A stretch of 63,747 bases of DNA, filler included, from Sphacelaria rigidula (GCA_964200075.2; 7 parts of 7 records of this genome joined end to end with filler, not necessarily neighbours in it); one strand, 5' to 3'; shown: positions 1 to 63,747, numbered from the whole stretch's first letter. The notes: a model not told the origin generated them from the letters alone. Program-made: numbers and translations.

Positions 1-60
1 CCCCCCGCCGTTTCCTCCCACAGAGACGGGGGGCTCCCCGGGGTGCGGCGCGAGGGGAGC

Positions 61-313
61 GAGGGGGGGGGGGGGGGGGGGGGGGGTTGATTCCACGAAA
101 AAACGAGCTCGACGGGTGTGTCAGACGACCGGATATACCCGCGGTGCGCTCGTATTTGGGTAACAATGCTGTCAAGCAGTATGAATGAGCGTTTTTTATC
201 GGTAACACGCGCTCTCGAACCACTGCTTCTTCGGACGACGATTCGAAGTGGGATTTTGTGCATGAAATGATCCCAAATCCCCCCCCCCCTTCCCCCCTAC
301 CGTAGCATGACTC
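61..313. mobile_element. MITE family A, partial copy (right TIR CCCCTACCGTAGCATGACTC)
   Basis: Body and terminus align by eye with copies at 17733, 57868 and 62501. The 62501 copy has both TIRs. Confidence 0.7.
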
Positions 314-940
314 TTGTGTCGGGACGCAACAGAGGATCCTCACGAAACAAGAAAAAAATGAAAACAGGCATGTACATCGTTCCTTCAAGTAGTACCGTGC
401 GTGAGATGAAAAATACAGAAGAGGAGCTGAACAGGAGCACGACAATATCCGCGATTGACACAATTTCGGAGGTCAACTCGCGAACGAAAACCTGTCATCT
501 GATACACGAGACAAATCTCATCAAACTTGGGCCGTGAATCAGTGTTTCTCTCGTTCTTGGTGCATTTATATATTTTTTTTTTAACTCACTTTAATATCAA
601 GTTCTGTATGTATATGTGCATACATGGTCGACGGAGTTCAGTGGCCAAAGACAACGGTATCGTGTTTTCTTCCCCTAAAAATAATAATCCAAGCCATCCT
701 ACCCCAACCCAAATCCAATCCTCATTCCCCCCATGATAATACCACCTCATATTTATTGATATCGAAAACTGTAGGAAAAAAATCCAAGGAGTACGCCATG
801 AAGATGGACTCATGGAAAAAAAAAAAACGACTCACCAACTACCCTACCCTTGACAGCGAAATTTCGGGGGCCTCACCACCAACTCCTGCAGAATAATTGC
901 TTGGCATGAATCTTCTGGTCGGTCCTAAACTAGAGTCAAA

Positions 941-1066
941 CAACTTTTGGAGTGAACCCATTGACGCTTTTTGTTTCTGTGAATCGGCGTCATTTTGATT
1001 CTTCTTCGAGTCAAAATGGTGCCGATCCACAAAAACAAAAATCGTCAATGGGTTCCAAAAGGGTTG
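941..1066. repeat. ~125-nt imperfect hairpin in myosin intron
   Basis: GAACCCATTGACG...CATTTTGATTC pairs with GAGTCAAAATG...CGTCAATGGGTTC around a short loop. Confidence 0.8.
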
Positions 1067-1270
1067 AACGCAGAAAAGAAAAGGAAGACGGCCCAGTCAG
1101 CATGCATGTTCATGTCCACACCAGACCCCACCACTGCAAAAACAAGCAGGGGCCTCATGCAACCTACTCCACCCACATAACACCACTGTATCCGTCAGCC
1201 ACATGATGAATGGATCATCCATCAGGCGGTGATGGAGGAACGGATTGTTGCGGTAACACCACGTTTTATG

Positions 1271-1700
1271 GCAACCAATCCGTATTTGTACAAATATGAG
1301 GATTTCAGACCGTTTGAATCCGATTTTCTCCCGTAGATTGATTTTTGGGACCCCCAGACCGATGGGCAATGTTTTCCGCCCAGCACTGAAGAAACCAGAT
1401 CAATTCTGCGATTCTCTGGGCGCTGACTTTTGGTCCATCACCTTTCTGCCCAGATCGAGAGACTGCCGCATCTTCCTCGATTTGGGCTTCAGATTCAGGG
1501 AGATGCGGGAGTCCGATCTTAGCAGAAAGGTGGTGGCCCGAAAGTCAGCGCCCAGAGAATCGCAGAATTGATCTGGTTTCCTCAGAGGTAGGTGAAAGAC
1601 ATTGCCCAACGGACTGGGGGTCCGAAAAATTAATCAACGGGAGAGAATAGGATTAAAATGGGCTGAAATCCTCATATTTGTACAAATACGGATTGGTTGC
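1271..1700. mobile_element. 430-bp foldback element (MITE-like) in myosin intron
   Basis: Perfect outer inverted repeat starting GCAACCAATCCGTATTTGTACAAATATGAGGATTTCAG. Imperfect pairing continues to the centre. Confidence 0.75.
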
Positions 1701-1766
1701 AATACAAAGTGGTCTCACACCCTCGCCTACGATACCGACCCCATGATTCATGACTCCATACCATAC

Positions 1767-1910
1767 CTGCAAAAGCTGTTGCTCCAACGACTGTTCGTCT
1801 TCCGATACCGTCCGACCGGAGTGCGCAGCGCTCAAGTCAGCGATGAACTGAAGCACAAGCTTACACGCCTCCGACTTTCCCGCCCCCGATTCCCCAGTAA
1901 TCACAACACT
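1767..1910 (-). CDS. Myosin motor domain, exon 4 (P-loop)
   Basis: [23 protein letters not shown]...LEQQLLQ, containing the GESGAGKS P-loop. AG acceptor and GT donor, phase 0. Confidence 0.95.
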
Positions 1911-2257
1911 CTACAGGAGCGACCGCGGAAAAACAAAACAGGCGGGGAGCGGAGAAGTTGGAAAAGTGAGAAACAACGGTAACGCTCGTGAGATTTCGCA
2001 ACAGCCCTGGGCACTGTCGAGACAGCAGAACCAGTCGCGGCCTCAGTACACCCATCTACGAACCTGCCCACGTACACACAGAGCATACATATTGTGTAGC
2101 GAACCTAGGTCTCCTTCCACGACCGCTCTCACGAAGGATGGTATCCACCGTATGTGTGGAGCATCTCGTGTGTAGCTCGAAACAAACAAAACCGACCTCC
2201 GGGTTATTCGGAGTACTGGAAAACAACCTTAATATCCGGGGCAAAAGGTCCGCTTAC

Positions 2258-2356
2258 CTGTGGCTTGCGCTCATTGAGCATATCATAGTAAGCTCGGTGA
2301 CCCACGGCAAACACATGGGGCGGCTTGCCTCTCGGCCCCTCCTTGTACCTCTCCAT
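2258..2356 (-). CDS. Myosin motor domain, exon 3
   Basis: MERYKEGPRGKPPHVFAVGHRAYYDMLNERKPQ (PPHVFA motif). CAG acceptor, GTAAG donor, phase 0. Not in the supplied ORF track. Confidence 0.92.
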
Positions 2357-3615
2357 CTGTTTCAGCGTTGTTCAACGGTGAGAAATTTGACGCAGTCAAC
2401 GGAGGAGGGAAGTAAATCAAATGTGAAATCAAGTTCAGGAGATGAAGTAGGAACGACTTGTGGCTTCCATCGTACAGATTTCGGATCACTTTTGTATGTT
2501 CACAGCCTGAATCCGGGTTATTTCCTACACTCCCAGTGCGTCATTTATTTCCCAGGTCTACACTCATCCCCGGCGTCTTTGCGGTGAACAACGGAATGCT
2601 GACGCCGAAAATGAAAATACTGTAGCGACACACACAGGACTGTATTATATATGCTGATCAATTGATCCATGCTGGATTTCATTTTCCGAAAACAGGAACA
2701 AAACAAGATGTAAAACACAGAATGCCTGATATCCACAACGAGATAAAAATAGACATGGAAAACGTAGCTCGCATCATCCTTGCACTCCGCCAGCCGCTGC
2801 TTACGCAACACACAGAAACCTCTGCCCGACGCAAATTCCAAACGCGACACGACTCAAACATCAAGTCCGAGCACCTTCGACGATACCAGGTGAGCCACAG
2901 ACTGTAGCCACCACTCCCTGCCGAAACCGATTACACATATCTCATAAACATCGACAACCTGCACAGGTGACCTTAATAGATGGCAACACCATTTTTCGCG
3001 GAAAGAGGCTACCCTATTCACATCCATCATGTTAACATTCACACACATCTTTTTCGCCACACGTCCAATCCTTCCTCTCGGGAAGCATCCATGGTCTCAA
3101 GGGATCAATCCCAACCCCTCCTCCGTCACACACCCTACAATGGGTACCGCATCAACTCAGGTCGAATAACCTTTACTTGCTGCTCACATCCCCACATTGT
3201 CAAGGACGGGTTCACTGTACATCTACCCCAGTGTCATTCTCTGGAGCAATCAAATCGTCGCCTTCTTGGAACATTATCTCATCTGCAGTACAGCGGAGGG
3301 TCCCAGCATAATGGGGCGAGTCGCCAGCGCGGCATACCAACACTAAGCAGGGACCCTTGCAAGATACTGGTTCAAAAAGTGTGACACACTTGATTTTAGA
3401 ACAACGAATTGGACTTGTGGCAAAAAAAGTTGACCGCAATGCGAAGGGACGCCAAACTGCACCCCAATAGTATACGATGTATATCACCCCCTGAACATAA
3501 CCCGGGGTGATAACTTCCCCCACCCCAAAACTTCGTTACTCGGAGACATCTATTTTCAACAGAAGGTGTCACATTAACAGTTTTCGTGGAGTCTCGATCC
3601 ATGCTCCCATCGCAC

Positions 3616-3840
3616 CTGCTGAGGGGTGTAGAGCGGCAAGGGCTTGAACGGGTTGACCGAAACCAGGATGGTTCCGATGTTCGAGTAGATCCTGTCCTTT
3701 CGGAAGCGCGTGCGCAGGATGTTGAGGAGCGAGTTCTCGTTGAGATCGTCCAGCACCGTCAGGTTATCCACGTTCGCGTCCATGGACTGTGGGTCGCACA
3801 GGCTGCAATACGCGCTTTCCCGCCCGCTGAGGATCCGAGT
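3616..3840 (-). CDS. Myosin motor domain, exon 2
   Basis: TRILSG...DNLTVLDDLNENSLLNILRTRFRKDRIYSNIGTILVSVNPFKPLPLYTPQQ. TAG acceptor, GT donor, phase 0. Confidence 0.95.
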
Positions 3841-4580
3841 CTACTCTCGCACCCGTGCGTTCGTCGTGGATTGCAATTGGGTGACAGGGAGAAAGGAGAG
3901 AAACACGAGAAATAAGTGATGAAATGAAGAAAAAATAGAGCGCAGTTACTTGAGCCTGTGGAATCTAGTAGGTATTTGGATGCAAAACGCAGAGAATGTC
4001 TTGAAGGGAAAACAGGTGGACAGGCATTTAGCTACTTCGCTTGTGTGTGGTTGCTCAGGATGAAACACACGAAAACCTACAGCACGCGCACAGACAGCCC
4101 TGTAACTGTAGTTGGTGTAAGAAAATGAACGTTTCTAGGCATACCAATATTGGAGCCGATTTTCACGGAGCCAGGCATGCCCTCCTATACCAACCACAAC
4201 TCGTCTTTTTTGCCCCCTGAAAATTCTTGACAAAAGTCAAGGAATACCGTAGCTCCTACAGCCGCGAGGATTGTCTCACGAGCAATCAAAAAAGTTTCGG
4301 GCTGACCACAACAGGCAATCAACACACAGAAAAGATACCAAGAGATGATGGTAATGTCGCGCCAAAGAGGAGGAAGAGATGTGCGCCATTTTTGTTTTTG
4401 CCATGTTTCAATTTGCTACGGGATTGTACTCCTTTTTTCTCACCCTAGGAACAGTTTTCAGTCGACAGGCTGCATAGAGTTGCTCAGAGGTCTGACTGAA
4501 TCTGGCAGCGCAATTCCTTGGGCGTACGGTATCTCTCGTGCACCATTTACAAGATGATCAGGCACAAAAGTAGTGCAAGA

Positions 4581-4842
4581 AAGCAGGGTTCAAGTCACAA
4601 TCTCGTGGGGGGAGAAGGCCATTGGTGAAGTCACGGTACAGTACAACATGACTTGTGCAAGAAAATGAAGTTTGTATAAAACGACATACCTACGTTTTCG
4701 AGTGATACGCAATATCCCCCCCCTGAAAGGTAAATAACATGAAGGGCATCATGAGTCTCAGAGTACAGTTAAAAGAAGCTGGGTTCTTATCACAATCTCG
4801 TGGGGGGAGAAAAAAAAAGGGCATTGTTGAAGTCACGGTACA
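4581..4842. repeat. Local diverged direct repeat (~60 bp, two copies)
   Basis: TCACAATCTCGTGGGGGGAGA...GAAGTCACGGTACA occurs twice. Confidence 0.6.
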
Positions 4843-5339
4843 AGGCGTCACTTGAGCGTAAAAAATGTCGGAACGCTGTGCATTAATTAAATAAACTATT
4901 AGTTCGGTATTTTCTCGTGAACTGAATAAGGAAAACTTTTGTGACTTCTTTCATCTCGATACCTGCATGAGTATTGTACTTCGTATTACACAAGTCACAT
5001 GGAAAACAAATGCACATGCGAACCAAAACGAGGCTACAACGCAGCAACACAAAATCGAGAACACTTTATGTGTAGTGAATATACACTCCCACCTCACCTC
5101 CCGCCCCCCCCCGTCTCCTTCCAGGAATTCGAGTACATCAAATGCTCCAAATATAATTCAAGAAACACTGCTGATTACACTTGGAGGCAGTCGATAGGAC
5201 TCATCGCGGACATTTAAAGCACTTGCTGCTTCCATCGCGAGTCGCCAGGATAATCAAACTGTAGAACCAATACTTGAACAGATCTTACCGTGTTTGCCAC
5301 GGTAACAGTACATCCTCGACGTGGAAAAAAAAAACGGTT

Positions 5340-5708
5340 TGTGTGTAGGTGTGTGTTTCCATCTCATCTATTCTGGACGCTGGTCTACACCTTTCGGTAT
5401 ATGTGGGCGCATCAGTCGGGATCACAAAGTAAAAAGCTTCACACAGGAGGGTTTCCCCCCCCCAACTTTTCAATACTTCACCTTCCTTTTGCGGTACTTG
5501 CCTTCCTATTTGTAGCAAGAAGGGTTCGGTGGTCCTTCACCTTCGTCGACCGTAAAGTCGAACTATATCTACCCACATGGTCACCCTCTACTGTGGGGTA
5601 TGATGTGAGTACAAATCTCAGATCGTGCGACTTCACCTACATTCAAACCCACGTCCCAAACGTCAAGAGGGTTTCACGGTTACTAACTGAGCCATCGGGG
5701 CGATCACC
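5340..5708 (-). mobile_element. tRNA-derived SINE family 1 with (CA)n tail
   Basis: A-box-like TGGCTCAGTTAG and degenerate B-box. Body shared with 56081-56435 and 56897-57306. Confidence 0.7.
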
Positions 5709-6019
5709 TTCTATATCGCAGGACATGCCAGACACGCACAGAGCAAGTCCTCCACGTCGTGTTGTAATTTACTTTTCGTTCAAATGTTTTCCTTATCCTC
5801 ATACCCTTATACCCCGAGCCTCCTCCCTTCCTGGGGAGGAGCCGGCTGTCTCGAGAACCTAATCAACTCACCTCTTCTCCGTTCATTGGGTGAACAGATG
5901 AGGTCGAGTCGAGACATGATGCACCCTGGCGGCCAACGGGCTGACCCTCCCTTATCGTACACTTGCCAATTTACAGGATTCAACAATTTTTTTTCACACA
6001 TCGAACAGCTTCCACTCAC

Positions 6020-6148
6020 CGCGCCATTCTCCAGAATTACCGTAGCCCGCTCTCCCAGCCGAAACGCCACCTTCGCTTTCGCCGGCAAAACCACCTCATC
6101 TTCGTCCGGGATCCAAACCCAAGACCCGGATTCGAAAAACGTCGACAT
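6020..6148 (-). CDS. Myosin, exon 1 (N-terminal SH3-like region)
   Basis: ATG at 6148, MSTFFESGSWVWIPDEDEVVLPAK...ENGA, GTGAGT donor. Phase 0, in frame with exon 2. Confidence 0.85.
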
Positions 6149-9022
6149 CTCGACTCGGTCTCGTCGCAATACAATAAAATAGTTTTTCAGAAGCGACACA
6201 GAAAAGCAGCTCCACTAGGCTTTCGATGTGTTCCACGTACGTACGAGAGTGTTGTCTCTCGTTTTCCTTCTCCTATCTTCCCTTCGAGCAAGTAAAAGCA
6301 CCAAAGGCCAACGAAAGAGCCCACAAGTCAAAACGGGACAGACAACAGCCGAACGACGAAGGAACCCCCCTTCACGTTTCAGTTCCGTTTTCAGTCCACC
6401 TCGCCCGTTTCCTCTCCCTGCGCAAACGCAAAAACGCCCGGCTCGAGAGTGTCTATGGATAGGTGGGCGGATAAGGGATGGCCCCGTACAAACACGCTTG
6501 GTCCTCCTCGCCTGGTCCCGTCCCTTCCCGTCTCGTCTACCGGAAAGCACTTGACAAGAACAACGTGGGACCCCCGACCGCAGACGACTAGCCTGCGTTA
6601 TTGCCGCTACGGTGCACACGGCAGGGGGTGTCGAGATCCTGTCCGGTAACAACAACACCGCGAGACGTCGAGCAAGCACATGCATGTACACAACAAACGA
6701 CGGGGTGAAACTGAAGGCCATGGATTTTGGGGGGGGGGGGGTCGAGAACCGTGCGCGTTGTGGAAAGAGACGAACGGCGCATGACCTAGGGGCAAGTGTG
6801 AGAAGCTGCGTACACATTTCACAACAAAAGGCACGAGGGAGAGGAGACAGAGGAAATCCTACGAAATTTCCGCACGTACCACCCTAGGTTTTGTTGCGTG
6901 GTTGGTCATGCCTCACGTTACCTGTGACGGCGGCAAACACACACAAACACACACGGTATATTCGGAACAATTATGGATTGTTGGTCCTACCAGACGGCGA
7001 GAGAAGGTCTGTGGGATCGGGATGATCCAGATGGAATACCCTTGCAGTCAAAGGATTAACCCTCACATGCTGCTGATGCCTCTACTGAGTATTACAATGA
7101 CACTACAGACAGTGTGAAGCTATGCTGGCAACAAATTAGGCGTCAGAGAGGCGGCAACGACCACGAGCAGGGTAAAAAACATGATATTAGTGCACACGTC
7201 ATACCAAAATGGGAAATACCGCCAGAACACGAAGTTGTCCACCCGTCGTGTACCTGCAGGGAACTACATACTTATTTTGACGGCCGTGATTGGTCATATT
7301 GGTCATTCCGCGTCCGTCAGGCCTCGTTGCTGGCTTGGAATCTTCCGCGGGAAACTTAGTAACACACATCGTTGACTTGGTGAGATTCCCGGCTGATCTG
7401 CGGACATACCCCTATCTCCCTCGGCCACTGTAACCCCCCGGATATCTCCGGACTGCCAGTCTGTGAAACTGTTCCGAGGCGACGCTCGCTGTCTAAGGAT
7501 TACCGACACAAGAAAAGTTGAGAGCGCGCCGGGCCGTGAGAGTGTGAATAATTCCGAAGGTTTCGGTAATTATTTTCTGCGTTGTCCCCGCAAATGATTG
7601 AGAGCTGGTTGGCAACCAATTTCAAGGGAAAGAGAACACACAAACACCAAAGCAACCACAACCACTCTCACGGCGCGCTCTCACTTTCCTTGTCTCGTAA
7701 GAATACGGCCTCAGCACAAGGAACTCCTTTGATTGTTGCACATTGCCTCTTGGATAGCGAGCGTCGCCCCGCAACACTTTCAGAAGTTGACAGTCCAGGG
7801 ACATCCATGGGTCCAGGGGGCGGGGGGGTGGGATTTGACAGCGGGGAGGGTGCCTGTTTGAATAACAGCCGAAAAGCTCACGAAGTCAACCATGCGTATT
7901 GGGAAGATTCTTGAGAAAAAATACAAGCAAGGAACAAAGCCCGAGAGGAACAGAGTGAGAGGAACAGAGTGATGATTCATCACAGCCATCAAAATGATCA
8001 CTTTGTACCCCTACAGGTGGCACTACAGGAGAACTACTTTGCTGCCTACAGGCGTGTTTTAGCATCCTCGTTTGTGATCGAAGTGAGATCGAATTTATAT
8101 TTGTAGATCTGATAATTCCACCGCATCCATGTTTATACAAGCCTTTGAATCAAAAGTATAAGTAGCGGCGCGAGAACAAAAAATATTTGAGTCGGAAAAA
8201 ATCATTCTCGATCAAAAACGTGTCGTCGAAAGGCACGAAGCGGCACTTGACTCCCATCTTACAGACTATCACGCCAGAGTACACCTGTTCACAGGACCAT
8301 GCAAACCCCATCTCACTCATTCTCAGCTACCACCGTAGCCCTGCAGCATAGAGCACGAGTTGAGCTCAGGGATAGATACACTGGAGTAGTTGGGTGTGTT
8401 TTGTTTACTTTTGGTGGCGAACACTTGCGTATCTTCTCTCATGGTATACGTATCAGCGAAGGAACTGCGTGGTACGGTGGGCAATCGAGCTGCGTGCAAG
8501 CTCATGGACAGGGCAGGCAATATAAAGCTGCACGTTGCTGGAGTCCTCTTCACGTCGCATTGTAAGCAGAGCGAACTGATAGTGCTGGGCTATCTGCACT
8601 TCACGCTGCCCGCTTCTCTTTTCTATCCTCCTGTACGAAACCCGAACACACGCACTCAAGACACTGCTTGCAAGGAGTGCAGACTGTACAGCCCGTCTGT
8701 ACTGTGCACGAGTGACCACGTACCGTTTCACGAATTTCTCCGTCTTTCTTCGATCGAAAGCTTGAAAAAACATCTGGACCCAACTGCATTATGAGAAAAA
8801 TTCGCTCAAATCGATTCCACCGCTCCATGTTTTCGATCGAAAAAAAAGAGTCAAGACAAGCCTTATCGAAAAGGACCTTGAAGCGGAGAAGAGCAGAGCA
8901 TGGGGCCAATTTCATCGAGGGCGGAATACTCTTTTTTCTGTCGGGTTTTTGGAATGTTTCAAGGGTCGGACAAATAATGATTCGTCTGGAAATTACTTGG
9001 TTTTAGTATCATGAGTCGACTC

Positions 9023-9122
9023 NNNNNNNNNNNNNNNNNNNNNNNNNNNNNNNNNNNNNNNNNNNNTTAATTAATTAANNNNNNNNNNNNNNNNNNNNNN
9101 NNNNNNNNNNNNNNNNNNNNNN
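9023..9122. other. Contig-join spacer (N44-TTAATTAATTAA-N44)
   Basis: Six-frame stop linker flanked by Ns. Confidence 0.98.
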
Positions 9123-11468
9123 TAAAGTCATCGTGCATAGTACCCGGAACTCAAACAGGTATATCACTAGACTGTTGTACCTTACCCTGACTTGGTGTAT
9201 CTTACTGGACACCGCAGGCCATCCTACGAACACCCCCCCGTAGACTGCGTGTGTCAAGAGTAAGGTTCATGGACCATACTTGGTGAACAGAACTACTCAC
9301 CGGAAAAAGAACTCTTCCGCTCACGGCGCATTCAACAGGTGCATTCAACAGGTGTATCCTCTCAAGAAATGAATTTCATCAGCAATCGTAAAACAACCGA
9401 AAATCCCGAAACTCGTTACTTCTTCCAACGACTATGGGACCAGCCAAGAGTCAAATACATCGGTACATTTCTTTTCACACTAAGACAAAAACAGGGATTG
9501 ATGAGCTGTGTGTTTTACCACACTGTAGCTCCTGATGGTCAACCCAAGCGAAACGCAAGTCAAATTCTTCAACTGTACTAGCCCATGCCCCTTACAATAG
9601 CGTGGGTGGTCGTACTTAGCATTCGAGTAACCTGCACTACGCACGCGAGACCAAGCTCCTACGTAACATATATGAACCCACACAACACATTTGCAGTTGA
9701 CAACTTTCGTAACTCGGATCACATGTTGCAAAATCCACTTCACAGTCAGTCAGCTGCCTACAGTACAAGAATCAAATTTCAGATTCAAATTTTGTAATCC
9801 ATACTACAGTAGTGCCTACGTCATCAAGTCAGACTAGACACTCACTACATCTACTCAACCCCTTATTCCCCCTCGGTGACCGGCGGAGCAAAGCAGCTCA
9901 ACGCCTCCAGACAAAACACACGATCAGAATCAGCCCCCCCCCAATTCTTGCTAATCAAAGTCTTTCCCCCCCCGCTTCTTGGCCACGGGGAAGGAGTGCT
10001 GCATTCATCATCCTTCCCCCATAGCGGGGAGATTCGCAGCGAGGGGTTGATCCTGATCCTGGCCGGTCACCACCCTCCAAAACCAACCGTCACGTCATGC
10101 TCGTCTCAGTCTTACAGACAGCACCTGTGTCAGACAAAAATGGTTTTTGGAGGCTCAGCGTCTCACATATCGTGCAGACCCGAGGGGAATGGGCAGTGGG
10201 ACAACAGAAAGGAAAAGTATTAATATCCATGTCACTCAGGCGCGTCAATCACCAACCGATGAACATACTTTTACCACGTACCGTACTGTGGTGTCGCGTT
10301 ACGGCAGTCGCGAACGCACACCCTCATATTATACCCGGATTTAGCACTATTATTTCAACTCTTCACTTCTCCATCACATACAACACATGGATCAAACGGC
10401 AGTTCGGCCGCTACCATCCTGGCTGCATGAAACAGTGCACTTTGCCTTTTACATGCCGGGCCAACATGTGTAAACCTGTATGGAATTCGCCTGGCCAGCC
10501 AACCGAGCAACGACCAGCTCCCATATGGGTGATACAATGCACTCTTGTTTTATCATGCTGTGCACATGAACCGCATCTCGCTCATAAAGTCAGCTCTATC
10601 TATTAGCCATCAAATATGTGTCATATGCGTTTTGCTGACCTGTAGCACAGGAATTTCGTTTGTGCCCACAGTCACTCTTCCGATATTATCATGATCAGGC
10701 CAAGCTACTAGTATTGCGCTATACTCAGTCCTTGCTCCTACCATAATAACAAAGTCTCATCAACCAATCCAGTCAAGAAGCCGATGCCTCACGAATCCTA
10801 CACCTCTCGGAATGATAACAACTTTTTCGCTTAGATGTCGAGTTTCGGAACCCACCTCAAATTTTGTGGTCTTAACCATCATTCATCCACATACCCCTCT
10901 GCGGAACATTTTACCGACACTAGTCTAGGCAGACAGCAGTGCCCCACGTGCCTGTACTCACCAAGGCGACGAACAAGGTTCCACCTCAACCGATCGAGTA
11001 AGGGTGTGGTGCCCCACAGTCCTGCGCTCACCGGGGTGGCAACAATGTTACACATAAGCGTTGAGATTCGGCAACCATGTCAAAACATGTTCTCAACACT
11101 CTTCACGCACTTCACTCTGTGCAATTTTACCGACACCGTTCCACGGTCAAGTCAAGTCGCGGTGCCCCGCTCTCCTCACACTTACTAAAACGGCAGACGA
11201 TTTTCTATTCATCAATCGAGTCAAACACACGCGCAAAGTAGGTCTGCACTCATCGAGCCAGAAATTCGTCAAACATCAACACTGAGTTTCGGTGTCCATA
11301 TCAAAAATATGATCTCAGCGTTGTCCAGAGATATACAATATCTCGATCCACCTGGGCAACAACCTTTCCTTGGGTACATGAATCGATATCTGCATGACGG
11401 TCACGAACACTCAAAACATAAAAACAAAGGGGTATTTGAGTCATGCATAGGTCTCATGCCATCATTTT

Positions 11469-11777
11469 TCAAAAGGCTTCTGCGTCCGCTTCCGAACATA
11501 CTGAAGAATCGGTACTACCCGACGACCCTACTGCCATCGCTGTATCTTCGTTTTCTCCTGTATTACAATCCTGATAAGAGTGTCCCTTTTTTCCGCATCT
11601 CATACAATGTCGTTCCGGACAGTCACGCGCGAAGTGTGTTGTTTTCTTCCTGCAAATCCAACATCGCCTCTCCTTTGCAGAACCATTTTCACGCCCGTCT
11701 AGTTTTGAATCCCCCGTACTTCCCGAGGTCCCTTGTAAATTCGTAAATTCCTTTTTCGACTTCCCTTGCCACTTCAC
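11469..11777 (-). CDS. Gag nucleocapsid region with two CCHC zinc knuckles
   Basis: CWICRKKTTHFARDC and CMRCGKKGHSYQDC. Confidence 0.75.
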   Translation of the reverse strand: MKWQGKSKKEFTNLQGTSGSTGDSKLDGRENGSAKERRCWICRKKTTHFARDCPERHCMRCGKKGHSYQDCNTGENEDTAMAVGSSGSTDSSVCSEADAEAF

Positions 11778-12355
11778 GGGGGTCCTGGCCAGTTTCCTGT
11801 GTCATACGGAAATATTTCCCGTCTTTCACGTGAGGCGCTTATGAAAACTGCGGCACTAACTTGTGTCAGGGAATCATCATCACGGAACAACGGCCAATTT
11901 TTCTCCTTACTGTCAAACTTCTCATCGAATCTTTCATCAACACGAAAACAACTCTTCACGCCTAGATGAGGGTAGTAAGCCGGGGACTCCTTGTTCATAC
12001 TTACATGGGCGGATCCATCGCCCGTGGATCCTCGGAGAGGGCCTGATACAATCCCTACACCGAGTGGCGACTGGACCCTCCCTGTTCCGGCACTGGCGAC
12101 GGTGTGCCTTCCGCCGCCAGCCTCCCCCTCCTCGTCCGCTGCCGCTCCGGGGCCAGTGGACGATGTCCCGCGCATTAACTGGGACACCATCATCGTCTTC
12201 AGCTCCGCCAGCTGCTCGGTGATATCCGTCACCGATCCTTGCAAGCTGGCGACCCTCTCTCTCACTTCCAGCATCTCCGTTGGAGACGATGTGTCTCCTA
12301 CGGCAGCCGAGTGTCTTTCCGCAGTGCTCCAGTCCGCCATCGGTCCCTTGGCCAC
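11774..12355 (-). CDS. Gag-like N-terminal ORF (coiled-coil, low complexity)
   Basis: 193-aa ORF just inside the 5' LTR, overlapping the knuckle ORF by 4 nt. Confidence 0.5.
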   Translation of the reverse strand: MAKGPMADWSTAERHSAAVGDTSSPTEMLEVRERVASLQGSVTDITEQLAELKTMMVSQLMRGTSSTGPGAAADEEGEAGGGRHTVASAGTGRVQSPLGVGIVSGPLRGSTGDGSAHVSMNKESPAYYPHLGVKSCFRVDERFDEKFDSKEKNWPLFRDDDSLTQVSAAVFISASRERREIFPYDTGNWPGPP

Positions 12356-12389
12356 AAAGCTCCCAAGTTGGGTAGGGTGGGCTCTAGAG

Positions 12390-12741
12390 TGTTTGTAGCT
12401 TGGTGACCCCTTGAGAGAATGGGGTGCAGACTCGACTCAGATAGTCGATCAATGGACACGACTGCGATAGTCGATCAATGGACACGGCTGACTGCCGATC
12501 AAGATGAGGTAGAAATGTATATAAAGCTTTGTTAATGAAGAGGGAAGGAAGGGGAGTGGGCCCTATGGGAGCCAACGTACCAAGATGCGACAAGCACCAC
12601 TCACGTATGTCCAGTCGCTAACATCACAATATAAAGTCATTCCGCGTAGTACCCGGAACCCAAACAGGTATATCACTAGACTGTTGTACCTTACCCTGAC
12701 TAGGTGTATCTTACTGAATACCGCAGGCCATCCTACAAACA
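12390..12741 (-). repeat. 5' LTR, 352 bp
   Basis: TGTTTGTAG...CTACAAACA inverted termini. Internal ~26-bp duplication ATAGTCGATCAATGGACACG. Confidence 0.85.
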
Positions 12742-13196
12742 GCCTCGAGAAGGCGATTCAGTCAGTGTTGCGGGTTCTAGCAGGGTGAATGACTGGCTGG
12801 AATGATACGAAGAATCAGTCAATGCACTCTTTTCGGTTCATTTGGGAAACCAAACCAACCGAGATACTGTAAGCTCAGCAGTTGTTTTGCTGGCGTGGGA
12901 TCGTTTTGTCAGGCTATCGCAGGATGCTTGTCTGTACGCTGCGAAGATCTTGTACCTCGATCCACGCTTGTCTCGGGCGAAGACAGGAAAACATCGTGTT
13001 TTGATAGCAGGGTGTGTAAGAGTGCGAGACGCCTGTCCCCCTGTAGGGGTAAGACACAGGCATGGAGACCAATATATTGATTCAGTGATGGCGAGGGTCA
13101 TGATCCATCCAGTGAACTGCCAGCTGTTTTTTTTGTTTACAGTATCGTTGTTACCTCTCGCTTCATGTTGAATTCCATGGTCCTCGTAACCATCAG

Positions 13197-13286
13197 GTTT
13201 CCGAGGTTCTCGAAGCTTGGCTTGCGGTGCAGAGGAACTGGCTGTATCTGCAGCCCATATTTGAAAGCCCGGATATCAACAAGCAG
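13197..13286 (+). CDS. Dynein heavy chain (axonemal-type) exon, linker/DHC_N2 region
   Basis: VSEVLEAWLAVQRNWLYLQPIFESPDINKQ. CAG acceptor, GTGA donor. Confidence 0.93.
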
Positions 13287-13602
13287 GTGACCTCGAAACC
13301 AAACGAAGAGCATTGCGAGAATGGGAGAATAGTAGTCTGTTTCATTAGCTCCCGCGTTGTGCTCGGTGATAATGGGCCTCTTTCATCGCACGCTAGTTGG
13401 GAGGATGTACGCACCGAGGCGTGCTGTGTACATGCAAGGGGATCGTTCTTGTGATGGCAACGCTGCACTCGACCCACCGCACTACGATAGGACCCGCAGT
13501 CACACATGTACAACCACTAGCGTGGAGCAGTTTCCAAACCCAACGCTGCGGCCTTTACATGGGCCACAACAGTTGAGCGCTTGTTTGACTTCCACATACA
13601 CG

Positions 13603-13925
13603 GCCATTTGGCCACCTCCAGAATCCCTTCAGGTGGGTAAACCTAAACGTTTCGAGCATCCAGAGGACTTAAACGCCTCTGGAGGGGTGCGCGACCCTCC
13701 AGAGGAAATGTTTTGCTTTCTTCCAGAGGGATTAAACTCCTCCGGAGGCTTACTTTTGCCGCTGGAGGGTCGCGTATACCCCCAAATTTCTCCGGAGGGG
13801 TGTGCGGCCCTCCGGGTCGGTAGAGGTTGGTTTCCTCCAGAGGGACTGAAGGCTTCCGGAGGCTTGTTTTCCCCCTGGAGTGCCGCACATCCCCCCGGAG
13901 GCATTTTGAGGTGTGGCCAAATGGC
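13603..13925. mobile_element. MITE in dynein intron
   Basis: TIR GCCATTTGGCCAC/GTGGCCAAATGGC. Interior full of TCCAGAGG/TCCGGAGG motifs in both orientations. Confidence 0.65.
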
Positions 13926-14267
13926 TACGTGTGCAATTACTCACGTACGCGGGTTTTCCCACATTTTCGAACGAAGCTAGCATCAAGTCCCGCGAAGAAT
14001 GAGAGCAATCGCTAGGTGTACACGCCCTGATATTTTGACTGGCGCAGTCCGGCATGAAGTCTTGATGGAGCTATTGAATATCCTACAGTCAGTGAGTGAG
14101 CCCGCGCTGATAAGCTGATTTGCACATTCCAACACGAAAACTTGATGGAGCTATGGCGCAGCTTACAATCTCCGACGAGCCCGATGTACAGGGGTCGTCA
14201 CGGCGTCAGTGGTCTACAGGGCATATGATGAAAACGCAGCTTTTGACCCTCCTGTTCTCTGCTGCAG

Positions 14268-14392
14268 TTGCCGACGGAGGGTAAGAAGTTCGCCATAGTA
14301 GACAAGAACTGGCGACATACAATCTCCAGCGCCAAGAGCAACAGCAAGGTCATCGAGTTCTGCAACAGTGCCAAGTTGCTCGAGCGCTTCAA
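14268..14392 (+). CDS. Dynein heavy chain, next exon
   Basis: LPTEGKKFAIVDKNWRHTISSAKSNSKVIEFCNSAKLLERF continues the preceding exon in phase 0. CAG acceptor, GTGAG donor. Confidence 0.92.
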
Positions 14393-14535
14393 GTGAGATC
14401 AGACCCGCAATTGATGTCATGTGTACAGTAGGGTCATGGTGAAGATAACATGTGCCTTGTTCGGAAATTCGACTGACCTGATCCTGATTGATTGATTAGT
14501 TGATTAGTTGTTCGTCGCACCTTTGCTGATCCCCT

Positions 14536-14669
14536 GTGGTCATTATTCACATGAAACCCAGCCGTGGTCATTATCCACATGAAATCCAGCCGCCATGATC
14601 ATCATCCACATGAAATTCAGTCATGGTCAATATCCACATGAAATCCAGTCATGGTCATCATCCACATGA
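14536..14669. repeat. Minisatellite, ~28-bp unit x ~5
   Basis: Repeated (C/G)ATGGTCATTATCCACATGAAATCCAG variants. Confidence 0.85.
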
Positions 14670-14885
14670 TGGACGTATCGGGCATGAACAAAAGGGGAAA
14701 CCTCGATGAAGAAAAGTGGAGAAGACCGAACGGCAAACCAGACAAACAAACAGAGTAGAAAGACCGCAGCGGATTCTCAAAAATGGGGTTGAACAAAACC
14801 ATGATGTTCACAACTCACAAGCAGTCCTTTCCCTGACCTAAAGTCATGGCAAATGACTTTCATATGGACGACCTCATCCTTCCCA

Positions 14886-15404
14886 GGACACTTTCTACGA
14901 TAGCCCCCCCCCTTCCTCAACCAGCCCAAAAATGGCCCGAAAAAAATGGTCATACAGCGCCCGGTGATTGGGTTCAGGCTGCTACAAGCGGCTCATGTGG
15001 GCGACATTGGTGAGAACGAACCCAAGCGTGGAAATTCCCAGCTGCTCGTTGTGCTTGGCCTTTTCTATTTCGATTTACGTGAAGAGTTTGCGTCCTGAAA
15101 CCAGGCACTTTTGGGGGGGGCGTACTCATTTGTTGCTTGCCTCAGCCGTTTGACCATTAACCACGCATCCCTTTCCAGATGGAGCACCGTTCCTTATCCG
15201 AATAGAGCCACCTTCAACATTCCGGCGCTCATTACGTTTGTTCCATACATTTTTTCACAACACATTTTGCATGTCTCATCCCCGTCCTGTTTCGCCGTCT
15301 GTGGCCACTACTATCTATCTCCTAGTATAGTCATCGTTTTCTCCCTACTGTCTAGTGCACCATTGTTTTTTTATTTGGGGGGGAAGGTATCGTCGAAAGT
15401 GTCC
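14886..15404. mobile_element. MITE family B, copy carrying a LINE fragment
   Basis: TIR GGACACTTTCTACGATA / TATCGTCGAAAGTGTCC. Body matches the empty copy at 44219-44462. Confidence 0.75.
15121..15362 (-). mobile_element. LINE 3' fragment (C-tract-associated family)
   Basis: Encodes a degenerate ORF2 C-terminus ending ASNK*. Flanked by TTTG7-8 on both sides. Confidence 0.8.
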
Positions 15405-16189
15405 CGACCTCCCCAAAACTCTTTTAGAGGATGTCTAGCCTTCCGTTCCCCCAAAAGGTGTGTGCGATAAGATATTTTTGCCTCGATTTTGGGATGACAA
15501 AAAGAACGCTTTTTGGCCCAAAAATTGCGCTTTCGCACATATTCTTTGGGGGAACGGAAGTCCGAACACCCCCCAAAATATTTTCAGGTTTGTCGTGGCT
15601 GAAGGTCAGGGAAAGCACTGCTTTTGAGTTGAATCTCACTTTTTTGTTCAATCCCAACATTTTGGAGAACCCGCTGTCAGAAGAAGAAACAAAGCAATGG
15701 CAAAACAAAACAAAAACAGAAGAAATAGCCGGCCCCTGCAACATGGCTTGGATGGAAAAAGTCTTGCGCAAGAACCGCATGCGTACCCAACCGTTAAAAA
15801 ACACACCGGTGGGAACAGATGAGGGCTCATCTATTTCAACCTCACTTTTTTGGGTATGAAGCTCTCATTCACTGCCCATGCGGAAGCGAGGCACCACGAG
15901 CAACGCTACTGTAGGAATGCACTTTTTGCTCAAAATCTTGTCTGGTTCGGGAGCTCCTAACAATTCTAGATGCACAAGAATAGAGGTCAAGGCGTTCCCG
16001 TTTGAAAATTCATTCGGGACATCCCTCGCACATTGGGATAGTAATCCTGGCGAATACTCTTACATATTTCATAAAGTCGAGTTTTGGATGAGATAAAGGG
16101 CCCCTAACAATTCTAACCCCGGAAAATATTTGTGCACCCCTACCGTAGCATATCTCCACACTGCTACTTACATACACACCGGTGGGAGA

Positions 16190-16270
16190 CGTGCTCTCAT
16201 CTGTTGCTTGCCTTAGTCGAGTCGTTTGACCGTTGACCACGAATGTATATATCCTTTCGATACAGAGCAT
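16190..16270 (-). mobile_element. LINE 3' fragment, short
   Basis: Same 3' sequence, with CACACCGGT duplicated on both flanks. Confidence 0.65.
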
Positions 16271-17153
16271 GCACACCGGTAGAGGAAAGAAAACACATAA
16301 GAGAGAGAGAGGGCGGGAAGAGACGAGAGAGAACGGAGAGATCCTTGTACGTGTGAATTAAATACATGCGTCAGTTCTATTGTAGACCCTGATATTGCTG
16401 TAATACCAGTAAATTGGGGAGGGGTGATCCGTCGATACTTTCACGTCTGATAGCATTCCTTAACCCTTTTGGAACCGTTGGTGGAGAAATAACGATTTTT
16501 AATTGACGTTTTCTTCTTAGGCAAGATATAGTTGTTTTTTTATACAAGTGTTGGTGATGCAGCCCACCAGAACGGTGCACTATTCCAAGTTTAAGCATAC
16601 TAATGTGATAGATTCGTGCACTGAACTCGAAGTGACGTTTTCCCGGTGACGAATGCTTTTGCATATTATGGGAGTTCGTACCTTTTTTCGCGAGTTCCGA
16701 AAGGGTCATATATATATGTGTGTGTATATGTTCCTGTGACAAAGAAACGCGAGATTATTTCCATCTAAAAAATATTGTGGTTTCAAAACTAACGAATGAA
16801 CATACAAACACGACACGCCCTCTGACCGATTGGCAAATTAAGACATGGATATAAACACTCGATAACTTCGGGTTGTTGCCCTTTTTTTTTCTTTCAATCT
16901 TTATAACTTTCTTCCTGGAAGTTCCGCGTCGTTTTACGCCCTGAAAAAGAGTTAGGCGGATTTTAATCACTTGGAATGCTTCGCTGTACTTGTCGAGACG
17001 GTTCCAGCACACGTGTAATATTTCATCTTCGACGATGAGGTTGAACATTAAAATGAGTTTTCAACTCCAAAACAGTGCTTCCCCTGACCTGAAGTGATGA
17101 CAAATGACTTTCATACGGACGACCTTATTCTCCCCGCCCCCCTTGAAACTATT

Positions 17154-17249
17154 CGGAAGTGTCTCTATTAGGAGTAGGAACGGTGCTCCGTCTCTAAAGG
17201 GGTGCGTGGTCAACGGTCAAACGACTAAGGCAAGCAGCAAATGAGTACG
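17154..17249 (+). mobile_element. LINE 3' fragment with 17-bp TSD
   Basis: CCCCCCTTGAAACTATT at 17137-17153 and 17252-17268. Confidence 0.85.
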
Positions 17250-17732
17250 CCCCCCCCTTGAAACTATTTCTGGGGTTCCCCGTCTGCCGTTCCCTAAAAG
17301 AGCTCATAACAGACCTTTTGAGATGTATCCACTTCTTCTAATCCTCACACTTGAGGCCCAGCGAGTGAGGCCTGATATCGATAAACGGGCAATATTTCGG
17401 GAGTCCTGTGAGGACCATCCCAAGGATGACGTGACCACACATGGTGTTTTCAGGCTGAAAGTTGTTAGTCAGGAAATTTGCTCCACATTGATAGCAGCTG
17501 TTTGATCAACTTGAACTCCGTAGTTCCCGATGACATCGTCACTGCTGCTGAGGAAATAACAAAAAAAAAGTTTTTTGAGTCTTTCCTTCCGCCAGGTGGT
17601 ATACCACTGATCAAAATCTCCCGCAACAGGGGCGTTCTATTCCACCAAGCTTGTCTTGATGTTTGATGTCGAGTTTCAGTTGTTTGACCCACACTTCGAG
17701 GATCAGCCCCCCAAACATGCAGGGCTGTGTGT

Positions 17733-17966
17733 GAGTCATGCTACGATAGGGAGGGAGGGCGGGTGTTCGATTCCGCGAAAAAATGGGCTTTTAGGTGCCT
17801 CAGACGACCTACCACACTCGCGGTGCGCTTATATTCGGGTGAAAGCGGTGTCAATCAATATGAATGAGCGTTATACATCGGAAGAAAGCCCGTTCGAACA
17901 ACCGCTGCTGCTATTAACGACGATTGCAAGCAGATTTTTGTGGAATAAGACGGCCCAAAAATACAA
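17733..17966. mobile_element. MITE family A, partial copy
   Basis: Left TIR GAGTCATGCTACGATAGGG plus shared body. Confidence 0.7.
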
Positions 17967-17973
17967 TGTATAA

Positions 17974-18144
17974 GCCGTGACTATCTCTGGAAGTGACAAT
18001 ATCAGACACTGCAGCAACTCACTGGAGGCCGTCATCCAAATGCAACACAACCAGCAGGCTTCGGGCCGAACAATGTGAGCAGGATGCAGCTGACCCTTCA
18101 TGCGACTCGCCGAACACACCACGACGCTTCGCGCTTGGTGATTG
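17974..18144. repeat. Dispersed repeat family D (also ~18562-18768 and ~59027-59245)
   Basis: Shared ACTCA(C/T)T(G/C)GAGG...AGCAGG(G)ATGCA...CGCTTGGTGATTG. Confidence 0.65.
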
Positions 18145-18244
18145 NNNNNNNNNNNNNNNNNNNNNNNNNNNNNNNNNNNNNNNNNNNNTTAATTAATTAA
18201 NNNNNNNNNNNNNNNNNNNNNNNNNNNNNNNNNNNNNNNNNNNN
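18145..18244. other. Contig-join spacer
   Basis: N44-TTAATTAATTAA-N44. Confidence 0.98.
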
Positions 18245-19347
18245 CGTGATGATTTGTCCTAACCGTGCAATGTTTTCGTGAGACTGAGGGTAAAGGATAC
18301 GATTGGGAGTGAGGAGCGGCGAGGCCCCATACACTTTCTGTAGTAGCTTGCCACTGAAGCCCTTGCTATCCCTGAGTAGGATATCGACGCATAGCTGTAA
18401 GCACACGCTAGTGTGACGGGCAAAGAAACCACACACACGCACTGAAAAAATGGTCAAGTTGAAGCGAATAATAGAAGCTACTCTCAATCAATGCTCTACC
18501 CTCAATCTCACATTGCTCCATGCGGTGTTCAAATGGTGAGACACCCATGAGGCATCGTGACCCGTGGCTGTCTATGGAAGTGCCGATGTCGGAAAATGAA
18601 GTAACTCATTCGAGGTCGTGATCCGTACGCAACATAATTAGTACGCTTCGGGCGGAAGACAGTCTTAGCAGGATGCAACTCACCCTTCATGCGACTTGCC
18701 GAACACATCACGGCGCTTCTCGCTTGGTGATTGATTTCGAGACTGGTCCGGCGAAAACCTGGCGTGCTCCTTCCCCGCTTTGTAGGGATGCGAGGTCAAC
18801 GATCTTATGACTGGCATGCACAATCATGAGTTTACGAGTATACCCCCTACCGCATCTTCTCTCCTCCCCTATCCATCCGGCGTGTTTTGTCTTTTACCCG
18901 GGTTTGAAATCTCTGCAAAATTTGGACGAACTGCTTCATATTCTGCATACGTGGTCCATGAAGTTTTGGTGTGTTCGACGTGTGTGTCCAACAGTTTGTT
19001 GGGCAGGCCGCTGCGTTGTTTAGGTTTTTCAGAATCAGATGTACATCGAAAGTATGTCATTGTGTGTATCACCAGGTTCTTTGGAGGTAAAAGCCAAGGT
19101 CAACATTTGCTCCGCACTCAGAAACATCACTAGGTTCTCGGAAAGCATCACCGTTATCCTCTCACGTCTGATACTGCTTACTGCAGACAGTCAGTCCGGT
19201 GTACACAACGGCCATGGTGTTTTTTTTTGTTTCACTTTTTCGGGGAAGAAAGTGTCCGCGCGGCTCGGACAGTGTACATACACCGTACAAGTACACTGAA
19301 GTTCACCTGCAAACTTTTTTGTTTTTCGACTTTTTTCGATTGCACAG

Positions 19348-19470
19348 GACTACATGCTAGCGTACTCGTTGCGCAAGTATGCGGGAGTGCGGTCGTATGC
19401 TTTGCCAATGGATCTGAGCGACAGCGAGACTTGGGGAAACACGGACGTGGAATGGGACATGCAACATCAG
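19348..19470 (+). CDS. Glycosyltransferase-like protein (At5g60700-like), penultimate exon
   Basis: DYMLAYSLRKYAGVRSYALPMDLSDSETWGNTD resembles the recalled plant motif (ED)LHLSYQLQKY...VLPVDP.DKETWGD. CAG acceptor, probable GC donor. Confidence 0.7.
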
Positions 19471-20274
19471 GCAAGGCTTCTTGGGGGAGGGGGAGAGGGA
19501 TTGGAGGTCTCACAAAAGAAGCTGTCACCCAAAGGCAGTGTAGAACAAACAGCTTCAGTGCTTAGCGCGTTGATGTTTCAACACACGCACGTTATTTCAG
19601 CGCACAAACACCACTGTGACTTCACCAACCCCTCCCTCACGAAACTGTGATTTTGTGATTTGAACTCTGGCTCGCTTTGCTACTCTCCTACTTGAGCCTT
19701 CTCCTGTAAGAGGAAAGGTCGGATGGGCCCTGGTATGTTGTAAACCCCGGGATGGGGGATGGGGGATGTCGTGCATTTGCAGCATGTTCAATATCTGTGT
19801 ATAGTCTGTGCGGCACTCTGTACACAAGCTCAGATGGAAGCTCCACAGTAACTCTTCGAAGAAACATCGGAAATAGTGCCCATGTACCCATCGGCACGCG
19901 TGCACACGGACGCGAGACATACATGGTGCCACCAGGTGAATACGTTGTGGCCCCCCTGTACAGTAGATTTTGTTTTGTATCAGAATCACGGAATTCGATA
20001 TTTCGCTTCGTTGCCGAGTGTACCGGAATGTTTGCACTTGAAAGACTTACTTCGAGATTGTTTTCATCACCCCCTCTGTTATTTCATGTGCGTGACAATG
20101 TGGATCTCTCTCCGCGCTTTTTTCTTCTCCCAACTGGATTTCAATCTACTCTGGGCACGTTGTGCTGTTCAGCAGCCATCTCCTCTCACCTCTTCTTTCC
20201 TACCTGCCTGCATTTTGTTCAACCTGACCTTTAGTCTGACTTTTACTCTTGATAAACGGCCGAGTGCATTGCAG

Positions 20275-21951
20275 GGGAGCTCGGGAACGACTGTAAAAAG
20301 CATGGTGCCCATGCGCGACCGTCTGTGGCACCGCCTGTTCAAGCGGGGTGGGGACTACTTTATGTCCCCACGGTACGCTAAAAACCCACGCCCGATCCTG
20401 TTCGTCGTGGACTCGGAAAAAGACGCCTATATTCTGCGCCCCCTGTTCCGGCAGCTGGCAGCATTATCTCTCTCCGCACCACCCTCGGCATCCCCCAGAG
20501 ACGAAGCACAAGGTGACGGTCGCCGAGAGGATGATGCCTCGACGGCGGTAAGCCTTACAAGCGGCCGACCGCCGCGCGTGGTTACTACGGGAAGGTGGGG
20601 AAATACCGCCAGCTGCCCCACTGTGGCCTCAGCCATCGGATTGAAGGAGGGGGAATCCGCTGCCGAAGAGCTATGCGATCCGGACGTTTTCCAGTCGGCC
20701 TGGCAGCTCAACGCCGGACGGCAGTTTCCTAGGGATGAGATGGGTCGCGGTGGCAGTAGCGGTGGACGCGATCATACTCTCATGTTGGATCTTTCTAGTG
20801 GAATTTTGGGCGCGGTTCAGACCATATCGCCGCTGGCAATAGTGTCTGTCGGAGGGACGGGCGTGGCGGCCGGGGTCGGGGGCGAGGGCGGCGGCGGTGC
20901 TGCGATGGACGAGGCGTTGGCGGCGGTGAGTGCGCAAAGCGGGGTGCCCGTGGTGCGGTTGGAGAGGTTGCCGGCTTCGAGCAATGCGTTGAGATGGCTA
21001 GCGTGGCTATCGCCCGAGGCGTTCAGGTATTGGCACAGAGCACGCATCGACATTCTCGTGGTGTATGACCCTTCCCCTTCCTCTTCCGTCACCGGTGTCA
21101 ATGATGTTGACGGCGATCGTGATGAACGAAATGTCGGCGGCAGCGGCGACAGCGGATTCAGACAAGGTCACACAGAAGCGCAGCTTGCCTCCCTCCTCGA
21201 CAGCCTCGAGGATGCCAACTACTTCGGTGACAGCGTCAGCTTAACCGTGGCTGTAGGCGGCGGGGCTCGAGTTCCCAAGAGCGTCGGCGAGCTCGCGTGG
21301 CATCGCGGTCCCAAGTTTGTCCGCGAGTCGCTGCATGCCGTCGGCAGCGCTGGTAGGGAGGAAGAACGTCGAGGAGTGGCCGCGGCGGTGACTGCGTCGG
21401 TGCGAGAAGTAAAACACTCTGGGCAACTGTCCAGCGATGCGCTCGCGGTGCTAGCGCTGCAATCGTGGGTGCCTCGAGATAGCGACAACTTCGTCGTGGT
21501 ACTCGAGGCCAGCTCTGTTGTTAGCGAATATTTTTACTCATGGCTCAAGGCGGCCGTTTTGGAAACGAGGTACAGCAGTCCGTCCGTGTCGCAGGCCGAC
21601 AAAGGGGACGCGCGGGAAGGTGACGAAAGGGTCCACGGGGTGTGTTTGCAGAGCGGCGCGGTACCTGGGGCTTGGCTCCTCGCACCCAAGGTCTGGCGGT
21701 CCGCTCAGGCCAGGTGCTTTGGTGGGAACACAGGTGACAGCGCCGGCGCAGGAGGTGCAGAAGAGGTGGAGGCATCGTGTACGCGCCACGCGTTGATACC
21801 CTCCCTCGAGAGATCCTTGTGCCCAGCGATGCAAGGGTCTTTGGTCTCGCGGACATGCGCTGACGGAAAGCCAAGACAAGAGAGTGAAAAACTGGTAGTA
21901 GATGACGAACTGGTGGTAGCGCTTGCGAGGAAAGCGCTCTTTGATAAATGA
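20275..21951 (+). CDS. Glycosyltransferase-fold protein (At5g60700-like), terminal exon
   Basis: Motifs LLDSLEDANYFGDSVSL, WHRGPK and QSWVPRDSDNFVVVLE...VSEYFYSWLK. GC-rich coding style begins after the TTGCAG acceptor at 20274. The upstream part of the 691-aa ORF is probably intron. Confidence 0.8.
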   Translation, partial: GSSGTTVKSMVPMRDRLWHRLFKRGGDYFMSPRYAKNPRPILFVVDSEKDAYILRPLFRQLAALSLSAPPSASPRDEAQGDGRREDDASTAVSLTSGRPPRVVTTGRWGNTASCPTVASAIGLKEGESAAEELCDPDVFQSAWQLNAGRQFPRDEMGRGGSSGGRDHTLMLDLSSGILGAVQTISPLAIVSVGGTGVAAGVGGEGGGGAAMDEALAAVSAQSGVPVVRLERLPASSNALRWLAWLSPEAFRYWHRARIDILVVYDPSPSSSVTGVNDVDGDRDERNVGGSGDSGFRQGHTEAQLASLLDSLEDANYFGDSVSLTVAVGGGARVPKSVGELAWHRGPKFVRESLHAVGSAGREEERRGVAAAVTASVREVKHSGQLSSDALAVLALQSWVPRDSDNFVVVLEASSVVSEYFYSWLKAAVLETRYSSPSVSQADKGDAREGDERVHGVCLQSGAVPGAWLLAPKVWRSAQARCFGGNTGDSAGAGGAEEVEASCTRHALIPSLERSLCPAMQGSLVSRTCADGKPRQESEKLVVDDELVVALARKALFDK

Positions 21952-24900
21952 TGTTGAGGTAGCAGCGCTGGCAAACTTTTTCAGCGAAATGGATCTATCA
22001 AACGATGCAGTCGGAAAAGACACGACGACTGTGTCAAGCGACAGCACGGCACTGAGGCAGCGTGTACCGGAAAGGAGCTGAATGTTCGTGCCCACTGTAG
22101 TCTTCGTCGTATAACGTAGGGGCTGCGTTGTTTTATAAACGAGTGAACCTTGTAGATGGTACGCCGTGGGCGCTTGAAAAGTTGACGAGGGAGGGAAGCG
22201 AATATGGTGAAGAAGTGGCAGCCCCCCTTCTTGTGGTGAAATCAATCGGGGCATGAATCGAGCGGTGCCATTTTTGCGTTCCCTTGTGGTTATATTTGTC
22301 CAGTAAAGAAGGCCTTGTTTCGTTATTTGTGGTGAGTGTGGTTGACTCTGTCCGCGTGTGGGTGTGCCTGCGAGTTTGCTTGCCCAGTCGCAGATGGAGC
22401 GTGTTTCAGCCAAGCAGAAGAGTGTGTTTTTGTTTTATTGTTTCGCATGTAGATGGTTGGCCTTGCGCCGACAGATTCTCCTCTTTGAGCGTGAGGTGTG
22501 ATGATATCTCAGTTTAATACATACTCATCGTATTTGCGATCTCCGTGGTAGATGACGGCTGTATCAAGTGGTGTATCGGTCATTCTTGAAATTGTTGGAT
22601 TTTGTGCAACGCCCACCGCTGGCATGTAGCGCCGAACGGATTGATATGTATCCCGTCTGTTTTCGTACGTGTGTGCTGGACGCTGGCCTCGAGGTGAGGG
22701 TTGTGTCGTTGTTGCTTTCATTTTTTTCGTTCAGTGTAATCTTTCAAGGAACTTGGCACAGTGCAGTTTTATTGTAACGCGTATTTTGCCACCTCCGTAG
22801 TCACGATCGAAGGTACACAACGCTTCGTCTTCAGACTGATCTACATATCCATCCGCTTTGATTTTTTCGGTACATAAGTTGCGTGAAACTGTGCATTTTT
22901 GACCATGTTGGGGTAAATATTTTGATTTTGATTGATTACTTGATTTTCGCACTTTAGTTGAATCTCCCAGGTATTCAGCGGTGGTCGCATTTACATAGAT
23001 GCATACTTGTCTCGGTGCGGTGGGGTGTTGGGACTTGGTTCTGGTATCCTGGTGTCTTGACGTCATCAATATGGCCTCCCGCAAGGGCTAGCTTGTGTAC
23101 CCGTGTTACATTTGTTGCAACGCAGCTACTTGTCCTCGTTGCGTTAGCTACAGACGCGCCGATCGCATCCATCTGTGTTGATTGGCAAATCCTGAGTGAA
23201 ACACCGACAGGGTATGTGTCTACGAAGTACTTTGTTCTTGGGATACGGAGGCAATGTATGCCACGATGAGATTGAACGGGCCGCGATGATGTTTTGCTTC
23301 CTTTATCTCGAATACATGGTTGGAGAGTTAGTGAGTGACGTCGCCGAACGGTTCCGGCCGGAGTCAAATGTATTACGGTGAAATAGCTGCGCGTTGGTTT
23401 AATTAGTCCGATGAGGAGGCGTCCTCACGGAGAGTATGCCTGTTTGAAGGTCGGTTATGTTCTAATGCCCAGCATCACAAGGAAATGAAAACCCTTAAGT
23501 GAGTGTGGGAAATGCGTGCGCTGAAAGAGAACTCAGCGTGAGCAAAAAGAGGCGTGTATCATGCGCATGAAAACGTGCGTTTGTTCTTCATGAGGACTTG
23601 TGTACTGCTCTGGTTGTTAGCGCTCTCTGCGCGGCGGACTTGGATTCCTTGTGTGCTTGATGTCACAGTGTAGCCTGACTTCGCACACGATTTAGAGAAT
23701 ATTTGTTCCGAAAGGGTTACTGTATATGATAGATTCGGAAGAGTCGGTTGACCTGCATGCATCTTTCCAGTACTGAATCGTGTATTGTGAAAATGAACGT
23801 AGTACCAACTAATGCGATGCTAAGATGAAGTGAGTTTTTTTCTTAGACGAAGGTCTTCATTTTGCACAGGAGTGCCGTAAAGTTTTTCGTGAAAAAACTT
23901 TGGGTCGGACGCTGGCGATCGGTGCAACTCCGATCGAAAGTTGTTGTAAGTGAATCGATTTGTTCGAGATACGGCGTCCAGGCGATAACATTCGTTTTTT
24001 ATTTTTTTCCATCTTTCCATGTGAATTAAGTCGATGCGTACGGATGGCCTGTCTACGCCATATATATGTCTAGACCAAAGTGGTGAAGCCGAGATATGTC
24101 CATCAGTGAAAGTCAACTTGTATATCTTGGTTACTTCGAACGAGATGGGTTACACCGACGGTGAAATTTGCGAAATAAAAATTGCATGGTCTCAAGACGT
24201 GCGCATGATTTGACCCGAAGAAGCGTGCAAATCACCTGTTGGGATGATATGTCTTGGGTTGAGTTATGTATCGGGCCAAGCGCTATCGATCGGTGCAACT
24301 TCGACGGGGAATCGGGATATGATTTTTGTTCAGGTGAATGTGTGAGGATGATGATAGTACTTCATGCGGCAGCTTCCGTATTGATCGAAGTTGGACAAGC
24401 TTCTATAGAACCGTTTCAAATTTTGGTTTGGAAACATTTCGAAGGCTGATGAAAAAATCATTTTTGCGCCGTTTCGTATGATGAACAAAAACAAAAATCT
24501 AGAAAACTGTCTTTTTGGAGCTTCTGCGCCGTTTCACGCCCTAGAAGAGAGCTAGGCGGATTCCGTCACCTCGAAAGATCCTGCTAAACTCGTTGAGGCG
24601 GTTCCAGCACACCCGTGCGTTTTTCCGGTGGCCGCAGTTACTTTTTTGGCCAAACTTGCATTTTTCTCGGAGGCCGCACATTTTTCTCGGAGACCGGTGA
24701 AGTCCAGAAGAAATTCCGAAGGTCGCCTTGCCACCGCAACAGAGCGTTATGCGCCAATCCCCACAACATCATGTTATCGGGGCACGTGCGCATTCTATTG
24801 ATGCTGTCCTGGGTTGACTCCGCTGGGAGGCAAAGCCTGCCCCGCTACCCCGGCCTGCCTTCACGCATCGCCATCCGCCACCACCAGTCGATCCTTGTCT

Positions 24901-25437
24901 CCACTGGCAGCACCCTCGCTGTCATTTTCATCAACGCAGTCCGCATTCCGCACATGCGGCACCGCTGTCTCCGAGTGCGCAGAAGTCCTGCGACCATTGA
25001 AAGTGACAGGCGCAGGGATCCCAGTGCCAGGTGTGTGGCCCCGCCGGGGCGACCAGTATCACTGCCGTTACTCCCGCTGACGGTACTCGCGTTACCGCTG
25101 CCTCCAGTTCGTTGTACGTCGTGACGGTACCGGCATTTGTCACCCCCCCCCACCGACAGTGACCGCAAGTCTAGAAATACGAAGCATAGTTGGCTTCGCC
25201 GAATTCGTGTCACCGTCGATTCTCCGCTGTTTCCGGCAGCGGTGCCCCCTGTCGTCGCCACGTGGCTGCCGGCGCAAGCGCCGCCCCCCTACCCCTCCCA
25301 CCAGCATCACTGCTACTTTCCGTCCCCATCCCTATTGGCGCGTCAACATACTCGGCTCGCACCGTTCTCACCGCGTCACCCCCGGTTTCGATGAACGAGC
25401 GTAGCTGAGGGATGGCGAACACAGGCGGAAATGGCAA

Positions 25438-25872
25438 AAACACGGGGTTTTACAAATTGGGGATGGATCTTCTAGTGGGGATCAGAGCCCGGAGAATTAA
25501 AATGTTCGTACGCACACCAAATCTTCGAAGTATACTTCCATTTCTTCACTTGCCGGTAGCTATTGACAACTAGTACACGCCGTACACATTTGGATTTCGA
25601 TAACCGAAATGTCGAGGTCCTACGTGAAAAACCATTTTGGGGGGATTCTAGGTGTCCGATCGGACGCCAATACTGGTTCTTCACCTAGGACCCCGACATT
25701 TCGGTTATCGAGATCCAAATTTGTATGGTGTGTAGAAGCTGTCAATAGCTACCAGCAAGTGAAGAAATGGAAGCATACTTCAAAGGTTCGGTGTAGATAC
25801 GAAGATTTTAATTTTCTCCGTTTTTTTTTTCCCAATAAATGATCCATCCCCAATTTGTAGAATCCCGTGTTT
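25438..25872. mobile_element. 435-bp foldback element (MITE-like)
   Basis: TIR AAACACGGGGTTTTACAAATTGGGGATGGATC. Interior also inverted to the centre. Confidence 0.8.
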
Positions 25873-26329
25873 GAAGCGGTGGAGAACAGTTCTCATCATA
25901 TATATGCTGCGAACACTGCACCAGGGCATCCGACCACTTGCCAGAGGCCGGAGTGAACGATGAGCAGAATGGTTCCAACAGCCGCGGGCTGGGTCATCAT
26001 GAAAAAATTAGCGTTGGTGTATGGCCGGAATGCGGAGGTCATCCTCGCAAACGCTGCCGGTAGCGCCTCCGTCCGCCCGGCGCATAACGCCTCCTCTGCA
26101 CCAGATGGCACCCCTACAGCAGCACTCAACAAGCGCCCGAATGCCTCGCTCGACAATCTCAATCGATCCAGCAAGGATGTTCCGTCGCTTGCATCGGAAC
26201 CCGCTGCGCCGCAGGGCATGATGACCGCAATGTCGATGAGTGAAACCATTCGCAATATATTTGCAAACTTCTGCGGTACATGGATCGATGCGCGTAGTTA
26301 TTATTATTATTACATTACTCCCCTGTAAT

Positions 26330-27107
26330 TCACCTGGGGTGAGGGATTGTGCCCGGATGCTTACCAGTCAAGAGCCACCACTTGCTCGAGGATGCGTCAT
26401 AGCTTAGTACGCGATTCGGCACTTCATACTTGCGTCCTTGCTCCACCTCAATCCACGTTGCAGCTTGATAAGTAGCAGCATCCCACGGTTGCAAATTCCC
26501 CCAACCGACCCCGTCGCCACCTTTTGTGGGTCGACAGTGTCTCACCCGTCAGCGGGGAAGAGTGGTACGGTCGGTAATGATCCCGGTGTACTGGAGTAAC
26601 CGGTCTCACCGTCACTCCAACCGGTGTCCGTAACTCCTGTACACCCGACCACTCGGATCGTGGGGCCGGCACGCTTGACTACACCACCGCCAAACGGCTT
26701 CGTGACGACGGTGTCACGTCATCACTAACGCGGCCGAACGGCCGAGCCGCGTCTGTGACACTACCCCTGATGGCCATGTCGGGTAGATTGCCATCGTCGG
26801 GGCGGCTGATAGAGCCAGCCCCCGGTGTGGCCAGACGGTTCGACGCTTCCTCCACCCGACGATCCGCCGGGTTGTTGTTCGCAAACTGCATCGCCCAACT
26901 TCCTACTCACGCATTGGCATCATCCAATTTAGTCGCTACGCGGTCGACGTGGTTGCTCACGCTGTCCAAAGAGTGCCTCAAATCAGCAACCCGAATGTCG
27001 AACGCCGCGATTTGTTGAATCGTAGCTTGCGGAAGGCCCACAGCTCTTCCCTCCTCGATCCGTTGAACTCGGAAAGTTCCATCCCGATAATGAAGATTCG
27101 CCACCAC
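26330..27107 (-). pseudogene. Interrupted coding-like region, possibly a retroelement gag-like ORF
   Basis: Consecutive minus-strand ORF pieces, mostly in one frame, broken by stops, with a coiled-coil-like segment. No diagnostic motif. Confidence 0.25.
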
Positions 27108-27265
27108 CTGTAACGGACGCGAAACAAGTCCCGTGTATTGACTCCAGCCATGACGTAGGTTTGGGCTCCTGCTGGGCAGTAGACTTCTGGGGGGGGTTGT
27201 TGCTCTCCCCCACCATCCTTGCGTTTAACAACAAATTGTGAGAATTGAGGTTTAACTTCGAGATG

Positions 27266-27365
27266 NNNNNNNNNNNNNNNNNNNNNNNNNNNNNNNNNNN
27301 NNNNNNNNNTTAATTAATTAANNNNNNNNNNNNNNNNNNNNNNNNNNNNNNNNNNNNNNNNNNNN
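27266..27365. other. Contig-join spacer
   Basis: N44-TTAATTAATTAA-N44. Confidence 0.98.
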
Positions 27366-27949
27366 GGATGAGATAAGGGGCTCCTAGCAATTCTAATATC
27401 AGAAATTATTTCTGCACCCCTACCGTAGCACCACTCCAAAGTGTTCCAAGCGCATAGTTTTCTCATACGAGCAGTAACTTGTCGAAATATGTTCCGTTGT
27501 TCGAGCAGTGTTCGACGCCGATGCCCGAAAAGTTTCGTTTTGCTGTTGAACAATTTCTTCTGATGTTCAACTGGACCTTGAAATCACAGGCAAATTCAGC
27601 TTTATCCTGGACGCTTATGCCAAAAAGGTAGAGTCAGAAAGTCCTGACAATTGTTGAAAGCTATGACAGGGACCATGGAGGGAAAAACTAGTCGGACAAA
27701 GTGAAATCATGTGACTATAGGCCCGAAAAGCCGAACCGTATAAGAACGACGACGAAGCTCTAATGTTGGCTGAGGTATGTCTGTTCCACGTTTGGCGATA
27801 AGCTGATGAAGGCTTTAAACTCCAGCCTAAGCCCAGAAGGCGTAGATCAATCTTCAGTCCCGGGTGTGCAAGTGGAGGACATGGTGAGAGCGGTGTGAAG
27901 AGGGGGACAAGTACCGTACGGTGAGCAACGCCAGGTTCCGAAAACGGTT

Positions 27950-29900
27950 TCTTATCAAGAATGGGCGTGGATATCGTGTGTGCGATCAACGTTTTACGTG
28001 ATCCCGCTACGAAGTTCGGCAGATCTTCACCGTTGGAGGTACCAAAACCCGCGTTACGCGGTGGGGCTGGTGGTAACATTGAGGGGGAGGCAGCTTGACT
28101 TTTTATAGATGCAGGGGCGCCGATGGAACTTATGATATGGCAAAGCTACTGTCATCGGTAGGATCAATAAAACGCACCTAGCCGAGCCACCAGAAGTTGT
28201 CGCTATCCTTGAACCCCAAATATGCTTCATCAGAACAACAGATATCTGTGAACGTTTTCTTCCATGTGGGGCGTGAGACACACGCTGGTGGCCATAGGTC
28301 ACGAAGTGCAGACGCTCGACATGGTTTAGCTCGCTAGCTGCGACGCCACGGCGCGTGCTGTGGTATTCCGTGTTGCGCGCGAGATCCTATTCTTGATATC
28401 CCGTACGTACAATATACGGAAATAGCAGGGCGAAGCAGCTGGAGGTCGGATTATAGTTCCCAGAATGCTCGACGAAGGCCTTGCCAGTGAGTCTTATTCG
28501 TGATTGCAGCCTGGTTACCGGTAATTTCAAACACTTTCAGACGCAAGGCTCTATCAGTAACGCCATCAGCAGTCACGTGCTAGGATGGTGACTTCATTGA
28601 GTAGCTGTCAAGCACATATTGGGTGAGGCCAGCAGGAAGGTGCTTGGACATGTCATGAGTGTGGTGAGGACTAGTGCAGCGTTTGCAGGGAAGCACAGAA
28701 ACACGGAGTCTGACATATATTCCATGGAAAACTTTCGACAAGTCAAGAGAAAGGAGCTTGTCGCCGACAGTCCATCCGTCTGGAGCCATCCGTGACTGAC
28801 CTACTACAAGGATCTTGCACAGGCCTGCCCAATTCAGTGAAGCTGTGCCGTGAGAACCATATTGTCGGTCCGCTTACTAGAGCTTCGAGGGGGGTGGTCG
28901 CCAGATGTATTGTAGATCCAAACCCAATCGAAAACCGTCGAGCTCGGGTGCTTACGCATGAGGCTATGCAGAGTGGTGTACCCTCGTACGATTTGCGAGT
29001 CATTGGTCGCGTGGTGCTCACGGGATGAGTGAAGTATACGATTGTCGCGGGTGAGAACGACTCAGTTTACGATAGAAGATCTGATCCTGGACCAAACCTG
29101 ATTTATGACCCGTTCCACGCGCGACGTTTGAGAATGGCGACTCGTAGTCGAAGATAATGTTCAGCGCGGAGTTCATTGGGAGCAAATCCCGTGGTCAATA
29201 TCCTATGGAAGAGATAAAGGTCTCAACCATTTTCACGGTCGTTCACAGCCAACGAAAACATTTGGGCCATCATGTGGTCAACCTTCTCAGTGCCATCATG
29301 GTTATTGATAGGGTGGCGGGCGCTCATAGCGATCTCGCGGGTACCCATGAGACCTTGTACAGGGGGGTAAAGAGGTCCGCGCGAAATGTTTGACCGGTAT
29401 CAGGGAGGAGTCGTTTTGGCTGTGATGGTGTTTAACGTAGTCGTGCTCAAGGATGTCGGATGCGCCGGTTGCCGTGACATCGCCCAGTTGTTACCGGGTG
29501 TATAGCCGCATGGCAGCTTAAACGCTCATTGAACAGCGAATGTAGGTATTGCCGCGATCCGTAACTGGCCGAGGATAACCCAGTCGAAGGACACAAGATG
29601 GTCAGTTTTATTTGGTAGTGCCGAAAAAATAAATGACCGGCCAGCGCGCTGTTTGACGGGATCGAGGTATTTCGTGTTTAGCATGTGAAGCATCGACGTA
29701 TCCAGAAACGGTTGTAGGCTTCCATGCCGATCCATCGGTTTAGTTGTTTGAGCATCGCCAAGATACGGACAACACCTACATGGCAAAAAAATCGGTGTCG
29801 CACGGTTTCATGACTCAGGGGCGTGTCAGCAAAGGGACATATACACGTGTTGGCTCTTCATCGAGCCAAGATATATGACGACCCGTGACAGTCGCCGAGC
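27950..29900 (-). pseudogene. Decayed Ty3/Gypsy integrase and C-terminal region
   Basis: Frameshifted integrase core SARHP..HDGTEKVDHMMAQM..AVND. C-terminal GDKLLSLDL...HLPAGLTQYVLDSYSMKSP and THWQGL..WE. Boundaries approximate. Confidence 0.7.
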
Positions 29901-30576
29901 GTGTACCCGGCGCAGGCATGGTGCGACGTACACGCGACGATTCGCCAGAATTCGCCTCGAAGCGTTCATCTTTGCGTAGGAGTTTGTGGACTTTGCCAAC
30001 TAAGGGCGCAGTGAGAGTCCCTACCGAGGGGAGGATATCTGACGGGAACGGAACAGCACAACCCAGTTATAGGCACTTGAATGCTGCAGGGCAAACGGGT
30101 TCCACTGATTGTTCGTGAGTCTAATCGCGTTGAGAATAATTCACGAGGACTTCTCGAAGTTGTCCTTCCGCTGGTGATCCAATCAAAGAAGGCGGAGGGG
30201 AAACGATGGGAGAGGCGATGGGATAGAGATATCAATGTCGATGTCTGGATCAGAGTTGGGATCAGCGTTGTCCGTGCCAGGGCAAGAAGGTCGAGGGGTG
30301 GGTTGCGGTGCCTGGAAATGGGGGCGGCGTAGTAATACGCGGCGGGCGCACCTAGCGGCATGAGATGCGCACATGAGTTATAGGGGCAAGAGTCGCCGAA
30401 GCCCCCGCGGTAGCTGGCGTGAGTGGCGGGGTCGGTTTCGGTCGCGACCCGCACAATTTAACGCAACCGGCAGCACCAGGATCATCTTCTTCATTCGATT
30501 CCTAAATTAATTTCACGCTCGGAAAAGAGCACGTCACAATCACTGTTTGAACACACTAAGCCGCTATGCACCATCC

Positions 30577-31345
30577 CCATCTAATATGGATTTCGGCCAG
30601 TACAGTATCGTTTTCGATGCAGCACAGTTCACGTCCACCCGACCCCTTGTGGACCGTACAGTACATATAGCACAGTACACGCGCAGCCCAGATAGCACAG
30701 ATGGGTACGCCATTACAAGTACACGGCAGGCGCGGGAGGCACCGTACACGTCCAGCTTGCCGTCGCCCATCTAGTACAGATTCGGGACAGTACAGTATCG
30801 ATTCGTATGCTGCACAGTTCACGTCCACCCGGCCCCTCGTCGCCTGTACAGTACTTTCAGCACAGTACACGCCCATCCGACCCGGCCCTTCGCCGCCGAC
30901 ACTGTACACTTGGGAGCGTAGCACAGTAGAAGTGCCGGTGAGATGCGGCACCGCACAAGTCCCCCTGGCCTTCAGCCGCCTGTAGAGTACAGAGTGAGAC
31001 TGGCGCAAGCTCACGTCTACTCAGTTCTTCGCCGCCCACACATCACAGGTGGGGGCGTTAGCACAGTGCACGTGCGGATGACGCGACGTACACGCCCGTA
31101 AAGCACTTACCACACAGTACACGTCCACTCGGCTCGGCCCTTCGCCGCCGATACAGTACACTTAGGGGCGTAGCACAGTACAAGTGCTGCCGAGTCGCGG
31201 CACTGCACAAGCCCACCTGGCCTTCAGCCGCCTGTCGAGTACAGCGCGGGACCGGCACAAACACACGCCAGCCCGGTTCTTCGCCGCCCACACAGTACAG
31301 GTGGGGGCGTAACAGTACACGTGGGATGACACGAAGCACAGCACA
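30577..31345. repeat. Complex nested direct repeats rich in CACAGTAC
   Basis: ~105-bp block at 30577 and 30767, ~225-bp block at ~30860 and ~31112. Confidence 0.7.
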
Positions 31346-31724
31346 CGCTCGCCTGTACCCACGCAGCACCACAGAGCCCTATGTTATGCCAGAAACCCTG
31401 TAGCTGGAGTACGCTTAACCCCAACTCAATACATGACGATCCCACAACATACATACCGCCCCGCTCATACGTTGTTCGTACTAGTCTAGCCAGCCCCTTC
31501 ACACGAAGCCCGTGTGACACAGCTCATGCGCAGTACTCAGCATTTGTACACGCGGTTTGTGAGTACACCAGCCCACCACTTCTGCTGAATGAAAGCGAGA
31601 ACGATACAACCTGAGAGTTCGACAGCACAACAACAGCCGCCCGACCCCGTTCGCCCGACCCGTCACATGTTGTATCCCTAACACTGTAGTTTGAACTAAA
31701 GCTGAGCCAAGCAGCGGCGGACGC

Positions 31725-32455
31725 TCATGTTCTTAGGGATGCACGCTCCACGGCCCTCACGCGAGTCACGGACCAACTCGACACCATGTTCGCCCATCTA
31801 GCTGCGATGGAGCAGTTGGCCGAGGGGCAACCCTCACTCTGTCGCGAGATGGAGTGGGTGCGGAACCTCCGCAACGATATTGAGGAGAGTTTCGCGCGGC
31901 GTTCGCCGGTTTTAACTGCCCTGCTCCTCAACAAACAGTTCAACGCCACCTCCTCCCAGCGCTCGCTGGCCGCAACCAAGGTTTTCAAGGCAGAGATCAA
32001 GGACATAACGGCGTCCATGGGCAGTAAGCACGCTGCCTTAGATACCGCCCCGGGTTGGTGCCCCGACCTTCGTGCGGGGAGAGAGTCCAGGGCTCTGCTG
32101 AGCCAGCCGACCCAATACCACTCACCCTACCATCTCCAGCCGCCCCCAACACATCCGTGCCTGTCCTACCAGCCTGCGCCATTTTCTGGTGTCGCCAACC
32201 ACTACGGCCCCGGCGAACCCTACGCAGCGGGGGGGGCGGAGAGGGAGGAGACAGCGCAGTACCCGCGGCGGTGGCAGAGGAGGAGGTCGAGGAGGTCCCG
32301 GGAGAGGCAGTGGCCGGGGCTCCGGAGCACCACCCCAGCGCCAGAAGTGCATCGACGCGGGTCAGCCCGCGAGCCACCCCTACGTCCATTGCCCGCTCAC
32401 AGTCTGTTGGCAATGTATAAAACCGCGACACCTCGCTAAGCACTGCCCCGGATGA
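31725..32455 (+). pseudogene. Gag-like ORF of DIRS-type element (frameshifted)
   Basis: Helical region, RGG-rich tract and knuckle CWQCIKPRHLAKHC upstream of pol. Confidence 0.6.
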
Positions 32456-33149
32456 TACAGTAGAATTAAAGACTGATTCGTTAAGATAGTATAGGAAACC
32501 ACGCCCTGTTTGCGGTAGCTTCCGCCATAGGACACTCGGGAACGTGTCGACTCCGGCCTTGTTCTGTTCTGTATCATAGGTTAATGGGCGAGACATATCT
32601 TGCGTATCGTTCCAAGGGATGGAATAAACGCTAATTGAATACTGTTTGCCGCTCTGTTGCCCCGATGGCGAGTTCGGCTCGGATTATTTGTGCCACGCTA
32701 CACATGATGCGGCCCAGTTCGGCGACCGGCCGAAACCACGGCTGTATTACAGGATACCCGAGCGGGATTTTTACTTTTCCCCACAACACACGAGCATTGC
32801 ACACTCTCCTCTCGCAACACCATACCCCGCGCAGCTTACTTATGCCCTCTATATCCTATATATGTACTGGAAATAATACTAAGCCGCTGTAATCTAGTCC
32901 ACAACAAATGACCCCAAAGTGTCATGTTCACCCTGAAGATGGAATGAGTGCCGGATGATCTGAAAACGTCCTCATCTGGCATAACGCAGCCCCAATGCCC
33001 TGCCTGCAACCCTTTGAACCTCGCTTTCACTCGTGGCTTGGACTCTGGTACGCAGTGGGATACGTGGAAGCGCTCGCTTCGAATAAAAAAGTAAAATTTC
33101 TGTTGAGTCTAAAATATCCTTACATACACGACACATCCGTCCAACGATT

Positions 33150-35445
33150 TTGAATTTGATTGTATGCTATACGCGTCTACAGGACCAACCAGGCCTGATA
33201 GTTTTTCTGGCAGAAAGATCCAGACGTACGAACGCGGTGCATACATACTTTCGTACAGACCAAACGGTTATACAACGAAACCGAGCTTCAGCCCATAGGG
33301 AGCGCATGATCCAGGATCTCTCTGCGAACCAGATCCAGGAAGGCTGGGAATAAGGAGAACTGCCCCAAGCCCCACGACAAGCCCCTGTATACAACGAGAA
33401 AGGCTTTGTTTCAGGGCATCTGAGCACGGCAGTCTCGTTCTGGAAAAATGTTATTCTGGAGGACCACGTGGATTAACGGTGTAGACATACACACATTCGT
33501 CGACAAATTAACGACAGGACGTTTCCAAGGACGCCCCTTTCACGGCGCCGACCAGACGGATGTGGAGTTACCCAACCATGTGAATCCAGAACACCAATTG
33601 TTTGTCGACTGCGAGATCAGAAAACTTGTCGATAAAGGCTGCGCGGTGCGATGGGCGGAGACAACAGACGTTCACGCACAACCCAAGCCACGCATGTCTC
33701 TCCCGCTCGCAGTAGAACCGTCGAAACCACGCTTAATATGGGACGACCGTTGGCTGAACCCCATGCGCAAGGATATGCCGTTCAAGATGGACGGAGTAGG
33801 ACAGGTGGCCCAGTGTTCGTGGCAAGGTGCTTACCAGGTTACGATGGGCCACAAATCAGGTTTTTACCATGTGCCCCTCGACCCCACATCATGGGAATAC
33901 TTCGGTGTTGAGTGAAAGGGCGAATATTACGTCTGGACTGTCCTCTGTTTCGGTTAGTGCAGTTCTCCCTACATCTACCACACACTGAGCGAGGCGGTGG
34001 CACAATACCTACGATCCCGACAAGTACCAGTACTGGCGCGGATCGACGATTTCTGGCTGACGCGAGTCCGCTCGACAAAATATGACCCACCTGACACGCA
34101 GAAACAGGCAGCAAGCTCAGCAGCCCTCCTGGCGCTATCAATCTTCTATCATTGTGGATACTTCATGTCCATCTCCAACTGCCAGCTAGAACCCACTACG
34201 AAAATTGTGTTCTTGGGAATTCTGTGCGACACAGACAACTACCGGTTTGAAGTCCCCGAAGATAAGCTCGTCAAGTTAGAGCGCATCATAGACTATGCCC
34301 TTACTACCGGAACTATCACGTTCACCATGCTTGAGAAGTTGGTGGGGAAGTGCACAAGCATGTCGGTCGCAGTACCGGCAGCCAGTTTGTACACGTTCCA
34401 CATGTACAAACAGCTCGCGATATACAGAAAGACGGGAGGAAAACATATCACAGCAGTGGTAAATCTCTCTGTCAATGGTGATCTTCGAAACGAGATAGTC
34501 ACATGGCGGGGACTCCGAGACAACATGAATGGGGTGGCTTGGTACAGCCCTAGTCACCACATCATCGCCATAAACGGCGCGACAGACACCTCCTCACTTA
34601 CATGGGGGGGTATTGTTCGAGGCCCCTCCGGCGTCGCCTTTACAGCGTCTACCGACGTTCCCGCCGAATGGGCGACAGCGTACATCAATGTCAAGGAAAC
34701 GTTCGCACTGCACGAGGTCCTTAGACTGTTCTGCTTAGAGCAAGCTCATCAAGTGACGGGGACTAGTCTATCAATAAATGTCGACAACAAAACCGTGTAC
34801 CATGTCCTCAAGAAAAGTAAAACCAGGGACGAACGCATGTACACACTCATCCAACAGCTATTCTGGATGCAAGTCAGAGAGGACTTCGCACTCACGTTAC
34901 GATGGGTAGACTCAAAGACGAACTCAGAGGCAGACAGCCTCTCAAGACTAGGAGCCAACGAGCACGTGCGGCTGAGAGCAGAATATTTTGACCAGTTACG
35001 GTTCGAGTGGGGCGGGTTCGACATGGACCTGATGGCATCCACAGCATCAGTCCAGAAGATTCCAATGAACGCACCGGGTGGGGGAACAGTTCTGCCCTTT
35101 GAGTCGAGATACCATACAGCAGGAACACACGGGGTAGAAGTTCTTAGCTATGACGTTAGCCGCTCATCATATCGGACGCAGCAGTGCTTCGGGTTTTGTT
35201 CCCCCCCCCGGTGATGGTCGGACTAGTGCTTCAGTACATCGCAGATTGCCATGCCCGTGCGGTTGTAGTGGTTCCAGCGAGACCGGCATCGTAGTACCCT
35301 ATGCTCACAGAAGCAGCAGTACGTACCAAGCTTGTATAAAGGGGAGAATCGGCAGTTTTTTCGTACCCACCATCAACGAGGACAGGAGGCGTTCGTATTT
35401 CATGACTGGGACATGCACACAGTTCAAGTAGATTTTCAAACCTGA
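33150..35445 (+). pseudogene. DIRS-type retrotransposon pol: RT, RNase H, Dam-like methylase domain
   Basis: RT motifs KPRLIWD, KSGFYHV, LCFG*CSSP, RIDD. RNase H motifs TDTSSLTWGG, INVKE, VDN, NSEADSLSR. MT-like FDMDLMAS...FCSPP...AVVVVP. Stops and frameshifts present. Start approximate. Confidence 0.88.
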
Positions 35446-35661
35446 TGAATGAATGGTATTCGGCATGACCCTTTACTGCAAAGTTTCACAAGGGATGCTC
35501 TGCCCTCTAAGACGACAATTACACGCGTGAAGTACCCGAGAACCACCTGACGAATGCTCTTATCGCGCGACCATTTCAACACATCCAGACGCTCCTAATG
35601 CTCCTTGCTTTGGTGCAACTGTTACTAGCACGGATAACAACGATGCTTGCCCACCTATGCC

Positions 35662-35887
35662 TGTGACGCCAGCAGGTTGCTAGTACTGCAGCGTCTAATA
35701 CTGTTAAGGGACTCCCCAGTTCCACTGGCCTCATGTGTCAGTTGTTAGCCTTCATAACACCTTTTACTATCCTGGAGTGCCACACAAAAAACATTCTCCA
35801 TAAACCACATCAGGGTATCACCCCTGTGTCCATGTCATCATCCATATCATCACTATATATTCAACGTGACGGCGTGATTTCGTCACA
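35662..35887 (-). repeat. 3' LTR of chromovirus, 226 bp
   Basis: TGTGACG...CGTCACA termini, with a G5 tract just upstream on the minus strand. Confidence 0.75.
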
Positions 35888-35965
35888 GCACCCCCAAAGC
35901 GTGTTGGACGAGAATCGAGCAACAAGCTTGACACTCAGAAAAATAACGCCAAACGATTGAGCAAG

Positions 35966-36386
35966 TCACAACTGAGTATCAAACTCACGCGTAATGCGAG
36001 CAGCAATGGAACGAGTCACTCGCACCTTACGCAGCTCCTTCTTGAGAAATTCCGGAGCTGCCTCGAAAATATTTTTAAAAGGTTCCCACGTACGCTCCTC
36101 GACTGCAAAACCTGCCCAGTGGACCAATACGATCAACGAACGATCCTCTGCCTCTGCCACGCGAACAATCCCAGCCATCTGAAATTGCCCCTGGTTGAAG
36201 GCGTGCTGAAACACATCCTTCATGTCTGCCGTTACATTAAGCTGTGAGTCTGCATGAAAACGCAGACGAGCTACATGGGCGGTCTGAACACGACCCGAAA
36301 CAGTGTTTTGGATCTCAAACACATGCGGGTGATAAGCACCAACCACTCTCCACGGACCAGTCCACATCGCCATCAATTTAGGCGTA
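35966..36386 (-). CDS. Gypsy (chromovirus) pol C-terminus: GPY/F-like motif and chromodomain
   Basis: WTGPWRV...AHVARLRF...LVHWAGFAVEERTWEP. Cut by the contig end. Confidence 0.88.
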
Positions 36387-36486
36387 NNNNNNNNNNNNNN
36401 NNNNNNNNNNNNNNNNNNNNNNNNNNNNNNTTAATTAATTAANNNNNNNNNNNNNNNNNNNNNNNNNNNNNNNNNNNNNNNNNNNN
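36387..36486. other. Contig-join spacer
   Basis: N44-TTAATTAATTAA-N44. Confidence 0.98.
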
Positions 36487-36556
36487 TTGCCTAGCTTACG
36501 TAGTGAGTGGCGTGTTTTACAGCGTCATCGCCAAGCGACGCCAACCCCATCGGGGG
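36487..36556. repeat. High-copy repeat at contig starts (also 45635-45790 and 54728-54812)
   Basis: TTGCCTAGCTTACG...CCAACCCCATCGGGGGT leading into G-runs. Confidence 0.7.
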
Positions 36557-36568
36557 TAGGGGGGGGGG

Positions 36569-36617
36569 CGTACTCGTTTGTTGCTTGCCTTAGTCGTTTG
36601 ACCATCGACCACGCATC
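36569..36617 (-). mobile_element. LINE 3' fragment, short
   Basis: G-run followed by CGTACTCGTTTGTTGCTTGCC. Confidence 0.7.
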
Positions 36618-38039
36618 AGCAAAATTCGTCATCACATGCGGGGTTCTCGTTTGAGGCGAACAAAGAATCTTCATATTTGGGGGCCGAAACATCACTGTGG
36701 TGTATGCGTTGTTGAAGGAGCACATTTCGGAAAACCGCAAGAGGAGTGATCGAAATGTCACAGATGGCAACAGTCGACACAATAGTCCCGGTTGTAGAAG
36801 CGCCTTGATACGGACAAACGGTATAGGAGCCTCTCCACTTGTCCATGCACTAGTTCGTTTTTGCCACTGTCTCAATTGTTATGGTTACCATGATAGTTGC
36901 TCAAGCACTGTGATGACGGATCTTCATAAGACGGGGCATAAAGTGAAATTTCCTACTTCAACCAAGCATGCGGCATATTCACCCTTGTGCAATACAGTAT
37001 GCAATGATTTGTACATACTCGCTCACCATTTATCGCAGGGAAAAACAGTTTTCCAGCACAAGGGATGATCAGTTTAACGAGGAACAGCTCATCCTGAATG
37101 TCAGGGTATCTTGATCTCAGCTTCAGGATGGATTCAGTTTCTCTCTTTCAGTGGTATTTTTTTTAATATCATGTCTCAGGTCAGTTCGTTCCCTTCCGTG
37201 GGAGTAGAAACCAGGGGGCCGGCTCTCATCGATTCTGAAAGAGCCGAGTTCAAGGCGGATGTAAAGAGGCATGTTTATGTAACAGTCTTCGTACGGGCTC
37301 AAACATCTTCCCCCCTGACTGCGGCACATTGCCAGTTCCCGAGTCAGCCCTTCGGGACTTTTCCATCAGATTAGATGGGCCCATCATTGTACTGCCCTTC
37401 CTCCATGTATGCCGCGATCCATAACTCCTCCTCTCAGGCCTAGGGTTGACAAACCCTGGGGCTGAACGTGGTTCGACGATGGATCGCCGCGTTACCACCT
37501 TCCTCGTCCTAGAGTATTCGGCGTTGGTTTCGTGTAGCCGTCGATCTTAGTCCGTTTTGCCGAGTTAGACCACGTAGGGAATTTGAACACCGTGCAGAAC
37601 AATCTCAAAAAGTCTCGGCAACTCCCGCTCTTATGGATCTCTCTGCCGGGTTAGACCACGTACGGAATTTGAACACCGTACAGATACGATCCCATCCAGT
37701 TCGGAGAAGTCCTTGACCTGTTGACCGCTCTGCTGGGTTAGACCACGTAGGGAATTTAAACCCCGTACAGGAACGATCCCATCCAGTCCGGAGAAGTCTT
37801 TGATCTTGTTGACCGCTCTGGGCTGTCCGTATACCGTTTGTCCGTATCAAGGCGCTTCTACAACCGGGACTATTGTGTCGACTGTTGTCATCTGTGACAT
37901 ATTGATCACTCCTCTTGCGATTTTCCGAAATGCGCTCCTTCAACAACGCATACACCACAGTAATGTTTCGGCCCCCCAAATATGAAGATTCGTTGTTTGC
38001 CTCAAACGAGAACCCCGCATGTGATGACAAATTTTGCTG
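36617..38039. mobile_element. 1.4-kb element with ~210-bp terminal inverted repeats
   Basis: 36617-36825 is the near-identical reverse complement of 37830-38039. No TSD seen. Confidence 0.7.
37564..37823. repeat. ~87-bp tandem repeat x3
   Basis: GTTAGACCACGTA at 37564, 37650 and 37737. Confidence 0.85.
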
Positions 38040-40292
38040 CCTGAGAATGACGAATGAACGAACAGGTCCTCGGTCAATCCCGTGTGCGCTTGAACGCGTT
38101 GTTGGCTGTATTTATCCTACGTCACCTGAAGATGCGTGTCCACAGCGTTAGCGCAGCGGTTATTGCCAAACGACTGAGTTTGATCTTTGGGGTGCGCCCG
38201 TAACAGCTGGTACAGCTGTTCAGGTTGGGTTCATACGGCATACCGTACAGTCAACATGAAAGATCCGTACAGTCTATACATTTCATAGTATAACTGCGGA
38301 GGATTTGAAAGTTCAACTGACCGCACTGCGTCCATCACTCGGGTCCATGTCTTTGAAGAACTTGGCGATGTCATCAGTCAACTTTTCCCTGCCATGTCAA
38401 GCTACAACCAAGGGAAGGAAAGATAATGATGGCTCGGCCTGAAGACATCGTGCTACCCGCTTGCATTCATTTCACGGTTTACTGCATACCGTTTGGATAA
38501 CGATTGCCTCATGCTGCATCTGGGTAACAGCCAATGCAGTGATGCTTGGGGTGCATGTTGCATGACAGCGGTACCATATGTATATGCATTCAACAGGATA
38601 GTAGGTATTAAAAGTGCAATCCCCCGCCCCAAGTACTGTCATCGATCTGCTGCTATCCAACCTTGTTTTGCCTTGACACGTTGTAACCGAGAAGCGAACC
38701 GCCAAGCAGATAATGAGTGAAGCGCACGAAGGCGTAAACGGGGAAACATGATGTTACATGAAGCTAGGGGGGGGTATCATCTGCGACCACAAAAAAGACC
38801 ATGTTATGCTATGCTTGCTTACACGCGGTGGCAGGTCAAATATTTCGCACACAGCAATGAAAACGTTGGGGCGGCGTGGTCTCCCTTACGCCTAGAAAAA
38901 AGAACTTGCCCTCACGGATGAGTGCACAAGATCGAAATGTGAAAGCCGATCGTGAAAGGTGCTGTGAGATAAGACAGACAACTTGATGCTTGCTTTATAC
39001 ACCATACCACGGTTAATGCCAAGATGAAATGATTCTCTGCACCGTTGTGCTTTGCTGTATTCTTGGATGACATAGCTGTACGACGCCATTTCGTTGTGAA
39101 AATTGACCATGTTGACCACGAGGGTAGGTCACCTGCTGAGTCGGCATCAATATTCACTTGGGAAAAGATATGCATGGCGCAGAGTGACTACCCGCACTGC
39201 GGTCTAGAATTCACGACGCCGTACTGTGTTGCACTGTCTGAACTGCTGCTTACAATCCCCGTATCCGTTGGGCACACAAAATTGTATTGCTGCATTCACG
39301 TCTGGACTGAGTGGTGGTCAATGTGCAAACAGGCGCTCCTCCAACAACCGTCATATTTGGCACTGACAACTCTCCTGCTTCATGATTGCTCTTCACACGA
39401 ATTCTGCTTAATTGTTCCGCACTTGAAAAACAAAATAATAGGCATATCGCACCACTGTCTAGGTTGTTTCTGACAAAAATAATCCTGGTTTTGTTCGCAA
39501 TTCATAATGCTGTAACCACACGCTCGAGGTGCGCCGCTGGATAGGCTAATGCTAGACTTGTTCACAACTGACGCTGCTGTTGCTATACGCTATGATTTTT
39601 TGAGTTTCACACAGCCGACTGAAATGGAACCACGGTACAATATGCTGCCCCACACATACTCAAACTCGACAAGACCCGCTGGATTAAAAACCGCTTGTGT
39701 CTCCGCACATTGAGTTGCGATAGCACCCTTGGTTTTACGACATGTAACCATTATAGTTATTGCGATGCTGTTACAATATGGCTGTACAGGATGACGGTAC
39801 TGCCTGTTTACAGCCTGCACCATCTTCTCGATGAAATCCTTGACTTTGTACTCAGTCTAACAGTGTATGAGTAATATGTTTTTACTGTGGGAACAAAACT
39901 GTTCCGAATCACCACCGAATATCAAATGTCGGACTATGCATACGGAAGAACCTTTGCCGTGTACTGTACCGTTAATTCGAGGCTATATACTGTGGGGACA
40001 CATGAGGTAGTGATGGCAGTGTTGCCTGAGTGAAACTACTGAACGCGATATCAACCAGCAGGTGAGAGTTAACAAACTGCTTGTAGAAGAGATACACAGG
40101 GCTATCGAGATGTTGTTGGCTACAATTAGTACCGAGTACATACAACATCATGTATAAACGTTTTGGAACGCGAACCACTTGCTCGAGTATCTCATGCATG
40201 ACCACGTATGCAACGGTGAAAGAATGTCATTTTACTCTATGCTTCGCAAATTCACGAAACTGCTTGTGTGACCGTAATACCATACTGGTTGT

Positions 40293-41090
40293 GCATACAT
40301 GCTACAAGGCACGATACGATGTGAGCCGCTTCGTCGTGAACGGAAATTGCGAAGCTTGAATCAACATGGGGTATTTACCCTACCCCGGTCAGGGGGGGAG
40401 CAGATCATTGATGCGTTAAATGTGTGCTATTATCATGGAAATTAAATTTCACTTCAACGTGGTTCCCCCTGACTGATAGTTTTGCCCTTGGTGGATAGCT
40501 CCAAAGGGTATGGGCGAGTCATATATGCTTGAGAACTTCGGGGCTATGTGATGTCTGCTCCGATTTTGAAGAAATTAGACCAAATCATGTGCTTTGACTT
40601 TACTTCACGACTTTCAATACATGGGTGATTGTTTCCGTGTGCACCTACTAACCGCATCTCGTACATGATCGTGTATGTAACTGATAGAGAATGACATTGT
40701 TACGCTGCCGTCCGCTAATGCACGGAAATCTGATTGTCTAGCTGTAATGTCATACTGTCTGCATACATGCCACCAGGCACGGTACCGATTAGCCGTGAAT
40801 ATAAATTGCGAGGCTTGAATGAACGAAACATGAGGTATTCACCCTACCCCCTGGTCAGGGGGGGCAAATCATTAATGCTCGAAATGCTTTATTGTCATGG
40901 ACAATGGATGTAACCTCTACGTGGCTCCCCCTGTTTGATCGTTTGCGCCCTTGGTAGATATCTTCAAAGAGATTATGCGAGCCATGCATGCGTAAAACAA
41001 GTGGAGAGTTATGTGAAAACCCAACCATGCACTTCTAGCTTACCATTCGACTGTGAATATGTGGATGTTTGTTTCTAGGTGCACTATTGA
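40293..41090. repeat. Old tandem duplication (~470-bp period)
   Basis: GCATACATGC...CCCTACCCC(CT)GGTCAGGGGG...CCCTTGGT twice, diverged. Confidence 0.65.
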
Positions 41091-41327
41091 ACATACCATT
41101 ATTTATTATTTGATTGATATTACCCGCAGCGGTGGGTCACAGGACTGCATGAAGCGTGCAACAGTTGCTCGTCAACAATTATTGTTGGTGGCCGCCTGCC
41201 GATTTCTGTGTAGCCACTCATGAATGTGATAATCAACCCTGATCCACAACGATTGAGCGGCTATGAGTGAAGCTGCATGCTATTGTGTGCATGAGGCCAC
41301 CAGGCGGATGCTCCGTCAGTTCCCGTT

Positions 41328-41463
41328 GACCGTCTATACTCGTGCACACTCCGACAATTAATTCGAAGATGACCGTCTACTTGTGCACGCTCTGACAATC
41401 CATTCGAAGATGACCGTCTACATGCGCGTGCTCCGACAATCAATTCGAAGATGACCGTCTACC
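41328..41463. repeat. 41-bp tandem repeat x3
   Basis: ATTCGAAGATGACCGTCTAC repeated. Confidence 0.85.
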
Positions 41464-41817
41464 TGTCTGCGCGCTATGACCGTCCCGGGGGCAAGGCTAC
41501 ATTCTTCTGGTCTTGGGAGTCCATGGGTTCCACACATTCCTTTGCCGAGATTTACACCGGAAATAATCTGATGAAAGTTGTTGGCTTGTAATGAACGACT
41601 CGTGTGTTTATCGTGGAGACTGTGCAAGTTGCCAACATACAAGTCGGACATCGAATGGATGAATGAGAAAGTTATATGAACCAAATATATATATATATAT
41701 ATATTTACCAAATATATATATATATATATATATATTTGGTTGCACCATACAGCGAACAAGCAGGATTTGATTGCATACAGGAAAATGGGCGAGGATGAAG
41801 GCTCAAGATGTCAAGAC

Positions 41818-42595
41818 CATGTTTTTTCGAACAGGTGACAGGGGGCCAGGAGTTTCCCTTGCGCGTGCGAACAGGTTGATAGAGATCCAGGATTTCCCAT
41901 GTGTTTTCGAACGGTTAACAGGGGAGCCAGGATTTCCCATGTGTTTTCGAACAGGTTGACAGGGGGCCAGGAGTTTCTCTTGTGCGTGCGAACAGGTTGG
42001 CAGAGATCCAGGACTTTCTATATGTTTTCGAACAGGTTGATAGGGGAGCTAGGATTTCCCATGTGTTTTCGAACAGGTTGACAGGGAGCCAGGAGTTTTC
42101 CATGCGCGTGTGAACACGTTGACAGGGCGCCAGGACTCCCCATGGGTTTTCGAACAGGTTGACAGGGGAGCCAGGAGTTTCCCTTGTGCGTGCGAACAAG
42201 TTGACAGAGATCCAGGATTTACCATGTGTTTTCGAGCAGGTTGACAGGGATCCAGAATTTCCCATATGCTTTCGAACAGGTTGACAGGGGAGCTAGGATT
42301 TCCCATCCTATTCGAACAGGTTGACAGGAATCCAGGATTCCCCATATGTTTTCGAACAGGTTGACAGGGGGCCAGGAGTTTCCCATGTGTTTTCGAGCAG
42401 GTTGACAGGGATCCAGGATTTCCCATGTGTTTTCGAGCAGGTTGACAGGGAGCCAGAATTTCCCATACGTTTTCGAACAGGTTGACAGGGGGGCCAGGAG
42501 TTTTCCATGCTGTCCAAACAGGTTGACAAGCCGCCACGATTTTCCCATTCTGTCCGAACAGGTTGACATGGAGTCAGAATTCCCTTGGGAGTCCA
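41818..42595. repeat. Minisatellite, 40-42-bp unit x ~19
   Basis: Consensus CGAACAGGTTGACAGGGGAGCCAGGATTTCCCATGTGTTTT. Confidence 0.95.
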
Positions 42596-43043
42596 TGAAT
42601 TCATACCTGGCTGTCCCCGACACGCGATACCCTGGCCAAATGCACACGCGTGAACCTGTTTTGTCCGATTATATTGCTGTCCCCTTCGTTCTCCTTCCCC
42701 TTTATTTGTTTTGTTCGCTATTATACTGGTGAAGCGCTGCTATTCATGTTACTGGTTCCATCGTTTCGCATGTCGTTGATGACTGAGAATGTTTCTTCCA
42801 GACACCGCCCTCGTGACTCTTGAATCATGAAGATTGTAATACACGCAATGGAGCATCCATAATTATTTTAATAGGTGTTTTTACATCTATGTGGCACGTG
42901 CGTGCAGGTTTAATGTGCCCATTGTCACATAGCTAACCCTAAATCGGTGAAAAATGAGTGGAAATCCCTTGAACCCTCGAGCCCAGCCCCTCTGCCCGGC
43001 GGGATCCGTCCAACAGCCTCCCGTCCAGCACCCATTTCCATTT

Positions 43044-43255
43044 TTTCGAGCCGGAGCACCGTTCCTACTCCTAATAGAGACACCTCCAACATTTTTGCGC
43101 TCAATACGTTTCTTCAGCAGCTCACTACGTTTTTTCCATACATTACACAACAACCTTTTACATATCTTATCCCCGTTCTGTTTCGCCGTCTCTGGCCACC
43201 ATCTATCTCCTAGTGTAAATATGGTCTTCTCCCCTTACTATCTACTGCATCAAAC
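43044..43255 (-). mobile_element. LINE 3'-region fragment lacking the extreme terminus
   Basis: Encodes LGDRWWPETAKQ...LCNVWKKR...NVGGVSIRSRNGAP. Confidence 0.75.
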
Positions 43256-44218
43256 GATTGCATACCACCTTTGTTCACGTCCCGGATTTCCCCCTCTGGC
43301 ACGTCCCGTTCCGTCCCGTTCGGGTAGGGGGGGGAGTGGTTCGTAGGTGTGCGGCTTTTTTTATCTCGTGCACCTCCGACATCCCTTCAAATCGTGAGAC
43401 AGTCGCGTACATATCAGGACGCAAACGGCGGTAAAAGGCGGGGGGAAAGAGGACTACGGGACCACAGTCTTTATCGCCCCCCATGCAGCGCTGTTCTCAA
43501 CTCCAGCTTGTAGCCGAAAGTCTGTGAAGCACCCGTCATGATCTTTTCGGTCGTGTCTCCTGGATCCCGAACCAGCGATCTTCCCGGCGTAGTGTCCGTG
43601 GGCAGCGCGGATGGGAGCAGTGTCAGCCCCACGTACACCTCGCCGCTGGTATCATACTGCCTGCAAAGGTGACATATGAGCACACGCGAGGTCGGGGTCA
43701 TTGGTGTAAGCTACATCTGGCACATCACATATAAGTCGCGAGTAATCAAATCCGATCCAGTACCTGCACGTCGGCCAAAGACGCGGACTAAGGACCGCGA
43801 TACCTCGAGCGAGTATTTGGTGCAGGATCCACACGTTTGGATACCCTAGTAGGTGGTAGCAACTGTCAAGGTCGTCTCGAAAATCAACCTCGACAGGCAT
43901 TGCCCCCTACACCCTGTGCAGGGTCCACCGTTGTACAGGGTTAATAAAACCTGACTCCTTGCACAAGATCTCATACTGTGCAGGGTCCGCACATTTGGAT
44001 ACCCTAGTAGGTGGTAGCACCTGCCAGGGTCGTCTCGAAAATCAATCTTGACAGGGTGCCGTCCCTTCGACCCTGCAGTTGTAGCCGAATGTCAACCCGT
44101 GAAAATTTTTCCGAAAATCCGGGGATAGGCAAATTGAAGCCCCGAATTGCCTTTTTTCCCTCTTTGCTGCCGGAAATTGATGAAATGTGGTGCATTGTGA
44201 TGCGGAAAGGTTTGTGTC

Positions 44219-44462
44219 GACACTTTCTACGATAGCCCCCCCCCCAAAACCAGCCAAAAGTGTCAGGAAAAACGTGGCCATACAGAGCCTAATGTTTGGG
44301 TTCAGGCTGCATGAAGCGACTCATATTGGCGACATTGGCTAGAACGAACCCAAACGTGGGAATTCCGAGCTGCTCGTTATGCTCGGCTTTTCCCGTTTCG
44401 ATTTACGTGAAGATTTTGCCTCCCAAAACCATGCCCTTCTGGGGGGGGGGCTAGAAAGTGTC
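44219..44462. mobile_element. MITE family B, empty copy
   Basis: GACACTTTCTACGATAGCCCC...GGGGCTAGAAAGTGTC. Confidence 0.75.
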
Positions 44463-44480
44463 TGCTAAAGCAAAAGATCT

Positions 44481-45165
44481 GGAACGTTCCAGGTGTTCCA
44501 TTTTCGTAGTCATTGTCGACTTCTGGTGAAAAATGAGTGACTGGGGGGCATCACTCGACGTGCGTCATAGTACCTTAATCGTCATTAATGAACATTAGAT
44601 TTTGTGAGATTACTGTCAAAACGTATTTCGATGGGTTAAGAGAGAAAGAAGAAAATGATTTCATCGGGTACGGCGTTGCCAAAATCTGACTTAAAGGCCA
44701 GATTTGTTCCGAAAACTAGGGGATGGGATATTTTCATCCCCGTATTATTTATTTATTTTTGATTCAAAACGAGCCGCACTAATCTCATGAGCATTTGTTC
44801 CAAAGGGGAACGTCTGAGACGTCCCAGCTCTCCCATTTTCGTAATTATGAGCTCTATCGATTTCTGGTGAAAAATGAGTGATATGGGGGCATCCCGCAAC
44901 TCGCGTCATAGAGTACCTTAATCGTAACCGTAAATACCAAACTCTGGGAAATTCCTGTCAAAACGTAGTTCAATGGGTTGAAAAAAAAAAACGTATATAT
45001 AAATTCGAGTATGGGGGAGTTCAACAACCACTTAATTAGGAAATATTTTTCATAACCCAGCATATAGGCGATTTTCATCCCCGCATTCAATGGTTTATCA
45101 TTTTTTTTCAAACGGACTGCACTAATCTCATGAACATTTGTATCAACGGAAAAGGTCTGAGACAT
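44481..45165. repeat. Tandem duplication (~330-340-bp unit x2)
   Basis: TTCTGGTGAAAAATGAGTGA and CACTAATCTCATGA each occur twice. Confidence 0.75.
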
Positions 45166-45507
45166 CTAAGGTCGCGAGACATCAACTGCTGCGTAAAGTG
45201 TACCGTGATTGAAACAGGGGGTGTTTCGGCCGCATTCTTCACGTCAGTAGAGCCATACTCCACATCTACTCCTGTAACTTGGTTCGATTATTTTTCGATT
45301 TTGAAAAGCTCAGGTGATGGAGGAATAAATTGTCTATATCCGGATACTCTGGGCATTGTTTTACGTGTCGTGGTTCCCACGAACCAGAGTTTTTCCCGTC
45401 AGGTGCCTTAAGCGCACCTTAATTGGTACATTTACCTCTACATCCACGGGTGGCCACTGGGGTGCCTGCAACCTCAAATTGGACGTTACAGACCTTGCAC
45501 AAGGTCT

Positions 45508-45607
45508 NNNNNNNNNNNNNNNNNNNNNNNNNNNNNNNNNNNNNNNNNNNNTTAATTAATTAANNNNNNNNNNNNNNNNNNNNNNNNNNNNNNNNNNNNN
45601 NNNNNNN
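45508..45607. other. Contig-join spacer
   Basis: N44-TTAATTAATTAA-N44. Confidence 0.98.
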
Positions 45608-46838
45608 AAGCGCGCAAAAAAAACGATAACCCGGTTGCCTAGCTTACGCAGTGAGTGGCTTGTTTTATGGCGCCATCGCCAACCGACGCCAACCCCATCG
45701 GGGGTCCGCCCCTACAGAGCCGGGACGGAGCACACCGGGATTTCGCCGGACCAGGCTGGCCGCCGAAGGGGGGGGTGGGGGGGGGGGGCATGGGATCTGA
45801 GATTGTTATTGGGCACCCTTGGGAGAACTAGTATGTACTCTATTTGGTGGTCCTCTCTCGATTGTTTCACAAGTTTCATTTATGGCGACCTCGTGACACA
45901 GAGACGACGTGCATTTCTTTTCCTCTTGCTGAGGGGAGCATGTAGCATGATTGAAGCGAAGCGACATGCTACAAAATGAAAAGACACTAGGTAGTACTCC
46001 CGTCTTGCTACGCTTACCGCGAGGTTGGAGCTGTGAGACTTCATTCTTCCACCCAGAACACCCTCACGCCCAAAACGCTCTGCGCGATCCCTCGTCGTCC
46101 CATTTGTCCACGTTGAGGTGAACACATGGTAGGCACGCCTTGTCCGCGAGGTATCGCAGCCTTCCCGTCTTAGCCGCCTTTGTCACCGAGTACGTCTCGA
46201 GGAGTACATGTTACACCCCTTTCGCACTGAGATGCGGCGTCGGTTCTGACCTGCCTTCGGGGTTCATCATTATCGCTGCGTGGTAGTGGCGCACGTCCTC
46301 GTCCTCGACATATGTGGACGGCAGGAACCTCTTCACCAGAACGCGTGCTTACATCACGTACGTCAGTTCGACACAGAGAGATGTAATTGGAAGAGAAAGC
46401 GCTAATGTCATATTCGAGAAGAAACGGGAAATGGTGCGGCTACCAAGCTGCTACATCAAATTAAAAGCGGGGGCCTATTCCACGAAAACGGCACGAGGCG
46501 ATGACAATTTTGCACTGTACTGCAGTAAGGTGCGGTACGACTGTATCAAGTACTACCATCGCTGTACACTACAGTGTATCTGGAACATACATACTGCGGT
46601 ATCACCCCAGTGCACAGAGCACTTCAACGTACCCAGCAGCTGCAGCAGGGCTGCTATAAACCGCACCGTACATTCGTACTCCAGCACTCGTGCCCACCAC
46701 AGTACAGTACAATAAATTGCACACATAGTTCTCATCGATACCACTTACACTCGTTCGAGTATACAAACACAGATTCGTGAAATTTGAATTTTGAATTTTT
46801 GAATTTTTGAATTTGAAATCTGTGCACAGGCACACTAC

Positions 46839-47045
46839 TGTCGTGCGTGAGAGGACCGCGTGCTCAGAGGACCGCATCGGCGTTTGAATATCCGCATGGT
46901 TAGAGTTACGGTTACGGTTAGTGTCGGGGTTAGGGCCAGGGGCGTGGTCCCTGCGGGGACTGGCCCGATTGGTTTTTGAAAAACGTCGGTCCTGAGGTGT
47001 TTCGAAATGCGGTCCTCTAAGCACGCGGTCCTCTCACACATTACA
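46839..47045. mobile_element. 207-bp MITE with TGT...ACA ends and 4-bp TSD (CTAC)
   Basis: TIR core GTGAGAGGACCGCGTGCT(C/T)AGAGGACCGCAT. CTAC at 46835-46838 and 47046-47049. Confidence 0.75.
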
Positions 47046-47468
47046 CTACCGTAGTGTTGTCAGGTATTGTAAGAATAATATACAGTCAGTACAGTGACGC
47101 TCCCTGGTCGGAGTTTCAAACCCAGTTTATCACACAATGCGACATTCCGACAGCACCACTGTAGCGTAGCGTGTTTGGTGGTATTCACAGCTGACACTGG
47201 CAACGGTAGTACAGCACGTTATCGGAGGTACCGCATCCCAAAAACACACACACACATGGTGTGTTCTCGTGCAAATACCATTTCAAGAACCTGGTACTAC
47301 AAACGTACAACCGCAGTGCAATGGTCAACACAGACCGCACAGCCCGAGTTCTGCACTGGCACTTGTAATTTTACATATGCTCACACAAATGCAAGTATTT
47401 TTGCTGTATCACGGAGCAGTACCGCTGCATTTCATGTACACATACAACAATATAGGCAGTATAATCAA

Positions 47469-47553
47469 GTGTGTGTGTTGTCGTGTAATCTTTTCTGGAC
47501 GCCGGTCTACACCTTCCGGAATATGTGGCCGCACACAGGGGGAAGGCCAACAC
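47469..47553 (-). mobile_element. SINE family 1, 3' fragment
   Basis: (TG)n followed by TTCTGGACGCCGGTCTACACCTTCCGG. Confidence 0.65.
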
Positions 47554-48616
47554 GTCAGCAACAGACAGTATTTTTGGTTGAATCACAAGCAGTACGTCTA
47601 CATTTCATATACACATACCTATGTCGTCCCATCTTGAAGAAGTTGGAACTCGTGGCAGCTCCCCGCCTGTCGCAAGCCTCTGCCTTGGTTGCCTTGGTTG
47701 ACTGCAGCCCGTGCGTGTTGAGATGCCTGATCCAGTTGGTGTTGGCCCCACTCCACGTCCTCACTTCCAACTCCTCTTCGCACTCGGCATTGGCGAGACA
47801 AATCCTCGCCTCCTGCCGTGTGTCGACGTGAATGGCCTTGACCCCCGCGAACCAAACCAGCGATGTCGCGCCAAGAGGTATATCTACCTTGAGGTACCCG
47901 TGTGGGGGCGAAAACTCCTGAACACGTTGCCACACATCCTCAGGCACGCCGGTCGGACAAAGTACCGTCTTCACCTTGCCTGGCGGCGTCGAACCTTTTG
48001 GACGGGACGCGCTGCCTCTAAGCCCACCTGCTTTGGCCTTCGGTCCAGTTTCCTTTTTTTTGTTTCCCGCAGCAGCGGATTCGGCTGCGCTCGACGCGGG
48101 GACCCAATCGGGAGCAGCCCCTTGGCGTAAAAACGAGTCGATACTTACCTGCGCTGAGCGGGCGCGTAAAGGCTTGTTGGTGCCATCGCCGTCCACCTCC
48201 TGGATGACCACCTCCACAACCTCATCGTCACCACACAATGTACTGTTGGGCGTCGTCTTTTCCGACGTCGTCAGCTCACCCGCGGTTGCTGGTTCGCCAG
48301 CATCTACACTTGTAGAAGGGGGGTTGCTCGTTGGTCGGCACCAAACGGCACTGCTATTGAATGTGAATGTACACATACTTGTCTACTCGACAGATATTCT
48401 ACGCCGCTTCAGGTTAAGTTTGGTCTCTGTGTGTGTGACGGGGCGGGGGGGTGGGGGGCAGGAGCTTGGATAAAATGAAACAAGCTTTGGAGCTTGACGC
48501 CTGCACATGTGCAGATATGCAAATGAACTTGAAGATTCTTGGTTCAAGATCGTCAAAGAACTCATTACAGTTATTTGCTCGTCGGAATGTTGACTCCTCC
48601 ACTGGAGTCCTTCATC

Positions 48617-48887
48617 ACGAGCAATGACTCGAGTGCTCGCTCTCTTAATTCGTTTCCACAACGAGAAATGACTCGAGTGCTCGCCCTCTCAATTTGTTTC
48701 CACAACGAGCAATGACTCGAGTGCTCCCCCTGATAATTTTTTCCACAACGAGCAATGACTCGAGTGCTCGCCCCATTGGAGTTTTCCACAAGCAATGACT
48801 CGAGTGCTCGCCTTATTCATTTTGATGGCCAACGATCAGCCCAACGAGTGCGAGTGCCACGAGTCACGCTAGTGCTCGTCCGACGTA
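48617..48887. repeat. Subterminal repeat array (~43-bp period x5) and probable 5' end of hAT element
   Basis: TTCCACAACGAGCAATGACTCGAGTGCTCGC repeated. Terminus reads TACGTCGGACGAGCAC on the minus strand. Confidence 0.75.
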
Positions 48888-49500
48888 TGCAATTTTTACG
48901 AGTCCAACTACAAACCCTATGTGAACGTTTGTGGATATGTTCGCTAAAGTGTCCCGTGCCAAATACAACATCCGAGCTTGATTTAGTTGAGTGTAGAAGG
49001 CATTATTCCACGTGAAAAGAGCGCTGTTCATCAGTTTATCGAGTTTCGAAACGAAGTTGTACAAAATGTTATTTGACTAGCCCCCGACGAGCGCCTTAAT
49101 ATTCTTTGCTTGGACACATTCAATGCAGGCTTGAGGGGGTCTCGACGCCTGAACCTGCGGAAGCTGGTGAGAGCGGAGCAACTTCGGAAGTTCGTCGACA
49201 ATCCATTTTTTTCCTTTTGGAGCACCAATACCCAACGAACTGCCACGTTTCAGGGCGATCAGAGCATTGGTGTGACAGATGCAAGCGAAATCATCCAGAG
49301 GCATCTCAAAAGTAGAAATCCAGCGACGCTACAACCCCACATAACGGAGATTCGAGGGGTTTGGGCATCCGATCCCATAGTTACCGTTTTTGAATGTGTT
49401 TTTTTCTTGTAGAGTCATAAGCTGATGGTGGACACTACGAACTGAAGCACGTGAAGAGTGAGGATAAATTGAGTTTCATTTATGTGCTAGTTGTGTTACA

Positions 49501-49783
49501 TGTCGCACTCCGAACCCCCCCTGGTGGGGAAGAGTCTGTGGCCTCAAGAAATCAATTCCTTTCTTCGTAGCACACGCCTTGCATTTTGGTCTCGCGGATT
49601 GGTTGAGCAATCCCGCACTGCAACAACTGTCGTCCAATTAACTCAGTCGAGCCCACGTACCCACGCTTTCGACGGCGGAAATCAGATACATGAAGGAAAA
49701 GACCCGATGCATCGGGAATCGAACCCATGATCTCTCCACTCTAGCGGTCACAGTCGGATAGTTGCGCCTCAAGGGCGCGGCGG
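49501..49783 (-). mobile_element. Candidate tRNA-derived SINE family 2
   Basis: Perfect B-box GGTTCGATTCC (49715-49725) and weak A-box. 3' end shared with 59027-59044. Confidence 0.5.
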
Positions 49784-50057
49784 TGTGTGAGAAAGTCAAA
49801 TATTTGATTTGAGAGCAATTTGGATGCCGCTGATTGATCAAGGCACAATTTTGCCCCCTAGCACCACCACTACGACCTTGAACAATACTCCGGCTTTGTC
49901 ACTTTCTTCATTTTTCCATGGGCAGTGTGATGCCATGTATGCAAATGTTCGCTGAGGGCTGCGAAAGGGATTTGCTGATGAGTGTATCTGGGGTATTAAC
50001 CTCGAAGCGGCCTGTACGGTTAGTCATATTCACTAGTCCTGGCCAACCACCAAATTG

Positions 50058-50779
50058 TTCACATGTCGGACAGATCAAATCCGTGTAGCTCGAGCTAGCT
50101 CTTATTCTGCGTAGCTCCATTATGAGCTATGAGAGCTACATGAGCTACGCATGGTTGCCCTGGGTACGCTACGACAGCTGCATGAGCTGCAAATGTTTGC
50201 CCTACGTGAGCTACCAAACCGTAGCTCATTAGCTCATTTTCGTCCTGAGTGACCTATAGGAGCTGTATGAGCTACACACGTTTGCCATAGGTGAGCCACC
50301 AAGCCGTAGATTATCAGCTCATATTCGTCCTGGGTGAGCTATGAGAGCTGCATGAGCTACGCATGTTTACCCTGGATAAGGTATGAGAGATACATGAACT
50401 GCACATGTTTGCCCTGGATGAGCTATGAGACATGCATGAACGGCACATGTTTGCCTTGGGTAAGCTATTGAGTGAGCTATGAAATATGCATGAGCTACAC
50501 ATGTTTGCCCGGGATAAGCTATGAAAGCTACATGAGCTACACATGTTTGTCCTACGTGAGCTACCAACCCGTAGCTCATCAGCTCATAATCGTCCTGGGT
50601 GAGCTTTGAGAGCTGCATGAGCTACGCATGTTTGTCCTGGGCGAGCTGCCAACCCGTAGCTCATCAGCTCTTATTCGTCCTAGGTGAGCTATCGGACGTA
50701 GCTCACACATGTACATGTTCGACTACAAGTGAACTACGGCCAGCAGATGAGCTAGCTCATGACCTGTCCGACGTGTGAA
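50058..50779. mobile_element. Non-autonomous TIR element filled with GAGCTA-motif repeats
   Basis: TIR TTCACATGTCGGACAGATCA / TGACCTGTCCGACGTGTGAA. Interior is a degenerate ~44-bp array. Confidence 0.7.
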
Positions 50780-52571
50780 ATATTTATACTACCTACAACG
50801 TGGTTTTCTCATGCTATCCCGTTCACATGTTGCAAGCAAGTTGCACCACCACACGTGTCGTTGTGCTGTTTGTTTGGCAGTGATAGTTGTAACGGTTCAT
50901 GTGCACGTGGACGCGTGCGTGCCATCAAAGATGTGTTCGAGAGCCACCTGCACTCTCTCACACACACACTCCAGACCCAGTATTTTTGCAATAGCAGCTG
51001 AAATTTGTCTCCCGACAGGAGCTACGTGGAAAGAGTAGTCAGCAATCAAGAATGGGATGGTCATAGATGCCGACAAATTGAATAATTTCTCCTGGACATT
51101 CCAACACCAGTATCCGGGACTGCTATGATAGTCGTCGGAAAGTACCACCTTCACCATGTAGCCGTGGTACTTGAACGGAGTCATGGGCAGACACCAAGTA
51201 GGACTGGACATGTCTTCACGAAAGTTTGAAAGCATGACGTGCTTTATCGGCACGCGAAGTACGTACACGGCACATGTGATCGTAGTGGTGCATGGACCCC
51301 GCCTTCGTGATGGGGGCACATCACACATGAGGGTTTGAGGTTTTCACCGTCAAACCTTGTCTACTGTATGTGCCATTGCCAGGCACATGACAACATGAAA
51401 GTACGTACTATGCGTGATGGACAGATTTCATATTGCCGGCATTTCATTCGTACCTTCCCCACGCGTCCATCTTTCTGAAGCGGTTCAACGAGGGTCCTGT
51501 GAGATGTTCATTTTTGCCGTCCGGTTCTCAGTCACTCTAGATGTGAGCCCGACTGAGAGATGGTCACGCGGGAGCCTGCCACACGCGTCAGATGTATTCA
51601 ATGTTTCAATGCATCTCGATGTCTCATTGAGCACACTCAAAATTCACTGAATTGAAGGTGCCCAAACGAAACATAGCGTTGTGTTGTTGGCGATAGAACA
51701 GCGTAGTACACAGGTGAGCAAACGCAGAGAGGTATTGGCAAGCGTCTCTGCAAACGATCGTGTTTGGCCCAAGTGTGCTCACGAGTGCACGCCATCTAGT
51801 GTTCCGGGAGTATGCGTTACCCCGTTTCCCCTCTAATCAAGGCCCTGAAACACCCTGTACCGGTCGTGTAGCTAGTGTGAATTTTTTGGCTTTCAAGACA
51901 CAGCTGCCCCGGACCGCATCTGAACGAAATGAAGGGTAAACTTTTGTATATTGCCTGACCGCGGGTCTGGATTTGCGAGTTTTTCACGCGAGAACCCGAC
52001 CATTGACAAGCATGCGCAGGCGCACTGCTCATAGGTTCCGTGTCCGCCTTTGTACATGGCATGCCTTGTGCACACTTGAATGGTGCTTGAGGGGTAACGG
52101 AACATTCGTGTAGCGAAGATGATTGGGAAGACCAGCAACATGTCATAGAAATATGGAATGGAGTCAGATGTCACAGTAGCAGCGAATAAACAGCGGCCCT
52201 TTCCATCCGTGTAGGCATTTTTTTCGTCAACTTACACCTGATATTTACAGTTGACCTTTAACCACGACCATGACCGTACCCCACGCATTAGGCAAAACTG
52301 AACATAGAACATCTCCTCACTTGAAAGCACATGTGCCACACATGTGAACAATACCTGTTTCCTTCAAAACGTTTGTGCCCAACTAACGTAGCTCTCCCGT
52401 TCATGTAGCACTCATGTGCGCGGCATATGTATGTACGTATGTTTTCAAGGCAGGTAGAATAGTACATGTCAACTGTAGGGTGTATGCCCGACACAGGCGG
52501 GATGATTCCTTATCACGCTTGAGGGTACGTCTAACAGTGGTGATTTTCTGGTGGTGTAAAAGATATTTCCT

Positions 52572-52849
52572 CAACGTTTGGTCAGATATGGGTGCGTTTC
52601 GAAAACTTCACCCTTTGCAGGCGTCTGCTGGTTTACATCAAGGACTGTAAAGGGAAGGATATTTACGGTGACGACCATGGTCATGTCGGCATCCTCTAGA
52701 ATGTTTGCACCAACGTTTGGTCAGATATGGGTGCGCTTCGAAACCTTCACCCTTTTCAGGCGTCTGCTGGTTTACATCAAGGACTGTAAAGGGAAGGATC
52801 TTTACGGTGACTATTATGGTCATGTCGGCGTCATCTAGAATGTGTACAC
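52572..52849. repeat. 139-bp tandem duplication
   Basis: CAACGTTTGGTCAGATATGGGTGCG at 52572 and 52711. Confidence 0.9.
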
Positions 52850-53882
52850 CGATCGTGTACAGTCGTGGTATACTCATCCAACAGATGTGCAATGCACTTT
52901 ACTGGAAGCCTCGATGTGTCTCCCAACAGTTTTTCCCTCCGCTCAACTTCCGGCGTTTTCCTGACATGGTACTTTGACCCTGGCGACAACAAGCATGTAC
53001 TACCATGCACACCATGTAGACGCGATACGAGCCGTGAAGTCCAAGAGAGAAGTGACTAATACAAACATCAAGTTACCCAACATATGAACTCACTCGTGGT
53101 TAAAGTGGAAGCCAGAGCAATACATTACGTTTGTTTCCGACGATACCCGATAAGACGAAAGGGATGAAGACATCAATGCATAGGAGCATATGCGCGCGTG
53201 TGTTGAGATTCGGCAGATATGTACACTTTTCTGCGCGTGTGCACATACCAGGTTCGGTATCAATATTGATATCGTTTGCTTTCGACGGTCGCGTGTACCG
53301 CTGTTGAGAACAAAAGTCACCCCTCTTCTATTTATAGCAGTGAAATAGAACAGGACCAAATCAGGCCGGTAGTTGGGAACCTGGTCAGGCATCTTTGAGG
53401 TCAGCACGATTTCCCCCTACTTGCAGGTATATACGATCCTCTCCAACGTTGTCAAATATTCTGGCACTGTAGAGCAGCTTCATGAGGTTGATCAGGTGTT
53501 CTACAGGCCCTGAGTCCTATGATACTGCACGTATCATACCCGGTGAATCACGACTTGGTATTATGCGTTCAAAGGTTTCTATTGTTTTCGCCTCTTGTAC
53601 TCTATCGATGCTGTATATATGCTTCAGATCCATATTGCCGTATTGGTGAGAAAGTCCCATTTGCTTGGAATACCTCGGGCACTAGGGTTGTGGTCACGAG
53701 ATCAGTTCATGTAAAGTGTCATTTTAGTAAGCACGGGTAGCTCCTGTCCCTCCCGTTCATGTGCGATGATGCTGTTTTCTTCAACGCTGTTTCTCGTTAG
53801 CTAACATCAGAACCCTCTGGTGTGATGCCAACTGTGCTACCGCGAGCAGTTACCCCTCAACAAAAATCACGCGACAGAGCTG

Positions 53883-54584
53883 ATGGCCAGCGTGGCGAGG
53901 AGAGAGTGCATACACGAGGGCTGCCCGAAGCGACCATCGTATGGGGTACCGGGCTACAAGGCGGAGTTCTGCTCGAAGCATGCCAGGGTGGGAATGGTGG
54001 ATGTGGTGAACAAGGTATGCGGCGGCGAAGGCTGCTCGAAGAAGCCATCATATGGTGTGGCGGGTAGCAAGAAGGCGGAGTTCTGCTCGAAGCATGCCGT
54101 GGCGTGGATGGTGAATGTGGTGAACAAGGTATGCGGCGGCGAAGGCTGCTCGAAGAAGCCATCATATGGTGTGGCGGGTAGCAAGAAGGCGGAGTTCTGC
54201 TCTCAGCATGCCGGGGCGTGGATGGTGGATGTGGTGAACAAGAAATGCAGCGAGGAGAGCTGCGTCAAGCATCCATCGTATGGTGTAGCAGGAAGCAAGA
54301 AGGCGGAGTTCTGCTCTCAGCATGCCAGGGCGGGAATGGTGGATGTGGTGAACAAGAAATGCAGCGATGAGAGCTGCCTCAAGCATCCATCGTATGGTGT
54401 AGCAGGAAGCAAGAAGGCGGAGTTCTGCTCTCAGCATGCCAAGGCGGGAATGGTGAATGTGGTGAAAAAACACTGCAGCGACGAGAGCTGCCTCAAGCAT
54501 CCATCGTATGGTGTAGCAGGAAGCAAGAAGGCGGAGTTCTGCTCTCAGCATGCCAGGGCGGGAATGGTTCATGTGGTGAAATAA
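53883..54584 (+). CDS. EsV-1-7 cysteine-repeat protein (six 37-38-aa repeats; likely premature stop)
   Basis: C-x4-C-x-K-x-PSYG...AEFCS-x-HA-x3-MV-x-VV repeats. A seventh repeat (KCSKEGC) begins right after the TAA. Confidence 0.88.
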   Translation: MASVARRECIHEGCPKRPSYGVPGYKAEFCSKHARVGMVDVVNKVCGGEGCSKKPSYGVAGSKKAEFCSKHAVAWMVNVVNKVCGGEGCSKKPSYGVAGSKKAEFCSQHAGAWMVDVVNKKCSEESCVKHPSYGVAGSKKAEFCSQHARAGMVDVVNKKCSDESCLKHPSYGVAGSKKAEFCSQHAKAGMVNVVKKHCSDESCLKHPSYGVAGSKKAEFCSQHARAGMVHVVK

Positions 54585-54627
54585 AAGTGCAGCAAAGAGG
54601 GCTGCCTGGAGCAGGATACGCAGAGTG

Positions 54628-54727
54628 NNNNNNNNNNNNNNNNNNNNNNNNNNNNNNNNNNNNNNNNNNNNTTAATTAATTAANNNNNNNNNNNNNNNNN
54701 NNNNNNNNNNNNNNNNNNNNNNNNNNN
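54628..54727. other. Contig-join spacer
   Basis: N44-TTAATTAATTAA-N44. Confidence 0.98.
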
Positions 54728-54812
54728 CATCGGGGGTCCGCCCCTGCAAGGCCGGGAGGGGGCGCGCCGGGTTCTGGCCGGACGGGGGTGGCGGATGGGG
54801 GGGGGGGGGGGG

Positions 54813-54878
54813 CGTACTCATCGGTGGCTTGCCTTAGTTGTTTGACCATCGACCACGCATCCCTTTCAAGAAGGAGCA
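54813..54878 (-). mobile_element. LINE 3' fragment, short
   Basis: G-runs on both sides, same terminal sequence. Confidence 0.7.
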
Positions 54879-55788
54879 GGGGGGGAGAAGCGATGTGGAT
54901 ACTACTCTATCCGTCAGACATGGGACGCCTCTCCCTAGTCGGAACGAGTGCGTAATCTGAAGGGTTTCAACTCGTTTCCCCCCCTGAACATGTTGTGACA
55001 TGTAGGCATCGCGAATGCGATCAGTATCTTCCTTACCTATCGACTCTCGCCGCCCTTTTCAACGACACAAAAAAAAGAATACTACACGTACAAGGAAAAA
55101 CAAAACCCGTCACTGTCGAGATTCGAACTCGGATCCCATTGTCTGGCCGTTGGTGTACCAGCTCGACTTGTTCCAGCACGGAGGCGCACCATAGAAGGCG
55201 TATGGTAGAACTACCAACGGTTCATGCAGGAATGGTAATAACTGTCGGGAAAGGTACAGCGGCCGTCGTACCGCTACTTGCGCTCCTTGAAAATTGTTGG
55301 ATAGACTCGCCTCAAAAAGATGTATGAACACAATAATGAAAACGATGGTAAAAAACAAAGGGAACGATGATGAAGGTATAATAGTAAAAAATTATCTCTT
55401 TTTCTTTAAAAAAAATACTGTAACGATAAACAAAAAATTTAGTACCAATACAAACACCAACACGAATATCAGGACAAAATACTACCGACACGAGCTAATG
55501 TTAATAATATATCATACTGGCAATATCAATGATGCTGATAATACAAATGATGCTAATAATACTTACAAGTACTACTAGTACAGATAAGATCGTTCAACTA
55601 CGGCCGGATTCGCACCCAATTAGTTGGTACTCGACGATAGAGAAAAAACCATGATCACTATTTTTTCTTCGTGGGCGTAAAGTATCGTTTCTCGAAAGAC
55701 CATGGCGCTTGGCGTTCTGATCCATCCCTGAGGGTGGCGCAGTACCCCGCGAGCTACGAAACTCATGCCTAGCAGCAGAATCCCTCAC

Positions 55789-55929
55789 CGCCTCTCGGAG
55801 TCGTGCGAAAGCCGGGTTCATGGCCTTGGCGGGTGCCAGACTACGCTTGAGGTGCCCTTGCATCTCCTGCAGCATGAGGTGAACGCCCCTCAAGCTCACT
55901 CTAACGGGCTCGACGGCTATGGTGTCTCC
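55789..55929 (-). CDS. Internal exon, probable Fanconi anaemia group D2 protein
   Basis: GDTIAVEPVRVSLRGVHLMLQEMQGHLKRSLAPAKAMNPAFARLREA. CAG/GTGAG, phase 0. Resembles a recalled FANCD2 segment. Confidence 0.55.
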
Positions 55930-56080
55930 CTGTATTGTGTTCACCAAAAAAAGGGAGAAAAAAATAGTCACAGAAATAAAAAAGACAGCTGCAGCAGATT
56001 GTTGCGCTACATGATACGTTCCCGGAATATCAATATATATATATACATATACATATATATATACAGACTGGAAAACGAAT

Positions 56081-56435
56081 GTGTGTGTTGTCGTCCCATC
56101 TATTCTGAACGCCGGTCTACACCTTCCGGTATATGTGGGCGCACCAGCCGGGGTCACACAGGAGGGAGGCCAACACAGCAGATTTGTTTTTAGCTCTCCA
56201 CCTTCCCTCTGCGGTGCCTGCCTTTTTCATTTTTCATCGCGAGAGGGGTCCAGCAGTCCCTTTCCCTCGTCGACCATGACGTCGAATCTCGTTTACCCGC
56301 GACATAGATAGTCGCTCTCCACTGATAGGCATTGACTGTGTGAGAAAAAATCCTAGATCGCTCCGAGGTTCGAACTCACGACCCAACCGTCGGAACCTTT
56401 GGAGGGTACCAACTGGGCCACCGAGGCGATCGGCC
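56081..56435 (-). mobile_element. SINE family 1
   Basis: A-box TGGCCCAGTTGG, B-box GAGTTCGAACC, (CA)n tail. Confidence 0.8.
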
Positions 56436-56894
56436 AATGTCCCTTATATTATACGATCATTTCGGAAACAGTTTCATTTTCTCACTGTTAACCCTTCCCC
56501 TTTTCCGGGACGAGCCCGTGGCGTCCGGGGATCAAATTATCCCTACCCCGGTACCGTACACGCCTTGCGTTTCGGTGCGCTACTACGACACAGATCGGTC
56601 ACTCGGGCACCACCTCGGCTGTCGTCTAACAGCTCTTGTAAGAAAAGAAAAATGTACTGTAGTAAGCCTTGTTGAACCGCACAGAGTGTGAGGATATCGA
56701 CAGATCAGTTGACACTGCGCTCAAGAGAAACGGCGGCGTATGTCTGCATACATACAGTACGTATGAACGTATGCAGCAGGCATACGTGTGCGTATATCTG
56801 CATGTACCCTTGAGACTATACGAAAAATCCATAGGGGCTAACATCTGAGTTTCAGCGCTTCCCGCCAGAGAATTTCACTACGCGCTCACGAGGG

Positions 56895-56896
<2 letters not shown>

Positions 56897-56939
<43 letters not shown>

Positions 56940-57306
56940 GTCATCCCATCTATTCTGGACGCCAGTCTACACTAACTTTCGGTATATGCGGACGCATCAG
57001 CCGGGGTGACACAGGAGGACGACCAACGCGGGAGTTTATTAAAATCTTTATTGAGGTCTCCACCTTACTCTTGCGGTGGTTACCTTCGATTCCTATCGCA
57101 AGAGGGGTTCAGCAGTGCCTTTCCCTCGTCGACCGTGAAGTCGAATCTTGTGTACCTAGGACATAGATAGTCACTCTCCACTGTTGGGCATAGATTGTGT
57201 GAGAAACAAATCCCAGATCGTGTGACTGCACCGTGACTCGAATCCACGACTCAACCGTTAGAGGGTTCCGCGATTACCACCTGAGCCACCGGGGCGGGGC
57301 GACCAC
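56897..57306 (-). mobile_element. SINE family 1 with long (CA)n tail
   Basis: A-box TGGCTCAGGTGG, B-box GGATTCGAGTC, ~(CA)20 tail. Confidence 0.8.
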
Positions 57307-57523
57307 TCATCATATAACTATCTTGCTGATGTCATACATCACTGGAGCGGGAAAATCGGAATCAATCGCACGGTTAGAATATTCGAGCCCATTTGACCTG
57401 ATGGGTTCCGTCAAGTCTCTGGATCTTACCATACCACTCTTTTGGTGACGACACAAGCAGAAAATAAAAGGTATAATACCGACCTTGCGTGCCCATGTCC
57501 GTGCCACAGGTTCGGACGTCATC

Positions 57524-57526
<3 letters not shown>

Positions 57527-57591
<65 letters not shown>
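57527..57591. repeat. (TG)n microsatellite
   Basis: Pure dinucleotide run. Confidence 0.95.
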
Positions 57592-57593
<2 letters not shown>

Positions 57594-57867
57594 CAGTTCA
57601 AGGGTCCCCCAAATCATCGTTTGTACTAGTTCGAATCGCGAATTCGACGACTTCTGCTGAGTGAGGCCTGGTTACTCGAAAGGCGTGCCACACACAGATA
57701 TGATCGCCGGTAAAACCCGTCGTGTTGACCGAATATCAGCAAATTTTGCACTATTCCACGTGCCTGGGGTTAGAGTACCATAGGTGTGCAACGCTGAAAA
57801 GCCAGCACAAGGGTTGGGCGACCGACGCGTGCGGCACGAACCATCTACAATAAAAAACAAAAGTAAG

Positions 57868-57969
57868 GAGTCATGCCACGATAGGGGGGGGGGGGGGGAA
57901 ATACTAGGGTTTCTATTTCCCTTACCAAATTTGTTTGAGTGAAAATAAGGTGTGTTTACTNNNNNNNAG

Positions 57970-58002
<33 letters not shown>

Positions 58003-58624
58003 GGGGGGAGGGGCGGGGGGGGGGGGGGGGGGGGGGGGGATTTTGGGCCACTTCTTCCACTTCAAATTTTCGTTGAAAGCAACAACGGTTGTTTCAGCGC
58101 GCTTGTGACCGATAGATTACACTCATTAGTACCGATTGACTTCCTTTTTTACTCAAATACAAGTGCACCGCGAGTGTGTTAGATCGTCTGACACACCTGT
58201 GAGCCCCCCTTTTTTCGTGGAAGCAAATACCCCCCCCCCCCATAGTGGCGAAGCAATAGAGAGCGGAAGTCATATAATGGCAGAATGTGAACACTACAAG
58301 GAGGAACGGGAAGTGGTAGAGGGGGAAATGCGGGACGTGAACGAAGGTGGCATGGAATTGTTTGATGCAATAGACAGTAGGGAGAAAACGATGGCTATAC
58401 TAGAAGATAGATGGTGGCCACAGACGGCGAAACAGGACGGAGAAAAGATAGGTCAAAGTTTTGTGTAATGTATGGAAGAAACGTTATGAGCGCCGGAATA
58501 TTGAAGGTGTCTCTACTGGGAGTAGGAACGGTGCTCTGTCTCGAAAGGGATCCGTGGTCAATGGTCAAACAACTACGGCAAGCAACAAATGAGTACACCT
58601 CCCTTCCCTATCGTAGCATAACTC
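57868..58624. mobile_element. MITE family A (reverse orientation, spans an N gap) with LINE insertion
   Basis: GAGTCATGCCACGATAGGG...CCCTATCGTAGCATAACTC. AAGTAA on both outer flanks. Confidence 0.65.
58242..58597 (+). mobile_element. Longest LINE 3' fragment (ORF2 C-terminus)
   Basis: GEAIESGSHIMAECEHYKEER...LEDRWWPQTAKQ, second half of a CCHC-type finger. Ends AAATGAGTAC. C-tracts on both sides. Confidence 0.82.
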
Positions 58625-59305
58625 CAAGTAATTTCCAGAAGAATCACTACTCGTTCCGACCCATAGGTCGTTTTGGCATACCGATTGCGATGCGACAAGA
58701 CCGACTTCTACCCCCACCCATCCTGTCCCTTCGAGGGGTGGCGTAGGTTGACAACAAACGCCGTGGAACACCATAACCCTCACTGCGGAAGCTGTGGGGA
58801 ACCAGGTTTTACCGGTTTTATTATCTCTCGCGTTGCGTTTCCCTGCGGTAACCGTGTGGTGGTCGACTTGTATCATGCTGTGCGGAGGACATCAACTCCG
58901 CGCAAAAGGGGGATAATCGTACTACGTAGTGTTTAGTAATATGGTGAGACACAGACCCGTTCGGCAGCGTCTAACTCGCGGCTGTTTCTTATTTTATTAT
59001 TTTTATTTATTTACTAATATTTTATTTGTCGCACTCTGAACCCCTCCTCTTCCTCGGGACGACCCATCTCTCCCTCCGTCTCTAGAAGTGGCAATACCGG
59101 AAAATCAAGGAACTCATTCGAGGTTGTCATCCACATGCAAGATAATTAGTATGCTGTGGGTCGGGCAACCTTAGCAGGGATGCAGGTGCCTCCTGATGCG
59201 CTTGGTGATTGTGAACCCGGTCCGGCGAACACCCGGCGTCGTCCGTCCCGGTTCCACGGGGACTACGGTATGCAAGATCATCGGTACACCTACGCCACCC
59301 ACGCT

Positions 59306-59372
59306 GTGCTCCGTCTCGAACGGGATGCGTGTTCAACGGTCAAACGACTACTATAAGGCAAGCAACAAGTGG
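59306..59372 (+). mobile_element. LINE 3' fragment, short, diverged
   Basis: GTGCTCCGTCTCGAACGGGATGCGTG...GGCAAGCAACAA. Confidence 0.6.
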
Positions 59373-62128
59373 GGACACTTGTCGACATTTCGGTTTTTGC
59401 GGTCCTGGGAGTGCACGGGTGGTCAGTGGTAAGTCACATCTGTCCTTATCCCGTCCCATATATGAGCACCCTTTCGGGGCATCATAACATCACGCGGCGA
59501 TGGGGAGAAAGTGACACCTACCGATATTTCGGTAGGCGGCTAAAGAAGGACATGGTGGTCGGTAGTAAAGAGCACTTATCGATATTTCGGTTTGCGGTCA
59601 TAGAACGGTACGGGTGGAGAGTAGAAAGTCACACCTGTGTCTTTATTCCGAGCAACCTTTAGGGGGCAAAAAAACGGCACAAGGTCATGGGGAGTGAGTG
59701 ACGTCTGTCATGACTTCGGTTTGCGACGAAAAAGGACGAGGTGGTCTGTAGCAACACCCGTCATAAATTTTGCCTAAAAATGCGGAGCAGCCGTTTGAGG
59801 CAAGAAACGGCATGGGGGTCGGTAGTAAGTAAAACCCGTTGATATTTCGGTGAACGACTGAAAAGGACGCCGTGGACGGTATCAACATCTGTCATGATTG
59901 AGAGTTTTGGGCAACTTTTTTTTTTTTTTTGCATTTCAGAGAGCAAATATCTCAGGATCATAGTGTAACGAAGAACCATTTCCCCTTCCGTCAAATGTCT
60001 TATCCTATCTCCTTAGCGTTTTTTCGATCACGTGTTCTTTTTTTTTGTTTGTTATTCTGCACTCTAATCCTTAGATATTGGCACTCCGAAATGACAGCAA
60101 AGCATTTCCCGAAACTTTATTTATCAACTCCTTCGAGCAAAACATATGTCGTTACGCCGTTCAACATCGAAGAACCTTCTGCGGCATGAGAAAAGTGCGG
60201 TGGGGTCGGCAGTAGGTAACATCCATCGATATCCCCCTCAATACTAAGTGTTATTGGAATTACTCAAGCACACAGACCGGCAGTGAAATCGGGATCGGCC
60301 AAAAGAGAAAATTAGGAGCTTTTCACTCGAGCCTCGAATTTTCTGAGACCCCCAACGTGCACAAACGAGCTCGGTTTCTCCATGGAAGTGGACACGGCGA
60401 GAAATGATCGCAGAGAGAAGTAAAATCAGTGAAAGATAGCACGCAGAACCAAAACAAAATCTGAATATAGTCATGGCATAGCCGGATTTCCTTCCCACGG
60501 CCAGAGCGGAAGCCGATACCAGGCGATGGGCCGAACTGGCCGCATCTGTCGTGTACTTGATTGATTTTATTTTGACTGAATGTCGCACATAAACTGACCC
60601 TCCCAGAGATAGACGTACCCAAAAAAAGACAAAACCGAAACACTCGCTCAAGAGAGAGGAGGAGGAACAGAAAAAGTCGAACAGAACGACATAGTAGACT
60701 GACCAAGACGTACAAAAAAAAAGGAACAAAAAACTCAACAAAAGAAAAGGGCAGAAAGAAATCGCCGAGATCTAAAACAAAAAGGGAAAAGAGCAAAAAA
60801 GAAGAGAAAAAAAAAAAGCGAGAAAAAGACGTACTGCTTCGATCATTATAAATTGCTCACTCGAACAATTCTTCATGGATTCTCTCTTTTATTCGTAAGC
60901 CGTTCAAATTGATTGATTAATTAATTAAGTATCTGACATGAACTGATGGCAACAATCCAGCCCGTGGTCAGGAGCAGCAGAAAAAAAAAAAAAGGAGGAA
61001 AGAAACAGATAAAGACAGAAGCATGAATGACATCCATTTATTCGGCCACTGTTCAGATCATACCCATTCCCGAGTGTGAGGGTTCCGCCATGACTAAATC
61101 TTCGTTCCTCGTGTACCGCACGCAAAACGAGGGACGCGGACAACGAGGAACCCACTTGACCGTCCGCAAAGAATAATATCTTCGAGTGCTCTGAACAGAC
61201 AGTAGTCTACCCACTGTTACAGCAAGCATCCATCTTGCTACGAGCAACGAACGCACGATAATGAAGATAACGATAGTTCAGTACACTGTGCTCGCTCTGC
61301 CGTACCTTCGATAAGCAGGTGTGGAATACCACAAGTCTTGGAGGCAGCTCTCATCATCCCAGCTCTAAAAGAGACGAAGGCGACAACATGGAACAATGTT
61401 TTTCACCCGTGCTACTGATTTCTTGTAATCGTATTTGATCGATTGCTGCACTTTAACTGACCCCCCAGTGTTCCAGCCGTGGTCATCTCTGATCATTTTC
61501 CAATATTCCCGCTTCTATGAGGAAGGCATATCGCTAGGGTAGACAGAGACCTATGGATGAGACTGTCGTTCGAGATGTCTTCCAGATGCCGAAGGAACTC
61601 CGAACCTGGCGATGATTTCCTCTTGTGTAATGTAGGCGACGAGGGGGCCAGACTTAGAAGAAGGGATGAACCGTGAAGAGGATACACCCTTCTCCGCGGG
61701 GGATGTTTGACCAACCTGATATATCGGGCTCTCCCTGGCATCACCCCGAGTAATCTAGTATCGTTGGCTTTACAGGGTCCCGGTAATCTGGTCCTTTCGG
61801 ACCGTTCATACATTGTACCTGCATGCGCTGGGTCTTCATACATGTGTGTGTGCGTGTGTGTGTGTGTGTGTGTGGCATTAAATATTTGATGTGTCAAACG
61901 CAACAAGGTGACTTCGACAGTTCACAACTTCGCCCTTAAAAAAAAGGAAACCCGCGGACAGAAAGACACAGTCATCCTCCATCCACCTCCGGCCACAACA
62001 CAAAAAAAAGCAGAACAAGCCTCTCAGCAGGCAAAACCCAACAAAAAACGAGGGAACAAAAAAGGGTACAGAGCCTCTCTCATCGGCACAACAACAAAAA
62101 CAAAAAAAATGGAAAATGACTTTGACAC

Positions 62129-62275
62129 CTGAGTGTTTCTCGTCTTGATGAGCATGCCGGGAAACCCGAGGACCAGGACCGCCTCCGGCGACAGGTGCCG
62201 CATGGACCCTCGGAGAACGTCCCGTAACACTTCCGACATTTCACCTTCAGTCTTCTTCGCCTTCTTAGGCTTCGC
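62129..62275 (-). CDS. Internal exon, probable Fanconi anaemia group D2 protein
   Basis: AKPKKAKKTEGEMSEVLRDVLRGSMRHLSPEAVLVLGFPGMLIKTRNTQ. CAG/GT, phase 0. Confidence 0.55.
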
Positions 62276-62319
62276 CTGTGAGAGACAAGGAGACGTCCGC
62301 GCCGGAGGGGGGGGGGGGA

Positions 62320-62382
62320 CGTACTCATTTGTCGCTTGCCTTCGTCGTTTGACCACTGACCACCCATCCCTTTCGAGACGGA
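62320..62382 (-). mobile_element. LINE 3' fragment with TSD
   Basis: GTCCGCGCCGG plus G-run at 62295 and 62383. Confidence 0.8.
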
Positions 62383-62500
62383 GTCCGCGCCGGGGGGAGG
62401 GGCGGGAATGGGGAAGACAGTTGTAGGGGGGAGGGAACACGGAAAATAACTAATGATCTCTGTGGAATAAACAGAGTCAACAAATCCACGGGGGTGCAAT

Positions 62501-62980
62501 GAGCCATGCTACGATAGGGGGGCGGGGGGGTACTCATTTGTTGCTTGCCGTAGTCGTTTGACCATTGACCACGCATACATTTCGAGACGGAGCACCGTTC
62601 CTACTGCTTATAGAGACACCTCCAACATTCCGCCGCTCATTACGTTTCTTCCATTGATTGCACAACAACCCTGTGACATATCTTATCCCCGTCCTGTTTC
62701 GCCGTCTGTGGTCATCATCTATCTCCTAGTATGGGGGGGAGGGTGTTCGGTTCCACGAAATAATGTGGTCATAGATGCGTCAAATGACCTGAAACACTCG
62801 CGGTGCGCTTGTGTCTGGGTACAAGCGGTGTAAATCAGAAGCATGCATGAGCGTTATTGATTGGGAGCAAGGGCGTTCGCACTACTCCTGGCTGGTTTCA
62901 ACGGCGATTGGAGTGGAATTTCGTGGAAGAAAACGGCCCAAAATACCCCTCCCCCTCCCTCCCCTATCGTAGCATGACTC
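62501..62980. mobile_element. MITE family A, full copy, with LINE fragment at 62530-62732
   Basis: TIR GAGCCATGCTACGATAGGGG / CCCCTATCGTAGCATGACTC. Confidence 0.8.
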
Positions 62981-63672
62981 TATTTTGGAATGTACGCTCT
63001 AGGCCATCAGTGAGTGGACGGATGAGCTACAGTACAGAACGAAGCGCAAGCAATCAGCCACATGCTCAAAGGTACAACCCATCCGTCGACTCGCTCCCTT
63101 CCTTCCGACAAAACATAGCTTTGTTTGAACCCTGCTGCTCCCCCGACCACCAAACACCTACCCCAACTCGTACGTGAAGAATGTTTGATATTTCGTCGGG
63201 GCACGCACGGCTCATCGCAAAACCGTCAAGAGAGATTCATTCCCCCGCATTGGTTAAATAGTGGCCAGGCTTTGACCTACTTCGCACATCATGTTCCCCT
63301 CTCTAGGATGAAGGCACCGATTGTAAGGCCTGGGATTTTTTTCCAGGCAAAAAACTCTCCCTCACAAGTGAGCCCTGTAGGTACGAGAAATACAAATTTA
63401 ACGAAGAACATAAAAATGATCTTTCAACTTTTGCTCAAAACCTGTACTGTGAGTTTTCGCCGAAAAAAAGTGCTCATTAATATTATATTCATCTCTCTGT
63501 CCATCTGTCTGCGTGTCGTGCGATGGAAATATTTCAGGCAAACAAAGACAGATTCACCCCGCTTGAAGAGTAATCTACAAAGCGAGACAGAACGAAGCAG
63601 GCAAGATGGTAGAACAAAGAAGAACACGAAAAAAAAAAAAATGAGATATATGACAAGAAAAAAAGTGGGGGG

Positions 63673-63738
63673 CGTACTCATTTGTTGCTTGCCTTAGTCA
63701 TTTGACCATTGACCACGCATCCCTTTCGAGACGAAGCA
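63673..63738 (-). mobile_element. LINE 3' fragment, short
   Basis: G6 followed by CGTACTCATTTGTTGCTTGCC. Confidence 0.75.
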
Positions 63739-63747
63739 TAAAAAAGG

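Follow-up and report, generated by a model that had tools for sequence, protein, structure and literature searches.

Truncated copies of a probable RTE-X LINE at C/G homopolymer runs and MITE tracts of the brown alga Sphacelaria rigidula

Short LINE fragments recur in a stretch of the Sphacelaria rigidula genome (GCA_964200075.2) and most of them end at a run of C, which raises the question of whether these runs are tails that the element carried in or sites at which it landed. The window, i.e. the whole stretch of 63,747 nucleotides that we analysed, consists of 7 pieces joined by N spacers. A blastn search with the longest copy, c58242 (58242..58597, + strand, 356 bp), matched just the 11 places listed in a preliminary description of this DNA, from which the copy names used here are derived. 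The copies are found on three pieces and not on four unlinked contigs, as had been described; a count of four is reached only by taking the 7-N gap at 57961 as a further boundary. They are 48-356 bp long, show 74-91% identity to the query and are all 5'-truncated fragments of the 3' region of one LINE. Ten of the 11 share its 3' end, the exception being c43044 (43044..43312, - strand; query positions 62-305), which has lost the last ~50 nt. When a full-length relative was compared with the whole window by tblastn, the matches were confined to its last ~115 residues, and hence all copies in the window are severely 5'-truncated. They are short, dead remnants of a brown-algal LINE.

The open reading frame closes almost at the end of the element. 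c43044 translates uninterrupted in a single frame, and the database proteins P0001, P0151, P0152 and P0156 share the C-terminus ...VVNGQ(T/M)TKASNK. Together these place the stop 5 nt before the LINE end (TGA-GTACG), as originally read. No poly(A) is present at the 3' ends of the window copies. The window itself carries just the last ~115 codons, with the CCHC-region tail of the ORF encoded by c58242 (with a single frameshift), and the reverse transcriptase (RT) and endonuclease domains were read in database relatives. In full-length relatives one ORF contains an APE endonuclease, a reverse transcriptase and a CCHC motif. P0152 (1360 aa) and P0156 (1328 aa) hold endonuclease and RT together in one protein sequence and both have a CPCG..H....C motif. 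RVT_1 is found in P0152, P0156 and P0151 with E-values of 1e-31 to 2e-33, and these proteins have the C-terminus in common with the window copies. In P0152, Exo_endo_phos (PF03372) and Exo_endo_phos_2 (PF14529) occupy residues 170-414, N-terminal to the RT; RNase H gave no match in P0152 or P0156. Judged by these predicted domains, the LINE is an APE-type non-LTR retrotransposon.

Its clade is harder to assign. Among PDB sequences, human ORF2p was the top match (E 7e-21) and an R2 protein followed closely (9e-20). As R2 scores nearly as well as L1, the element is not L1-clade by that test, although such matches have no power to separate clades. The RT region of a full-length relative is 64% identical to the Ectocarpus sp. 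protein P0170, the ORF of which ends in ..RVVNGLTAK, and the last codons (..VVNG..) are kept even in relatives with an RT region only 47-50% identical. Furthermore, a (C)n 3' end, C-rich target-site duplications (TSDs) and ~300-bp partners sharing the 3' module, all RTE-X hallmarks, are present in the window. The LINE is thus most likely a member of RTE-X, a clade that is abundant in brown algae; this assignment is derived from the hallmarks in common and from a single Ectocarpus homologue rather than from a phylogeny.

The association with C-runs is strongest at the 3' junctions. The preliminary description has the element usually running into a C-run. Of the 10 intact 3' ends, 7 are followed, at a distance of no more than 2 nt, by an uninterrupted C-run of 6-16 (background chance per site 0.0017; P about 5e-18). 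Two entries of the earlier list need correction: c43044 lacks the 3' end, as stated above, and c59306 (59306-59377, + strand) is the LINE-like last ~70 nt of a separate ~300-bp element. The other three intact ends are those of c58242, which meets an interrupted C-rich tract, and of c16190 (16186..16269, blastn 16196-16269, - strand, 74% identity) and c59306, which meet none; these last two are the most diverged of the LINE modules, and c16190 is without any pure C-run. Among the shorter copies, c36569 (36569..36617, - strand, 48 bp) is followed by C10 and c63673 (63673..63738, - strand, 65 bp) by C6. In the LINE sense, c54813 (54813..54878, - strand, 65 bp) is flanked by C16 at its 3' end and by C7 at its 5' end. 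On the 5' side, a C6 or longer run occurs within 15 nt in 7 of the 9 readable flanks (P about 1e-13), with that of c43044 (C8) located 14 nt upstream; the 5' flank of c63673 extends only 9 nt before the window end, and the 5' side of c36569 is interrupted by a 1.4-kb TIR element (36617-38039). With 7-8 of 10 3' junctions at C-runs, in a small sample from a single window, the target specificity looks like a strong preference rather than a strict one.

Similar junctions can be read outside the window. Where predicted proteins read through the 3' end, a Pro-rich continuation is seen in 7/8 and 8/9 readable cases, and it was taken as a C-run because a C-run gives Pro in any frame. A Pro-run also lies just before the homology in 10 of 48 matches with upstream sequence (2.2% background), and two predicted proteins contain tandems of element, C-run and element.

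We considered whether G/C homopolymers are simply fragile, nick-prone DNA open to any retroelement. Runs of at least 6 are indeed about three times commoner in the window than composition predicts (72 vs 22.5), copies of another repeat, E, begin at C-runs too, and one MITE (57873-58619) has a different insert (57899-58014), with an A-run of ~30 nt and the 7-N gap, in its other G-run, so that these runs may be generally insertion-prone. However, a passive association is improbable in view of the precise 3' junction and the strict orientation: the C strand is the LINE sense strand in all eight copies whose 3' end borders on a C-run or on C-rich sequence. According to the Ectocarpus TE library, moreover, the C hallmark is specific to RTE-X, and RTE and CRE LINEs of that genome carry (CAA)n and (CA)n (PMC12477816). 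It is hardly credible that the runs are sequencing or assembly artefacts. The N gap and the extended A/G sequence at 57961-58039 do point to local problems of assembly, but the runs are internal, recur at one position from one diverged MITE copy to another and are included in exact TSDs, and the feature is also recorded for a near-complete Ectocarpus assembly in the same library (PMC12477816).

Exact TSDs of 9-17 nt were found in four of eight LINE copies (null P of at least 9 nt, 0.015), among them both duplications named at the outset. The TSD of c17154 (17154..17249, blastn 17150-17248, + strand, ~96 bp) is a 17-nt CCCCCCTTGAAACTATT at 17137-17153 and 17252-17268, and that of c62320 (62320..62383, - strand, 63 bp) is a G-run plus TCCGCGCCGG at 62296-62305 and 62384-62393. 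For c15121 (15121..15362, - strand, 241 bp, with ~11 additional nt at the 5' junction) it is TTTGGGGGGG (15110-15119 / 15374-15383), and for c16190 it is CACACCGGT (16175-16183 / 16272-16280). Three of the four begin with a C-run, and the fourth, of c16190, is preceded by a decayed C-rich stretch.

These duplications bear directly on the idea that (C)n is only a tail, encoded or added, and that the element has no target preference, the 5' runs being due to chance or to the tails of neighbouring copies. A (C)n 3' end would by itself explain the 3' junctions, and tandem copies exist. Yet the TSDs of c15121, c17154 and c62320 contain the run plus unique sequence, and in c17154 and c62320 the unique part lies between the 5' run and the element, so that the 5' run is not an added tail.

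Empty sites, chosen beforehand as the ground on which the target claim could fail, point the same way. MITE family 2 has one filled copy (14887..15399, + strand), consisting of GACACTTTCTACGATAG and C9, then further on G8, c15121 in the right G-run, G7 and TATCGTCGAAAG. A copy without insert (44219..44462, + strand; C10 at 44236-44245, G10 at 44441-44450) provides its paralogous empty site. In MITE family 1, two copies with only ~69% identity to each other have each received an insert at the same tract, as had been reported; the two inserts share their orientation but not their length, and they count as independent insertions. One (57873..58619, - strand; TIRs 57873-57884 and 58608-58619) holds the 356-bp c58242, which has C12 immediately 5' and the C-rich tract and MITE TIR on its 3' side. 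The other (62506..62975, + strand; TIRs 62506-62517 and 62964-62975) holds c62530 (62530..62732, - strand, 203 bp) in the G-tract beside its left TIR, and its unfilled far end, the uninterrupted right tract at 62945-62963 (CCCCTCCCCCTCCCTCCCC), is also C-rich. A third copy (17738..17960, + strand, far end truncated) has its TIR at 17738-17749 followed by an uninterrupted G-rich tract (17750-17770), which corresponds, without an insert, to the tract that c58242 and c62530 occupy. A fourth (63..308, - strand) has G24 (63-86), C11 (279-289), a TIR at 297-308 and no LINE insert; its G24 side abuts GC-rich sequence similar to repeat E. Uninterrupted tracts thus occur in MITE copies at 44441-44450, 17750-17770 and 62945-62963, and sister copies have a run or C-rich sequence where others are filled, these being paralogous sites and not pre-insertion alleles.

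A tail without target preference is largely refuted by these tracts and by the runs in the 5' flanks, and we regard it as very improbable. Since runs lie on both sides of the copies, lead the TSDs and are present in uninterrupted MITEs, C/G runs are most likely the target and not only a tail. The central part of the preliminary description, a LINE landing in C/G homopolymers in one orientation, with reuse of subterminal MITE tracts and TSDs starting with the run, is supported.

The window also contains shorter elements. The ~300-bp element that contains c59306 (59078..59377, + strand) is of the non-autonomous type; its final ~70 nt (59306-59377) are similar to the 3' module of the LINE, and no C-run follows it. 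A second, diverged copy (18570..18840, + strand) has its 3' module at ~18769-18840, then C5. This module is the twelfth in the window, itself diverged, and was missing from the earlier list. Repeat E, ~150 bp long (45635..45790, - strand), begins with C12-A-C8 in the LINE sense and is possibly a non-autonomous relative of the LINE. One copy of it follows c54813 and another, shortened at its 5' end, adjoins the 3' side of c36569. Both junctions can be read in two ways, with the LINE inserted into the run of E or E into that of the LINE.

Is the 3' run a tail as well? The element had been called tail-less, which we doubt, since (C)n acts like a tail. In c17154 (8 vs 6), c15121 (8 vs 7) and c54813 (16 vs 7) the run on the 3' side exceeds that in the 5' copy of the TSD, which suggests that additional C residues came with the element or were added, and the Ectocarpus curators score (C)n as the consensus 3' end (PMC12477816). 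Both observations argue against the endonuclease alone setting the target, i.e. an APE domain that nicks poly(dG).poly(dC), a tail-less RNA ending in GUACG and an RT that starts without pairing. We consider this account, which is the tail-less version of the preliminary description, unlikely, although it has points in its favour: conserved sequence stops at GTAC(G/A) with only target-like sequence beyond, and the conserved ..VVNG.. codons fit recognition of a specific 3' end, not of a tail. In c58242, moreover, what follows the 3' end is simply the interrupted tract of the MITE itself (CCTCCCTTCCC), and the pure C12 sits 5'; the opposite arrangement would be expected if a long C tail had been carried in. 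On balance, the 3' run most likely doubles as a tail.

The most probable explanation, to which we assign a probability of about 0.6, is that the window contains dead, 5'-truncated copies of an APE-type, likely RTE-X, LINE that integrates by target-primed reverse transcription at C/G homopolymers, with (C)n as its tail. The active element would have one long ORF made up of ~165 N-terminal residues, APE endonuclease, RT and CCHC motif, with the stop 5 nt from the 3' end, and (C)n would replace poly(A). We infer from the sequences an RNA with an oligo(C) end, its pairing with the primer and the specificity of the endonuclease. The G-rich strand would be nicked at or within a G-run, the 3'-OH of which would pair with the oligo(C) end and prime cDNA synthesis. 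The C-strand would then be cut 0-12 nt past the run, and this is proposed to yield a TSD made of the C-run and a few unique bases. Each insertion, bracketed by two C-runs, would offer new targets and so give rise to tandem and nested arrays, and the subterminal G/C tracts of MITEs would supply many landing sites.

More tentatively, the (C)n may not be encoded by the element at all. The tail would be taken from the landing run by transcription a few bases past GTACG, and pairing between oligo(C) and the nicked G-run would choose the target. Such a G/C-specific APE-type LINE outside Tx1/R1 would be self-renewing, making its own landing pads, with MITE tracts as safe havens. In our literature search we came across no published work that analyses a LINE of this kind.

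The family itself can hardly be called undescribed. In the 2025 Ectocarpus TE library, RTEX-1/2_Ec32 are annotated as 'single EN-RT ORF; (C)n 3'' (PMC12477816, Supplementary Material 3), and the RTE-X notes give '(C)n termini/TSD' and a 'C-rich' TSD. According to the same source, the non-autonomous RTEX-N1/N2_Ec32 have the last 60-100 bp in common, RTEX-N1 'can be present in tandem', and no single TE families of Ectocarpus are more abundant than RTE-X and its short partners. Compared by published description, RTEX-1/2_Ec32 and RTEX-N1/N2_Ec32 resemble the window family in their single EN-RT ORF, (C)n 3' ends, C-rich TSDs, shared 3' ends, tandems and brown-algal host. The words 'C-rich' and 'homopolymer' appear nowhere in the main text of that paper (PMC12477816), and target choice, MITE tracts and mechanism are not analysed there. 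The C-run habit and, most likely, the family are thus already on record, noted by the curators of the library.

The value of the present observations is limited accordingly, as the hallmark is curated and the window evidence is sequence inference throughout. The usual account of where LINEs insert combines a preference of the endonuclease with the annealing of a poly(A) tail to a T-rich primer. A family with C/G in place of A/T would separate these two contributions in a natural system, and would show self-confinement to harmless, self-generated sites. Given the abundance of RTE-X and its partners in Ectocarpus, their insertion rule would shape the genomes of brown algae, including the surplus of G/C runs in them.

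Among known systems, L1, with its poly(A) tail and T-rich nick site, is similar in its APE endonuclease and RT, 5' truncation, variable TSDs and proposed pairing of a homopolymer tail with the primer. The window LINE differs in using C and not A and in its single ORF, and it lacks both a 3' UTR and a polyadenylation signal. The repeated insertions into MITE copies resemble those of Tx1L, a LINE with a DNA transposon as its target, but here MITEs are struck only for their G/C runs. The insertions are found in two MITE families that are unrelated to each other, where they point opposite ways with respect to the MITE ends, and also in runs outside MITEs. Another comparison is with simple-repeat-specific LINEs, which include Kibi, Koshi, Dong and Waldo. 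Published work names (TG)n-specific Togen and microsatellite-specific HERO, and lists 'transposons as LINE targets' as a class (PMC4640811). Like them, most copies described here use one kind of low-complexity target in one orientation, with a 3' end that merges into the target repeat; their targets are di- to tetranucleotide repeats, whereas the window LINE uses a homopolymer. APE-type families with target specificity fall into the Tx1 and R1 clades according to the published account, most others being RLE-type (PMC4640811), whereas the window LINE is APE-type and probably RTE-X, the clade to which the published Ectocarpus classification points instead of Tx1/R1.

A blastn search of the window (seven pieces of ~9 kb with N spacers between them, GC ~49%) with the longest LINE copy, 58242-58597, returned 11 places at 74-91% identity, and these are exactly the 11 positions listed in the preliminary description. 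In the alignment, the copies, named here by the letter c and their start position, share a common 3' end, ...GGCAAGCAACAAATGAGTAC(G), and differ in their 5' ends. When the whole window was searched by tblastn with a full-length relative, only the last ~115 residues of this protein were matched. Hence, all copies are severe 5' truncations, 48-356 bp long, of an element of several kb. The same search found no RT or EN parts of the LINE, and an apparent extension of c15121 to 15466 lacked blastn support and was treated as spurious. The frame of c43044 is open to its end, and that of c58242 carries a 2-nt deletion. Since four related database proteins from outside the window (P0001, P0151, P0152 and P0156) all stop at ...VVNGQ(T/M)TKASNK, the ORF ends at the TGA that precedes the last conserved base by 5 nt, in line with the preliminary description; the 3' ends of full-length copies are judged here from protein C-termini alone.

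The observation that the LINE copies lie at C-runs is confirmed and is statistically strong. A pure C-run of 6-16 nt is found no more than 2 nt from the 3' end in seven of the 10 copies in which this end is intact. One further copy (c58242) meets an interrupted C-rich tract, and the remaining two (c16190 and c59306), which are old and diverged, have no C-run at this end. At an oriented position picked at random in the window, a run of this kind has a chance of 0.0017, which gives a probability of ~5e-18 for at least seven cases out of 10. In all eight copies with a run or a C-rich tract adjoining the 3' end, the C residues are on the LINE sense strand. The 5' side, a point not stressed previously, has a C6 or longer run ending at most 15 nt from the junction in 7/9 readable flanks (P ~1e-13). 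This count leaves out c63673, which has 9 nt of flank before the window end, and c36569, interrupted by a 1.4-kb element whose ends are long inverted repeats (36617-38039). In the whole window, 72 C or G runs of at least 6 nt were observed vs 22.5 expected from base composition; there are 40 runs of at least 7 nt, 11 of which are in contact with a LINE junction, and several others form the subterminal tracts of MITEs.

Target-site duplications (TSDs) were sought in eight copies by comparing 35 nt on either side. Exact shared strings of 9-17 nt were found in four of them, the null probability of a string of at least 9 nt being 0.015 (2929 random pairs). These strings are CCCCCCTTGAAACTATT in c17154, CCCCCCCAAA in c15121, the C-run plus CCGGCGCGGA in c62320 and, after a decayed C-rich stretch, ACCGGTGTG in c16190. 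The run alone is duplicated in c54813 and c62530 (C7 and C6, respectively). For c58242, which is preceded by C12 and followed by an interrupted C-rich tract, the script found no run common to both sides, and the comparison of the 35-nt flanks gave no TSD for c59306. The geometry does not vary: the TSD opens with the run or C-rich stretch, immediately next to the 3' end of the element, and goes on for 0-12 nt into unique sequence. Under target-primed reverse transcription, this arrangement would put the first nick at or inside the G-run, in the G strand. The C strand would be nicked second, a variable distance past the run.

Sister (paralogous) copies of the targets within the window, as opposed to allelic sites, served as empty sites. 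The four copies of MITE family 1 are arranged as TIR GAGTCATGCTACGATAG, G-rich tract, ~200 bp, C-rich tract and inverted TIR. Two of them, which are ~69% identical to one another, hold LINE inserts (356 and 203 bp) that occupy the same tract and point the same way, as the preliminary description had noted. The same tract is uninterrupted in the other two copies, and so is the far tract (62945-62963) of the MITE copy 62506-62975. MITE family 2 has two copies: 14887-15399, with c15121 in its G-run, and 44219-44462, which shows an uninterrupted G10 at the corresponding position. The outcome that the preliminary description had named as refuting, empty sites not enriched in C/G runs, was not seen in these uninterrupted sister tracts. 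The LINE is directed outward in MITE family 1 and inward in MITE family 2, and recognition appears to be of the run and not of the MITE. Judged from the sequences, the C/G run is most probably a target and more than a tail only, and the junction runs and sister tracts bear out the earlier interpretation that the LINE targets such runs and uses MITE tracts.

A different insert (57899-58014) occupies the other G-run of the MITE 57873-58619. It ends in a ~30-nt A-run, contains a 7-N gap and has G-runs on both sides; the window holds no second copy of it. Two foldback-like inverted repeats with short loops, 1253-1718 (205-nt arms, 87% complementarity) and 25438-25872 (150-nt arms, 85% complementarity), are possibly further MITEs.

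The LINE had been described as tail-less, and indeed no poly(A) or microsatellite tail was found in the 3' flank of any copy in the window. Beyond this, the term is doubtful because the 3' run is longer than its 5' TSD copy in c17154 (8 vs 6), c15121 (8 vs 7) and c54813 (16 vs 7), which suggests that C residues were brought by the RNA or added by slippage. These three copies also speak against the main rival explanation, in which the endonuclease alone would set the target; in its favor, c58242 has a pure run on the 5' side and has kept the MITE's interrupted tract on the 3' side. Having weighed c58242 against the longer 3' runs, we prefer, with moderate confidence, a (C)n that acts as a tail and would be renewed from the target over a tail-less element. 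The run at c36569 is C10, vs C5 at the sister site, but was rejected as proof of a carried-in tail: a neighboring copy of a ~150-bp repeat (repeat E) may itself have inserted, truncated at its 5' end, into the run of the LINE, and c36569 was therefore not counted.

Four copies, c16190 (16196-16269), c54813 (54814-54878), c62320 (62321-62383) and c63673 (63674-63738), start within 3 nt of one another, ~65 nt from the 3' end. Their flanks differ, and two of them have TSDs right at that point. The ~300-bp non-autonomous-type partners (59078-59377 and 18570-18840) begin to resemble the LINE at the same point. This boundary may represent a discrete (mini-)template or a reverse-transcriptase stop. 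RNAalifold analysis of 10 copies found no RNA structure that would explain it and gave no support for a conserved 3' structure (-4 kcal/mol, 0 compensatory among 10 predicted pairs). Read in the LINE sense, the GC-rich repeat E (45635-45790, 36487-36557, 54728-54796 and 1-62) begins at a C-run and includes GTGCTCCGTC, in which it resembles the first part of the LINE 3' module; the starts of three window pieces lie within or next to it. Repeat E is possibly a further non-autonomous element that seeks C-runs. Scanning of the entire window with Rfam and for tRNAs gave no match, and neither the ~300-bp partner nor repeat E showed a SINE head.

The 74-aa peptide encoded in the window has no Pfam match. 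In a phmmer search it matched 440 clusters, and all 150 among the matches listed are short fragments. ORFs reading through the 3' end continue as Pro-rich sequence in 7/8 cases and, in a second search (+1 frame), in 8/9 readable cases; a Pro-rich stretch corresponds to a C-run in any frame. A Pro-run stands just before the homology in 10 of the 48 matches with upstream sequence vs a background of 2.2%, and many of the remaining 38 upstream segments are merely frameshifted homologous sequence. Two proteins, P0023 and P0051, are element/C-run/element tandems.

Walking upstream with the fragment alignment led to full-length relatives. P0152 (1360 aa) and P0156 (1328 aa) are single ORFs comprising a ~165-aa N-terminal region, an APE endonuclease, RVT_1 and a C-terminal CPCG-x8-H-x4-C motif. 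The N-terminal region has no family match in either protein. For the 165 N-terminal residues of P0152, the best ESM Atlas score of 0.83 (a bacterial hypothetical cluster) was below the lead threshold; that this domain looks like an RNA-binding fold is our impression only. A sequence search of PDB chains was useless for clade assignment, as L1 ORF2p and R2 score about equally. In the RT region, the identity to a protein of Ectocarpus sp. CCAP 1310/34 is 64%. Relatives with an RT region only 47-50% identical (P0172, P0176-P0180 and P0197, all from outside the window) still end in ...GCVVNG..AMA... The last ORF codons are unusually conserved, possibly because they are under a second constraint and serve also as a conserved 3' end of the RNA.

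Elsewhere in the window, the arms of the 1.4-kb element that interrupts c36569 (36617-36683/37973-38039 and 36676-36825/37830-37979) are 95-96% complementary, and the ORFs 36655-37068 and 37605-38111, within or near this element, have no Pfam match. A 114-bp tandem array encodes the ORF at 53826-54584, in which Pfam recognizes six cysteine-rich repeats of EsV-1-7 (E 9e-102), a hallmark family of brown algae and phaeoviruses. This ORF indicates a brown-algal origin of the window, as do protein matches from Sphacelaria and Ectocarpus. Further tandem arrays are located at 41830-42584, 48606-48851, 50123-50692 and 52572-52849 (units of ~40, 44, 42 and 139 bp, respectively). The 699-codon open frame 19852-21951 has no Pfam match, and the 418-codon frame 33958-35214 has a sub-threshold RVT_3 (RNase H-like) match with an E of 0.001, below the curated cut-off.

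The suggestion that the LINE might be undescribed turned out to be wrong. Rows of Supplementary Material 3 of the 2025 Ectocarpus TE paper (PMC12477816) list RTEX-1_Ec32 (5867 bp, 'single EN-RT ORF; (C)n 3'', TSD 'C-rich') and RTEX-2_Ec32 ('(C)n termini/TSD'), so that the family and its hallmark are already on record as curation notes. The same rows hold RTEX-N1_Ec32 (607 bp, '60 bp 3' end 83% RTEX-1/RTEX-2', TSD 'C-rich', 'can be present in tandem') and RTEX-N2_Ec32 (188 bp), and give (CAA)n for RTE and (CA)n for CRE among the other Ectocarpus LINEs. RTEX-N1 is called the most abundant single family in Ectocarpus (PMC12477816); the words 'C-rich' and 'homopolymer' have no occurrence in the main text of that paper. 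RTEX-1 is also listed in the Saccharina genome paper, and a further source assigns the APE-type families with target specificity to the clades Tx1 and R1 (PMC4640811). Full-text searches of the literature returned no analysis of homopolymer or poly-C targeting by non-LTR elements or of RTEX/RTE-X target choice; within their reach, neither the mechanism nor the link to MITEs is on record. In summary, the window LINE most probably belongs to a known RTE-X-type family of brown algae, for which (C)n and C-rich TSDs are a recorded hallmark, and the '60 bp' module given as shared among the Ectocarpus RTEX elements in the rows of PMC12477816 matches its ~65-nt boundary.
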